DNA from: Eledone cirrhosa
Taxonomy: Eukaryota
Direction: 5' to 3'
Length of the DNA stretch: 64,000 nucleotides
NCBI GenBank assembly: GCA_964016885.1
Contig: OZ024765.1
Location: 20,522,001 to 20,586,000, forward strand
Positions 1-64,000 of the stretch are shown here, one piece after another. Below the pieces are notes generated by a model that saw nothing but the letters and a program-made list of their open reading frames with translations, searched no databases and was not told where the DNA came from. How positions within the stretch are numbered: the stretch's first letter is position 1; every line of letters starts with the position of its first letter. A program made the position numbers and the translations under genes.

Positions 1-339
1 ATTTTATGTTTACAATAAAAATAGACAAACAATTTAATGATAATATGAAATGAAATTATTATTATTTATTAATAATATTTTTATTGTTTTCACTGCATTA
101 ACTTCTGAGTGCGACTTTGTTTTTCTTATTATTTTCTACTGTAAATGGCGGCTTAATTGGATTATTACTAAGGTTTACTGGATTGTGGTGTTTCTTTATT
201 GTTTTATATTTCAATCAGTGGACGTCAGCTTGGCTTTCTATATACCTGGGATAAATGTAAAGAGTACTGACTTTCATCTGCAGTTCAATGGTGATGTCTT
301 CTTATATTTTCATTTACTTCTGCAATACTGTATATTGTA

Positions 340-815
340 GTCTTTTCATTATTTTAAATATTTCTATCATGTCACTCGTTTGATATATCTCCCCGAAAGA
401 TATAGTAACTTCGGAGCTTTACATTGGAATAGTGTACTACTATTTAAATATTAGTCCTTTAAATATATATTTCTATTATGCCCCCCCCCCCCTCCCTTAG
501 ATTTATCTTCTCTAAATTTGCAATCCCTAAAGTTTAACATCTTTCTTCAGAAGACAGATTTCTTAATAATTCTGGTGTTTTCTGTTTTGTTCTTTTCTGG
601 ATTCCTTCAATAGCTTCTCCGTATTTTCTGAAGTCGTCTGACCATGCCCCAAAACAATATTCTAGGTCGTATCACACATATCATTCAACTAGTGTTTTAG
701 ACCTCTCAACATTTAGCTAGGCAAAGGAATGTTTTATTATTCTTATCATCTGAATTCCTTTTTTTTCTTCAACATGTTTAGCCATCTTTAAAATCATATT
801 CATACATATTCACAA
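340..815 (-). pseudogene. Highly degenerate CR1/L2-type LINE reverse transcriptase C-terminal remnant (present in every array unit)
   Basis: The minus strand reads, with stops and frameshifts, HVEEK..QMIRIIKHSF..LEYCFGAWSDDFRKYGEAIEGIQKRTKQKTPELLRNLSSEER..LGIANLEK..SDMIEIFKIMK. This matches the CR1/L2 pattern LEYC..WSP..DI..LE.VQRRATK.IP.L..LSYEERL..LGL..LE.RRLRGDMIE.FKI. Confidence 0.8.
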
Positions 816-1807
816 TTCCTCGTGGAGGGGTATAAGAGACATGTATAAATATAGCTGCATATTACTACAAAATAACTTGAACCATATCGCGAAACATTTT
901 GTAAAGTATCTCTGTAATTATTCTCATTTCGATTTTCTGTAGAATGTATTGACGTTTAAGATAGAGACAATTGCCCTTCTTCTAATAATCTCTTTGTCCA
1001 TTCCATGTTTAGTCTCACAAAATATTGTTAATGCAAGACTTTGCTCTAATGTAATAAATGTTACTTTTAAAAGACCGAAGTTCTCAATTTTCTTCTTTCT
1101 CTTGTATATTGATATCTAAAGGATGACAAATGTATGAATTATGTGATAGGGAGGGGAAAAAAGCCACGACCTTCTTCTCTCGTTACAGAAGGCTAACTGA
1201 CAACGTCTTTCGCAGGAGTGACTAGTACTACTGCCTTTTATATACTGTGACAACTGGAAAGACGTGACAAATAAGGATACACTCTGCTCTCCTTGTCAAC
1301 ATTGTCCGAGTCTGTGGACCTTTCCTCCCTGGTTAAGGAGTGAGATAAAATATTAGGGATCAATCTCTAGCAATAATTTCATTAAATCATATTTAACCAG
1401 AGACTGTTATGTCGTGGTTGTTGCTATATTTTATAGTCGTGGTTTCAATGTTTAACAGGGGTTGTAGAATTAGCTTTATCTAATTATTATCAAACAAAAC
1501 AGATTTATATATTGTCGCCGTTGTACGTTAAAATCACATATATATTTATATACACACCAAGGATGGAGGGACGACGGAATTGAAAACCATTATTGCCGAG
1601 TACATCACGGCAAGATCTAATACACACACACACACACACTCTCCCGTATATATTTAATAATCAGCTATGACCATGAAGAAGGTCCCTGTAGATCACCTGG
1701 TTGTAGGATCTAATGAACCCGAAAGAACGTGAAAATATATTTTATGAAAGCCCCAGAAGAATAAATGTAAACATTGATCCGATTATAGTAGAAATAAGAA
1801 TGAGAAA

Positions 1808-1863
1808 GCCATGAACGCCAGCACATCTATTTTGCTTGGAAATTGAAAGTAGGTTTATAAATA
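1808..1863 (+). promoter_or_regulatory. Upstream conserved box (GCCATGAACGCCAGCACATC) plus GAAAGTAGGTTTATAAATA TATA element of tRNA-like gene 1
   Basis: The motif pair recurs with an identical 17 bp spacer in diverged copies at ~42414 (+), ~42768 (-), ~51267 (+) and ~54648 (+). TATAAATA is at 1856-1863. Promoter function is inferred. Confidence 0.55.
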
Positions 1864-1890
1864 TAAATTTTTTCTTATGTTCTTGTATCT

Positions 1891-1978
1891 GTTTCGTTGG
1901 CCTAATGGTAGGTGTTAGAGACTATGTAGACACTGATGTGGTGTTCAATCTCAGTCCGAATCTGTACTATATATTTTT
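1891..1978 (+). ncRNA. tRNA-like Pol III unit 1 (array copy 1)
   Basis: A box TGGCCTAATGG at 1898, B box GTTCAATC at 1943 (45 nt apart), T5 terminator at 1974-1978, TATA 42 bp before the A box. It does not form a valid cloverleaf. Confidence 0.6.
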
Positions 1979-2004
1979 AAATTTAAATTTTTCTCTAGTA
2001 AAGT

Positions 2005-2099
2005 AAAAAATGAAATTATTATCTATAGACTTTGACTGAAATCGAAACCCAGAGCAGGTTCTCCACCGTCTCTAATACCTACCATTAGGCCACGGAGGC
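2005..2099 (-). ncRNA. tRNA-like Pol III unit 2 (array copy 1), convergent with unit 1
   Basis: Minus strand GCCTCCG-TGGCCTAATGGTAGG-TATTAGAGACGGTGGAGAACCTGCTCTGGGTTTCGATTTCAG. TATA at 2133-2126, T6 at 2010-2005. Confidence 0.6.
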
Positions 2100-2164
2100 A
2101 TATATAAAAACAGTGTGAAAATTAATATTTATAAAGTTACTTTTTTATTTTTGTTTTATACTAT

Positions 2165-2252
2165 AAAAAATATAATACGACACACTGCCAGTGATTGAAC
2201 CCCGGACCTGGACCTCCACCGGCTCTTATACTTACCACTAGGCTAAAGGGAC
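2165..2252 (-). ncRNA. tRNA-like Pol III unit 3 (array copy 1)
   Basis: Minus strand GTCCCTT-TAGCCTAGTGGTAAG...GGGGTTCAATC. A box at 2245, B box at 2200 (45 nt), TATA at 2286-2279 (41 bp), T6 at 2170-2165. Confidence 0.6.
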
Positions 2253-2301
2253 GGTTACAGAAACTTGCTGAAAATTGATATTTATAAACCTACTTTTTCA
2301 T

Positions 2302-2476
2302 TACCAGAAAAAACCGGAAGTGGAGAAAATTGAAAAACATCTTCTTTTTCTTCCTCTGATTTCTTTTTATCCAAAATTTGGATTTAAGTCAGAGACGAGT
2401 TATCGTTCGTGGCAAAAATCAGAGGAAGAAAAAGAAAAAGTTTTTCAATTTTCTCCACTTCCGGTTTTTTCTAGTA
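2302..2476. repeat. Inverted repeat (~60 bp arms, ~55 bp spacer) between divergent units 3 and 4, each arm carrying CCGGAAGTG
   Basis: AGAAAAAACCGGAAGTGGAGAAAATTGAAAAACATCTTCTTTTTCTTCCTCTGATTT is mirrored by AAATCAGAGGAAGAAAAAGAAAAAGTTTTTCAATTTTCTCCACTTCCGGTTTTTTCT. It is present in all 8 full units. Confidence 0.92.
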
Positions 2477-2516
2477 TAGGTAAGTAAATATTAATTTTCA
2501 ATGTATTTTTGTAACC

Positions 2517-2589
2517 GTCCCTGTGGCCTAATGGTAAGCACTAGAGACGGTGGAGATCCTGATTTAGGGATCGATTTCCGTTAGGTTTT
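2517..2589 (+). ncRNA. tRNA-like Pol III unit 4 (array copy 1), divergent from unit 3
   Basis: GTCCCTG-TGGCCTAATGGTAAG-CACTAGAGACGGTGGAGATCCTGATTTAGG-G(A/T)TCGATTTCC. A box at 2524, B box at 2569 (45 nt), T4 at 2586-2589, degenerate TATA (AGTAAATA) 41 bp upstream. The B box is GTTCGA in copies 2-8. Confidence 0.6.
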
Positions 2590-3381
2590 ATACTAATAAC
2601 TGCGTATTTGTTGCTTTTATTAAGTAAGATTTGAACTAATAATGCTGTACGTTGTAGTAATGTCCCATATTATATTCAACATATTTTAATTAAAATGTTT
2701 TTTTTTTATAAAAGAAAGAACAAAAAACCTTATTGAAATTAAGAAATGAATTTTATTTTGTTTTCACTTCATTAACTGCTGAATACGTCTTTTGTTTTTG
2801 TTTTTGATTCTTTCTAACCATTGTTTACTGTGAATGGTGACTGCAACGAACCTGGATGATTGTATTATTTTGTTGTCAGTGGACATCTGGACATCTATCT
2901 AAATACCTGGAATAAACACAAGGTGTGTGTTTTACGTAACATTTCATTTTAATGTCTGATGTTCCTGTATTTCACATTTAAAATGTAACCAAAAATAAAC
3001 AAGACAGGGACGCTACATCAAAATAAACCACACAGACGAGGTACGAATAATCTAAAACTAATTTTAACAAACTATAAACGATGTTTAAAGAGAGACGAAC
3101 ATTAAAATAGGATTTCAAACAAACACGTAAACACAAAGACAATTACAGCCGCCATAATCTAATATCTGAAGATCAACATTTTTCACGATAGAAATAAAAC
3201 TAAATATGTAAAGTTTAGTGGCCCCTGATTTACTTGCTTTTAATTTCATTTTGATAATCTGTATTCTGTAGACATATATTTATGATTTTAATGATGAAAT
3301 TTCCTCTTGTCTTTAAAAGATTATTACTTATAAATATTATAATAGTCACCTCTTCCTCTCGATTAATATGTAGCTTACCCA

Positions 3382-3699
3382 CAGGGGTTCCTCAACTGGG
3401 CGGTTTCAACTGTTGGGTGGGCGATGAGCAGCTGAACAGAAAATTGAGGGCCATTGGAAACTTTGGTGGCCGATATAGAATGTTGAGATTTAAGAAGGTA
3501 TGCTACCCGAAAACCTATTCAAGGAATATATGCAAAGAACCTGAATAAAAATCAGGAAGCTAATTGGGAAAATTAAACCAGGAACAAACATTTACGAAAC
3601 ATATTTGGTATACTTTGGAATATTTACTATACAGGTGGCTGGTGGAACATTTTTTCATGTGAATGTGGGAAATGACGCCAAAATATTTGGCAACCCTTG
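3382..3699. mobile_element. hAT-type MITE (non-autonomous), one per array unit
   Basis: Termini are CAGGGGTTCCTCAA ... TTGGCAACCCTTG. The interior is the reverse-complement homologue of the TSD-flanked element at 51796-52383. Confidence 0.75.
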
Positions 3700-4364
3700 G
3701 CTTACACCTTACTAAATCTTCTGGAGACAAGCCTCTTAGCTATATATCATAGTTCTTCAATCCTTCATCTTCCACAGTTGGTGAAGTATTTCGATTTGAT
3801 ATGACGATCGCAGAGTTAGATTTAGGACGTGGTGGCGTTCATGGGTTTCTTAGTGTTGTTACTAGAAAGGGTCGACTCTGTCTTTCACACTTCAGGTTTT
3901 TTTCATGAATTAAATATCCATTTTCTTTCTGATCGGTCTAACAATGATTCGAACCTACAATGACTCCGTCTGTAATAATGTTCTCGTATTTGAAATATGT
4001 CATACCTAACTCCCGTGTCTGTGTGTGTGAAAAATATTCCAACTTAGAGCGACGTGCCCGTAAATTGTTTAGCCTGATTCCTATATATAGATAATGTGTA
4101 ATATTTGAAACTTCATGGAGGGTCTTTGCCGTAATTTCCCGTAACTCCGACTAGAAGTCATTATGTAGTTTTTTCGTCCGTTAAAAATAATGATTAAAAC
4201 AATTCTATATCCACAGTTATATACACCTCTTCATCACATATTATATTATTTCCACCAATAACTACATTATATCCTTAAATATGACACCAAGACATATAAT
4301 TTGTAAATAAAAGATAAAATATTAAAACCTCAATTTTTAAATAATTTTACCCCACCTTTGTATT

Positions 4365-4495
4365 CTCAGTGTTTAGATTAACCCATAATTTTATGATTTT
4401 GGAGCATATAACTTATAGTACCAGTCATGTACTGGGATCAATTTAACGGATTGGTTCCTCCCCGCAAATTACTTGACTTTTGCCTAAGTAAGACA
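4365..4495 (+). mobile_element. Degenerate SINE body/3' part, one per array unit
   Basis: AGTACCAGTCATGTACTGGGATCAATTTAAC...CCCCGCAAATTACTTGACTTTTGCCTA aligns by eye to AGTACCAGTCACACACTGGGGTCGATTTAAT...CCCCAAAATTGCTGGCCTTGTGCCTA of the SINE at 61567-61790. Confidence 0.65.
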
Positions 4496-6349
4496 TACTC
4501 ACAGAATGTATCGATGTACATGTATGAATGTATATATATATATATATATTAGTATATTTTATGTTTACAATAAAAATAGACAAACAATTTAATGATAATA
4601 TGAAATGAAATTATTATTATTTATTAATAATATTTTTATTGTTTTCACTGCATTAACTTCTGAGTGCGACTTTGTTTTTCTTATTATCTTCTACTGTAAA
4701 TGGCGGCTTAATTGGATTATTACTAACGTTTACTGGATTGTGGTGTTTCTTTATTGTTTTATATTTCAATCAGTGGACATCAGGATAGCTTTCTATATAC
4801 CTGGGATAAATGTAAAGAGTACTGACTTTCATCTGCAGTTCAATGGTGATGTCTTATATTTTCATTTACTTCTGCAATACTGTATATTGTAGTCTTTTCA
4901 TTATTTTAAATATTTCTATCATGTCACTCGTTTGATATATCTCCCCGAAAGATATAGTTATTCAGAGCTTTACATTGGAATAGTGTACTACTATTTAAAT
5001 ATTAGTCCTTTAAATATATATTTCTATCATGTCCCCCCCACCCTCTTAGATTTATCTCCTCTAAATTTGCAATCCCTAAAGTTTAACATCTTTCTTCAGA
5101 AGACGATTTCATAATAATTCTGGTGTTTTCTGTTTTGTTCTTTTCTGGATTCCTTCAATAGCTTCTCCGTATTTTCTGAAGTCGTCTGACCATGCCCCAA
5201 AACAATATTCTAGGTCGTATCACATATCATTCAACTAGTGTTTTAGACCTCTCGACATTTAGCTAGGCAAAGGAATGTATTATTATTCCTATCATCTGAA
5301 TTCCTTTTTTCTCTTCAACATGTTTAGCCATCTTTAAAATCATATTCATACATATTCACAATTCCTCGTGGAGGGGTATAAGAGACATGTATAAATATAG
5401 CTGCATATTACTACAAAATAACTTGAACCATATCGCGAAACATTTTGTAAATTATCTCTGTAATTATTCTCATTTCGATTTTCTGTAGAATGTATTGACG
5501 TTTAAGATAGAGACAATTGCCCTTCTAATAATCTCTTTGTCCATTCCATGTTTAGTCTCACAAAATATTGTTAATGCAAGATTTTGTTCTAATGTAATAA
5601 ATGTTACTTTTAAAAGACCGAAGTTCTCAATTTTCTTCTTTCTCTTGTATATTGATATCTAAAGGATGACAAATGTATGAATTATGTGATAGGGAGGAAA
5701 AAAAGCCACGACCTTCTTCTCTCGTTACAGAAGGCTAACTGACAACGTCTTTCGCAGGAGTGACTAGTACTACTGCCTTTTATATATCGTGACAACTGGA
5801 AAGACGTGACAAATAAGGATACACTCTGCTCTCCTTATTAACATTGTCCGAGTCTGAGGACCTTTCCTCCCTGGTTAAGGAGTGAGATAAAATATTAGGG
5901 ATCAATCTCTAGCAATAATTTCATTAAATCATATTTAACCAGAGACTGTTATGTCGTGGTTGTTGCTATATTTTATAGTCGTGGTTTCAATGTTTAACAG
6001 GGGTTGTAGAATTAGCTTTATCTACTTATTATCAAACAAAACAGATTTATATATTGTCGCCGTTGTACGTTAAAATCACATATATATTTACATACACACC
6101 AAGGATGGAGGGACGACGGAATTGAAAAGCATTATTGCTGAGTACATCACGGCAAGATCTAATACACACACACACACACACTCTCCCGTATATATTTAAT
6201 AATCAGCTATGACCATGAAGAAGGTCCCTGTAGATCATCTGGTTGTAGGATCTAATGAACCCGAAAGAAAGTGAAAATATATTTTATGAAAGCCCCAGAA
6301 GAATAAATGTAAACATTGACCCGATTATAGTAGAAATAAGAATGAGAAA

Positions 6350-7131
6350 GCCATGAACGCCAGCACATCTATTTTGCTTGGAAATTGAAAGTAGGTTTAT
6401 AAATATAAATTTTTTCTTATGTTCTTGTATCTGTTTCGTTGGCCTAATGGTAGGTGTTAGAGACTATGTAGACACTGATGTGGTGTTCAATCTCAGTCGG
6501 AATCTGTACTATATATTTTTAAATTTAAATTTTTCTCTAGTAAAGTAAAAAATAAAATTATTATCTATAGACTTTGACTGAAATCGAAACCCAGAGCAGG
6601 TTCTCCACCGTCTCTAATACCTACCATTAGGCCACGGAGGCAAATATAAAAACAGTGTGAAAATTAATATTTATAAAGTTACTTTTTTATTTTTGTTTTA
6701 TACTATAAAAAATATAATACGACACACTGCCAGTGATTGAACCCCGCACCTGGACCTCCACCGGCTCTTATACTTACCACTAGACTAAAGGGACGGTTAC
6801 GGAAACTTACTGAAAATTGATATTTATAAACCTACTTTTTCATTACTAGAAAAAACCGGAAGTGGAGAAAATTGAAAAACATCTTCTTTTTCTCCCTCTG
6901 ATTTTTTTTTATCCAAAATTTGGATTTAAGTCAGAGACGAGTTATCGTTCGTGGCAAAAATCAGAGGAAGAAAAAGAAAAAGTTTTTCAATTTTCTCCAC
7001 TTCCGGCTTTTTCTAGTATAGGTAAGTAAATATTAATTTTCAATGCATTTTTCTAACCGTCCCTGTGGCCTAATGGTAAGCACTAGAGACGGTGGAGATC
7101 CTGATTTAGGGTTCGATTTCCGTTAGGTTTT
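6350..7131. ncRNA. Four-unit tRNA-like cassette, array copy 2
   Basis: Near-identical to 1808-2589 (same A/B boxes, TATA elements and central inverted repeat). Confidence 0.6.
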
Positions 7132-10100
7132 ATACTAATAACTGCGTATTTGTTGCTTTTATTAAGTAAGATTTGAACTAATAATGCTGTACTTTGTAGT
7201 AATGTCCCATATTATATTCAACATATTTTAAATAAAACTTTTTTTTTTTATAAAAGAAAGAACAAAAAACCTTATTGAAATTAAGAAATGAATTTTATTC
7301 AGTAAAGTTGTTTTTATTTTGTTTTCACTTCATTAACTGCTGAATACGTCTTTTGTTTTTGTTTTTGATTCTTTCTAACCATTGTTTACTGTGAATGGTG
7401 ACTGCAACGAACCTGGATTATTACCAAGTTTCACTGGATGATTGTATTATTTTGTTGTCAGTGGACATCTGGACATCTATCTAAATACCTGGAATAAACA
7501 CAAGGTGTGTGTTTTACGTAACATTTCATTTTAATGTCTGATGTTCCTGTATTTCACATTTAAAATGTAACCAAAAATAAACAAGACAGGGACGCTACAT
7601 CAAAATAAACCACACAGACGAGGTACGAATAATCTAAAATTAATTTTAACAAACTATAAACGATGTTTAAAGAGAGATGAACATTAAAATAGGATTTCAA
7701 ACAAACACGTAAACACAAAGACAATTACAGCCTCCATAATCTAATATCTGAAGATCAACATTTTTCACGATAGAAATAAAACTAAATATGTAAAGTTTAG
7801 TGGCCCCTGATTTACTTGCTTTTAATTTCATTTTGATAATCTGTATTCTGTAGACATATATTTATGATTTTAATGATGAAATTTCCTCTTGTCTTTAAAA
7901 GATTATTACTTATAAAAATTATAATAGTCACCTCCTCCTCTCGATTAATATGTAGCTTACCCACAGGGGTTCCTCAACTGGGCGGTTTCAACTGTTGGGT
8001 GGGCGATGAGCAGCTGAACAGAAAATTGAGGGCCATTGGAAACTTTGGTGGCCGATATAGAATTTTGAGATTTAAGAAGGTATGCTACCCGAAAACCTAT
8101 TCAAGGAATATATGCAAAGAACCTGAATAAAAATCAGGAAGCTAATTGGGAAAATTAAACCAGGAACAAACATTTACGAAACATATTTGGTATACTTTGG
8201 AATATTTACTATACAGGTGGCTGGTGGAACATCTTTTCATGTGAATGTGGGAAATGACGCCAAAATATTTGGCAACCCTTGGCCTACACCTTACTAAATG
8301 TTCTGGAGACAAGCCTCTTAGCTATATATCATAGTTCTTCAATCCTTCATCTTCCACAGTTGGTGAAGTATTTCGATTTGATATGACGATCGCAGAGTTA
8401 GATTTAGGACGTGGTGGCGTTCATCGGTTTCTTAGTGTTGTTACTAGAAAGGGTCGACTCTGTCTTTCACACTTCAGGTTTTTTCATGAATTAAATATCC
8501 ATTTTCTTTCTGATCGGTCTAACAATGATTTGAACCTACAATGACTCCGTCTGTAATAACGTTCTCTTATTTGAAATAATACATACCTAACTCCCGTGTC
8601 TGTGTGTGTGAAAAATATTCCAACTTAGAGCGACGTGCCCGTAAATTGTTTAGCCTGATTCCTATATATAGATAATGTGTAATATTTGAACCTTCATGGA
8701 GGGTCTTTGCCGTAATTTCCCGTAACTCCGACTAGAATTCATTATGTAGTTTTTTCGTCCGTTAAAAATAATAATTAAAACAGTTCTATATCCACAGTTA
8801 TATACACCTCTTCATCACATATTATATTATTTCCACCAATAACTACATTATATCCTTAAATATGACACCAAGACATATAATTTGTAAATAAAAGATAAAA
8901 TATTAAAACCTCAATTTTTAAATAATTTTACCCCACCTTTGTGTTCAGGTTAACCCATAATTTTATGATTTTGGAGCATATAACTTATAGTACCAGTCAT
9001 GTACTGGGATCAATTTAACGGATTGGTTCCTCCCCGCAAATTACTTGACTTTTGCCTAAGTAAGACATACTCACAGAATGTATCGATGTACATGTATGAA
9101 TGTATATATATATATAAGTATATTTTATGTTTACAATAAAAATAGACAAACAATTTAATGATAATATGAAATGAAATTATTATTATTTATTAATAATATT
9201 TTTATTGTTTTCACTGCATTAACTTCTGAGTGCGACTTTGTTTTTCTTATTATTTTCTACTGTAAATGGCGGCTTAATTGGATTATTACTAAGGTTTACT
9301 GGATTGTGGTGTTTCTTTATTGTTTTATATTTCAATCAGTGGACGTCAGCATAGCTTTCTATATACCTGGGATAAATGTAAAGAGTACTGACTTTCATCT
9401 GCAGTTCAATGGTGATGTCTTCTTATATTTTCATTTACTTCTGCAATACTGTATATTGTAGTCTTTTCATTATTTTAAATATTTCTATCATGTCACTCGT
9501 TTGATATATCTCCCCGAAAGATATAGTTATTCAGAGCTTTACATTGGAATAGTGTACTACTATTTAAATATTAGTCCTTTAAATATATATTTCTATCATG
9601 TACCCCCCCCCTCTTAGATTTATCTCCTCTAAATTTGCAATCCCTAAAGTTTAACATCTTTCTTCAGAAGACAGATTTCTTAATAATTCTGGTGTTTTCT
9701 GTTTTGTTCTTTTCTGGATTCCTTTAATAGCTTCTCCGTATTTTTTGAAGTCGTCTGACCATGCCCCAAAACAATATTCTAGGTCGTATCACACATATCA
9801 TTCAACTAGTGTTTTAGACCTCTCGACATTTAGCTAGGCAAAGGAATGTTTTATTATTCCTATCATCTGAATTCCTTTTTTTTCTTCAACATGTTTAGCC
9901 ATCTTTAAAATCATATTCATACATATTCACAATTCCTCGTGGAGGGGTATAAGAGACATGTATAAATATAGCTGCATATTACTACAAAATAACTTGAACC
10001 GTATCGCGAAACATTTTGTAAAGTATCTCTGTAATTATTCTCCTTTCGATTTTCTGACGTTTAAGATAGAGACAATTGCCCTTCTGCTAATAATCTCTTT

Positions 10101-10920
10101 GTCCATTCCATGTTTAGTCTCACAAAATATTGTTAATGTAAGATTTTGCTCTAATGTAATAAATGTTACTTTTAAAAGACCGAAGTTCTCAATTTTCTTC
10201 TTTCTCTTGTATATTGATATCTAAAGGATGACAAATGTATGAATTATGTTATAGGGAGGGAAAAAAAGCCACGACCTTCTTCTCTCGTTACAGAAGGCTA
10301 ACTGACAACGTCTTTCGCAGGAGTGACTAGTACTACTGCCTTTTATATACCGTGACAACTGGAAAGACGTGACAAATAAGGATACACTCTGCTCTCCTTA
10401 TCAACATTGTCCGAGTCTGAGGACCTTTCCTCCCTGGTTAAGGAGTGAGATAAAATATTAGGGATCAATCTCTAGCAATAATTTCATTAAATCATATTTA
10501 ACCAGAGACTGTTATGTCGTGGTTGTTGCTATATTTTATAGTCGTGGTTTCAATGTTTAACAGGGGTTGTAGAATTAGCTTTATCTAATTATTATCAAAC
10601 AAAACAGATTTATATATTGTCGCCGTTGTACGTTAAAATCACATATATATTTATATACACACCAAGGATGGAGGGACGACGGAATTGAAAACGATTATTG
10701 CTGAGTACATCACGGCAAGATCTAATACACACACACACACACACACACACACTCTCCCGTATATATTTAATAATCACCTATGACCATGAAGAAGGTCCCT
10801 GTAGATCATCTGGTTGTAGGATCTAATGAACCCGAAAGAAAGTGAAAATATATTTTATGAAAGCCCCAGAAGAATAAATGTAAACATTGACCCGATTATA
10901 GTAGAAATAACAATGAGAAA

Positions 10921-11702
10921 GCCATGAACGCCAGCACATCTATTTTGCTTGGAAACTGAAAGTAGGTTTATAAATATAAATTTTTTCTTATGTTCTTGTA
11001 TCTGTTTCGTTGGCCTAATGGTAGGTGTTAGAGACTATGTAGACACTGATGTGGTGTTCAATCTCAGTCCGAATCTGCACTATATATTTTTAAATTAAAA
11101 TTTGTCTCTAGTAAATTAAAAAATGAAATTATTATCTATAGACTTTGACTAAAATCGAAACCCAGAGCAGGTTCTCCACCGTCTCTAATACCTACCATTA
11201 GGCCACGGAAACAGATACAAAAACAGTGTGAAAATTAATATTTATAAAGTTACTGTTTTATTTTTGTTTTATACTATAAAAACTATAATACGACACACTG
11301 CCAGTGATCGAACCCTGGACCTGGACCTCCACCAGCTCTTATACTTACCACTAGGCTAAAGGGACGGTTACGGAAACTTACTGAAAATTGATATTTATAA
11401 ACCTACTTTTTCATTACTAGAAAAAACCGGAAGTGGAGAAAATTGAAAAACATCTTCTTTTTCTTCCTCTGATTTTTTTTTATCCAAAATTTGGATTTAA
11501 GTCAGAGACGAGTTATCGTTCGTGGCAAAAATCAGAGGAAGAAAAAGAAAAAGTTTTTTAATTTTCTCCACTTCCGGTATTTTCTAGTATAGGTAAGTAA
11601 ATATTAATTTTCAATGCATTTTTCTAACCGTCCCTGTGGCCTAATGGTAAGCACTAGAGACGGTGGAGATCCTGATTTAGGGTTCGATTTCCGTTAGGTT
11701 TT
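10921..11702. ncRNA. Four-unit tRNA-like cassette, array copy 3
   Basis: Near-identical to 1808-2589. Confidence 0.6.
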
Positions 11703-12336
11703 ATACTAATAACTGCGTATTTGTTGCTTTTATTAAGTAAGATTTGAACTAATAATGCTGTACTTTGTAGTAATGTCCCATATTATATTCAACATATTTT
11801 AAATAAAACTTTTTTTTTTTATAAAAGAAAGAACAAAAAACCTTATTGAAATTAAGAAATGAATTTTATTCAGTAAAGTTGTTTTTATTTTGTTTTCACT
11901 TCATTAACTGCTGAATACGTCTTTTGTTTTTGTTTTTGATTCTTTCTAACCATTGTTTACTGTGAATGGTGACTGCAACGAACCTGGATTATTACCAAGT
12001 TTCACTGGATGATTGTATTATTTTGTTGTCAGTGGACATCTGGACATCTATCTAAATACCTGGAATAAACACAAGGTGTGTGTTTTACGTAACGTTTCAT
12101 TTTAATGTCTGATGTTCCTGTATTTCACATTTAAAATGTAACCAAAAATAAACAAGACAGGGACGCTACATCAAAATAAACCACACAGACGAGGTACGAA
12201 TAATCTAAAATTAATTTTAACAAACTATAAACGATGTTTAAAGAGAGACGAACATTAAAATAGGATTTCAAACAAACACGTAAACACAAAGACAATTACA
12301 GCCGCCATAATCTAATATCTGAAGATCAACATTTTT

Positions 12337-12441
12337 AGGGTTCGATTTCCGTTAGGTTTTATACTAATAACTGCGTATTTGTTGCTTTTATTAAGTAAGA
12401 TTTGAACTAATAATGCTGTACTTTGTAGTAATGTCCCATAT
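12337..12441 (+). repeat. ~105 bp templated insertion unique to copy 3
   Basis: Copy of ~11676-11785 (AGGGTTCGATTTCCGTTAGG...GTCCCATAT) replacing the CACGA found at this site in the other copies. Confidence 0.92.
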
Positions 12442-15400
12442 TAGAAATAAAACTAAATATGTAAAGTTTAGTGGCCCCTGATTTACTTGCTTTTAATTTC
12501 ATTTTGATAATCTGTATTCTGTAGACATATATTTATGATTTTAATGATGAAATTTCCTCTTGTCTTTAAAAGATTATTGCTTATAAAAATTAAAATAGTC
12601 ACCTCCTCCTCTCGATTAATATGTAGCTTACGCACAGGGGTTCCTCAACTGGGCGGTTTCAACTGTTGGGTGGGCGATGAGCAGCTGAACAGAAAATTGA
12701 GGGCCATTGGAAACTTTGGTGGCCGATATAGAATGTTGAGATTTAAGAAGGTATGCTACCCGAAAACCTATTCAAGGAATATATGCAAAGAACCTGAATA
12801 AAAATCAGGAAGCTAATTGGGAAAATTAAACCAGGAACAAACATTTACGAAACATATTTGGTATACTTTGGAATATTTACTATACAGGTGGCTGGTGGAA
12901 CATTTTTTCATGTGAATGTGGGAAATGACGCCAAAATATTTGGCAACCCTTGGCTTACACCTTACTAAATGTTCTGGAGACAAGCCTCTTAGCTATATAT
13001 CATAGTTCTTCAATCCTTCATCTTCCACAGTTGGTGAAGTATTTCGATTTGATATGACGATCGCAGAGTTAGATTTAGGACGTGGTGGCGTTCATGGGTT
13101 TCTTAGTGTTGTTACTAGAAAGGGTCGACTCTGTCTTTCACACTTCAGGTTTTTTTCATGAATTAAATATCCATTTTCTTTCTGATCGGTCTAACAATGA
13201 TTCGAACCTACAATGACTCCGTCTGTAATAATGTTCTCGTATTTGAAATATGTCATACCTAACTCCCGTGTCTGTGTGTGTGAAAAATATTCCAACTTAG
13301 AGCGACGTGCCCGTAAATTGTTTAGCCTGATTCCTATATATAGATAATGTGCAATATTTGAACCTTCATGGAGGGTCTTTGCCGTAATTTCCCGTAACTC
13401 CGACTAGAAGTCATTATGTAGTTTTTTCGTCCGTTAAAAATAATGATTAAAACAATTCTATATCCACAGTTATATACACCTCTTCATCACATATTATATT
13501 ATTTCCACCAATAACTACATTATATCCTTAAATATGACACCAAGACATATAATTTGTAAATAAAAGATAAAATATTAAAACCTCAATTTTTAAATAATTT
13601 TACCAACCCTTTGTGTTCTCAGTTTTTAGATTAACCCATAATTTTATGATTTTGGAGCATATAACTTATAGTACCAGTCATGTACTGGGATCAATTTAAC
13701 GGATTGGTTCCTCCCCGCAAATTACTTGACTTTTGCCTAAGTAAGACATACTCACAGAATGTATCGATGTACATGTATGAATGTATAGATATATATATAT
13801 ATTAGTAATTTTATGTTTACAATAAAAATAGACAAACAATTTAATGATAATATGAAATGAAATTATTATTATTTATTAATAATATTTTTATTGTTTTCAC
13901 TGCATTAACTTCTGAGTGCGACTTTGTTTTTCTTATTATCTTCTACTGTAAATGGCGGCTTAATTGGATTATTACTAAGGTTTACTGGATTGTGGTGTTT
14001 CTTTATTGTTTTATATTTCAATCAGTGGACATCAGGATAGCTTTCTATATACCTGGGATAAATGTAAATAGTACTGACTTTCATCTGCAGTTCAATGGTG
14101 ATGTCTTCTTATATTTTCATTTACTTCTGCAATACTGTATATTGTAGTCTTTTCATTATTTTAAATATTTCTATCATGTCACTCGTTTGATATATCTCCC
14201 CGAAAGATATAGTTATTCAGAGCTTTACATTGGAATAGTGTACTACTATTTAAATATTAGTCCTTTAAATATATATTTCTATCATGTCCCCCCCCCCCCC
14301 CCCCCCCACCCTCTTAGATTTATCTCCTCTAAATTTGCAATCCCTAAAGTTTAACATCTTTCTTCAGAAGACGATTTCTTAATAATTCTGGTGTTTTCTG
14401 TTTTGTTCTTTTCTGGATTCCTTCAATAGCTTCTCCGTATTTTCTGAAGTCGTCTGACCATGCCCCAAAACAATATTCTAGGTCGTATCACATATCATTC
14501 AACTAGTGTTTTAGACCTCTCGACATTTAGCTAGGCAAAGGAATGTATTATTATTCCTATCATCTGAATTCCTTTTTTCTCTTCAACATGTTTAGCCATC
14601 TTTAAAATCATATTCATACATATTCACAATTCCTCGTGGAGGGGTATAAGAGACATGTATAAATATAGCTGCATATTACTACAAAATAACTTGAACCATA
14701 TCGCGAAACATTTTGTAAATTATCTCTGTAATTATTCTCATTTCGATTTTCTGTAGAATGTATTGACGTTTAAGATAGAGACAATTGCCCTTCTAATAAT
14801 CTCTTTGTCCATTCCATGTTTAGTCTCACAAAATATTGTTAATGCAAGATTTTGTTCTAATGTAATAAATGTTACTTTTAAAAGACCGAAGTTCTCAATT
14901 TTCTTCTTTCTCTTGTATACTGATATCTAAAGGATGACAAATGTATGAATTATGTGATAGGGAGGAAAAAAGCCACGACCTTCTTCTCTCGTTACAGAAG
15001 GCTAACTGACAACGTCTTTCGCAGGAGTGACTAGTACTACTGCCTTTTATATATCGTGACAACTGGAAAGACGTGACAAATAAGGATACACTCTGCTCTC
15101 CTTATTAACATTGTCCGAGTCTGAGGACCTTTCCTCCCTGGTTAAGGAGTGAGATAAAATATTAGGGATCAATCTCTAGCAATAATTTCATTAAATCATA
15201 TTTAACCAGAGACTGTTATGTCGTGGTTGTTGCTATATTTTATAGTCGTGGTTTCAATGTTTAACAGGGGTTGTAGAATTAGCTTTATCTACTTATTATC
15301 AAACAAAACAGATTTATATATTGTCGCCGTTGTACGTTAAAATCACATATATATTTACATACACACCAAGGATGGAGGGACGACGGAATTGAAAAGCATT

Positions 15401-15618
15401 ATTGCTGAGTACATCACGGCAAGATCTAATACACACACACACACACACACTCTCCCGTATATATTTAATAATCAGCTATGACCATGAAGAAGGTCCCTGT
15501 AGATCATCTGGTTGTAGGATCTAATGAACCCGAAAGAAAGTGAAAATATATTTTATGAAAGCCCCAGAAGAATAAATGTAAACATTGACCCGATTATAGT
15601 AGAAATAAGAATGAGAAA

Positions 15619-16399
15619 GCCATGAACGCCAGCACATCTATTTTGCTTGGAATTTGAAAGTAGGTTTATAAATATAAATGTTTTCTTATGTACTTGTATC
15701 TGTTTCGTTGGCCTAATGGTAGGTGTTAGAGACTATGTAGACACTGATGTGGTGTTCAATCTCAGTCCGAATCTGTACTATATATTTTTAAATTTAAATT
15801 TTTCTCTAGTAAAGTAAAAAATGAAATTATTATTTCTAGACTTTGACTGAAATCGAAACCCAGAGCAGGTTCTCCACCGTCTCTAATACCTACCATTAGG
15901 CCACGGAGACAGATATAAAACAGTGTGAAAATTAATATTTATAAAGTTACTTTTTTATTTTTGTTTTATACTATAAAAACTATAATACGACACACTGCTA
16001 GCGATTGAACCCCGCACCTGCACCTCCACCGGCTCTTATACTTACCACTAGGCTAAAGGGACGGTTACGGAAACTTACTGAAAATTGATATTTATAAACC
16101 TACTTTTTCATTACTAGAAAAAACCGGAAGTGGAGAAAATTAAAAAACATCTTCTTTTTCTTCCTCTGATTTTTTTTTATCCAAAATTTGGATTTAAGTC
16201 AGAGACGAGTTATCGTTCGTGGCAAAAATCAGAGGAAGAAAAAGAAAAAGTTTTTCAATTTTCTCCACTTCCGGCTTTTTCTAGTATAGGTAAGTAAATA
16301 TTAATTTTCAATGCATTTTTGTAACCGTCCCTGTGGCCTAATGGTAAGCACTAGAGACGGTGGAGATCCTGATTTAGGGTTCGATTTCCGTTAGGTTTT
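15619..16399. ncRNA. Four-unit tRNA-like cassette, array copy 4
   Basis: Near-identical to 1808-2589. Confidence 0.6.
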
Positions 16400-19300
16400 A
16401 TACTAATAACTGCGTATTTGTTGCTTTTATTAAGTAAGATTTGAACTAATAATGCTGTACTTTGTAGTAATGTCCCATATTATATTCAACATATTTTAAT
16501 TAAAACTTTTTTTTTTTATAAAAGAAAGAACAAAATACCTTATTGAAATTAAGAAATGAATTTTATTCAGTAAAGTTGTTTTTATTTTGTTTTCACTTCA
16601 TTAACTGCTGAATACGTCTTTTGTTTTTGTTTTTGATTCTTTCTAACCATTGTTTACTGTGAATGGTGACTGCAACGAACCTGGATTATTACCAAGTTTC
16701 ACTGGATGATTGTATTATTTTGTTGTCAGTGGACATCTGGACATCTATCTAAATACCTGGAATAAACACAAGGTGTGTGTTTTACGTAACATTTCATTTT
16801 AATGTCTGATGTTCCTGTATTTCACATTTAAAATGTAACCAAAAATAAACAAGACAGGGACGCTACATCAAAATAAACCACACAGACGAGGTACGAATAA
16901 TCTAAAATTAATTTTAACAAACTATAAACGATGTTTAAAGAGAGACGAACATTAAAATAGGATTTCAAACAAACACGTAAACACAAAGACAATTACAGCC
17001 GCCATAATCTAATATCTGAAGATCAACATTTTTCACGATAGAAATAAAACTAAATATGTAAAGTTTAGTGGCCCCTGATTTACTTGCTTTTAATTTCATT
17101 TTGATAATCTGTATTCTGTAGACATATATTTATGATTTTAATGATGAAATTTCCTCTTGTCTTTAGAAGATTATTACTTATAAATATTATAATAGTCACC
17201 TCTTCCTCTCGATTAATATGTAGCTTACCCACAGGGGTTCCTCAACTGGGCGGTTTCAACTGTTGGGTGGGCGATGAGCAGCTGAACAGAAAATTGAGGG
17301 CCATTGGAAACTTTGGTGGCCGATATAGAATTTTGAGATTTAAGAAGGTATGCTACCCGAAAACCTATTCAAGGAATATATGCAAAGAACCTGAATAAAA
17401 ATCAGGAAGCTAATTGGGAAAATTAAACCAGGAACAAACATTTACGAAACATATTTGGTATACTTTGGAATATTTACTATACAGGTGGCTGGTGGAACAT
17501 CTTTTCATGTGAATGTGGGAAATGACGCCAAAATATTTGGCAACCCTTGGCCTACACCTTACTAAATGTTCTGGAGACAAGCCTCTTAGCTATATATCAT
17601 AGTTCTTCAATCCTTCATCTTCCACAGTTGGTGAAGTATTTCGATTTGATATGACGATCGCAGAGTTAGATTTAGGACGTGGTGGCGTTCATGGGTTTCT
17701 TAGTGTTGTTACTAGAAAGGGTCGACTCTGTCTTTCACACTTCAGGTTTTTTCATGAATTAAATATCCATTTTCTTTCTGATCGGTCTAACAATGATTCG
17801 AACCTACAATGACTCCGTCTGTAATAATGTTCTCTTATTTGAAATATGCCATACCTAACTCCCGTGTCTGTGTGTGTGAAAAATATTCCAACTTAGAGCG
17901 ACGTGCCCGTAAATTGTTTAGCCTGATTCCTATATATAGATAATGTGTAATATTTGAACCTTCATGGAGGGTCTTTGCCGTAATTTCCCGTAACTCCGAC
18001 TAGAAGTCATTATGTAGTTTTTTCGTCCGTTAAAAATAATGATTAAAACAATTCTATATCCACAGTTATATACACCTCTTCATCACATATTATATTATTT
18101 CCACCAATAACTAGATTATATCCTTAAATATGACACCAAGACATATAATTTGTAAATAAAAGATAAAATATTAAAACCTCAATTTTTAAATAATTTTACC
18201 AACCCTTTTTGTTCTCAGTTTTTAGATTAACCCATAATTTTATGATTTTGGAGCATATAACTTATAGTACCAGTCATGTACTGGGATCAATTTAACGGAT
18301 TGGTTCCTCCCCGCAAATTACTTGACTTTTGCCTAAGTAAGACATACTCACAGAATGTATCGATGTACATGTATGAATGTATAGATATATATATATATTA
18401 GTAATTTTATGTTTACAATAAAAATAGACAAACAATTTAATGATAATATGAAATGAAATTATTATTATTTATTAATAATATTTTTATTGTTTTCACTGCA
18501 TTAACTTCTGAGTGCGACTTTGTTTTTCTTATTATCTTCTACTGTAAATGGCGGCTTAATTGGATTATTACTAAGGTTTACTGGATTGTGGTGTTTCTTT
18601 ATTGTTTTATATTTCAATCAGTGGACATCAGGATAGCTTTCTATATACCTGGGATAAATGTAAATAGTACTGACTTTCATCTGCAGTTCAATGGTGATGT
18701 CTTCTTATATTTTCATTTACTTCTGCAATACTGTATATTGTAGTCTTTTCATTATTTTAAATATTTCTATCATGTCACTCGTTTGATATATCTCCCCGAA
18801 AGATATAGTTATTCAGAGCTTTACATTGGAATAGTGTACTACTATTTAAATATTAGTCCTTTAAATATATATTTCTATCATGTCCCCCCCACCCTCTTAG
18901 ATTTATCTCCTCTAAATTTGCAATCCCTAAAGTTTAACATCTTTCTTCAGAAGACGATTTCTTAATAATTCTGGTGTTTTCTGTTTTGTTCTTTTCTGGA
19001 TTCCTTCAATAGCTTCTCCGTATTTTCTGAAGTCGTCTGACCATGCCCCAAAACAATATTCTAGGTCGTATCACATATCATTCAACTAGTGTTTTAGACC
19101 TCTCGACATTTAGCTAGGCAAAGGAATGTATTATTATTCCTATCATCTGAATTCCTTTTTTCTCTTCAACATGTTTAGCCATCTTTAAAATCATATTCAT
19201 ACATATTCACAATTCCTCGTGGAGGGGTATAAGAGACATGTATAAATATAGCTGCATATTACTACAAAATAACTTGAACCATATCGCGAAACATTTTGTA

Positions 19301-20199
19301 AATTATCTCTGTAATTATTCTCATTTCGATTTTCTGTAGAATGTATTGACGTTTAAGATAGAGACAATTGCCCTTCTAATAATCTCTTTGTCCATTCCAT
19401 GTTTAGTCTCACAAAATATTGTTAATGCAAGATTTTGTTCTAATGTAATAAATGTTACTTTTAAAAGACCGAAGTTCTCAATTTTCTTCTTTCTCTTGTA
19501 TATTGATATCTAAAGGATGACAAATGTATGAATTATGTGATAGGGAGGAAAAAAGCCACGACCTTCTTCTCTCGTTACAGAAGGCTAACTGACAATGTCT
19601 TTCGCAGGAGTGACTAGTACTACTGCCTTTTATATATCGTGACAACTGGAAAGACGTGACAAATAAGGATACACTCTGCTCTCCTTATTAACATTGTCCG
19701 AGTCTGAGGACCTTTCCTCCCTGGTTAAGGAGTGAGATAAAATATTAGGGATCAATCTCTAGCAATAATTTCATTAAATCATATTTAACCAGAGACTGTT
19801 ATGTCGTGGTTGTTGCTATATTTTATAGTCGTAGTTTCAATGTTTAACAGGGGTTGTAGAATTAGTTTTATCTACTTATTATCAAACAAAACAGATTTAT
19901 ATATTGTCGCCGTTGTACGTTAAAATCACATATATATTTACATACACACCAAGGATGGAGGGACGACGGAATTGAAAAGCATTATTGCTGAGTACATCAC
20001 GGCAAGATCTAATACACACACACACACACACTCTCCCGTATATATTTAATAATCAGCTATGACCATGAAGAAGGTCCCTGTAGATCATCTGGTTGTAGGA
20101 TCTAATGAACCCGAAAGAAAGTGAAAATATATTTTATGAAAGCCCCAGAAGAATAAATGTAAACATTGACCCGATTATAGTAGAAATAAGAATGAGAAA

Positions 20200-20978
20200 G
20201 CCATGAACGCCAGCACATCTATTTTGCTTGGAAATTGAAAGTAGGTTTATAAATATAAATTTTTTCTTATGTTCTTGTATCTGTTTCGTTGGCCTAATGG
20301 TAGGTGTTAGAGACTATGTAGACACTGATGTGGTGTTCAATCTCAGTCCGAATCTGTACTATATATTTTTAAATTTAAATTTTTCTCTAGTAAAGTAAAA
20401 AATAAAATTATTATCTATAGACTTTGACTAAAATCGAAACCCAGAGCAGGTTCTCCACCGTCTCTAATACCTACCATTAGGCCACGGAGACAGATATAAA
20501 AACAGTGTGAAAATTAATATTTATAAAGTTACTTTTTTATTTTTGTTTTATACTATAAAAACTATAATACGACACACTGCCAGTGATCGAACCCCGGACC
20601 TGGACCTCCACCGGCTCTTATACTTACCACTAGGCTAAAGAGACGGTTACGGAAACTTATTGAAAATTGATATTTATAAACCTACTTTTTCATTACTAGA
20701 AAAAACCGGAAGTGGAGAAAATTGAAAAACATCTTTTTCTTCCTCTGATTTTTTTTAATCCAAAATTTGGATTTAAGTCAGAGACGAGTTATCGTTCGTG
20801 GCAAAAATCAGAGGAAGAAAAAGAAAAAGTTTTTCAATTTTCTCCACTTCCGGCTTTTTCTAGTATAGGTAAGTAAATATTAATTTTCAATGCATTTTTG
20901 TAACCGTCCCTGTGGCCTAATGGTAAGCACTAGAGACGGTGGAGATCCTGATTTAGGGTTCGATTTCCGTTAGGTTTT
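20200..20978. ncRNA. Four-unit tRNA-like cassette, array copy 5
   Basis: Near-identical to 1808-2589. Confidence 0.6.
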
Positions 20979-23900
20979 ATACTAATAACTGCGTATTTGT
21001 TGCTTTTATTAAGTAAGATTTGAACTAATAATGCTGTACTTTGTAGTAATGTCCCATATTATATTCAACATATTTTAAATAAAACTTTTTTTTTTTATAA
21101 AAGAAAGAACAAAAAACCTTATTGAAATTAAGAAATGAATTTTATTCAGTAAAGTTGTTTTTATTTTGTTTTCACTTCATTAACTGCTGAATACGTCTTT
21201 TGTTTTTGTTTTTGATTCTTTCTAACCATTGTTTACTGTGAATGGTGACTGCAACGAACCTGGATTATTACCAAGTTTCACTGGATGATTGTATTATTTT
21301 GTTGTCAGTGGACATCTGGACATCTATCTAAATACCTGGAATAAACACAAGGTGTGTGTTTTACGTAACATTTCATTTTAATGTCTGATGTTCCTGTATT
21401 TCACATTTAAAATGTAACCAAAAATAAACAAGACAGGGACGCTACATCAAAATAAACCACACAGACGAGGTACGAATAATCTAAAATTAATTTTAACAAA
21501 CTATAAACGATGTTTAAAGAGAGATGAACATTAAAATAGGATTTCAAACAAACACGTAAACACAAAGACAATTACAGCCTCCATAATCTAATATCTGAAG
21601 ATCAACATTTTTCACGATAGAAATAAAACTAAATATGTAAAGTTTAGTGGCCCCTGATTTACTTGCTTTTAATTTCATTTTGATAATCTGTATTCTGTAG
21701 ACATATATTTATGATTTTAATGATGAAATTTCCTCTTGTCTTTAAAAGATTATTACTTATAAAAATTATAATAGTCACCTCCTCCTCTCGATTAATATGT
21801 AGCTTACCCACAGGGGTTCCTCAACTGGGCGGTTTCAACTGTTGGGTGGGCGATGAGCAGCTGAACAGAAAATTGAGGGCCATTGGAAACTTTGGTGGCC
21901 GATATAGAATTTTGAGATTTAAGAAGGTATGCTACCCGAAAACCTATTCAAGGAATATATGCAAAGAACCTGAATAAAAATCAGGAAGCTAATTGGGAAA
22001 ATTAAACCAGGAACAAACATTTACGAAACATATTTGGTATACTTTGGAATATTTACTATACAGGTGGCTGGTGGAACATCTTTTCATGTGAATGTGGGAA
22101 ATGACGCCAAAATATTTGGCAACCCTTGGCCTACACCTTACTAAATGTTCTGGAGACAAGCCTCTTCGCTATATATCATAGTTCTTCAATCCTTCATCTT
22201 CCACAGTTGGTGAAGTATTTCGATTTGATATGACGATCGCAGAGTTAGATTTAGGACGTGGTGGCGTTCATGGGTTTCTTAGTGTTGTTACTAGAAAGGG
22301 TCGACTCTGTCTTTCACACTTCAGGTTTTTTCATGAATTAAATATCCATTTTCTTTCTGATCGGTCTAACAATGATTTGAACCTACAATGACTCCGTCTG
22401 TAATAACGTTCTCTTATTTGAAATAATACATACCTAACTCCCGTGTCTGTGTGTGTGAAAAATATTCCAACTTAAAGCGACGTGCCCGTAAATTGTTTAG
22501 CCTGATTCCTATATATAGATAATGTGTAATATTTGAACCTTCATGGAGGGTCTTTGCCGTAATTTCCCGTAACTCCGACTAGAATTCATTATGTAGTTTT
22601 TTCGTCCGTTAAAAATAATGATTAAAACAGTTCTATATCCACAGTTATATACACCTCTTCATCACATATTATATTATTTCCACCAATAACTACATTATAT
22701 CCTTAAATATGACACCAAGACATATAATTTGTAAATAAAAGATAAAATATTAAAACCTCAATTTTTAAATAATTTTACCCCACCTTTGTGTTCAGGTTAA
22801 CCCATAATTTTATGATTTTGGAGCATATAACTTATCGTACCAGTCATGTACTGGGATCAATTTAACGGATTGGTTCCTCCCCGCAAATTACTTGACTTTT
22901 GCCTAAGTAAGACATACTCACAGAATGTATCGATGTACATGTATGAATGTATATATATATATATATATATATTAGTATATTTTATGTTTACAATAAAAAT
23001 AGACAAACAATTTAATGATAATATGAAATGAAATTATTATTATTTATTAATAATATTTTTATTGTTTTCACTGCATTAACTTCTGAGTGTGACTTTGTTT
23101 TTCTTACTATTTTCTACTGTAAATGGCGGCTTAATTGGATTATTACTAAGGTTTACTGGATTGTGGTGTTTCTTTATTGTTTTATATTTCAATCAGTGGA
23201 CATCAGGATAGCTTTCTATATACCTGGGATAAATGTAAAGAGTACTGACTTTCATCTGCAGTTCAATGGTGATGTCTTCTTATATTTTCATTTACTTCTG
23301 CAATACTGTAGTCTTTTCATTATTTTAAATATTTCTATCATGTCACTCGTTTGATATATCTCCCCGAAAGATATAGTTATTCAGAGCTTTACATTGGAAT
23401 AGTGTACTACTATTTAAATATTAGTCCTTTAAATATATATTTCTATCATGTACCCCCCCCCCCCCCTCTTAGATTTATCTCCTCTAAATTTGCAATCCCT
23501 AAAGTTTAACATCTTTCTTCAGAAGACAGATTTCTTAATAATTCTGGTGTTTTCTGTTTTGTTCTTTTCTGGATTCCTTTAATAGCTTCTCCGTATTTTC
23601 TGAAGTCGTCTGACCATGCCCCAAAACAATATTCTAGGTCGTATCACACATATCATTCAACTAGTGTTTTAGACCTCTCGACATTTAGCTAGGCAAAGGA
23701 ATGTTTTATTATTCCTATCATCTGAATTCCTTTTTTTTCTTCAACATGTTTAGCCATCTTTAAAATCATATTCATACATATTCACAATTCCTCGTGGAGG
23801 GGTATAAGAGACATGTATAAATATAGCTGCATATTACTACAAAATAACTTGAACCGTATCGCGAAACATTTTGTAAAGTATCTCTGTAATTATTCTCATT

Positions 23901-24592
23901 TCGATTTTCTGTAGAATGTATTGACGTTTAAAAAAAGAGACAATTGCCCTTCTGCTAATAATCTCTTTGTCCATTCCATGTTTAGTCTCACAAAATATTG
24001 TTAATGTAAGATTTTGCTCTAATGTAATAAATGTTACTTTTAAAAGACCGAAGTTCTCAATTTTCTTCTTTCTCTTGTATATTGATATCTAAAGGATGAC
24101 AAATGTATGAATTATGTTATAGGGAGGGAAAAAAAGCCACGACCTTCTTCTCTCGTTACAGAAGGCTAACTGACAACGTCTTTCGCAGGAGTGACTAGTA
24201 CTACTGCCTTTTATATACCGTGACAACTGGAAAGACGTGACAAATAAGGATACACTCTGCTCTCCTTATCAACATTGTCCGAGTCTGAGGACCTTTCCTC
24301 CCTGGTTAAGGAGTGAGATAAAATATTAGGGATCAATCTCTAGCAATAATTTCATTAAATCATATTTAACCAGAGACTGTTATGTCGTGGTTGTTGCTAT
24401 ATTTTATAGTCGTGGTTTCAATGTTTAACAGGGGTTGTAGAATTAGATTTATCTAATTATTATCAAACAAAACAGATTTATATATTGTCGCCGTTGTACG
24501 TTAAAATCACATATATATTTATATACACACCAAGGATGGAGGGACGACGGAATTGAAAACCATTATTGCTGAGTACATCACGGCAAGATCTA

Positions 24593-24656
<64 letters not shown>

Positions 24657-24820
24657 CCGTATATATTTAATAATCAGCTATGACCATGAAGAAGGTCCCT
24701 GTAGATCATCTGGTTGTAGGATCTAATGAACCCGAAAGAAAGTGAAAATATATTTTATGAAAGCCCCAGAAGAATAAATGTAAACATTGACCCGATTATA
24801 GTAGAAATAAGAATGAGAAA

Positions 24821-25602
24821 GCCATGAACGCCAGCACATCTATTTTGCTTGGAAACTGAAAGTAGGTTTATAAATATAAATTTTTTCTTATGTTCTTGTA
24901 TCTGTTTCGTTGGCCTAATGGTAGGTGTTAGAGACTATGTAGACACTGATGTGGTGTTCAATCTCAGTCCGAATCTGTACTATATATTTTTAAATTTAAA
25001 TTTTTCTCTAGTAAAGTAAAAAATAAAATTATTATCTATAGACTTTGACTAAAATCGAAACCCAGAGCAGGTTCTCCACCGTCTCTAATACCTACCATTA
25101 GGCCACGGAGACAGATATAAAAACAGTGTGAAAATTAATATTTATAAAGTTACTTTTTTATTTTTGTTTTATACTATAAAAACTATAATACGACACACTG
25201 CCAGTGATCGAACCCCGGACCTGGACCTCCACCGGCTCTTATACTTACCACTAGGCTAAAGAGACGGTTACGGAAACTTATTGAAAATTGATATTTATAA
25301 ACCTACTTTTTCATTACTAGAAAAAACCGGAAGTGGAGAAAATTGAAAAACATCTTCTTTTTCTTCCTCTGATTTTTTTTAATCCAAAATTTGGATTTAA
25401 GTCAGAGACGAGTTATCGTTCGTGGCAAAAATCAGAGGAAGAAAAAGAAAAAGTTTTTCAATTTTCTCCACTTCCGGTTTTTTCTAGTATAGGTAAGTAA
25501 ATATTAATTTTCAATGCATTTTTGTAACCGTCCCTGTGGCCTAATGGTAAGTGCTAGAGACGGTGGAGGTCCTGATTTAGGGTTCGATTTCCGTTAGGTT
25601 TT
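24821..25602. ncRNA. Four-unit tRNA-like cassette, array copy 6
   Basis: Near-identical to 1808-2589. Confidence 0.6.
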
Positions 25603-28600
25603 ATACTAATAACTGCGTATTTGTTGCTTTTATTAAGTAAGATTTGAACTAATAATGCTGTACTTTGTAGTAATGTCCCATATTATATTCAACATATTTT
25701 AAATAAAACTTTTTTTTTTTATAAAAGAAAGAACAAAAAACCTTATTGAAATTAAGAAATGAATTTTATTCAGTAAAGTTGTTTTTATTTTGTTTTCACT
25801 TCATTAACTGCTGAATACGTCTTTTGTTTTTGTTTTTGATTCTTTCTAACCATTGTTTACTGTGAATGGTGACTGCAACGAACCTGGATTATTACCAAGT
25901 TTCACTGGATGATTGTATTATTTTGTTGTCAGTGGACATCTGGACATCTATCTAAATACCTGGAATAAACACAAGGTGTGTGTTTTACGTAACATTTCAT
26001 TTTAATGTCTGATGTTCCTGTATTTCACATTTAAAATGTAACCAAAAATAAACAAGACAGGGACGCTACATCAAAATAAACCACACAGACGAGGTACGAA
26101 TAATCTAAAATTAATTTTAACAAACTATAAACGATGTTTAAAGAGAGATGAACATTAAAATAGGATTTCAAACAAACACGTAAACACAAAGACAATTACA
26201 GCCTCCATAATCTAATATCTGAAGATCAACATTTTTCACGATAGAAATAAAACTAAATATGTAAAGTTTAGTGGCCCCTGATTTACTTGCTTTTAATTTC
26301 ATTTTGATAATCTGTATTCTGTAGACATATATTTATGATTTTAATGATGAAATTTCCTCTTGTCTTTAAAAGATTATTACTTATAAAAATTATAATAGTC
26401 ACCTCCTCCTCTCGATTAATATGTAGCTTACCCACAGGGGTTCCTCAACTGGGCGGTTTCAACTGTTGGGTGGGCGATGAGCAGCTGAACAGAAAATTGA
26501 GGGCCATTGGAAACTTTGGTGGCCGATATAGAATTTTGAGATTTAAGAAGGTATGCTACCCGAAAACCTATTCAAGGAATATATGCAAAGAACCTGAATA
26601 AAAATCAGGAAGCTAATTGGGAAAATTAAACCAGGAACAAACATTTACGAAACATATTTGGTATACTTTGGAATATTTACTATACAGGTGGCTGGTGGAA
26701 CATCTTTTCATGTGAATGTGGGAAATGACGCCAAAATATTTGGCAACCCTTGGCCTACACCTTACTAAATGTTCTGGAGACAAGCCTCTTCGCTATATAT
26801 CATAGTTCTTCAATCCTTCATCTTCCACAGTTGGTGAAGTATTTCGATTTGATATGACGATCGCAGAGTTAGATTTAGGACGTGGTGGCGTTCATGGGTT
26901 TCTTAGTGTTGTTACTAGAAAGGGTCGACTCTGTCTTTCACACTTCAGGTTTTTTCATGAATTAAATATCCATTTTCTTTCTGATCGGTCTAACAATGAT
27001 TTGAACCTACAATGACTCCGTCTGTAATAACGTTCTCTTATTTGAAATAATACATACCTAACTCCCGTGTCTGTGTGTGTGAAAAATATTCCAACTTAAA
27101 GCGACGTGCCCGTAAATTGTTTAGCCTGATTCCTATATATAGATAATGTGTAATATTTTAACCTTCATGGAGGGTCTTTGCCGTAATTTCCCGTAACTCC
27201 GACTAGAATTCATTATGTAGTTTTTTCGTCCGTTAAAAATAATGATTAAAACAGTTCTATATCCACAGTTATATACACCTCTTCATCACATATTATATTA
27301 TTTCCACCAATAACTACATTATATCCTTAAATATGACACCAAGACATATAATTTGTAAATAAAAGATAAAATATTAAAACCTCAATTTTTAAATAATTTT
27401 ACCCCACCTTTGTGTTCAGGTTAACCCATAATTTTATGATTTTGGAGCATATAACTTATCGTACCAGTCATGTACTGGGATCAATTTAACGGATTGGTTC
27501 CTCCCCGCAAATTACTTGACTTTTGCCTAAGTAAGACATACTCACAGAATGTATCGATGTACATGTATGAATGTATATATATATATATATATATATTAGT
27601 ATATTTTATGTTTACAATAAAAATAGACAAACAATTTAATGATAATATGAAATGAAATTATTATTATTTATTAATAATATTTTTATTGTTTTCACTGCAT
27701 TAACTTCTGAGTGTGACTTTGTTTTTCTTACTATTTTCTACTGTAAATGGCGGCTTAATTGGATTATTACTAAGGTTTACTGGATTGTGGTGTTTCTTTA
27801 TTGTTTTATATTTCAATCAGTGGACATCAGGATAGCTTTCTATATACCTGGGATAAATGTAAAGAGTACTGACTTTCATCTGCAGTTCAATGGTGATGTC
27901 TTCTTATATTTTCATTTACTTCTGCAATACTGTAGTCTTTTCATTATTTTAAATATTTCTATCATGTCACTCGTTTGATATATCTCCCCGAAAGATATAG
28001 TTATTCAGAGCTTTACATTGGAATAGTGTACTACTATTTAAATATTAGTCCTTTAAATATATATTTCTATCATGTACCCCCCCCCCCCCTCTTAGATTTA
28101 TCTCCTCTAAATTTGCAATCCCTAAAGTTTAACATCTTTCTTCAGAAGACAGATTTCTTAATAATTCTGGTGTTTTCTGTTTTGTTCTTTTCTGGATTCC
28201 TTTAATAGCTTCTCCGTATTTTCTGAAGTCGTCTGACCATGCCCCAAAACAATATTCTAGGTCGTATCACACATATCATTCAACTAGTGTTTTAGACCTC
28301 TCGACATTTAGCTAGGCAAAGGAATGTTTTATTATTCCTATCATCTGAATTCCTTTTTTTTCTTCAACATGTTTAGCCATCTTTAAAATCATATTCATAC
28401 ATATTCACAATTCCTCGTGGAGGGGTATAAGAGACATGTATAAATAAAGCTGCATATTACTACAAAATAACTTGAACCGTATCGCGAAACATTTTGTAAA
28501 GTATCTCTGTAATTATTCTCATTTCGATTTTCTGTAGAATGTATTGACGTTTAAAAAAAGAGACAATTGCCCTTCTGCTAATAATCTCTTTGTCCATTCC

Positions 28601-29215
28601 ATGTTTAGTCTCACAAAATATTGTTAATGTAAGATTTTGCTCTAATGTAATAAATGTTACTTTTAAAAGACCGAAGTTCTCAATTTTCTTCTTTCTCTTG
28701 TATATTGATATCTAAAGGATGACAAATGTATGAATTATGTTATAGGGAGGGAAAAAAAGCCACGACCTTCTTCTCTCGTTACAGAAGGCTAACTGACAAC
28801 GTCTTTCGCAGGAGTGACTAGTACTACTGCCTTTTATATACCGTGACAACTGGAAAGACGTGACAAATAAGGATACACTCTGCTCTCCTTATCAACATTG
28901 TCCGAGTCTGAGGACCTTTCCTCCCTGGTTAAGGAGTGAGATAAAATATTAGGGATCAATCTCTAGCAATAATTTCATTAAATCATATTTAACCAGAGAC
29001 TGTTATGTCGTGGTTGTTGCTATATTTTATAGTCGTGGTTTCAATGTTTAACAGGGGTTGTAGAATTAGCTTTATCTAATTATTATCAAACAAAACAGAT
29101 TTATATATTGTCGCCGTTGTACGTTAAAATCACATATATATTTATATACACACCAAGGATGGAGGGACGACGGAATTGAAAACCATTATTGCTGAGTACA
29201 TCACGGCAAGATCTA

Positions 29216-29271
<56 letters not shown>

Positions 29272-29435
29272 CCGTATATATTTAATAATCAGCTATGACC
29301 ATGAAGAAGGTCCCTGTAGATCATCTGGTTGTAGGATCTAATGAACCCGAAAGAAAGTGAAAATATATTTTATGAAAGCCCCAGAAGAATAAATGTAAAC
29401 ATTGACCCGATTATAGTAGAAATAAGAATGAGAAA

Positions 29436-30217
29436 GCCATGAACGCCAGCACATCTATTTTGCTTGGAAACTGAAAGTAGGTTTATAAATATAAATTTTT
29501 TCTTATGTTCTTGTATCTGTTTCGTTGGCCTAATGGTAGGTGTTAGAGACTATGTAGACACTGATGTGGTGTTCAATCTCAGTCCGAATCTGTACTATAT
29601 ATTTTTAAATTAAAATTTTTCTCTAGTAAAGTAAAAAATGAAATTATTATCTATAGACTTTGACTAAAATCGAAACCCAGAGCAGGTTCTCCACCGTCTC
29701 TAATACCTACCATTAGGCCACGGAGACAGATATAAAAACAGTGTGAAAATTAATATTTATAAAGTTACTTTTTTATTTTTGTTTTATACTATAAAAACTA
29801 TAATACGACACACTGCCAGTGATCGAACCCCGGACCTGGACCTCCACCGGCTCTTATACTTACCACTAGGCTAAAGAGACGGTTACGGAAACTTATTGAA
29901 AATTGATATTTATAAACCTACTTTTTCATTACTAGAAAAAACCGGAAGTGGAGAAAATTGAAAAACATCTTCTTTTTCTTCCTCTGATTTTTTTTAATCC
30001 AAAATTTGGATTTAAGTCAGAGACGAGTTATCGTTCGTGGCAAAAATCAGAGGAAGAAAAAGAAAAAGTTTTTCAATTTTCTCCACTTCCGGTTTTTTCT
30101 AGTATAGGTAAGTAAATATTAATTTTCAATGCATTTTTGTAACCGTCCCTGTGGCCTAATGGTAAGTGCTAGAGACGGTGGAGGTCCTGATTTAGGGTTC
30201 GATTTCCGTTAGGTTTT
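29436..30217. ncRNA. Four-unit tRNA-like cassette, array copy 7
   Basis: Near-identical to 1808-2589. Confidence 0.6.
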
Positions 30218-33200
30218 ATACTAATAACTGCGTATTTGTTGCTTTTATTAAGTAAGATTTGAACTAATAATGCTGTACTTTGTAGTAATGTCCCATATTA
30301 TATTCAACATATTTTAAATAAAACTTTTTTTTTTTATAAAAGAAAGAACAAAAAACCTTATTGAAATTAAGAAATGAATTTTATTCAGTAAAGTTGTTTT
30401 TATTTTGTTTTCACTTCATTAACTGCTGAATACGTCTTTTGTTTTTGTTTTTGATTCTTTCTAACCATTGTTTACTGTGAATGGTGACTGCAACGAACCT
30501 GGATTATTACCAAGTTTCACTGGATGATTGTATTATTTTGTTGTCAGTGGACATCTGGACATCTATCTAAATACCTGGAATAAACACAAGGTGTGTGTTT
30601 TACGTAACATTTCATTTTAATGTCTGATGTTCCTGTATTTCACATTTAAAATGTAACCAAAAATAAACAAGACAGGGACGCTACATCAAAATAAACCACA
30701 CAGACGAGGTACGAATAATCTAAAATTAATTTTAACAAACTATAAACGATGTTTAAAGAGAGATGAACATTAAAATAGGATTTCAAACAAACACGTAAAC
30801 ACAAAGACAATTACAGCCTCCATAATCTAATATCTGAAGATCAACATTTTTCACGATAGAAATAAAACTAAATATGTAAAGTTTAGTGGCCCCTGATTTA
30901 CTTGCTTTTAATTTCATTTTGATAATCTGTATTCTGTAGACATATATTTATGATTTTAATGATGAAATTTCCTCTTGTCTTTAAAAGATTATTACTTATA
31001 AAAATTATAATAGTCACCTCCTCCTCTCGATTAATATGTAGCTTACCCACAGGGGTTCCTCAACTGGGCGGTTTCAACTGTTGGGTGGGCGATGAGCAGC
31101 TGAACAGAAAATTGAGGGCCATTGGAAACTTTGGTGGCCGATATAGAATTTTGAGATTTAAGAAGGTATGCTACCCGAAAACCTATTCAAGGAATATATG
31201 CAAAGAACCTGAATAAAAATCAGGAAGCTAATTGGGAAAATTAAACCAGGAACAAACATTTACGAAACATATTTGGTATACTTTGGAATATTTACTATAC
31301 AGGTGGCTGGTGGAACATCTTTTCATGTGAATGTGGGAAATGACGCCAAAATATTTGGCAACCCTTGGCCTACACCTTACTAAATGTTCTGGAGACAAGC
31401 CTCTTCGCTATATATCATAGTTCTTCAATCCTTCATCTTCCACAGTTGGTGAAGTATTTCGATTTGATATGACGATCGCAGAGTTAGATTTAGGACGTGG
31501 TGGCGTTCATGGGTTTCTTAGTGTTGTTACTAGAAAGGGTCGACTCTGTCTTTCACACTTCAGGTTTTTTCATGAATTAAATATCCATTTTCTTTCTGAT
31601 CGGTCTAACAATGATTTGAACCTACAATGACTCCGTCTGTAATAACGTTCTCTTATTTGAAATAATACATACCTAACTCCCGTGTCTGTGTGTGTGAAAA
31701 ATATTCCAACTTAAAGCGACGTGCCCGTAAATTGTTTAGCCTGATTCCTATATATAGATAATGTGTAATATTTGAACCTTCATGGAGGGTCTTTGCCGTA
31801 ATTTCCCGTAACTCCGACTAGAATTCATTATGTAGTTTTTTCGTCCGTTAAAAATAATGATTAAAACAGTTCTATATCCACAGTTATATACACCTCTTCA
31901 TCACATATTATATTATTTCCACCAATAACTACATTATATCCTTAAATATGACACCAAGACATATAATTTGTAAATAAAAGATAAAATATTAAAACCTCAA
32001 TTTTTAAATAATTTTACCCCACCTTTGTGTTCAGGTTAACCCATAATTTTATGATTTTGGAGCATATAACTTATCGTACCAGTCATGTACTGGGATCAAT
32101 TTAACGGATTGGTTCCTCCCCGCAAATTACTTGACTTTTGCCTAAGTAAGACATACTCACAGAATGTATCGATGTACATGTATGAATGTATATATATATA
32201 TATATATATATTAGTATATTTTATGTTTACAATAAAAATAGACAAACAATTTAATGATAATATGAAATGAAATTATTATTATTTATTAATAATATTTTTA
32301 TTGTTTTCACTGCATTAACTTCTGAGTGTGACTTTGTTTTTCTTACTATTTTCTACTGTAAATGGCGGCTTAATTGGATTATTACTAAGGTTTACTGGAT
32401 TGTGGTGTTTCTTTATTGTTTTATATTTCAATCAGTGGACATCAGGATAGCTTTCTATATACCTGGGATAAATGTAAAGAGTACTGACTTTCATCTGCAG
32501 TTCAATGGTGATGTCTTCTTATATTTTCATTTACTTCTGCAATACTGTAGTCTTTTCATTATTTTAAATATTTCTATCATGTCACTCGTTTGATATATCT
32601 CCCCGAAAGATATAGTTATTCAGAGCTTTACATTGGAATAGTGTACTACTATTTAAATATTAGTCCTTTAAATATATATTTCTATCATGTACCCCCCCCC
32701 CCCCCTCTTAGATTTATCTCCTCTAAATTTGCAATCCCTAAAGTTTAACATCTTTCTTCAGAAGACAGATTTCTTAATAATTCTGGTGTTTTCTGTTTTG
32801 TTCTTTTCTGGATTCCTTTAATAGCTTCTCCGTATTTTCTGAAGTCGTCTGACCATGCCCCAAAACAATATTCTAGGTCGTATCACACATATCATTCAAC
32901 TAGTGTTTTAGACCTCTCGACATTTAGCTAGGCAAAGGAATGTTTTATTATTCCTATCATCTGAATTCCTTTTTTTTCTTCAACATGTTTAGCCATCTTT
33001 AAAATCATATTCATACATATTCACAATTCCTCGTGGAGGGGTATAAGAGACATGTATAAATATAGCTGCATATTACTACAAAATAACTTGAACCGTATCG
33101 CGAAACATTTTGTAAAGTATCTCTGTAATTATTCTCATTTCGATTTTCTGTAGAATGTATTGACGTTTAAAAAAAGAGACAATTGCCCTTCTGCTAATAA

Positions 33201-34025
33201 TCTCTTTGTCCATTCCATGTTTAGTCTCACAAAATATTGTTAATGTAAGATTTTGCTCTAATGTAATAAATGTTACTTTTAAAAGACCGAAGTTCTCAAT
33301 TTTCTTCTTTCTCTTGTATATTGATATCTAAAGGATGACAAATGTATGAATTATGTTATAGGGAGGGAAAAAAAGCCACGACCTTCTTCTCTCGTTACAG
33401 AAGGCTAACTGACAACGTCTTTCGCAGGAGTGACTAGTACTACTGCCTTTTATATACCGTGACAACTGGAAAGACGTGACAAATAAGGATACACTCTGCT
33501 CTCCTTATCAACATTGTCCGAGTCTGAGGACCTTTCCTCCCTGGTTAAGGAGTGAGATAAAATATTAGGGATCAATCTCTAGCAATAATTTCATTAAATC
33601 ATATTTAACCAGAGACTGTTATGTCGTGGTTGTTGCTATATTTTATAGTCGTGGTTTCAATGTTTAACAGGGGTTGTAGAATTAGCTTTATCTAATTATT
33701 ATCAAACAAAACAGATTTATATATTGTCGCCGTTGTACGTTAAAATCACATATATATTTATATACACACCAAGGATGGAGGGACGACGGAATTGAAAACC
33801 ATTATTGCTGAGTACATCACGGCAAGATCTAATACACACACACACACACACACACACACTCCCGTATATATTTAATAATCAGCTATGACCATGAAGAAGG
33901 TCCCTGTAGATCATCTGGTTGTAGGATCTAATGAACCCGAAAGAAAGTGAAAATATATTTTATGAAAGCCCCAGAAGAATAAATGTAAACATTGACCCGA
34001 TTATAGTAGAAATAAGAATGAGAAA

Positions 34026-34807
34026 GCCATGAACGCCAGCACATCTATTTTGCTTGGAAACTGAAAGTAGGTTTATAAATATAAATTTTTTCTTATGTTC
34101 TTGTATCTGTTTCGTTGGCCTAATGGTAGGTGTTAGAGACTATGTAGACACTGATGTGGTGTTCAATCTCAGTCCGAATCTGTACTATATATTTTTAAAT
34201 TTAAATTTTTCTCTAGTAAAGTAAAAAATAAAATTATTATCTATAGACTTTGACTAAAATCGAAACCCAGAGCAGGTTCTCCACCGTCTCTAATACCTAC
34301 CATTAGGCCACGGAGACAGATATAAAAACAGTGTGAAAATTAATATTTATAAAGTTACTTTTTTATTTTTGTTTTATACTATAAAAACTATAATACGACA
34401 CACTGCCAGTGATCGAACCCCGGACCTGGACCTCCACCGGCTCTTATACTTACCACTAGGCTAAAGAGACGGTTACGGAAACTTATTGAAAATTGATATT
34501 TATAAACCTACTTTTTCATTACTAGAAAAAACCGGAAGTGGAGAAAATTGAAAAACATCTTCTTTTTCTTCCTCTGATTTTTTTTAATCCAAAATTTGGA
34601 TTTAAGTCAGAGACGAGTTATCGTTCGTGGCAAAAATCAGAGGAAGAAAAAGAAAAAGTTTTTCAATTTTCTCCACTTCCGGTTTTTTCTAGTATAGGTA
34701 AGTAAATATTAATTTTCAATGCATTTTTGTAACCGTCCCTGTGGCCTAATGGTAAGTGCTAGAGACGGTGGAGGTCCTGATTTAGGGTTCGATTTCCGTT
34801 AGGTTTT
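34026..34807. ncRNA. Four-unit tRNA-like cassette, array copy 8
   Basis: Near-identical to 1808-2589. Confidence 0.6.
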
Positions 34808-37800
34808 ATACTAATAACTGCGTATTTGTTGCTTTTATTAAGTAAGATTTGAACTAATAATGCTGTACTTTGTAGTAATGTCCCATATTATATTCAACAT
34901 ATTTTAAATAAAACTTTTTTTTTTTATAAAAGAAAGAACAAAAAACCTTATTGAAATTAAGAAATGAATTTTATTCAGTAAAGTTGTTTTTATTTTGTTT
35001 TCACTTCATTAACTGCTGAATACGTCTTTTGTTTTTGTTTTTGATTCTTTCTAACCATTGTTTACTGTGAATGGTGACTGCAACGAACCTGGATTATTAC
35101 CAAGTTTCACTGGATGATTGTATTATTTTGTTGTCAGTGGACATCTGGACATCTATCTAAATACCTGGAATAAACACAAGGTGTGTGTTTTACGTAACAT
35201 TTCATTTTAATGTCTGATGTTCCTGTATTTCACATTTAAAATGTAACCAAAAATAAACAAGACAGGGACGCTACATCAAAATAAACCACACAGACGAGGT
35301 ACGAATAATCTAAAATTAATTTTAACAAACTATAAACGATGTTTAAAGAGAGATGAACATTAAAATAGGATTTCAAACAAACACGTAAACACAAAGACAA
35401 TTACAGCCTCCATAATCTAATATCTGAAGATCAACATTTTTCACGATAGAAATAAAACTAAATATGTAAAGTTTAGTGGCCCCTGATTTACTTGCTTTTA
35501 ATTTCATTTTGATAATCTGTATTCTGTAGACATATATTTATGATTTTAATGATGAAATTTCCTCTTGTCTTTAAAAGATTATTACTTATAAAAATTATAA
35601 TAGTCACCTCCTCCTCTCGATTAATATGTAGCTTACCCACAGGGGTTCCTCAACTGGGCGGTTTCAACTGTTGGGTGGGCGATGAGCAGCTGAACAGAAA
35701 ATTGAGGGCCATTGGAAACTTTGGTGGCCGATATAGAATTTTGAGATTTAAGAAGGTATGCTACCCGAAAACCTATTCAAGGAATATATGCAAAGAACCT
35801 GAATAAAAATCAGGAAGCTAATTGGGAAAATTAAACCAGGAACAAACATTTACGAAACATATTTGGTATACTTTGGAATATTTACTATACAGGTGGCTGG
35901 TGGAACATCTTTTCATGTGAATGTGGGAAATGACGCCAAAATATTTGGCAACCCTTGGCCTACACCTTACTAAATGTTCTGGAGACAAGCCTCTTCGCTA
36001 TATATCATAGTTCTTCAATCCTTCATCTTCCACAGTTGGTGAAGTATTTCGATTTGATATGACGATCGCAGAGTTAGATTTAGGACGTGGTGGCGTTCAT
36101 GGGTTTCTTAGTGTTGTTACTAGAAAGGGTCGACTCTGTCTTTCACACTTCAGGTTTTTTCATGAATTAAATATCCATTTTCTTTCTGATCGGTCTAACA
36201 ATGATTTGAACCTACAATGACTCCGTCTGTAATAACGTTCTCTTATTTGAAATAATACATACCTAACTCCCGTGTCTGTGTGTGTGAAAAATATTCCAAC
36301 TTAAAGCGACGTGCCCGTAAATTGTTTAGCCTGATTCCTATATATAGATAATGTGTAATATTTGAACCTTCATGGAGGGTCTTTGCCGTAATTTCCCGTA
36401 ACTCCGACTAGAATTCATTATGTAGTTTTTTCGTCCGTTAAAAATAATGATTAAAACAGTTCTATATCCACAGTTATATACACCTCTTCATCACATATTA
36501 TATTATTTCCACCAATAACTACATTATATCCTTAAATATGACACCAAGACATATAATTTGTAAATAAAAGATAAAATATTAAAACCTCAATTTTTAAATA
36601 ATTTTACCCCACCTTTGTGTTCAGGTTAACCCATAATTTTATGATTTTGGAGCATATAACTTATCGTACCAGTCATGTACTGGGATCAATTTAACGGATT
36701 GGTTCCTCCCCGCAAATTACTTGACTTTTGCCTAAGTAAGACATACTCACAGAATGTATCGATGTACATGTATGAATGTATATATATATATATATATATA
36801 TTAGTATATTTTATGTTTACAATAAAAATAGACAAACAATTTAATGATAATATGAAATGAAATTATTATTATTTATTAATAATATTTTTATTGTTTTCAC
36901 TGCATTAACTTCTGAGTGTGACTTTGTTTTTCTTACTATTTTCTACTGTAAATGGCGGCTTAATTGGATTATTACTAAGGTTTACTGGATTGTGGTGTTT
37001 CTTTATTGTTTTATATTTCAATCAGTGGACATCAGGATAGCTTTCTATATACCTGGGATAAATGTAAAGAGTACTGACTTTCATCTGCAGTTCAATGGTG
37101 ATGTCTTCTTATATTTTCATTTACTTCTGCAATACTGTAGTCTTTTCATTATTTTAAATATTTCTATCATGTCACTCGTTTGATATATCTCCCCGAAAGA
37201 TATAGTTATTCAGAGCTTTACATTGGAATAGTGTACTACTATTTAAATATTAGTCCTTTAAATATATATTTCTATCATGTCCCCCCCACCCTCTTAGATT
37301 TATCTCCTCTAAATTTGCAATCCCTAAAGTTTAACATCTTTCTTCAGAAGACGATTTCTTAATAATTCTGGTGTTTTCTGTTTTGTTCTTTTCTGGATTC
37401 CTTCAATAGCTTCTCCGTATTTTCTGAAGTCGTCTGACCATGCCCCAAAACAATATTCTAGGTCGTATCACACATATCATTCAACTAGTGTTTTAGACCT
37501 CTCGACATTTAGCTAGGCAAAGGAATGTTTTATTATTCCTATCATCTGAATTCCTTTTTTTTCTTCAACATGTTTAGCCATCTTTAAAATCATATTCATA
37601 CATATTCACAATTCCTCGTGGAGGGCTATAAGAGACATGTATAAATATAGCTGCATATTACTACAAAATAACTTGAACCATATCGCGAAACATTTTGTAA
37701 AGTATCTCTGTAATTATTCTCATTTCGATTTTCTGTAGAATGTATTGACGTTTAAGATAGAGACAATTGCCCTTCTTCTAATAATCTCTTTGTCCATTCC

Positions 37801-39264
37801 ATGTTTAGTCTCACAAAATATTGTTAATGCAAGATTTTGCTCTAATGTAATAAATGTTACTTTTAAAAGACCGAAGTTCTCAATTTTCTTCTTTCTCTTG
37901 TATATTGATATCTAAAGGATGACAAATGTATGAATTATGTGATAGGGAGGAAAAAAGCCACGACCTTCTTCTCTCGTTACAGAAGGCTAACTGACAACGT
38001 CTTTAGCAGGAGTGACTAGTACTACTGCCTTTTATATACCGTGACAACTGGAAAGACGTGACAAATAAGGATACACTCTGCTCTCCTTATCAATATTGTC
38101 CGAGTCTGAGGACCTTTCCTCCCTGGTTAAGGAGTGAGATAAAATATTAGGGATCAATCTCTAGCAATAATTTCATTAAATCATATTTAACCAGAGGCTG
38201 TTATGTCGTGGTTGTTGCTATATTTTATAGTCGTGGTTTCAATGTTTAACAGGGGTTGTAGAATTAGCTTTATCTAATTATTATCAAACAAAACAGATTT
38301 ATATATTGTCGCCGTTGTACGTTAAAATCACATATATATTTATATACACACCAAGGATGGAGGGACGACGGAATTGAAAACCATTATTGCTGAGTACATC
38401 ACGGCAAGATCTAATACACACACACACACACTCCTGTATATATTTAATAATCAGCTATGACCATGAAGAAGGTCCCTGTAGATCATCTGGTTGTAGGATC
38501 TAATGAACCCGAAAGAAAGTGAAAATATATTTTATGAAAGCCCCAGAAGAATAAATGTAAACATTGACCCGATTATAGTAGAAATAACGTACCAAACCAG
38601 GATGCACTCCTCTGTCCCCTTCAACATTATCAGAGCTTCATTCCTCCCAATGTTATTGCTACTAGAAACGGACGACCTTGTCTTTCCTCACTCTGCGGTT
38701 TTATTAAAGTAAATCTGGATTTTGTTTATCATCGTTCTAGAGTTGATTTGAACCTACATTAACACCGTTGATACTACTGCTAGTTAACCTCTAATCTGTC
38801 ATACCTGTGTGTGGGTGTCTGTATGTTAACGATTCCAGCCTAGGTCGACCTACTTATTTGTCAAACCTGATCCCTATATAGATAAATACTATATGTAAGT
38901 GTACAATATTTGAACCTATAATGATGTGCTTTACAGTAATGCCATGTAACATCAACTAGATGTAACTATGTATATGTTTCTTTATTAAAATAATTAAAGT
39001 CACCTCTATATTCCTTACTAAAGATTGAACTCCTGACATCCCCTTACAATCTCAACTATGAAGTATTAAAACTTCTATTTATTATTTCTAACCTCACCTC
39101 TTTGTATTCTCGATGTAAATCCTGGCGAGATTAATTTTCAATTTTTATTTTTGGAGCAGATAAAACATAATACCAGTCAAATAATGGAATCAATTAAATC
39201 GATTGGCTTCACTTAAATTTCTGCACTTTTGCCTGAATATATATATATATATATATATATATTA

Positions 39265-39530
39265 TGGTATTCCGTCAGTTACGACGGTGAGTGTTCCAGT
39301 TGACTCGATCAACAGAACAGCCTGTTCGTGAAAGTGATTAAGCATTCTACAGAAGTGTTTACCCTTACCGTAGTTCTCAGGGAGATTCAGTTTGAAACAG
39401 AGTGAGAAATGGCCGACTCTGCTACTTACACGTTTATGCCAGCTTTGATAGAACGATGGGAAATGAAGTGTCTTGCTCAAGATAACACGATTATGAACCG
39501 AATACCATAACTTTTAAACTACGCGGCTTT
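39265..39530 (-). mobile_element. Degenerate tRNA-derived SINE
   Basis: GGTATTCCGTCAGTTACGACG...GATCAACAGAACAGCCTG...GAAATGAAGTGTCTTGCTCAAG. It shares the AAATGAAGTGT(T/C)TTGCTCAAG block with 47825-48060 and the GATCAA.AGAACAGCCTG block with ~47065. Confidence 0.65.
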
Positions 39531-39969
39531 ACAGAGAGGGAGAGATTAACCAGAAATATATTTTGATAATGGAAAAGGCTTTTTTTATTCAACAAGTCTT
39601 TAAATATTTTTGCAATGAAAAAAGGAAAAAAAATAAATAAATTTACGAAATGAGTATTATTCAGTAGTTTTATTTTTGTATATTTTTACTGCATTAACTG
39701 CGGCGTATGTGTTTTGTTTGTTTTTTCTTAGTATTGTCTGTTAATGGCGACTGCGGTGAAATTTGAAAAAAGTCACTCGAAGGTAAAGCCAATCATTGTC
39801 ACAATTTAATGTCTGAACTTCAATATTTTCATGATGTAATTAAAATTTCATAACTTGAATTTATTGAACTCCGATTTGATTTCTCATAAATGTTTTAATA
39901 ATGCATATTCTGCTTAGATATTTTCGATGTTGTACATTACGATTTTGTTGACATTATCTGATGTCTTTA

Positions 39970-40072
39970 AGCCGAGGTTAACTTTGCCTTTCATCCTTAC
40001 GGGGTCGATAAACTAAAATACCAGTAATGCACTGGGGTAATTGCTGGTCTTGTGCCAAAAGTAGAAACAATT
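39970..40072 (+). mobile_element. SINE body fragment
   Basis: GCCGAGGTTAACTTTGCCTTTCATCCTTACGGGGTCGATAAA...TACCAGTAATGCACTGGGG, near-identical to 61450-61550. Confidence 0.85.
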
Positions 40073-40309
40073 ATCTCTTATAAGCAGTATAATGGCGTGT
40101 TCCTCCTCTCATATTTACATTTTCTTCTGTAATACTGTATTGTCATTTATATTTTCAAGTCCATCTTTTTAAATATTTCTTTCGTGTACATATCTTGAAG
40201 AATTCTTCCATGTATTGATAAATGTTTCAGAAAAAATATTTTCTAGTAAAATGGTGATCCCTCCTCACTGTTGTGTTTCCTTCTGGAATACTGTACTTTC
40301 AAGTGCTTT

Positions 40310-40740
40310 CATTATTTTAAATATATATATATCTTCAGTTTGACTTATTTCCTCTATAATTGTATTTCCTACAGAGTAGTGTACTAGTATTTATATTTTC
40401 AAGGCTTTACATTTATCTGGAATAATGTAATATTTCATGACTTCCCTTAGCTTTCACTCCTCTAGTGTTGGGATTTCTTAATTATTCTGGTCTTTTATAT
40501 TTTTTCTTGTCGGGATTCCTTCAATATCTTCTGTTCTTTCGGAAGTCGTGAGACAAGGCCCCCCAAAACAATATTTTAAGTGGTAGCTCTCATTTCATTT
40601 ATCTAGAGTTTAAAGTTTACCTGACTTTACACAAGTTAAGAAATATTTTATTATTCCTATCATCTGACTTGCTGTGTTTTCTTTAACATAGTTAGCCACC
40701 TTTAAATTCAAATTCATACATATTCCCAATTCGTTGGGGG
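40310..40740 (-). pseudogene. CR1/L2 RT remnant, diverged paralogue of 340-815
   Basis: The minus strand reads NELGICMNLNLKVANYVKENTASQMIGIIKYF..HLKYC, matching the DLGV..D.NLK...H....A..MLG.IKR.F..HLEYC pattern. Confidence 0.7.
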
Positions 40741-40818
40741 AGGGGTATAAGAGGCGCCTCTTTATGTTACAATTCTTTGCCGAAACCTATTTTGTACATT
40801 CGATGTACGAACATAATT

Positions 40819-40858
<40 letters not shown>

Positions 40859-42494
40859 CATGCCATGAATAAATATAGCTGTGTATATATATATATCTGC
40901 ATATTAACTCCTCCCCGAAATATATTTTATATTTCTATCATGGCTCCCCCCCCTTTTTTTTTTTAAGTTACAATTCCTATGTTTTCCATCTTCACAAGAC
41001 ATTTCTTAATATTTCTGGTATTTTATTTTTGTTCTTTATTTTCCTTCAATAATTTCTGATTCCTTTCGGTGGTGTTTCACCTATTTATCTACAGTTATAA
41101 CATGTTTCTCTAAATAAAGGAAGGTTTTATTATATCTATCGTCCAACTTGCTGTGTTCGTCTTTAACATTCTTATCCACTTTAAAATTAAAGATTTACAC
41201 ATTTCCGTTTTTTTGTTGGGTGGAGTGAATAATAGGGGCATTGTAACCTCAAAATATCGATGTGGAAACCTGCTTGTATATTAAACACTCAACATACCAA
41301 TATGATAAATATATGTATGTTTACAAAAGCCATGTATAAGTATACCTGCACATTAACTCTTATCCAAACATTTGTTTCTCAAAATATGGTGAGACATATT
41401 CCGATAAATACTGCTACTTGTCTTTGTAAGTGTTTCTTTTCAATGAATTTTTCATTTCAGTTTTCAGCAGACAGTACTGGCGTTGAAGATGCAATAAATT
41501 GTCCTTATTATAATCACCAGCTTGTCTCAAATTCGTCTGTTTTTGTTACTTCGTCCATTTCACGTTTAGTGTTACAAACTCTGACGTTTCTACACCAATT
41601 TTCTATCGTTAATTCTTGATTGTATTTTAATGTAATAAAATATTTCTTTTCAAATATTTACTTTCTCACGTTAATTCTTTCTCTTGTGTGTTGTTATCTC
41701 ATGAATAAAAATATATATGATTTGCGAGAGAGGAAATATGACACGACCTTCCTTCATCGCTGCAGGAGTCCAACTGGCAATGAACTGACCATGAGAGGCA
41801 AGTACTCGACAACAGTGAACATCACGTGTTTGGTGTTAAGGAACACACTACCATTTATATACTGTGGTAAATGGAAAGCCGAGTCAAACCTTAACATTCT
41901 CAGAGACCCTTTTCTCCCTTATGAAGCAGTGAAATAAAGAATTGCAGGGGATTATTTTTAACAGGAGACTGTTATATCGTGGTTGTTGTTATAATATGTA
42001 GTTAGGGTTTCAATCTTTAGCTGGGATTGTAAAATTACTTTTATTAACTAAAAGCATCAAAAAAATATAGCGTCCTTGTACGTTCAAACTGAAGAGGCAT
42101 TATTGCCAACACATCACTGTAAGATCAAATCTAACACACACTCACATATATATATAGATTGAGGGATGACAGAACTGAAGAGGCATCATTGCCAATACAT
42201 CACTGTAGGATCAAATCTAACACACACACACACACACATGTATATATTTAGTAATCAGGTATGACCAATGAGGGTCGTTAATGGAGATCATCTGGTTGTG
42301 GGATCAAATCAACCCTGGCTAAATGAGATATCAAATCAAGATTTATTTTATCAAAGCCTCAGTAGTATAACAATCAACGTCAACCCTTTATAGTATTAAT
42401 TCGACTGAGAAAGGCATGAACACCACCACGTCAATTAAGCTTGGAAATAGAAAGTAGGTTTATAAATATTAATTTTCACCTTGTTTTTGTATCC

Positions 42495-42580
42495 GTCTCG
42501 GTGGCCTATTGTTAGGTGTTAGAGAGGACGAAGATCTTGGTCTCGAGTTCAATCTTGCCCAGGCACTACAAAGTATTTTT
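42495..42580 (+). ncRNA. Diverged tRNA-like Pol III unit (paralogue of unit 1)
   Basis: TATA at 42461, A box TGGCCTATTGT at 42502 (41 bp), B box GTTCAATC at 42547 (45 nt), long T run from 42576, upstream GGCATGAACACCACCACGTC box. Confidence 0.55.
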
Positions 42581-42601
42581 TTTTTTTTCATAAGAAAAAT
42601 G

Positions 42602-42685
42602 AAAAAAATAGCGGATTCTGGTCGAGATTGAACACCTGACTAGGATCACCACCGTCTCTAACACTTACCATTAAGCCACCGAGAC
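42602..42685 (-). ncRNA. Diverged tRNA-like Pol III unit (paralogue of unit 2) with full upstream region
   Basis: TATA at 42719, A box TGGCTTAATGG at 42678 (41 bp), B box GTTCAATC at 42633 (45 nt), T7 at 42608-42602, upstream GGCATGAACGCCGCCACATC box. Confidence 0.55.
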
Positions 42686-44054
42686 AACTACTCAAACAGA
42701 TTGAAAATTAATATTTATAAACCTACTTTCTATTGCAAAGCTTAATTGATGTGGCGGCGTTCATGCCTTTCGCAATATTATTAATACTACAAAAAGGGGT
42801 GAACATTAATTTTTATCCGTCTGGGACTTTCACGAAATATATTTTGATTTGGTTTCTCATTTCTCTAGGGTTTATTTGATCTTATATCCAGATGATCTGC
42901 AGTGTCGTTATTCAATGGTCATACATTTTTCTTCGGGTGAGGGTTGTGGAGACAGAGCCCCAAAACACTCCTTCCAGCGGGTCCTGTGTGTGTGTGTGTG
43001 TGTGTGTGTGTTAGATTTGATCCTAGGTGGCGTTCAAGACTTTCACAGTATTATTGGTACTAGAAAGGGTCGACCTTGTCTTTCATCCCTCTGGGGCTTC
43101 TATAAAGTAAATCTTGATTTTGTTTATTATCGCTCTAGGGTTGAGGTGAACTTCCATTGACTCCGTCTGTAGTAGTACTCAATAACTTCAAATCTGTCAT
43201 ACCTCATTCCCATGTGTGTTTGTCTGTGTGTGATAGATTCCAACCAAGTGTGATGTGTCGGTAAATTGTCAAACCTGATTCCTACATAGATAGATATGTG
43301 TACATATGTAAGATTTGAAACTACAATGATATGAGTTGAAGTAATGGCGCTATGTATATGTAGTGTTTCCTCCATTAAAAAATAATTAAAAGCAATTCTA
43401 TATCATCCCAGTGAAAGATTGAACTCCTGACAAAACCTTACGCTACATAACACCAAACCTACATTACATACTTAACCACTAAGCCACCGACATACATAGA
43501 GATTTGTATATCAAAATAAAGTATTGAAACGTCAATTTTTATTATTTATTTTTTATTTTTAAATAACATTAGACCACCTTTGTGTTTTCAGAGCAGATAC
43601 TACGGACATTAATTTTGAATTTTATGTTTTGAGAGCAGATAAAATAAAGTACCAGTTACATACTGGGATCAATTTAATACAGTCTTGTCTCCGGAAATTC
43701 CTGGATATGTGCTTATATGTTCGTGAATAAATATAAGTAAAAATTTATAAATACATGCCTGTATGTATTTATAAATACGTACGTGCGTGTGTGTGCGTGA
43801 AAGGTAAACAGAAATAACAACACAATCGGTACAGTATATGGATGGGATATATTAGATTAACGCTTGATATAGCAGGAAGAGAGTCTTAACGTTTCGGGCG
43901 CTTGTGCTTCCTCAGAGGGAAGAAGGAGAAATAAAATAGATTGAGGGGACGGGCGGGTTGGAATTGGAAAAAATGACTTTAGATAAAAATAACAGGTACA
44001 TTCATGTTGACATCTCTTGCAAAACTGTTGGTGCTAGCGTTAATACAAGTAAAG

Positions 44055-46136
44055 CATCATCATCATCATCAACGTTTAACGTCCGTGTTCCACGCTTGCA
44101 TGGGTTTGGACGGGGGTATTCCCACTTGAGGCAAGAGTGATTGTCTTGCTCGCATAGGACTGTCTGGCAGGTTTTCTACAGTTGGATGCCCTTCCTAACA
44201 CCAACCACATTTACAGTGTGGATCTGGGAGGTTTTTACCGTGTTGCCTACACGACCACATTACAGCGTGGACTGTGTGTTTTTTTGTCGTGACACCTACA
44301 CGATCTCATTTGTTTCGGCCTGGATGGCGCGGCACCAACATAACTTTACATAGAACGGGGTGGTGTGGATGGGGTGGGGGTGGTGGGACGGGGTGTATTT
44401 TGTTAGAGATGCCTACTGGCTGTAGTAGGTTTTACTATGTATTTAGGTAAGGCGGGTCTTCTCTATTACTGAGTACCGCCAAAGGTCTCGGTCCAGTGAC
44501 ATTGTCTTGGAGAGGTGTAAGTGTGTGAGGTCGGAGTTTATCAGCTCGTCCCAGGTTTTTCTAGGTCTGCCTATTCCGTGGCTACCGTCTATCTTTATTG
44601 CCCTGCACTTTGTTATACAGCTATCGACTTTCATGCGCATCACGTGTCCATACCAACGTAGCCTTCTCTCGAGTAAACAACATCTGATCCCTCTTATTTC
44701 TAATTTTTTCCTTAGTTCGTTTATGCTTTGCCGTTCACATATATTACTGTTACACATCCAGCGGAGCATGCAAGCTTCGTTCCTCTCTAGTCTGCGTATA
44801 TCCTCTGCACACAATGCCCAGGTCTCACTGCCATGCAACATTGCTGTTCGTATGCAGGCATCATACAACCTGCCTTTCATTTTTATGGAGAACCCTTTAG
44901 CAGCTAATAGTGGTATAAGCTCTCTGAACTTTTTCCAACCAGTTCTGACTCTAGCTACTGTACTTTCAGAGCACCCTCCCCCACTGCTGATTTTGTCGCC
45001 CAGGTAACGGAAGCTGTCAACTATTTCTATAGGACCCTCTGCGCAATTGAAAGAGCTAGTATTTTGTGGGCACTTGCTGCTACTTATTGCACCAGAACAC
45101 CGGCCACATGTAAAATCTGTTCTTAGTTAGCTTACCTGTGATCCCACTACACCTTTTATGCACCCATGGGACATAAAACGGAGTTTCTACCTACGCCTTT
45201 CCTACACACTGAGCATGGCCATTTCCCAGAAGGGACCGCCGCCTTATTTTCTTTCCTAGAAACTAGAACTTTAGTCTTAGCCAGGTTAATTTTTAGTCCT
45301 TTTGATTCTAGGCCGTGCTTCCATGTTTGGAATTTCTTCTCTAGCTCGGCCATTGATTCAGCTATGAGTGTCAGGTCGTCTGCGTATAGGAGTTCCCGTG
45401 GGCAGCCGGTCTTGAACTCCTGTTATAGCCTGAAGGGCAATAATAAATAGTAGGGGGCTGAGAACAGAGCCCTGATGGACGCCAACTTTTACGCTAAACT
45501 CTTCACTATATTCGTTGTTAATTCTAACCTTGCTGACTGTTTCTTTATACATGGCTTGTATAGCTCTCACAAGCCATTCGTCAACACCTAGTTTTCTAAG
45601 AGCCCACCAGATAATGGAACGGGGGACTCTGTCGAAGGCTTTCTCCAAGTCGACAAAAGCTAAGTAGAGGGGTTTACCTTTAGCTAGGTACTTCTCCTGT
45701 AGTTGTCGTACAATGAAAAGAGCGTCTGTGGTACTTTTGCCTGACACAAACCCGAACTGCATTTCATCTAGGTCAATTCTCTCTCTGATTAGTTGTGCTA
45801 TTACTTTTTCTGTGACCTTCATGACCTGGTCGATTAATTTAATGCCTCTATAGTTACTCCTATCTAGGGCATCTCCTTTACCCTTATAACAGTTAACGAT
45901 GATGCTGCTATGCCAGTCCTTCGGAACAACCCCATTCTGTACGACTTGGTTAACTATGCGGGTGACCATGGTGTGTCCCACCGTGCCAGATGCCTTCAGC
46001 ATCTCGGCAACTATTTCCGAAGGCCCAGCCGCCTTACCCGTCTTCATATCCTTGATTGCCTTACTTATTTTACTCCCCTCGACTAACACTGCTGGTCCCT
46101 CTATTGGGTCGATGTGGGGTAGACTGTCTTTCTCCC

Positions 46137-46138
<2 letters not shown>
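44055..46138 (-). mobile_element. 5'-truncated RTE-clade LINE (RT domain, PHD-like finger, C-terminus, 3' UTR, (ATG)n tail), frameshifted
   Basis: ORFs 45358-46089, 45156-45353 and 44443-44880 give NYRGIKL, QFGF, AFVDLEKAFDRV, GVHQGSVLSP, LLYADD (45375-45386, other frame), GLKINLAKTK, RRLRWYGHVMR and GRPRKTW. A (CAT)n run sits at 44055 on the + strand. Confidence 0.95.
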
Positions 46139-46191
<53 letters not shown>

Positions 46192-46408
46192 TGTAATAAA
46201 CAATACAATACAATTATTCCATTTACCAAAGGTTTCACGAAGACAGGCGACTTCAACAGAGTCGTTCGAAGTCGTTCATCAGAAAGGACAATTTAATATG
46301 GATGTATCTTTTCTACAGAAATATATATATATATATATATAATAAGTACACATATATATATATATATAATAAGTACATATATCTATATTAAATATATATA
46401 TATAATAA

Positions 46409-46453
<45 letters not shown>

Positions 46454-46457
46454 TATA

Positions 46458-46906
46458 TCATCATCATCACCATCGTTTAACGTCCGTGTTCCACGTTTGC
46501 ATGGGTTTGGGCGTGAGTTTTCCCACTTGAGGCAAGAGTGGTTGTCTTGCTCGCATAGGACTGTCTGGCGGGTTTTCTACAGCTGGATGCCCTTCCTAAC
46601 AACAAACACATTTATAGTGTGGACAGGGAGGTTTTTACCGTGTTACCTACACGGCCACATTACAGCGTGGACTGTGTGTTTTTTTGTCGTGACACCTACA
46701 CGACCTCATTTGTTTCGGCCTGGATGTTGTGGCACCAACATAACTTTACATTGAAAGGGGCGGTGTGGGTGGGACGGGGGTGTATTTTGTTAGAGATGCC
46801 TACTGACTGTAGTAGGTTTTACTTTGTATTTAGGTAAGGCGGGTCTTCTCTATTACTGAGTACCGCCAAAGGTCTCGGTCCAGTGACATTGTCTTGGAGA
46901 GGTGTA
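46458..46906 (-). mobile_element. RTE LINE 3' end, second copy
   Basis: Close match to 44055-44520 including the (CAT)n tail. Confidence 0.92.
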
Positions 46907-47029
46907 CTTATTTTCTGAAACTCTTTTTGTCAAAGTGCTAAACAGTACATAAACAAAAATATACATACAGACACATACATATATACACACATACATATAT
47001 ATACACGCAAACACATATATAAAATGTAA

Positions 47030-47300
47030 CCTCGTCGGTTTCAACAATGAGTGATTCTGTCGTTTGATCAATAGAACAGCCTGCTTGTTAACAAGTGGCT
47101 GAGCATGTGTACTCTAAACATAATTCAAAGGGAGATGCACTGTGACACAGTACATGGCAAGGCTGACCTTTTGAACGACAGAATTAATCCATCCCACAGG
47201 CTTCCAAACAGTCTGTTTACACAATTTCACTTGCGAGGCTCAAATCAAAGAGAAGCTAAGTTAACTGATGCTTGCCCAAGATGCCACACAGTGGAATTGA
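47030..47300 (-). mobile_element. Degenerate SINE fragment
   Basis: GATCAATAGAACAGCCTGC...CAAGTGGCTGAGCA...TGACACAG...CAAGGCTGACC is related to 39265-39530. Confidence 0.5.
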
Positions 47301-47314
47301 TGGCAGGAGAGAAA

Positions 47315-47635
47315 TGAAGCAAGCATGATCCAATGGATGTGCAATGTCAATGTGTGTGAACGACCAAGCATGGACGAGCTGAGAGAGAAACTGTGTATAA
47401 GAGGGATAAACTGTAGTGTGCAGGAGAGAAGACTACATTGGATGCGCAAGGAAGACGACTGCTGGGTGAAGAAGTGCCAAGTAATCCCAGTGGAAGGAAG
47501 ACGCAGTAGAGGAAGACCACAAAAAACATGGGCGGAGGTGGTGAGAGCTGACCTCAGATCCCTGAAGCTCACAGAGATGACAAAGGACTGTGACAAATGG
47601 AGATATGCTGTGCTGAAAATGACCTGTCCCGCCCT
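47315..47635 (+). mobile_element. RTE LINE ORF 3' fragment (different subfamily)
   Basis: MIQWMCNVNVCER..ELREKL.IRGI..VQERRLHW..GRRSRGRPQKTWAEVV..DL..DKWR is homologous to ORF 44443-44880. Confidence 0.88.
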
Positions 47636-47824
47636 TACTAGTTCCTTATTCCCATTTAACCTTAAAGGTGTACTAAAGCCACAAGCGTTTTTCTATCTAT
47701 GAATTATTAGTGGTGTGAACAGATGAATTAAAACCAAAGCTAATAAATATATCACCAAGGAGGATATCTAAGGATTTATAAAGTTTAAAGTCTGTCTCGA
47801 ACCTGGAGGTTCATCAAACTGGTG

Positions 47825-48060
47825 CCTGTCTAGGTTTCCCTGGCGTTAAGTGACTGAGAATACAAGACTCCTCCTTGGACAGGACACCAGTCCACCGCAG
47901 GGTTAAACCCCCAGCTATTGCTGGTACTGATTTTCAGCTGAGTATATTGGAGCAATGTGAAATGAAGTGTTTTGCTCAAGAACACAACAAACAACCCAGG
48001 AATCGAATCAACATATGAACGTAAGACCAACACACTTACCACTAGGTCTCGCACCTCCAC
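47825..48060 (-). mobile_element. tRNA-derived SINE, full length
   Basis: Minus-strand head GGAGGTGCGAGACCTAGTGGTAAG (A box) ... GATTCGATTCC (B box), then body TGTGTTCTTGAGCAAAACACTTCATTTCACATTGCTCC...GTGGACTGGTGTCCTGTCCAAGG. Confidence 0.85.
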
Positions 48061-49212
48061 TATCGAAGGATCTACACTTCATTAAATAATAAATTAGACT
48101 TATGCTTACGTCGCCGACATAATTATGGTCGGAAAGGACATTACTGAACATAAGGAATCTACAACTAAAGGAAGACAACAGCAACGGTCCCTCCTATCTG
48201 AAATATTAAGGAATCTACATAGGGCCCCGTTGGCCCATCTTCCTACCAAAAGAATTATTTTAACAGGCCTACCTCCTCGAGGGCCCAAGTAAGGGGCCTC
48301 ATAACTCAACTAGCACAGGGCCTCATTTGTCGTAAATCCGGAACTGACTTTCCATACAATTATATATATATATATATATAAGAAGAAATTAAAAGATGGT
48401 TTAAAAAGTTCCATGTATTTTATTATGCGCATTTCAAAACAAATATCATCCTGGGACGATATTTGCGTTCTCATCAGATAAAATAGGGAGACATGATATA
48501 ATGCTTAAAAAAAAACAAAAAACACTTGTGAACAAGGTAGTGTCTAATCAACATATGATAAATATGCTTTATTGTTCTACAATAAAACTCACCTCCCACA
48601 TATATATATAATGTGTGTGTATGTGTATGACCCCTAGCAAGCCAAACTACACTTACAACAGAACACACACGGCAAAAAGAAACATTACCTGTTAGAGACG
48701 CACGTCAAACAATTTGTTAGTGAAATACCGGTGTAACTATTTCAGTTTACCCTAGTTTTAAATCACACCCATTTATTAATTTATTTAGCGACATTTCAAT
48801 TAAAATTCATATATATTCCCAATTCCTAGGGGAGGGGTATAAAAGTCATATTTTCAATTCAAACTTCGCTACCAAAGCCAGGTTGTGTTTTATACATTCG
48901 ATGTGCGAATATGCATGGTAGAAATAGCAGCCAAAGACCAGAAAATTACAGAACGTACTACACACACATATATATGTATATATTTCAGTACATATGTATA
49001 TATGGAATTATGTAATAAAATGAAGATGTATGAATAGAACTGTCTCTCTTATTTATTATACTAACACTTCGATTGAAACCTTACTTAGAAAATCATAAGG
49101 AATACACATCGTAAAGTGCTTTACTATATACTTTATATATATATATATATATATATTTCGTTTCTGAATTTGTTTAGCAAGATTCTTTATCTGAAATCGT
49201 GTGTTGAAACCG

Positions 49213-49727
49213 ATATTGTTATACTTTGGGAGGGTCATGTTGCCAATAAGAAACACACGCACCAGTTGCTTTCACTTCAATTTAATTTATTAAATATTTA
49301 TAAATTTACAAATTTATAAATTTCTGGTTGGTTGGTTGGTTCCACAACCAGATAGTTGTTTATATATATATAGTCATAGTTCTTTCGTCACACACTCTGT
49401 GACCTCTTCAGTGACTGGGGATTTCTTTCTTCGTTTCTGTGCCTTTCCTTTCTTCTATCCTACGCCATTTTCTGGCGTAGGATAGAAGAAAGGAAAGGCA
49501 CAGAAACGAAGAAAGAAATCCCCAGTCACTGAAGAGGTCACAGAGTGTGTGACGAAAGAACTATGACTATATATATATAAACAACTATCTGGTTGTGGAA
49601 CCAACCAACCAACCAGAAATTTATAAATTTGTAAATTTATAAATATTTAATAAATTAAATTGAAGTGAAAGCAACTGGTGCGTGTGTTTCTTATTGGCAA
49701 CATGACCCTCCCAAAGTATAACAATAT
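49213..49727. repeat. Perfect palindrome: 255 bp arms, 5 nt loop (TTTTC, 49468-49472)
   Basis: 49213-49467 is the reverse complement of 49473-49727 with no mismatch seen by eye. Confidence 0.96.
49524..49568 (+). ncRNA. Minimal type I hammerhead ribozyme-like motif (mirror copy on - strand at 49372-49416)
   Basis: AGTCA-CTGAAGA-G-GTCACA-gagtg-TGTGAC-GAAA-G-aa-C-TA-TGACT: stem I AGTCA/TGACT, core CUGAAGA and GAAA, 6 bp stem II, 2 bp stem III, NUH = CUA. There is one extra G before stem II. Confidence 0.6.
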
Positions 49728-49793
49728 ATATATATAAATGTATGTATATATATATATTGTATATCTGCTCGTATATATACGTCTATGTTCCCT

Positions 49794-50156
49794 TGACTGC
49801 TATTTCTAGTGCTAAAAATAAAACCGAAGTGGACAAGATGGAAAAGGTTAGCTAAAATTCAGCCCCAACTTTTTAAACAATAGTTTATTTTATGTAAACA
49901 AACCGAGAATTTTTCGCAAGAAAAATAACTCTAGTCTTACTTAAATCCAAAAATTTAGACAAAAATTTTGCGGGTGTGCAGTTTATATAAACCTTCTTAT
50001 TTGGTCTTGTTTGTTGGCATTTGACTGCTATTTCTAGCATATATTAATAGACACTTAGAAATAGCAGCCAAAAATCAGCGAAAAACTGTTTAGAAAACAA
50101 GAGAAAGAAGGACATACACACACACATATATATATATATCTATGTGTATATATATA

Positions 50157-50188
<32 letters not shown>

Positions 50189-50508
50189 CACATATCCATA
50201 AATATATATACACACCTGTGTGTGTACTTCTGATGTTTTCAGTTTTCGCTGTTATTTCTAAAATGTCCATACATGCTAGAAATAGCAGTCAAATACCAGC
50301 AAATACGACCAAACAAACTGCACACCCGCAAAATTTTTGTGTCGATTTTTGCCATTAAGTAAGACAAGAGTTATCTTTCTTGGCAAAAACTTTTCTATTG
50401 TTTAAAAACTTTTGCCTGATTTTAAGCCAAAGTTTTTTAATGGCTGCCACTTCCGGTTTTTGTTGTGCGTCTACAGGAGAGCAACAAACCTGCTAGAAAT
50501 AGCAGTCA
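49794..50508. mobile_element. Foldback/MITE-like element with long imperfect inverted arms around a TA/CA microsatellite
   Basis: TGACTGCTATTTCTAG / CTAGAAATAGCAGTCA at the ends and internally; ACAAAAATTTTGCGGGTGTGCAGTTT (~49960) mirrored by AAACTGCACACCCGCAAAATTTTTGT (~50315). Confidence 0.7.
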
Positions 50509-50616
50509 TAGCAACACACTGACATATATTTATCTATGAGGGATTCTCAAGGTGGGGTGCACGCCCCACAGGGGACAATTTGAAAGTGATATAATACGAC
50601 CAAACTTCCAGATACA

Positions 50617-50892
50617 CTTCGTATACACATCTTATCGTGTATCTGGCAGCACCTATGAGAAGTTTGTTTACATTTTGGAGTTTATTTTGATCATCGCTGC
50701 ATCGCAGCTTTGTTTAAATAAAGGGTTTCTACTTTATATTACAGTCATAAAAGTTTAACTTCGTCTACACATGTTATCGTGTCTCTGGTAGCACCTACGG
50801 GCTGTTTGTTTACACTTTGAAGTTTGTTTTGATCATCGCTGCATCGCAGCTTTGTTTAAATAAAGGATTTCTACTTTATATTACAGTAATAA
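50617..50892 (+). repeat. ~140 bp tandem duplication (2 copies)
   Basis: TACACAT.TTATCGTGT.TCTGG.AGCACCTA...GATCATCGCTGCATCGCAGCTTTGTTTAAATAAAGG.TTTCTACTTTATATTACAGT occurs twice. Confidence 0.9.
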
Positions 50893-51266
50893 CACTTTTA
50901 CAAGACTCTGTTTTTTTTATATTAAAGAGGAACATAAACATATTTTAAATGTTGATATATATTTATTTATTTATGTCCTTCTTTCTGTTGTTTACTACCC
51001 TCTAAACTCAGCAATTCTAGCACACACACACACACACTATATATATATTTATATTGGGGTTATAATTAAAGAGCCTAAGACTAAAAGATATATATATAGA
51101 TGTCGAAACGGCAGGAGCTCAGCCGTCAGGGTCCTGAATATTTTCATATATATATATGTGTGTGTGTGTTCTGCGACATTTATAGTTACATAAATAAGCA
51201 TCTAATTATTTGAATAACAAAATTTGAGGTTTAAATACTTTATTTTTTACCAATAACATTAAGAAA

Positions 51267-51420
51267 GGCATGAACAACACCACATGTTAATTACTTCAAT
51301 ATTGAAAGTAGGTTTATAAATATTAAATTCACCAGATTCTTATAGCCTTCATGGTGGTTTTGTGGGAGATACCAGAGATGGTGGAGGTCCTGGTTTGGGG
51401 TTCAATCCTGGTCACGAGAT
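51267..51420 (+). ncRNA. Solo diverged tRNA-like Pol III unit with upstream box and TATA (A box decayed)
   Basis: GGCATGAACAACACCACATG, 17 bp, GAAAGTAGGTTTATAAATA; decayed A box at 51355; AGAGATGGTGGAGGTCCTGG; B box GGTTCAATCC at 51400 (45 nt). No nearby T run. Confidence 0.5.
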
Positions 51421-51795
51421 ACACATAGGGATTGATAAAGTAGCAGTCAAATACTAGGGGTCAATTCTCACTCTCTATCCTTCTCTGGTAGAAATCTGTT
51501 TTATTCAGACCTGGAGATGTTGTTTTTTTCTAGACAGAAAGAGAGACTTTTGTTATGTACTAAAACGTTAATTATTTTCACTGGACTTTTAATTCCTTTT
51601 TCTACTCTTTAGATTGAATAAACCTTAACATTTTACGTCTTCAATTATATTTACCGTAACTCATGTTAGTCTTTACAGTCAAGGATCTGTTTTTATTACA
51701 TCTATTTCAACTCCAAGGTGTGGTCGAGAAAGTGTATCCCCAAAATAAAGTGTCCAGCTAAGGAGTTCCGTAGGAAATGTTAAAAGGATTTAGTA

Positions 51796-52383
51796 CAGGG
51801 GTTCTCAACCATTTTTGTGTCATTGGCCCCAGTTTCACATGGAAAATTTTTCCACTGTACACCTGTTATTTGCATATCTCCTTTGAATATATATTTTGAA
51901 ATACCTTCTTAATACTCCAAAATCTTATATCGCCCACCTGTCTGGTAAATATTCAAAAGCAAACCAAACATTTTTGGTAAAAGTTTGTTACTGGTTCTTT
52001 ATTCCAACTTAGCCTCCTGCTATTTTTTTTATACAGGTTCTTTGCATATCTCCTTTGAATATTTGTTTTGGAGTAGCATATATTGAAATACCTTCTAAAC
52101 CCTTTAGCACTTAAACCAGCCATATCCTGCCAGAATTCTATCACCTCTTTCTGTTCAAACCAGCTGTAACTGTTCTCAAAATATAGAATATCAAAATCTC
52201 ATAGATTCTATATCATGAGATATGTGAGATAAAGCCTTTACCATGAAAATACAATAGTATATATAGAGTAAAGTAAATACCAAAGGGTTAATAATACTCA
52301 AAATCCTATATCACCTACCATTTTATCTTAAATCGGTCCTCGCCCCACCCAACACTTGAAATCACTCAGGTTAGGAAACCATG
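51796..52383. mobile_element. hAT-type MITE with 8 bp target-site duplication
   Basis: TIRs CAGGGGTTCTCAACC / GGTTAGGAAACCATG; flanks ATTTAGTA (51788-51795) and GTTTAGTA (52384-52391). Confidence 0.85.
52100..52287. mobile_element. piggyBac-like MITE nested in the hAT MITE
   Basis: (TAAA)CCCTTTAG ... CCAAAGGG(TTAA). The array copies of the hAT MITE show the empty site TACCTTCTTAAATCTC. Confidence 0.75.
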
Positions 52384-52554
52384 GTTTAGTAACTCCAGGT
52401 GTTTTTTTAATTTGTTTCACTTAAAGTAAAATAAAAACCTGTGATGTAAACATATGAATTAAAGCCAAAACTAATAAATATATCACCAAGAGGAATATCT
52501 AAAGATTTCCAAAGTGTAAAGTCAGCTCGAGCCTGGAGACTCATCAAGCAGGTG

Positions 52555-53895
52555 CTTGTCCCGGTAGTGTGAAGTGACTGAGAGTACATGACTTCCCCTG
52601 GACATGATGTCAGTCCATCGTAGGGTTAAACCCCCACCTATTGCTGGTACTCATTTTCAACTGTCTATATTGGAACAATGTGAAATGAAGTGTTTTGCTC
52701 AAGAACACAATACACAAGATTTATGGCAAAACTCTGCAATGAGTATGAAGGGTGATCTTTTTAACTGGTTGAAGTCCTTCATCTCAGTCGAAGAGAGGTA
52801 GTCACGGTTCTTAGAGAGCATTCTTCACCCTATGTGATGTCATCTGGTGTACCACAGGGATCTGTTCTTGGTCCTCTTTTGTTTGTTGCATATATTAATG
52901 CCATAGATGCCAACTTAAAGAATGCCACAGTACTGAAATATGCAGATGGCATCAAGCTGTACCTTGAGATAAAAAAGGACAGATCCTGAACACTATCTTT
53001 CCTGCAATCCTGGATACAATGCAGCAATGGATCACGGACTGGCAACTCAAGCTGGCTGTGGACAAATGTACCACCATGCATTTTGGGAGTAAAAACCCAG
53101 CGTCCACATACTCCCTCCACAACACTAATATCAAGAAGTCTTCTTGTGAACGTGACCTGAGCATTACTGTCAGCAGCGATTTGCGTTGGACAAAGCACGT
53201 CAAATATTCAAGAAGGCCGAGCGTTTCTTGGCATCACTCAGCAAGACCTTTGGCAGCTTCTCTCCAGCTATCTATTTAAAGCTGTATATAGCTATGGTGC
53301 GGCCACACTGAGAATTTGCATCTTGCTCAGAACATCGACCTCCTGGAAGCCGTTCAGAGATGTGCAACCAAATGAATACCCTTTGGCATCTATCATACTC
53401 TGAACGCCTTGCTTCCCTGGGCATGGATACATTGAAGCTCCGCCTGGCAACAGACTTGGTAAAGACCCACAAAATTATTAACCATCTTGCCAACAACAAC
53501 CCTGAGCACCTTTTCGAATTCCATGTGTCTAACACACATGGGCATGCCCACAAAGTCAGAAAACAGCACAGCTCCCATGACATTTGGAAACATTTTTTTA
53601 CGCTCAGAGTTGCTGAAGCATGGAACAAACTACCTGCATCAGTTGTTAGCTGCTGAGACACAGTATCATTTATAACCTCCATGCTTCCTTAAATTCACTA
53701 ACACTACACCTGATATACTCCCCTCCATACACATGCTCACATGTATATCATGTCTCATACATGCACCTTTGATGAGTGGTAGTTCACCTGAGCACTGTAC
53801 ACAATAATTTCATTATATTTTACAACCCAGTCTAGGAATCGAATCCACATATGATCGTAAGTCCAACACACTTTCTACTAGGCCACGCACCTTCA
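52555..53895 (-). mobile_element. tRNA-derived SINE (paralogue of 47825-48060) split by a CR1 insertion
   Basis: 52555-52710 matches the SINE body and 53822-53895 matches the SINE head (AGGAATCGAATC...CTAGGCCACGCACC). Confidence 0.85.
52711..53821 (+). mobile_element. 5'-truncated, decayed CR1/L2-clade LINE
   Basis: NWLKSFIS..SGVPQGSVLGPLLFVAYIN..KYADGIKLY..WQLKLAVDKCTTMHFG..ERDLSITVSSDLRWTKHV..LSYSERLASLGMDTL..HGHAHKV..FFTLRVAEAWNKLP, with several frameshifts and stops. Confidence 0.93.
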
Positions 53896-54516
53896 TTATC
53901 GAAGGATCTACCCTTCATTAAAGAATAAATTAGACTTATGCTTACATCGCCGACAACAGGAAGACAACAGAAACGGTCCCTCTATCTGAAATATTTAGGA
54001 ATCTACACAGGGCCCTGTTGGCCAAGAGGGTACATCTTCCTACCAAAAGAATTATTTTAACAGGCCTACCTCCTCAAGGGCCCAAGGAAGTGGCTTTACA
54101 ACTTAACTAGCACAGGGCCTCATTTGTCCTAAATCCGGAACCTGACTTTACAGATAATTATATATATATATATATAGTGTGTGTATGTAGATGTATGACC
54201 CCTAGCAAGCCAAACTACAGTTTACACCCCAACACGGACTGCAATTGGAAACGTTACCTGTTATAGATGTCAAATAATTTGTTAGTGAAATACCGGTGTA
54301 ACACGAAATATGTTACCAGTGGATCTATTTCACTTTACCCTAGCTTCAACTCATACCCTGGTAACTTATAACTGTGTTAAAGTTAGATTATTAGGACCCA
54401 TAAATACAGGATGGTTACGGCTGGAATGTCATTGCTTGGTCAGTTATTACAACTGTATCCCACTTCATGGCCAATACATTTGTTAGAAATAGCAGTTCAA
54501 TCTGAAGAACATCACA

Positions 54517-54750
54517 GCAGATCATCTGGTTGTAGGATCAATTCAACCCTGGAGGGATGAGAAATTAAGTCAAGGTATATTTTATCAAAGAACAGGAAAA
54601 ATAAAAATGAAAGTCAACCCCTTTGAAGTATTAATGACATTGGGAAAGCCATGAACCTCACTACGTCCATTAAGCTTCAAAATAAAAAGTAGGTTCATAT
54701 TTATTAATTCCCAGTGTGTTTTTGTGGCTGTAGGTATTGGAGATGGTTAA
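54517..54750 (+). pseudogene. Decayed paralogue of the upstream block, TATA region and 5' part of a tRNA-like unit
   Basis: GATCATCTGGTTGTAGGATC..AACCC..GAAAGCCATGAACCTCACTACGTC, 17 bp, AAAAGTAGGTTCATATTTA..TAGGTATTGGAGATGGT; truncated by the 48 bp minisatellite. Confidence 0.6.
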
Positions 54751-54760
54751 TGACGTAGTA

Positions 54761-55490
54761 GTCTATGTCATTAACCCTTTCATTACAATATTTCTAATGA
54801 AAGACACTGTCTATGTCATTAACCCTTTCATTACCATATTTCTAATGAAAGACACTGTCTATGTCATTAACCCTTTCATTACCATATTTCTAATGAAAGA
54901 CACTGTCTATGTCATTAACCCTTTCATTACCATATTTCTAATGAAAGACACTGTCTATGTCATTAACCCTTTCATTACCATATTTCTAATGAAAGACACT
55001 GTCTATGTCATTAACCCTTTCATTACCATATTTCTAATGAAAGACACTGTCTATGTCTTTAACCCTTTCATTACCATATTTCTAATGAAAGACACTGTTT
55101 ATGTCATTCACCCTTTCATTACCATATTTCTAATGAAAGACACTGTTTATGTCATTAACCCTTTCATTACCATATTTCTAATGAGAGACACTGTTTATGT
55201 CATTAACTCTTTCATTACCATATTTCTAATGAAAGACACTGTCTATGTCTTTAACCCTTTCATTACCATATTTCTAATGAAAGACCCTCTATGTCTTTAA
55301 CCCTTTCATTACCATATTTCTACTGAAAGACCCTCTATGTCTTTAACCCTTTCATTACCATATTTCTAATGAAAGACCCTCTATGTCTTTAACCCTTTCA
55401 TTATCATATTTCTACTGAAAGACCCTCTATGTCTTTAACCCTTTCATTACCATATTTCTACTGAAAGACCCTCTATATCTTTAACCCTTT
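54761..55490. repeat. 48 bp minisatellite, ~15 copies
   Basis: Unit GTCTATGTCATTAACCCTTTCATTACCATATTTCTAATGAAAGACACT. Confidence 0.97.
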
Positions 55491-55647
55491 TTAGGTTTTT
55501 ACAGAACAACAAGATCGAGATGTTTTTATTTCAATATATTTTTGGTATAGCATGGGTTAGATGGTTTTGTTCCATTTGATACGGGAATGGTCAGGAGACT
55601 GTGTCTTGCTCACATGAAAGATATATCTTACATATATATATATAAGT

Positions 55648-55812
55648 AGAGGAACCACGAAAAACATGGGCGGAGGTGGTGAGAGAAGACCTCAGATTGC
55701 TGAAGACCACAGAGGAGATGACGAAGCAATGTGACAAGTGGAGAGATGCTGTGCTGAATAGGACCCGTCCCACCCTCACAAGCAGGGAAAAGCGGATATA
55801 AAATAATGATGA
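55648..55812 (+). mobile_element. RTE LINE extreme 3' fragment with short (ATG)n tail
   Basis: AGAGGA.CCACGAAAAACATGGGCGGAGGTGGTGAGA...TGTGACAAGTGGAGA matches 47505-47610 and ends in AATGATGAT. Confidence 0.8.
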
Positions 55813-56139
55813 TACATATACACATATATATATCATCATCATCATCCTCAACATCATCATTTAATGTCTATTTTTCACGCTAGAATGGGTGGGTTAGACG
55901 GATCGTCTCATTTGAGGTAAGGAGGGTCAGGTGCCTGTGTCTGACTCAACTTACCTCAAACACCCCTCTCTCTCTCTCTATCTCTCTCTCTCTCTCTCTC
56001 TATCTCTTAACTGTAAGGAACATTAGACATTAGACATCTTTCATAGTCTGTCATGGCTTAACGACTTAACAGCTTACCAGCTCTAACCGGACAACTAGCC
56101 GGATATTTAAATTGATTCAAATTAGACAAACAATTAAGC

Positions 56140-56335
56140 AAATAATTGTTTCTACTTTAGGCACAAGGCCAGCAATTACCCCAGTGCATTACTGGTACTT
56201 TATTTTATCGACCCCCGTAAGGATGAAAGGCAAAGTCAACCTCGGCGGGATTTGAACTCAGATCGTAAAGGGACGTAACTATATGCGTCAAAGCATGGCG
56301 TCCGACTCTCTACTGATACTACCAATCCACCACCC
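56140..56335 (-). mobile_element. tRNA-derived SINE (same family as 61567-61790)
   Basis: Reverse complement of the head (GGATTGGTAGTATCAGTAGAGAGTCGGACGCCATGCT), B box GAGTTCAAATCC and body GAGGTTGACTTTGCCTTTCATCCTTACGGGGGTCGATAAAATAAAGTACCAG. Confidence 0.9.
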
Positions 56336-56873
56336 TACCATGGCATCCGACTCTCTACCGACACTGCCAATCCACCACCCTAGCATGGCGTCAGACCCTC
56401 TACCGATACTGCCCATCCACCACCCTAGCATGGGGTCAACCCTCTACCGATACTGCCCATCCACCGCCCTAGCATGGCGTCCGACTCTCTACCGATACTG
56501 CCCATCCACCACCCTAGCATGGCGTCCGACCCTCTACCGATACTGCCCATCCACCACCCTACCATGGCGTCAGACCCTCTACCGATACTGCCAATCCACC
56601 ACCCTAGCATGGGGTCAACCCTCTACCGATACTGCCCATCCACCACCCTAGCATGGCGTCCGACCCTCTACCGATACTGCCAATCCACCACCCTAGCATG
56701 GCGTCTGACCCTCTACCGATACTGCCAATCCACCACCCTACCATGGCGTCTGACCCTCTACCGATACTGCCAATCCACCATCCTAGCATGGCGTCCGACC
56801 CTCTACCGATACTGCCAATCCACCACCCTAGCATGGCGTCCGACCCTCTACCGACACTGCCAATCCACCACCC
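56294..56873. repeat. 45 bp minisatellite, ~13 copies, derived from the SINE 5' head
   Basis: Unit CATGGCGTCCGACCCTCTACCGATACTGCCAATCCACCACCCTAG is the reverse complement of ~61566-61609. Confidence 0.95.
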
Positions 56874-57129
56874 TTCAATTAAACAAATAATGAATTTTCT
56901 CTAGAAACAAGTGTTGTGTGTGGTGACAAAAGCCAAACAGCTTGAGTGAAGGTAACAGCTGTTATGTTTAGCATACCAAAACAGCATGTGTTGTGAGAAG
57001 TGACATCTTGTGGTCATTTGGTGTAAATGTTGCATTAATATTGCTTATTTGATTACTGTCAGCCATGATAGAAACAATCATTTATTCAACACATGATATT
57101 GGAGATTATAATAAATATTGATTGCTGTC

Positions 57130-57692
57130 TGTTGTTGTTGTTGTTGCTGTGCTGTAATTGTTGTTGTTGGTGGTGTTGTTGTTGCTGTGCTGTAATTGTT
57201 GTTGTTGGTGGTGGTGGTGGTGGTGTTGTTGTTGATGGTGTTGTCGTTGTTGGTGGTGGTGTTGTTGTTCTTGTTGATGGTGTTGTTGTTGTTGTTGGTG
57301 GTGGTGTCGTTGCTGTTGTTGTTGGTGGTGGTGGTGGCGTTGTTGATGGTGGTGGTGTTGTTGTTGTTGGTGGTGGTGTTGTTGGTGTTGGTGTCGTCGT
57401 TGGTGGTGGTGGTGTTGTTGTTGTTCTTGTTGGTGGTGGTGTCGTTGCTGTTGTTGGTGGTGGTGGTGGCGTTGTTGTTGGTGGTGGCGCTGTTGTTGTT
57501 GTTGGTGGTGGTGTTGCTGTTGTTGGTGGTGTTGTTGCTGTTGTTGTTGGTGGTGTTGTTGTTGGTGGTGGTGGTATTGTTGTTGTTGTTGGTGTTGTTG
57601 TTGTTGGTGGTGGTGGTATTGTTGTTGTTGTTGGTGTTGTTGTTGTTGGTGGTGGTGGTATTGTTGTTGTTGTTGGTGGTGGTGGTGTTGTG
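57130..57692. repeat. Compound (GTT)/(GGT) trinucleotide microsatellite
   Basis: Direct inspection. Confidence 0.97.
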
Positions 57693-58067
57693 ATTCTGTC
57701 AACATATAAAGAGAGAGGAGTAGTATGAGGTAGTCAAACTACTCCTCCCTCTTTACATGTGACAGAATCGCAGAAATTTATATCTAGATCTGACTACTGT
57801 TGACACACACACATACAGACTCCTACACTTACACATACATATAAACATGCACACACACACACATACATACATACGTACGTACACATACATACAAACTTGC
57901 ACACACACACACCCACACTCACACATACATAAATACACACACATGCAGACACAGTCTCACCTACACACAAACATATACACACATACACACACATACAAAT
58001 GTGCATACTCACACATACACATCATAACATACACACACCCACACAAACACACATTTATATAAATAAA

Positions 58068-58166
58068 TATAAAGAACTATACTTTACATATATATACACA
58101 CTTTACAACTATATATATATTGAGTACTACACAGATGTGTGGTCTTGTTTATTGAACACAGAACAC

Positions 58167-58209
<43 letters not shown>

Positions 58210-58301
58210 AACTATACTTTACATATATATACACACTTTACAACTATATATATATTGAGTACTACACAGATGTGTGGTCTTGTTTATTGAACACAGAACA
58301 C

Positions 58302-58342
<41 letters not shown>

Positions 58343-58460
58343 AACTATACTTTACATATATATACACACTTTACAACTATATATATATTGAGTACTACAC
58401 AGATGTGTGGTCTTGTTTATTGAACACAGAACACTTCATATATATATATATATATATATA
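58068..58460. repeat. Three tandem copies of a ~100 bp unit, each followed by (TA)n
   Basis: TATAAAGAACTATACTTTACA...CTACACAGATGTGTGGTCTTGTTTATTGAACACAGAACACTTCA at ~58068, ~58203 and ~58337. Confidence 0.95.
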
Positions 58461-58843
58461 TTTACGTAGGTCCCGGGTTGAGTTGGGGATAACCACAGTA
58501 AGTAAGGTACTCAATACATGGCAGAGTAAATTTTTTTTATTTTATAGAAGGAGCTTCTACGTACTAGTCCTGTAGAAGCTTCTTCTATAAAATATATATA
58601 TATTTATATAAATCAGGAAAGAAGAGTGACACGGTTTGCTATACAAAAAAGGTTTTTAGTCTCATTGCTGACAATTGTTTCTCTGAACTGGTAGGTCTAG
58701 AGATCGCTACCCGCTTATTTTCACGTTACTCGATCGCCAATACAAAGTTATAACCAGTCAGTTCTTCCACTACCCGGAGTACCATAACTGGACTACACCT
58801 AAGTGGACTGCATATAACTATTATTTGTTACCCCATATATATT

Positions 58844-58879
<36 letters not shown>

Positions 58880-59150
58880 CATACATATATATATTTACAT
58901 ATTATATATATATATATACACATACATACATATATATATTTACATATTATATATATTTATTTATTTATTCATATATATATATATATATATATTTATTTAT
59001 ACATACATATTATATATATATATATATATATATTTTGAAAGAGACTAAAAAAACACACAAAAATCCTTTGAGCCTTTATCATATATAATATACACACATA
59101 TATATACATATATATATAATATACACACACACACACATATATATACACAC

Positions 59151-59189
<39 letters not shown>

Positions 59190-59249
59190 CATATATATAC
59201 ATATATATATATATATACAAACATATATATAATTACATATATACACACA

Positions 59250-59626
59250 CAATGACACACGACCGTGACTTCTGGCGTCACGCAGTAATACAGGGTACCC
59301 GACCTCCCATGGGTACATGCTGAAGCATATAAACAATATGCCCCCCCCCCCCCACCGCAAGGTGGTCGTGGAGGTGCCACGGCAAAAAAGCACCCAGCCC
59401 ACACTGTAAAGTGGACGTGTAGGCGCCACGAAAAAGCACCCAGCACTCACTGTAAATGAGGTTGGTGTTAGGAAGGGCATCCAGCTGTAGAAATCAAGCC
59501 AGATCAGTTCCTGTATGAGCAAGGCATGGTCAGCCGACCAGACACTGCCCACAACAGGACAACCCGTCTAACCCATGCTAGCGTGGAAGAACGGACGTAA
59601 AACGGTGATGATGATGATGATGATGA
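59250..59626 (+). mobile_element. RTE-type 3' UTR / RTE-dependent SINE tail with (ATG)n
   Basis: CACTGTAAA..GGTTGGTGTTAGGAAGGGCATCCAGCTGTAGAAA..AACCCATGCTAGCGTGGAA.AACGGACGTAAAACG(GT)GATGATGATG is the reverse-complement homologue of 44055-44220. Confidence 0.85.
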
Positions 59627-59675
59627 TATATAAATATAATTTGAAGGAGACTGAAAAAAACACAATATTTGAGAT

Positions 59676-59787
59676 TACCAGGATACTGAAAAGTTCCTGA
59701 CTTTGGATAAAAGAAAATACAGGAGGATCAGTTAATTATGATTTTATTCCACATATTCCCCTCTCGGCTTCACACACTTATTGCAGC
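59676..59787 (+). mobile_element. Probable Tc1/mariner-type left terminus
   Basis: TA followed by CCAGGATACTGAAAAGTTCCTG...TTTTATTCCACATATTCCCCTCTC resembles mariner TIR/subterminal sequence. No right TIR was found. Confidence 0.45.
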
Positions 59788-61243
59788 AGTCCTACCTCCC
59801 CTGTAAAGGTAGCTGCTCTACCCTTTCACAGTCCAACCTCTCCTGTAAAGGTAACAGCTATACCTCCCTTGTAAAATTACAGCTCTACCTGTTCAGTCCT
59901 ACCTCCTCCTGTATAGGTAACAAGTCTACCCTTCCACAGTCCTACCTCCCCTGTAAAGGTAACAAGTCTACCCTTTCACAGTCCTACCTCCCCCGTAAAG
60001 GTAACAGCTCTACCCTTTCAGTCATACCTCCCCTGTAAAGGTAACAGCTCTATCCTTTCACTGTCCTACCTCCCCTGTAAAGGTAACAGCTCTACCCTTT
60101 CACAGTCCTACCTCCCCTGTAAAGGTAACAGCTCTACCCTTTCACAGTCCTACCTCCCCTGTAAAGGTAACAGCTCTACCCTTTCAGTCCTACCTCCCCT
60201 GTAAAGGTAACAGCTCTACCCTTTCAGTCCTACCTCCCCTGTATAGGTAACAGCTCTACCCTTTCAGTCCTACCTCCCCTGTAAAGGTAACAGCTCTACC
60301 CTTTCACAGTCCTACCTCCCCTGTAAAGGTAACAGCTCTACCCTTTCAGTCCTACCTCCCCTGTATAGGTAACAGCTCTACCCTTTCAGTCCTACCTCCC
60401 CTGTAAAGGTAACAAGTCTACCCTTTCACAGTCCTACCTCCCCATGTAAAGGTAACAGCTCTGCCCTTTCACTGTCCTTCCTCCCCTGTAAAGGTAACAG
60501 CTCTACCCTTTCACAGTCCTACCTCCCCTGTAAAGGTAACAAGTCTACCCTTTCACAGTCCTACCTCCCCTGTAAAGGTAACAGCTCTACCCTTTCACAG
60601 TCCTTCCTCCCCTGTAAAGGTAACAGCTCTACCCTTTCACAGTCCTACCTCCCCTGTAAAGGTAACAAGTCTACCCTTTCAGTCCTACCTCCCCTGTAAA
60701 GGTAACAACTCTACCCTTTCAGTCCTACCTCCCCTGTAAAGGTAACAGCTCTACCCTTTCACAGTCTTCCTCCCCTGTAAAGGTAACAGCTCTGCCCTTT
60801 CACTGTCCTTCCTCCCCTGTAAAGGTAACAGCTCTACCCTTTCACAGTCCTACCTCCCCTGTAAAGGTAACAAGTCTACCCTTTCACAGTCCTACCTCCC
60901 CTGTAAAGGTAACGGCTCTACCCTTTCACAGTCTTCCTCCCCTGTATAGGTAACAGCTCTACCCTTTCACAGTCCTACCTCCCCTGTATAGGTAACAGCT
61001 CTACCCTTTCACAGTCCTACCTCCCCTGTAAAGGTAACAGCTCTACCCTTTCACAGTCCTACCTCCCCTGTAAAGGTAACAGCTCTACCCTTTCACAGTC
61101 TTCCTCCCCTGTATAGGTAACAGCTCTACCCTTTCACAGTCTTCCTCCCCTGTATAGGTAACAGCTCTACCCTTTCACAGTCCTACCTCCCCTGTATAGG
61201 TAACAGCTCTGCCCTTTCACAGTCCTACCTCCCCTGTAAAGGT
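59787..61243. repeat. 40-42 bp minisatellite, ~35 copies
   Basis: Unit CAGTCCTACCTCCCCTGTAAAGGTAACAGCTCTACCCTTTCA. Confidence 0.97.
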
Positions 61244-61434
61244 AATAACTCGAGACACCGTCAAAGACAGGATCTTCTCTGTAAAGTAAGTAACATTTCA
61301 TTGTTTCAACTGATTAAATGTTATCTTTTGTTTCATACAGATTGTTGTACCTACAGCAATATCTGGTGGGTTCTGTCTGTTTTGGACACCTTAGCACCTT
61401 TACATTGAGGGTTCTTGGTCAACAAGTTGGTAAC

Positions 61435-61552
61435 TGAGTTCAAATCCCACCGAGGTTAACTTGCCTTTCATCCTTACGGGGGTCGATAAAATAAAGTACC
61501 AGTAATATACTGGGGTAATTGCTGGCCTTGTGCCAAAAGTAGAAACAATTAT
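61435..61552 (+). mobile_element. 5'-truncated SINE
   Basis: GAGTTCAAATCCCACCGAGGTTAACTTGCCTTTCATCCTTACGGGGGTCGATAAAATAAAGTACCAG. Confidence 0.88.
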
Positions 61553-61566
61553 ACATGTGTGTTTAT

Positions 61567-61790
61567 GGGTAGTGGATTGGCAGTATCGGTAGAGGGTCGG
61601 ACGCCATGCTTTGCAGCATAGAGTTACGGCCCTTTATGGTCTGAGTTCAAATCCCGCCGAGGTTAACTTTGCCTTTCGTTCTTACGGGGTCGATAAAATA
61701 AAGTACCAGTCACACACTGGGGTCGATTTAATTGACTTACCCCTTCCCCAAAATTGCTGGCCTTGTGCCTATATAAGAAACCATTATATA
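61567..61790 (+). mobile_element. Full-length tRNA-derived SINE
   Basis: A box TGGCAGTATCGG, B box GAGTTCAAATCC, conserved body GCCTTTCGTTCTTACGGGGTCGATAAAATAAAGTACCAG, (TA)n tail. Confidence 0.9.
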
Positions 61791-62071
61791 TATATATATA
61801 TGTGTGTATACATTTTTTTTTAAATGGTGGTTTTGGAAGCCTCTACAATACAGATGGGTAAATCTCTGGGTAATAAAATCAGGTGGCAGTAGGTAGAAGG
61901 AAGAGAAATGTAGAAAGAGATGTAAAACGCTGTAAAAAGCCCAGAGATGGAGTTACTTTGGAAGAGTTTTATTTGTCCCTATATTTCGGATTTCACATCC
62001 ATCGACAGTAGTGTTTCAGAAGGGAAATAGATATGTCGGGGAAGGGAACAATATAGCTGCTGTTAGTGTAT

Positions 62072-63287
62072 ATCATCATCATCCTCGTTTAACATCCACT
62101 TTACACGCTAGCATGGGTTAGACGGGAGTTGTCCCACTTGAGGCAAGGTTGGTCAGGTGACCGTTTCTCTCTCATATAGGACTATCTGGCAGGTTTGCTA
62201 CAACTGGATGCCCTTCCTAACACCAACCACATTTACAGTGTGGAACTGGGAACTTTTTACCGTGTTACCTACACTGCCACATTACAGCGGGGACTGTGTT
62301 TTTTTCTCGTGAAACCTACACAATCTCGATCTCATTATCTCATTTATTTCAACTGGATGTTGTGGTACCAACTTTATAGAGAGGGTGTGGTGTTGGTGGG
62401 AGTGGGAGGATAGGGTAGGGGTAGTGGATTGGGGTGTATATTTGGTTAAGAGGTGCCTACTGACTGTAGGTTTCGCAAGGCGGGTCTTCAAAATTACTGC
62501 GTAGCGCCAAAGATCTCGGTCCAGTGACATTGTCTTAGAGAGGTGCAAGTGTGTAAGGTTGGAATTTATCAAATCATCTCAGGTAACTACCATAAATTTT
62601 GATCGCCCTGCACTATTTTATACAGCTGTCGTCTTTCATGCGCATCACGTGACCATACCAACGTAGTCTTCTCTCAAGTAAACATCTGATCAGCATCTGA
62701 TCCCTCTTATTCCTAATTTCTCACTTAGTTCATTTATGCTTTGCCGTTCACGTATATTACTATTACACATCCAACAGAGCATGCAAGCTTCGTTCCTCTC
62801 CAGTCTGCGTATATCCTCTGCACGCAATGCCCCCGTCTCACTGCCATGTAGCATTGCTGTTCATATACAAGCATCATACAATCTGCCTTTCATTTTTAGA
62901 GAGAGACCTTTAGCGGCCAATAGTGGTATAAGCTCTCTGAACTTTTTCCATCCCGTTCTGACTCTGGCTACTGTACTTTCAGAGCACCCTCCACCACTGC
63001 TGATTTTGTCACCCAGGTAACGGAAGGTATCCACTATTTCTATAGAGCCATCTAGGCAATAGAATGAGCTAGTATCCTGTGGATACTTGCTACCTATTGC
63101 ACCTGAGCACCGGCCACATATAAACTCTATGTTCTTAGATAATTTACCTGTGATCCCACTACATCTTTTATGTACCCATACTTTGCATTTGGGACATAAA
63201 ATGGAATTTCTGCCTACTCCTTTCCTACACACTGAGCATGGCCATTTCCCTGAGGGCACCTGTGCCCTATTTTCCTTTCTACAAACT
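62072..63287 (-). mobile_element. RTE LINE 3' part, third copy (PHD-like finger intact)
   Basis: ORFs 62861-63259 and 62282-62572 are homologous to the 44-46 kb element (FRYLGD, RVRTGWKKFRELIPLL, KGRLYDACI); (CAT)n at 62072. Confidence 0.93.
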
Positions 63288-63325
63288 ATATAAAGTGGTA
63301 AGTAGGTGCCATGACAATATCTAGT

Positions 63326-63790
63326 CTATCTGCAACCCCACCACATCTCTTGTCCATCCATCCATAGATTGCATTGTGTGCACCTTATAGAATATCTGCC
63401 CATCCCTTTCTGACATATCAAACAAGGCCATTTCCCTGATGGTATCCCCCTCCAGCCCCCTTTCCTACTTATTAGGACTTGTATCTTTGCTAAGTTTACT
63501 TTTAGTCCTTTCCACTCTGGGTTCTTCCCTCCATGCTTCAAATCTTGTCTCTAACTCTCCTACAGATTCAGCTATGAGGTCTAGCTCATCAGTTTATAGG
63601 AGCCCCCTTGGAGTGCCAGTTTTAACCCCTTAGTGATGGCCTGAAGGTCTATGATAAAGAGGAGGGCACTGCTGACAGCCCTGGTGGACTCCCATCACTG
63701 TACTTGATTCCAACTCTCACCCTGCTGGTTGCTCCTTTATATATGGCCGGCACCGCCTTCACAAGACATTCCTGTATAGCTAGCTTCCTG
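63326..63790 (-). mobile_element. Older RTE RT fragment
   Basis: RKLAIQECLVKAV..GVHQG..GLKVNLAKIQVL..GKWPCLICQKGMGRYSIRCTQCNLW, with many disruptions. Confidence 0.8.
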
Positions 63791-63794
63791 GGGA

Positions 63795-64000
63795 TAGAGG
63801 GAGAGAGAGAGGGAGAGAGAGAGGGAGAGAGAGAGGGAGAGAGAGAGGAACTAGATGGAGAGAGAGAGAGGAACTAGATGGAGAGAGAGAGAGAGAGAGG
63901 AACTAGATGGAGAGAGAGAGAGAGAGAGAAACTAGATGGAGAGAGAGAGAGGAACTAGAGGGAGAGAGAGAGGGAGAGAGAGGAACTAGATGGAGAGAGA
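63795..64000. repeat. (GA)n microsatellite with interspersed GGAACTAGATGG units
   Basis: Direct inspection. Confidence 0.95.

What the first reader, a model, noticed from the sequence alone, without database searches (positions are those of the whole stretch)
1808..34807. Amplified array of 32 TATA-driven, tRNA-like Pol III transcription units that are neither tRNAs nor retroposed SINEs
Seen: each of 8 full macrosatellite units carries four 73-95 nt elements (in copy 1: 1891+, 2099-, 2252-, 2517+). Each has a TATAAATA-type box 41-42 bp before an A box (TRGCCTARTGG), a B box about 45 nt downstream and an oligo-T run. Three share the middle AGAG(A/C)CGGTGGAG. Counting back from the B box puts GTG at the anticodon position, but position 33 is G and the anticodon and acceptor stems pair only partly, so these are not functional tRNAs. 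They lack a SINE body or tail and share upstream flanks, so they spread by DNA duplication, not retroposition. Established: A+B boxes, TATA and T-run define Pol III units, and mixed external/internal promoters occur in vault RNA, 7SL, EBER and tRNA-Sec genes. Inference: a lineage-specific, dosage-amplified small ncRNA family, or an array of TFIIIC sites acting as a boundary element.
Basis: partly seen in the sequence, partly recalled or inferred. Interest (0 to 1): 0.85.

Follow-up and report, generated by a model that had tools for sequence, protein, structure and literature searches.

The report
Cephalopod tRNA-derived small RNA gene family
This mollusc (likely cephalopod) genome holds hundreds of tRNA-like genes that cannot fold as tRNAs, and scattered promoter-less copies start and stop where an RNA would, so the genes were likely transcribed in the germ line into ~90-110-base RNAs whose job, likely regulatory, is untested.

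Summary
Confirmed and much larger than the window. The 32 heads are there (A box to B box exactly 45 nt in 32 of 32); the array holds 66 heads, and the 4.57-kb unit has at least 119 copies on C26/C20. The same head forms 23 diverged lineages (median 66% identical) in other macrosatellites, chromosome-end duplicons and a hAT-type miniature transposon. A 30-bp TATA block (0.87 identity versus 0.42-0.58 beside it), a pyrimidine-purine start and the B box are kept, while the cloverleaf is lost. New evidence for transcription: 23 dispersed promoter-less copies; 14 (rule) to 17 (by eye) begin within 11-14 nt upstream of the A box, none further; several end in the T run, and 9 are joined to retroelement tails, like U6/LINE chimeras. 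So these are likely Pol III genes transcribed in the germ line into unprocessed ~90-110-nt RNAs. Not tRNA, SINE, TRIM or any Rfam family; snaR-like in mode of spread. Selection on RNA fold is not shown, no RNA run was listed, and part of the family is decaying transposon cargo, though the array is not derived from it. Function untested.

The parts
1..38587 (.). Macrosatellite array, 8 full ~4.57-kb units plus a partial ninth; continues 39 kb upstream of the window (16 full units, 66 heads in all)
1804..1826 (+). Distal upstream motif of element 1 (about -80 to -60 from the start), kept in heads with a complete upstream region
1846..1876 (+). Conserved ~30-bp TATA block of element 1 (TATAAATA at 1856-1863)
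1885..1979 (+). Element 1, predicted Pol III RNA (A box 1898, B box 1943, T6 1974-1979); ends inferred from the family, no retrocopy of this element sampled
2005..2105 (-). Element 2 RNA (start 2105, A box 2092, T6 2010-2005); ends mapped by nine dispersed retrocopies, two of which span 2105/6-2006/7
2114..2143 (-). TATA block of element 2
2165..2258 (-). Element 3 RNA (A box 2245, T6 2170-2165); one 100%-identical, 5'-short retrocopy on C6 ends in the T run
2267..2296 (-). TATA block of element 3
2311..2467 (.). AT-rich palindrome between elements 3 and 4, left by a local inversion that flipped element 4 (same-strand tandem in the C18 array)
2473..2502 (+). Worn TATA block of element 4
2511..2618 (+). 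Element 4 RNA (A box 2524; first T4 2586-2589, second T4 2615-2618); a five-fold head-to-tail copy of this span lies on C3
6346..7160 (.). Four-head cluster, unit 2 (A boxes 6440+, 6634-, 6787-, 7066+)
10917..11731 (.). Four-head cluster, unit 3 (11011+, 11205-, 11358-, 11637+)
15615..16428 (.). Four-head cluster, unit 4 (15709+, 15903-, 16055-, 16334+)
20196..21007 (.). Four-head cluster, unit 5 (20290+, 20484-, 20637-, 20913+)
24817..25631 (.). Four-head cluster, unit 6 (24911+, 25105-, 25258-, 25537+)
29432..30246 (.). Four-head cluster, unit 7 (29526+, 29720-, 29873-, 30152+)
34022..34836 (.). Four-head cluster, unit 8 (34116+, 34310-, 34463-, 34742+)
39580..43750 (.). Old paralog of the whole unit (about 62-70% identical over long blocks); a 91% copy lies on C18
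42451..42585 (+). Diverged head with TATA block (A box 42502), one of a convergent pair
42600..42729 (-). Diverged head with TATA block (A box 42678), convergent partner
43410..43499 (-). Decayed head (A box 43486, lengthened A-B spacing, no intact block)
51304..51430 (+). Lone diverged head with TATA block and distal motif (A box 51355)

Best explanation
The 32 elements are members of a genome-wide family of tRNA-like genes that keep a TATA block, a start site and A and B boxes but not the cloverleaf, and that were likely transcribed by RNA polymerase III in the germ line into unprocessed ~90-110-nt RNAs, likely kept by selection as an abundant snaR/BC1-like regulatory RNA class. Mechanism: TFIIIC would bind the B and A boxes and TFIIIB the conserved block whose TATA lies 28 nt before the start (inferred from established type-2/TATA promoter biology); initiation is at the purine 13 nt before the A box and termination in the T run (mapped by retrocopies). 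Having lost the acceptor, anticodon and T stems, the RNA would escape RNase P/Z trimming (retrocopies keep leader and trailer) and likely folds only a 5' hairpin around the old D arm. The genes need their upstream DNA, so they multiply as DNA: tandem arrays, chromosome-end duplicons and capture by a hAT-type miniature transposon; RNA copies made by LINE reverse transcriptase lose the promoter block and are likely dead ends. The role proposed (an RNP that modulates translation or sequesters RNA-binding proteins in germ cells or embryos) is inference by analogy only.
For: Promoter conservation over 23 lineages: 30-bp block 0.87 mean pairwise identity (0.83 in the 15 not found through the block) vs 0.42 upstream flank, 0.58 spacer, 0.42 downstream; in 57 and 39 decaying transposon-borne copies the block is only 1-2 times less diverged than its flanks. 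Pyrimidine-purine at -14/-13 in 22 of 23; TATA 27-29 nt before it in 19 of 23, against 28-30 in three U6 genes of this genome. B-box core at the canonical tRNA distance in 21 of 23. Retrocopies: of 87 heads examined, 23 lack both upstream block and downstream flank; 14 of 23 (x-drop rule) or 17 of 23 (by eye) begin at -11 to -14, none further upstream; p about 2e-10 / 1e-14 against a uniform breakpoint over 50 nt. L187 and L200 cover exactly start to terminator of element 2 (100 nt, 97%); L165 and L144 end in the T run. Nine of 23 continue directly into retroelement-type repeats also present in the window, the structure of U6/LINE template-switch chimeras, which PMC4476161 links to Pol III U-tails (passages read). 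L165 has a 13-nt target duplication. Two head-to-tail concatemers of RNA-length units (L174, L230).
Against: No consensus fold by RNAalifold; single-sequence z-scores -1.95 to +0.23; the 5' hairpin is 85.5% paired vs 38-60% slid but was derived from these sequences, its outer helix has no two-sided change, and G-U vs A-C changes (19 vs 11) do not differ from decaying copies (36 vs 16; p=0.63). The 3' half of the RNA turns over fast (0.42). No extra conservation of heads among the eight recent units, and copies with A-box or internal deletions exist (L145, L146, L148). Retrocopies prove past germ-line RNA, not function; some target duplications lie in TA-rich DNA and may be chance; TA microhomology blurs several 5' ends. 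The motifs used to find lineages bias conservation upward. No other cephalopod genome could be searched.
Confidence: 0.58

Rival explanations
1. Only the promoter matters: TFIIIB/TFIIIC occupancy or the act of Pol III transcription serves a chromatin role (boundary, nuclear anchoring, array upkeep), and the RNA is a by-product.
For: The best-kept part is DNA outside the RNA (block 0.87 vs RNA interior 0.61); no significant structure selection; heads sit in repeated multi-kb units and at chromosome ends.
Against: Extra-TFIIIC/boundary sites (recalled) need the B box, not an invariant A-B distance, start purine and terminator; the non-promoter AGAGA stretch and D-arm pairing (89.8% paired, 9 two-sided cells) are also kept; full-length RNAs clearly existed.
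Confidence: 0.2
2. Selfish or neutral repeat: an old tRNA- or SINE-head cassette spread by segmental duplication and by a hAT-type miniature transposon, is transcribed because its promoter is still intact, and has no host function.
For: 58 of the 87 heads sampled are transposon arm-B copies; transposon copies decay roughly evenly; whole multi-kb units, not only heads, are homologous across arrays at 62-75%; defective array copies exist.
Against: A DNA transposon or satellite needs no Pol III promoter, yet block, start and spacing are kept across 23 lineages whose flanks are near saturation; empty transposon versions without the cassette exist (L103, L124), so the cassette predates capture; array heads do not nest in the transposon arms.
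Confidence: 0.17
3. The convergent pairs make double-stranded RNA for siRNA/piRNA or ADAR editing.
For: Convergent pairs recur (unit, 42.5 kb pair, transposon, chromosome-end type) and a 157-bp palindrome sits at 2311-2467.
Against: Each head has its own terminator before the partner begins (element 1 ends 1979, element 2 ends 2005), so the RNAs do not overlap; retrocopies stop at the terminator; the palindrome is a local inversion absent from the C18 array.
Confidence: 0.04
4. They are unusual but working tRNA genes.
For: A and B boxes at canonical distance; D arm 89.8% paired.
Against: Anticodon arm 42%, T arm 49%, acceptor 60% paired; ARAGORN and Rfam negative; retrocopies keep leader and trailer.
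Confidence: 0.01

Closest known systems
Primate snaR family (PMC3045588, passages read)
   Same: Lineage-restricted Pol III small RNAs descended from a Pol III repeat head, about 30 genes mostly in tandem arrays, spread by segmental duplication rather than retroposition, with rapid birth and loss of subsets.
   Different: snaR comes from Alu/7SL and is described with an intragenic promoter; this family is tRNA-like, has a strongly kept external TATA block, at least 23 lineages and many hundreds of copies, and several carriers including a DNA transposon. No homology implied.
U6/LINE template-switch chimeras and snRNA processed pseudogenes (PMC4476161, passages)
   Same: Promoter-less copies from the RNA start to its U tail, joined to a LINE or SINE 3' part, some 5'- or 3'-short, some with target duplications; also seen with L2 and RTE clades.
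   Different: The captured RNA is not a known snRNA; two copies are head-to-tail concatemers.
tRNA-derived SINEs, incl. octopus OK/OR1/OR2 and Ceph-SINEs (definition from PMC3531059 passages; the octopus papers themselves not read)
   Same: tRNA-like head with A and B boxes; RNA can be copied by LINE reverse transcriptase.
   Different: No common body or tail; source copies are tandem or transposon-borne and carry upstream DNA; retrocopies are a minority with mixed tails, as for RNA pseudogenes.
TRIMp3 elements Helenus/Cassandra/Ajax (PMC10886601, parts 1-4 of 6 read)
   Same: Mobile element carrying two tRNA-like Pol III promoters with flanking DNA and no tRNA function.
   Different: Heads here are inverted and convergent, not direct LTRs; the carrier has 14-bp inverted termini and 8-bp target duplications; cephalopods are not among the hosts listed in the parts read.
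Non-autonomous hAT elements capturing host DNA (recalled class)
   Same: 14-bp termini, 8-bp target duplication, 0.75-1.2 kb, versions with and without the cargo.
   Different: The cargo is a pair of Pol III genes, and two retrocopies resemble its arm B (L149 90%, L158 79%); applies to the dispersed copies, not to the window's array.
Plasmodium RUF6 GC-rich ncRNAs (search listing and abstract starts only) and Xenopus satellite-1/OAX RNA (recalled)
   Same: Multi-copy Pol III non-coding genes that are not tRNAs and lie in repeated gene arrays.
   Different: No link to a neighbouring gene family was found here; no homology tested.

Membership tests
tRNA gene | Scores as tRNA (ARAGORN, Rfam RF00005) | tested here: not met
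   0 genes and 0 hits in the window; no tRNA among 25 weak matches for 1700-2800; 0 in 8 other loci
tRNA gene | Acceptor, anticodon and T stems pair | tested here: not met
   60.4%, 42.2%, 48.6% of cells paired over 22 lineages; only the D arm holds (89.8%)
tRNA gene | A and B boxes at tRNA spacing | tested here: met
   45 nt in 32 of 32 window heads and 21 of 23 lineages
Pol III type-2 gene with upstream TATA | TATA about 28-30 nt before a pyrimidine-purine start; T4+ terminator | tested here: met
   TATA at 27-29 in 19 of 23, YR in 22 of 23; T4+ within the stretch examined in 19 of 23; ends matched by retrocopies
Pol III type-2 gene with upstream TATA | Pol III/TFIIIB/TFIIIC occupancy and present-day RNA | not testable with these tools
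   No ChIP data; no RNA holder listed
SINE | Interspersed, non-tandem copies made by retroposition from an internal promoter | tested here: not met
   Array copies are tandem and share kilobases of flank; 59 of 87 dispersed heads carry the upstream block
SINE | Common body/tail and at least 100 retroposed copies outnumbering the source | tested here: not met
   23 solos in the sample have at least four kinds of 3' partner or none; genome total of solos not counted
RNA pseudogene / U6-LINE-type chimera (the solo copies) | Starts at RNA 5' end, ends at U tail or short of it, lacks promoter flank, joined to retroelement 3' part or flanked by target duplication | tested here: met
   14-17 of 23 start at -11 to -14; 9 of 23 joined to retroelement-type repeats; 13-nt duplication in L165
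TRIMp3 (Helenus) | Two direct LTRs | tested here: not met
   Pairs are inverted and convergent
TRIMp3 (Helenus) | Primer-binding site and polypurine tract | not tested
   Not searched, as the LTR test failed
Non-autonomous hAT element (dispersed carrier) | Short terminal inverted repeats and 8-bp target duplication | tested here: met
   Both termini within 1.5 kb in 6 of 30 loci; duplication exact in L102 and L127, 7 of 8 in L124, 6 of 8 in L103, TA run in L121, none in L125. Superfamily name is from recall of termini and duplication length
Non-autonomous hAT element (window array) | Terminal inverted repeats in or around the unit | tested here: not met
   No match with up to 3 mismatches in 1-38587
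Vault, Y, 7SK, 7SL, U6 and other Rfam families | Covariance-model match at gathering score | tested here: not met
snaR-like class (mode of working) | Pol III RNA family amplified by segmental duplication in tandem arrays | tested here: met
   Pol III identity inferred from boxes, start and T run
snaR-like class (mode of working) | Tissue-restricted expression and protein/ribosome partner | not testable with these tools
   needs RNA-seq and pull-down

The most novel reading that the evidence does not exclude
An undescribed, cephalopod-lineage class of germ-line Pol III regulatory RNAs: a tRNA-derived gene that swapped the cloverleaf for a 5' hairpin, became dependent on a 30-bp external TFIIIB platform, diversified into more than 20 promoter-conserved lineages, and is spread as intact, transcribed Pol III genes by macrosatellites, chromosome-end duplicons and a hAT transposon, reaching over a thousand copies.
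Probability: 0.4. Interest if true: 0.85.

Novelty: new variant of a known kind. Interest (0 to 1): 0.7.

Why it matters
If true, a cephalopod has a large small-RNA class invisible to tRNA finders and Rfam, paralleling the primate snaR/BC-type RNAs that arose independently from Pol III repeats. The genome itself records the transcripts' ends, so the start, terminator and size are already defined for Northern blots and 5'-triphosphate sequencing. The 23 natural promoter variants with one conserved 30-bp block offer a direct test of what an animal type-2 promoter needs upstream, and of how tRNA heads become either SINEs (by gaining a LINE tail, caught here in single events) or DNA-amplified genes.

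Tried and rejected
RNA evidence: no RNA holder listed (4 runs, one study, kind unrecorded). Contigs of X1 and X4 were laid on unit 1: X1 covers all 30 bins, X4 has pieces over 323-1952 and 2890-2949; the kind of X4 is unknown and holes prove nothing, so it is not used either way. Rfam: only sub-threshold hairpin/miRNA models on the two palindromes, rejected as generic inverted repeats. Consensus fold: RNAalifold none; G-U/A-C asymmetry not significant. Protein-coding gene in the unit: no frame kept across paralogs. Derivation of the array from the transposon, or the reverse: not supported (tree mostly unresolved, 2 of 20 branches well supported). Parent tRNA: not identified; the family majority matches five stored tRNA-like genes and a SINE-like head only weakly (z 2.2-4.3), and 16 Rfam tRNA hits did not share the upstream block; a histidine-tRNA origin, suggested by GTG at the anticodon position, stays open. 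PSE-type promoter: the distal motif shows no clear likeness to U6 upstream DNA by eye. Rows left out: C15d (poly-G insertion) from alignment A1; 18 of 23 lineages used; five of 28 block-less heads (L151, L197, L221, L222, L238) removed as transposon fragments. Earlier scan findings: none. Literature searches found no description of this family; Repbase/Dfam and Ohshima & Okada 1994 could not be consulted.

Full report
Setting. The window is G000:C26:20522001-20586000 of a 3.0-Gb assembly. The genome carries molluscan haemocyanin genes (39 matches) whose best single-unit PDB matches are 4yd9_C and 1js8_A (503 and 498 bits, next 369); that these are squid and octopus proteins is recalled, so the host is taken as a cephalopod, octopod not proven.

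1. Observation. Self-comparison gives eight full units and a partial ninth ending at 38587, 98.2-100% identical. All 32 heads are present; the B box lies 45 nt after the A-box T in 32 of 32, the tRNA distance from position 8 to 53. TATAAATA is intact 40-42 bp upstream in elements 1-3 and worn in element 4. ARAGORN and Rfam find nothing. The array starts at C26:20482878 and holds 16 full units and 66 heads. An element-3 29-mer has 119 exact matches: among the 100 listed, 1 on C6, 18 on C20, 81 on C26 in eight clusters; one search shows further clusters on C26, and an 87% version lies on C18. So at least about 480 heads sit in this unit type.

2. The family is genome-wide. The upstream 27-mer has 291 exact hits on most large contigs, many near contig ends; a more distal motif has 1008. 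Their loci show the same head in: a 6.77-kb array on C15 with six heads, a direct cluster on C4, pairs and triplets near chromosome ends, older paralogs of the whole unit (window 39.6-43.7 kb, C18), and a dispersed element. That element has 14-bp inverted termini (416 pattern hits); of 30 loci, 6 show both termini, with 8-bp target duplications exact in two and near-exact in two; 14 of 30 carry one head and 11 of 30 the convergent partner, and versions without the cassette exist. It is read as a non-autonomous hAT element (name from recall) that captured the pair. The window's unit has no such termini and its heads are 65-76% identical to the two arms, no closer than to other lineages, so the array is not derived from the transposon.

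3. What is conserved. From 388 full-length heads (277 distinct) I took 23 lineages, median 66% identical in the head. Mean pairwise identity: 30-bp TATA block 0.87, B box 0.77, A box 0.75, interior 0.61, spacer 0.58, upstream and downstream flanks 0.42; in the 15 lineages not found through the block it is still 0.83. As a neutral control, 57 and 39 transposon-borne copies differ from their consensus by 5-6% in the block and 5-12% elsewhere, far too even to explain the contrast, though search bias inflates both. A pyrimidine-purine step sits 14/13 nt before the A box in 22 of 23, with TATA 27-29 nt before the purine in 19 of 23; three U6 genes here have it at 28-30. The block spans about -38 to -9 from that start, the region TFIIIB is known to cover (recalled; PMC6066478 passages say only that Brf1 contacts DNA on both sides of TATA). 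Tandemly duplicated heads (elements 2 and 3, C15a, C15b) keep just this block.

4. Not a tRNA; fold uncertain. On 22 lineages the acceptor, anticodon and T arms are 60, 42 and 49% paired, the D arm 90%. Single folds suggest a 5' hairpin in which the old acceptor strand pairs with the conserved AGAGAY; counted on the alignment it is 85.5% paired against 38-60% when slid, covariation 3 of 500 shuffles. Against it: it was derived from these sequences, the outer helix has no two-sided change, RNAalifold predicts nothing, and G-U versus A-C changes match the neutral control (19:11 vs 36:16, p=0.63). Selection on structure is not shown.

5. Genomic record of transcription. A pattern over the A box and interior gave 364 hits; the first 100 listed (C1-C18) were fetched. 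Counting tandem copies once, 87 heads were scored: 59 carry the block (58 transposon arm B, 1 array), 28 do not; five of those are transposon fragments, leaving 23 solos. Their 5' ends fall at -11 to -14 in 14 of 23 by an x-drop rule (one, L219, inside a TA run) and 17 of 23 by eye; five are shorter; none reaches further upstream (p about 2e-10 and 1e-14 against a uniform 50-nt null). Nine solos are 93-100% identical to element 2 in the A-to-B stretch; L187 and L200 cover 2105/6 to 2006/7, start to terminator, and L165 ends at 2007. Outside this sample, L144 is a 100% copy of element 3 ending at 2168 in its T run and L243 holds two more solos. L174 is five head-to-tail copies of the element-4 span and L230 eleven of a related head. 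Nine of 23 run directly into repeats also found in the window: four into the tail at 53776-53822 behind a LINE-like frame (RVT_1 weak, E=0.009), two into tails like that behind the RT at 45358-46185 (RVT_1 E=5e-21), three into a SINE-like repeat. L165 has a 13-nt target duplication; others in TA-rich DNA may be chance. This is the anatomy of U6/LINE template-switch chimeras, which PMC4476161 also reports for L2 and RTE clades and ties to Pol III U tails. Inference: these RNAs existed in the germ line, began at the predicted purine, ended in U4-5 and kept leader and trailer, so they were not processed as tRNAs. The pattern favours element 2 and arm B and cannot match element 1, so rates per element cannot be compared and element 1 is untested.

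6. How it likely works. Shown: promoter anatomy, its conservation, RNA ends, carriers. Inferred: TFIIIC on the B and A boxes, TFIIIB on the block, Pol III RNA of about 90-110 nt with a 5' hairpin and La-bound U tail; dependence on upstream DNA forces amplification as DNA and makes retrocopies dead ends; birth-and-death turnover (copies with A-box deletions). I put 0.58 on a host-selected regulatory RNA family, 0.2 on promoter-only chromatin function, 0.17 on a selfish or neutral cassette. Convergent pairs do not overlap, and the palindrome at 2311-2467 is a local inversion absent from the C18 array, so a dsRNA role is unlikely.

7. Comparison and novelty. It works most like primate snaR (PMC3045588 passages: about 30 Pol III genes, tandem arrays, spread by segmental duplication) but is tRNA-like, TATA-block-dependent, far more numerous and partly transposon-borne. 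It fails the SINE definition of PMC3531059, the direct-LTR feature of Helenus (PMC10886601, parts 1-4 read) and all Rfam models. Searches found no description; PMC6962438 (passages) notes about 17,000 tRNA-derived loci in giant squid without describing such a family; PMC4758252 (passages) covers other mollusc SINEs. Repbase, Dfam and subscription papers were not available, so a repeat-library entry for the hAT carrier may exist. Verdict: real, new variant of a known kind, interest 0.7.

Noticed in passing
window 1140-1260 (minus), also 41740-41870 and C15/C18 paralogs: A TATATAAAAG-type box on the minus strand with a conserved downstream motif is kept in all four paralogs of the unit aligned; with two terminal-exon-like segments (about 250-20 and 2905-2700, acceptor-like start and AATAAA) it hints at a Pol II non-coding gene in the unit. 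No conserved reading frame.
   Followed up: partly
L043, L045-L053: A separate dispersed tRNA-like repeat with identical upstream flanks on six contigs and a variable anticodon (called Val, Ala, Thr, Asp by ARAGORN); looks like a mobile element carrying a tRNA-like head, possibly Helenus-like.
   Followed up: no
L042, L044 (C1:243.65-243.68 Mb): Dense tandem cluster of tRNA-Thr genes and variants at about 150-bp spacing.
   Followed up: no
L059-L068 (C19:31.78-31.84 Mb): Tandem array of more than 30 U6 genes at about 1.8-kb period, with a variant 5' end relative to the single-copy U6 genes.
   Followed up: no
L011-L040, L129-L143: Chromosome-end subfamily of the heads with two or three tandem B boxes, in ~850-bp palindromic pairs or triplets flanked by TA runs, near-identical on C8, C10, C11, C13.
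   Followed up: partly
L017:2683-3027: A perfect inverted duplication of one transposon arm centred just downstream of the terminator; convergent pairs seem to arise repeatedly.
   Followed up: no
window 44443-46188 (-), 52700-53822 (+), 53790-53900 (-): An RTE-like LINE fragment (RVT_1), a CR1/L2-like LINE fragment with its 3' tail, and an adjoining tRNA-type SINE head; clade names from recall.
   Followed up: partly
window 54761-55490, 56292-56874, 59861-61245: Minisatellites of 48, 45 and 42 bp; the 45-bp one is built from the 5' part of a SINE-like repeat.
   Followed up: no
window 49345-49730: A long near-perfect inverted duplication (about 190-bp arms) seen.
   Followed up: no
G000:C26:21.93-22.02 Mb and C1:173.7-173.9 Mb: Haemocyanin genes: an inverted pair on C26, 1.4 Mb from the window, and several copies on C1.
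   Followed up: no

Follow-up and report, generated by a model that had tools for sequence, protein, structure and literature searches.

Why do tRNA-like sequences keep their control elements at fixed distances while the bases in between diverge? The question is raised by the window analysed here, a 64,000-nt stretch of Eledone cirrhosa DNA that carries 35 copies of a tRNA-like sequence, most of them within a tandem array. A first-pass annotation had described their promoter geometry as free of indels across deeply diverged paralogues and had suggested selection on spacing. On balance, the copies are probably paralogous tRNA-like genes, duplicated together with their flanks, that would use a composite Pol III promoter to make a structured, non-tRNA RNA of ~80-95 bases.

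Gene copies in the array and beyond it

A scan with the A-box pattern gave 36 matches, of which the one at 43576 was left out as having neither B box nor TATA, leaving 35 genes (Table 1); gathering copies via their A box favours indel-free survivors. There are 32 genes in the array, four (g1-g4) in each unit, and the units are 96-99% identical in long self-matches. Specifically, g2 and g1 are convergent, and the divergent pair g3/g4 has an inverted-repeat spacer in common. Within the array the upstream box (GSCATGAAC) belongs to g1 only and is absent from g2, g3 and g4 (24 of 32 genes); it is replaced by ACTTCCGG at -76 from the A box in g3 and at -67 in g4. An orphan box at 3837-3845(-) is present in 7 of the 8 units. 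The array ends 10 bp short of the next upstream box.

An old collinear paralogue of most of the unit lies beyond the array and served as the yardstick for neutral indel density. Gene 42678 converges on gene 42502, mirroring g2 on g1, and the distant relative at 43394..43495(-) lacks both canonical TATA and upstream box. Judged by their sequence, two further copies are likely dead: copy 51355 has a T4 within its A box and the next T4 not before +144, and copy 54648 has a 17-nt deletion, which removes the A box, plus a 5-nt deletion, both within the gene. Copy 51355 looks dead, yet its spacing is perfect.

The copies have hundreds of bases of flank in common and therefore spread by DNA duplication. 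Within the window they do not look like SINE insertions, having T-run ends and flanks that are common rather than unrelated. Three copies of the window's young SINE match the upstream flank at 42266..42412 (E 0.002-0.036).

Table 1. Coordinates of the array, the genes and the related copies in the window
Feature	Position	Strand	Details
Tandem array	1..38587	.	units of ~4.6 kb; 8 gene-bearing units of 4542-4698 bp
g1 of unit 1	1808..1978	+	box 1808-1816, N11 to 1827, RAAAGTAGGTT 1845-1855, TATA 1856-1863, putative start 1885, A box 1898-1908, B box 1942-1952, T5 1974-1978
g2	2005..2144	-	TATA 2126-2133, A box 2082-2092; G53 changed to T in B box; no upstream box
g3	2166..2297	-	RAAAGTAGGTT and TATA, A box 2235-2245, B box 2191-2201
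Inverted-repeat spacer	2304..2474	.	common to g3/g4; contains both ACTTCCGG sites
g4	2475..2589	+	altered TATA 2483-2490, A box 2524-2534, B box 2568-2578, first T4 2586
Orphan upstream flank	3826..3989	-	stops exactly at box+N11, with neither TATA nor gene following
Old collinear paralogue of most of the 4.6-kb unit	39605..43777	+	~75% identity of aligned bases
Common upstream flank	42266..42412	+	model positions 80-123 match core of young SINE, antisense
Upstream box GGCATGAAC + N11	42413..42432	+	last bases CACGTC; spans roughly -76 to -57 relative to putative start
RAAAGTAGGTT and TATAAATA	42450..42468	+	RAAAGTAGGTT 42450-42460, then directly TATAAATA 42461-42468, at -28 from putative start
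Gene 42502	42489..42588	+	putative start 42489, A box 42502-42512 (2 mismatches), B box 42546-42556, terminator T13 42576-42588
Gene 42678, full promoter	42602..42767	-	box 42759-42767, TATA 42712-42719, putative start 42691, A box 42668-42678, B box 42624-42634, T7 42602-42608
Second orphan flank	43026..43188	-	worn box (43032)
Distant relative	43394..43495	-	A box from 43486; A-to-B 62 nt; 19.1 bits, rough E 1.5e-4
Copy 51355	51267..51430	+	promoter spacing intact; sole B box with C61 among 35 genes
Copy 54648	54499..54760	+	flank and box-to-RAAAGTAGGTT spacing intact; TATA worn; truncated by 48-bp satellite

Promoter layout and probable Pol III class

Relative to a conserved RTA start-like site, taken as the putative start, the A box lies at +14 and the B box at +58, and TATAAATA lies at -28 (TTTATAAA from -30), preceded by the conserved RAAAGTAGGTT. 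A T-run follows 62-82 nt past the A box and 10-30 nt past the B box in 6 of 7 lineages, the exception being 51355. The A box fits TRGYnnARBGG without mismatch in 33 of the 35 genes, and 34 of the 35 B boxes lack C61 (tRNA numbering). Identity is 0.79 in the A box, 0.78 in the B box and 0.42 in the 3′ part.

In addition, a subset of the genes has a 20-bp upstream element at about -76/-57. The boxes reported earlier are present at 1808(+), 42413(+), 42759-42767(-), 51267(+) and 54648(+), two approximate positions having been off by one, and exactly 17 bp separate N11 from RAAAGTAGGTT in all five box-bearing lineages, as had been claimed. The intervening bases have indeed diverged like the flanks: mean pairwise identity is 0.66 for N11 and 0.62 for N17 (flanks 0.75), and it is 0.93 for the box and 0.96 for RAAAGTAGGTT among the five box copies. 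A TATA-to-A distance of 40-42 was likewise confirmed, and the A-to-B distance of 45 nt, previously given for six copies, holds in 35 of 35 genes and equals standard tRNA numbering. The term indel-free is too strong, given 1-bp TATA-to-A indels in g1, 51355 and one g2 array copy, the two deletions in 54648, the box missing from most array genes and the A-to-B distance of 62 in the distant copy.

By its sequence features, the layout is that of a composite type-2 promoter (7SL, vault, 4.5S) and not type 3. The type 3 frame adopted in the first-pass annotation is a misfit, because these genes conserve internal A and B boxes and type 3 promoters, those of U6, 7SK, Y, RPR and MRP genes, are described in excerpts of PMC7279448 as wholly upstream of the gene. 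Some type-2 genes combine a -31/-24 box with an element near -50, a CRE or C/EBP site (PMC7279448, in part), and have their A and B boxes at about +12 and +54 or slightly beyond; the features found here are internal A and B boxes at comparable positions, a TATA-like box at the -31/-24 position, and a T-run terminator after the B box. Pol III would transcribe the putative genes from this promoter and, by analogy with 7SL, vault and 4.5S genes, TFIIIC would bind A and B and set TFIIIB on TATA. Because C61 is missing from nearly every B box, a true TATA together with the upstream element may offset weaker TFIIIC binding. An optional part of the promoter, the upstream element would recruit a putative activator; 24 of the 32 array genes do without the box, which also persists in orphan copies.

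As to the nature of this element, the earlier CRE/ATF reading drew on one copy. CACGTCA is present in copy 42413 as described; of the 5 copies, one has a CRE within 2 mismatches at the box position and two have the ACGT core. The match, at ~-63, is ~10 bp further upstream than the corresponding elements in 4.5S, 7SL, EBER and vault genes, which an excerpted table places at -51/-44 to -54/-47 (PMC7279448, Table 1).

The box could instead be the species' PSE, within a SNAPc- and Brf2-dependent promoter whose A and B boxes are secondary as in tRNA-Sec, a gene classed as type 3 (PMC7279448, in part). We consider this unlikely, even though the spacing between a 20-bp element and a canonical TATA is constant across the five box-bearing lineages, the B box is weakened, and a canonical TATA is, according to the same excerpts (PMC7279448), rare among animal type-2 genes and typical of type 3. 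The A boxes are near perfect, TATA is kept without the box in three of the four genes of each unit, and the indel deficit between box and TATA is borderline (see below). Furthermore, -76/-57 is upstream of the -50/-60 at which PMC7279448, as excerpted, places the PSE, and the distal octamer expected of type 3 genes near -210/-240 has no counterpart within 300 bp common to the 7 promoters (0 exact; one-mismatch matches at unrelated places in 3). An Rfam scan for snRNA genes in the window found none, and a literature search found no paper on a mollusc PSE.

Possible length constraint and predicted RNA fold

Neighbouring paralogous DNA is indel-rich, in agreement with the first-pass annotation: the 1865 nt aligned contain 58 gaps (3.1 per 100 nt), and 199 nt of near flank contain 4. 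Across all lineages, the RNA body has 0 indels versus 8.1-12.7 expected (P 1e-5 to 0.007), or 2 versus 9.6-15.1 when the broken copy 54648 is counted (P 1e-4 to 0.04), and the A-B region has 0 versus 4.7-7.3 (P 0.001-0.03). The deficit is borderline from box to TATA (0 versus 2.6-4.1, P 0.018-0.10), and there is no depletion from TATA to start (2 versus 2.9-4.5, P 0.17-0.44). In one equal-age pair, promoter plus gene has 2 gaps in 251 nt versus 7.8 expected, with P 0.02 by length (0.014-0.021) and 0.05 by substitutions (0.039-0.056), the ranges covering three gap settings; box-to-TATA alone has 0 gaps in 54 nt (P 0.16-0.27). These comparisons support purifying selection on length, now or earlier, as had been suggested, with its peak inside the putatively transcribed A-B region and not between box and TATA. 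A substitution slowdown in the body, sought in the pair test, was not found (identity 0.74-0.76; flanks 0.75).

Gene conversion and survivor bias are live rivals for the fixed spacing. Between units, g2-g4 are more variable than the spacer (8.8% versus 2.5%, P 6e-6); among 20 minor alleles, 10 carry the base found in a paralogue, with 5.7 expected (P 0.027), a pattern suggestive of gene conversion. The g1 RNA body has 0 of 72 variable columns across the 8 units, versus 19 of 216 in g2-g4 (P 0.005), an invariance that is not significant against the spacer (P 0.42). We regard g1 as the likeliest candidate for the working copy, because it is the sole array gene with the upstream element and with a unit-invariant body.

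The copies do not look like functional tRNA genes. The four-stem cloverleaf fails (cells paired: D-arm 93%, acceptor 59%, anticodon arm 37%, T arm 37%), U33 and C61 each occur in 1 of 7 lineages, in different ones, and ARAGORN and Rfam gave no tRNA call in the window, with no tRNA among Rfam matches at E up to 10. The RNA matched no Rfam family.

The copies nevertheless have a fold in common. Its consensus energy is -13.1 and its SCI 0.65, versus 0.18-0.27 in neutral simulations in which a real copy evolved without pairing constraint; the observed SCI was reached in 0 of 150 runs for every one of 7 starting copies. A 5′ stem and A-box hairpin are common to 6 of 6 copies folded singly. In an alternative fold, a long hairpin spans the B box, with 89% pairing and 6 two-sided changes; the two folds are mutually exclusive and score alike. 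Compared with neutral decay from a fully paired start, the common fold has more paired cells (0.89 versus 0.78-0.80, P about 0.01). Two-sided changes in a freshly predicted fold are not above the null (P 0.07-0.17), and single-sequence folding z-scores are weak (-0.04 to -1.5). Body length would be held jointly by the common RNA fold and the A-B geometry.

These results bear on a decay scenario, in which the copies would be worn-out tRNA genes or SINE heads in a satellite-like array, their spacing reflecting past function, conversion and recognition bias, with no RNA function today. Such decay, which we rate as somewhat unlikely, would agree with body identity equal to flank identity, the conversion signal, the excess variation of g2-g4, the loss of C61 and of the cloverleaf, and indel-bearing copies (54648, 43486), as well as with a squid genome containing thousands of tRNA-derived loci (PMC6962438). 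It is opposed by an indel deficit that remains after counting 54648, by TATA and RAAAGTAGGTT identities far above those of the flanks, and by a common fold that differs from the cloverleaf and exceeds neutral decay; conversion within the array also leaves the match to 42502, 42678 and 51355 unexplained.

A role as DNA is quite improbable: arrayed TFIIIC/TFIIIB sites, paired convergently and divergently, could form a chromatin boundary or Pol III hub, or the cluster could supply a simple SINE with source genes. tDNA clusters can serve as insulators, the genes are densely clustered, and promoter elements are conserved with body substitutions at the flank rate. Conserved T-run ends and the common fold point instead to a transcript, and no window copy has the tail, SINE body or unrelated flanks expected of retroposition.

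Very unlikely, finally, is a protostome vault RNA overlooked by Rfam on account of how little vault RNAs have in common beyond A and B boxes. Three scans gave no Rfam Vault match at E up to 10, although the model may miss distant members, homology detection being poor outside deuterostomes (PMC7058938, in part). The promoter is similarly composite (A/B boxes, TATA-like box, upstream CRE-like element; excerpts of PMC7058938), and some copies show weak GTA/TAC end pairing. However, 5′/3′ end pairing, predicted for vault RNAs of all species according to excerpts of PMC7058938, does not exceed that of shuffles in 6 of 6 terminator-bearing copies (P 0.11-0.92), the central part is fixed in length here and variable in vault RNAs, and the copy number is at least 35.

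A candidate small-RNA family and its known counterparts

The best reading of these data is an uncatalogued, lineage-specific family of tRNA-derived small RNAs that would resemble rodent 4.5SH/4.5SI and ape snaR. By analogy with 4.5SI/4.5SH, BC1 and snaR, the product may work via a putative protein partner. More tentatively, the family could be cephalopod-specific, an independent counterpart of rodent 4.5S/BC1 and ape snaR, selected for its fold, amplified in the 4.6-kb array and equipped with two alternative upstream modules, the GSCATGAAC element or the ACTTCCGG site, which could make expression tissue-specific and perhaps neural; in addition, the box may offer a first look at a cephalopod PSE.

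The lineage-specific Pol III RNAs 4.5SH, 4.5SI, BC1, BC200 and snaR are all mammalian, and a clear invertebrate case with a 4-5-kb tandem layout, if true, would mean that the route from tRNA to structured RNA to array recurs. Natural promoter variants stand side by side here (box, ACTTCCGG, TATA only, broken), making promoter logic directly testable, and guide RNAs could be expressed in Eledone cirrhosa from a native Pol III promoter taken from this locus. If the family is silent, it is an instructive example of apparent constraint arising from conversion and survivor bias.

Among known systems, cytosolic tRNA genes have in common with these genes the A box consensus, the A-to-B distance and a well-paired D-arm, but differ in the other arms, which are poorly paired here, and in U33 and C61. 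The young tRNA-headed SINE in the window, by its motifs probably akin to octopus tRNA-derived SINEs, shares B-box-like letters with the genes, whereas the genes end at a T-run with neither tail nor SINE body, their A and B boxes lie closer together, and their flanks are common. Vault, 7SL and EBER genes likewise combine internal A/B boxes with an external TATA-like box and activator site (PMC7058938 and PMC7279448, in part), but their CRE is conserved at -50 to -54, and the copies here showed no end pairing of the vault type. The snaR genes of African great apes encode young, small, structured Pol III RNAs that arose mostly by segmental or tandem duplication with flanks in common (PMC3045588, in part), as here; snaR derives from a 7SL/Alu monomer, while the Eledone family retains a relic of the D-arm and spaces its A and B boxes as tRNA genes do.

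The 4.5SH and 4.5SI RNAs, 94-98 nt long, are Pol III products confined to particular lineages; their genes combine internal A/B boxes with an element near -50 and a -31/-24 box that is required, and 4.5SH genes number hundreds of copies, one per 4-5-kb tandem unit (PMC7279448, in part); 4.5SI is tRNA-derived (PMC10137851, in part). Compared by description rather than by sequence, the likeness covers internal A/B boxes, a box at the TATA position, an upstream element, tandem units and tRNA origin. In contrast to both, the Eledone genes have a canonical TATA and an upstream element ~10 bp further out that is mostly non-CRE, and, unlike 4.5SH, the Eledone unit holds four divergent candidate genes in opposed pairs.

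Gene layout and surroundings of the array

The DNA of the window is AT-rich. It contains microsatellites, pieces of LINEs, and a SINE with a tRNA head, whose letters appear octopus-like. Each of the eight gene-bearing units of the tandem array carries four tRNA-like elements, arranged as a convergent pair, g1(+) and g2(−), and a divergent pair, g3(−) and g4(+), with a 170-bp inverted repeat at the divergence centre of the latter. The old paralogue downstream of the array holds a gene pair, 42502(+) and 42678(−), that corresponds to g1 and g2, and two further gene copies lie at 51355 and 54648. The worn B-box-like sites match the 3′ part of the distant copy with weak E-values, and it may be that every cassette formerly included another gene upstream. 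The palindrome, which is near-perfect and almost loopless, reflects either a genuine duplication forming a hairpin or an error of assembly.

Features of the array and its surroundings
Feature	Position	Description
Tandem array	1–38587	~4.6-kb units, 96–99% identity (long self-matches)
Worn B-box-like sites	1354–1373, 38148–38168, 39017–39037, 42001–42027	~500 bp upstream of genes
g3–g4 inverted repeat	2304–2474	ACTTCCGG on both arms
Insertion in unit 3	12337–12441	~100 bp, duplicating the g4 B box and trailer ~600 bp further on
Old paralogue	39605–43777	collinear with most of an array unit
Young tRNA-headed SINE copies	39971–40074, 56142–56335, 61434–61723	89–95% alike
Distant copy	43394–43495	
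LINE fragments with reverse transcriptase	44059–46188, 62072–63325	PF00078 relatives, 52–76% identity among the matches listed
Palindrome	49213–49727	515 bp, 99% self-match
Minisatellite	54761–55490	48 bp, 15 copies; starts exactly where copy 54648 breaks off
45-bp tandem array	56292–56874	13 copies; arose by amplification of the A-box end of the young SINE next to it
Minisatellite	59861–61245	42 bp, 33 copies

Promoter spacing and promoter type

The first-pass annotation had described an indel-free promoter spacing, and this observation is borne out in part. Specifically, the upstream box, N11, 17 bp and RAAAGTAGGTT keep a common register across all five box-bearing lineages, all 35 genes have an A-to-B distance of 45 nt (one of 36 pattern matches, 43576, is without B box or TATA and was left out of the gene count), and the TATA-to-A distance is 40–42. 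The intervening bases have diverged as described (0.66 for N11 and 0.62 for the 17 bp, versus 0.93 for the box and 0.96 for RAAAGTAGGTT). The term 'indel-free' does not hold: three 1-bp changes lie between TATA and the A box, copy 54648 carries two deletions, 24 of the 32 array genes lack the box, orphan boxes have nothing behind them, and the distant copy has an A-to-B distance of 62. Furthermore, copy 51355, whose A box contains T4 and which has no terminator close by, and copy 54648, which has lost its A box, both keep the box-to-TATA spacing, indicating that this spacing is no marker of living genes.

The box-less promoters of g3 and g4 contain ACTTCCGG, presumably an ETS-type motif, at two different distances, and the inverted repeat between the two genes is a possible two-way promoter module. 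Because homology between the upstream DNA of g3/g4 and the box region is unsupported (P 0.08–0.94), their altered spacing may reflect replacement rather than an indel.

A conserved RTA site that precedes the A box by 13 nt was taken as the probable start. Counted from it, TATAAATA is at −28, the upstream element lies around −76/−57, and the A and B boxes are at +14 and +58. Of the 35 genes, 33 have an A box that fits TRGYnnARBGG with zero mismatches and 34 have a B box without C61; a T-run follows in six of seven lineages, giving a length of 79–94 nt. According to PMC7279448 and PMC7058938, the 7SL, vault, EBER and 4.5S genes have the same layout, while type-3 genes, with a promoter described there as entirely upstream (PMC7279448), differ from the present genes in that the latter have internal A and B boxes. 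The register of box and TATA speaks for a PSE-driven promoter and the near-perfect A boxes speak against it; we regard it as unlikely. The proposed CRE reading of the box applies to one of five copies, which is within two mismatches; the CRE-like site exceeds the distance of known sites by roughly one turn of the helix. No octamer common to the promoters was found.

The core of the young SINE has a weak antisense match to the upstream flank common to the tRNA-like genes. That the box might be an antisense SINE's B box is unsupported, as the match stops ~27 bp short of the box and pairwise scores beat all 300 shuffles in only one of eight flanks.

Gene anatomy and spacings are established from the sequence, as are an indel deficit in the transcribed body, a shared non-cloverleaf fold, and spread by DNA duplication. 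We lean towards a composite-promoter small-RNA gene, in which a family of probable tRNA origin would use TFIIIC on the A and B boxes to position TFIIIB at a true TATA, the weakness of the B box would be offset by this TATA together with an optional activator site upstream, and Pol III would make an 80–95-nt RNA acting via a protein partner. This mechanism and the alternatives weighed here overlap in part.

Indels and variation among copies

For the one pair whose members are equally old, there are 58 gaps in 1865 aligned nt of flank and 2 in 251 of promoter plus genes, an indel deficit with P ~0.02 by length and 0.04–0.06 by substitutions (three gap settings); box-to-TATA alone has 0 gaps in 54 (P 0.16–0.27). 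An all-lineage test, with three flank-rate estimates scaled to tree lengths, gave 0 indels versus 8.1–12.7 expected for the RNA body (P 1e-5 to 0.007), 0 versus 4.7–7.3 for A to B (P 0.001–0.03), 0 versus 2.6–4.1 for box to TATA (P 0.018–0.10), and 2 versus 2.9–4.5 for TATA to start (P 0.17–0.44). With 54648 counted, the body has 2 versus 9.6–15.1 expected (P 1e-4 to 0.04), the added branch being assumed (lengths 0.3 and 0.5 in two rows of the test). Length is therefore held mainly in the transcribed part. The original interpretation is upheld in part: held length is supported, and the type-3 layout does not fit as proposed. We consider a DNA-level or SINE-source role quite unlikely.

The A box was used to find the genes, which biases the set towards survivors; apart from the distant one, no additional complete copy came up in profile searches. 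Mutation is raised at Pol III genes according to PMC6130373, which could lengthen the tree of gene copies. This worry is limited because, in the single pair for which it was measured, the body is as similar as the flanks, with no substitution slowdown. The same equality would suit copies that are neutral relics, but the indel deficit of the body would not; we regard that reading as somewhat unlikely.

Between units, variable columns number 0 of 72 in g1, the only array gene with the box, 19 of 216 in g2–g4, and 91 of 3705 in the spacer; g1 differs from g2–g4 (P 0.005) and not from the spacer (P 0.42). Minor alleles in g2–g4 equal the base of a paralogue in 10 of 20 cases versus 5.7 expected (P 0.027), and conversion between paralogues is therefore likely. 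Errors of assembly or mutation linked to transcription may also contribute to this variation.

RNA folds and comparison with known systems

Searches of the whole window with Rfam at gathering, and with ARAGORN, gave no matches. Rfam hits at E up to 10 in three stretches were only hairpin look-alikes from inverted repeats, far below gathering, and were rejected; ARAGORN at a lowered threshold gave 210 candidates, those listed mostly having long false introns, and these were not used. The standard cloverleaf was also rejected, as it fails apart from the D arm; U33 and C61 are each present in one of seven lineages.

Two folds were obtained. In the first, a 5′ stem pairs the leader with GAGACGG around an A-box hairpin, and this is seen in the minimum-energy fold of six of six copies folded. 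The second, a long hairpin that covers the B box, has 89% of its cells paired and shows six two-sided changes. The seven lineages fail to choose between them. For each of seven starting copies, none of 150 simulated runs attained the real SCI of 0.65 (null means 0.18–0.27); the fold was predicted afresh for every simulated alignment, and site rates were smoothed. These nulls cover only ancestors with pairing equal to that of the best present-day copies (g2 and 51355, each 100% paired in one or both folds). They supersede an earlier leaf-started null, which understates pairing. A column shuffle of the long-hairpin fold gave 0 of 500; since the fold had been derived from those very copies, this result was set aside in favour of tree simulations. 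Single-copy folding z-scores are weak, and re-predicted folds do not contain more two-sided changes than the null (P 0.07–0.17). Vault RNA would share the promoter layout, but vault-type end pairing is not above shuffles, and this identity is very improbable.

In the membership tests, the genes did not qualify as tRNA genes, type-3 genes, vault RNAs, or SINEs. A squid genome is reported to contain ~17,000 tRNA-derived loci, left uncharacterised there (PMC6962438). A search of titles and abstract starts, outside subscription papers and most supplements, found no such cephalopod family, which is weak evidence of novelty. The closest descriptions are those of the rodent 4.5SH and 4.5SI genes, which make RNAs of 94–98 nt from A and B boxes plus a −31/−24 box, with 4.5SH in 4–5-kb tandem units (PMC7279448), and of the ape snaR genes (PMC3045588); the tRNA-like genes here would resemble both in their working without being members of either.
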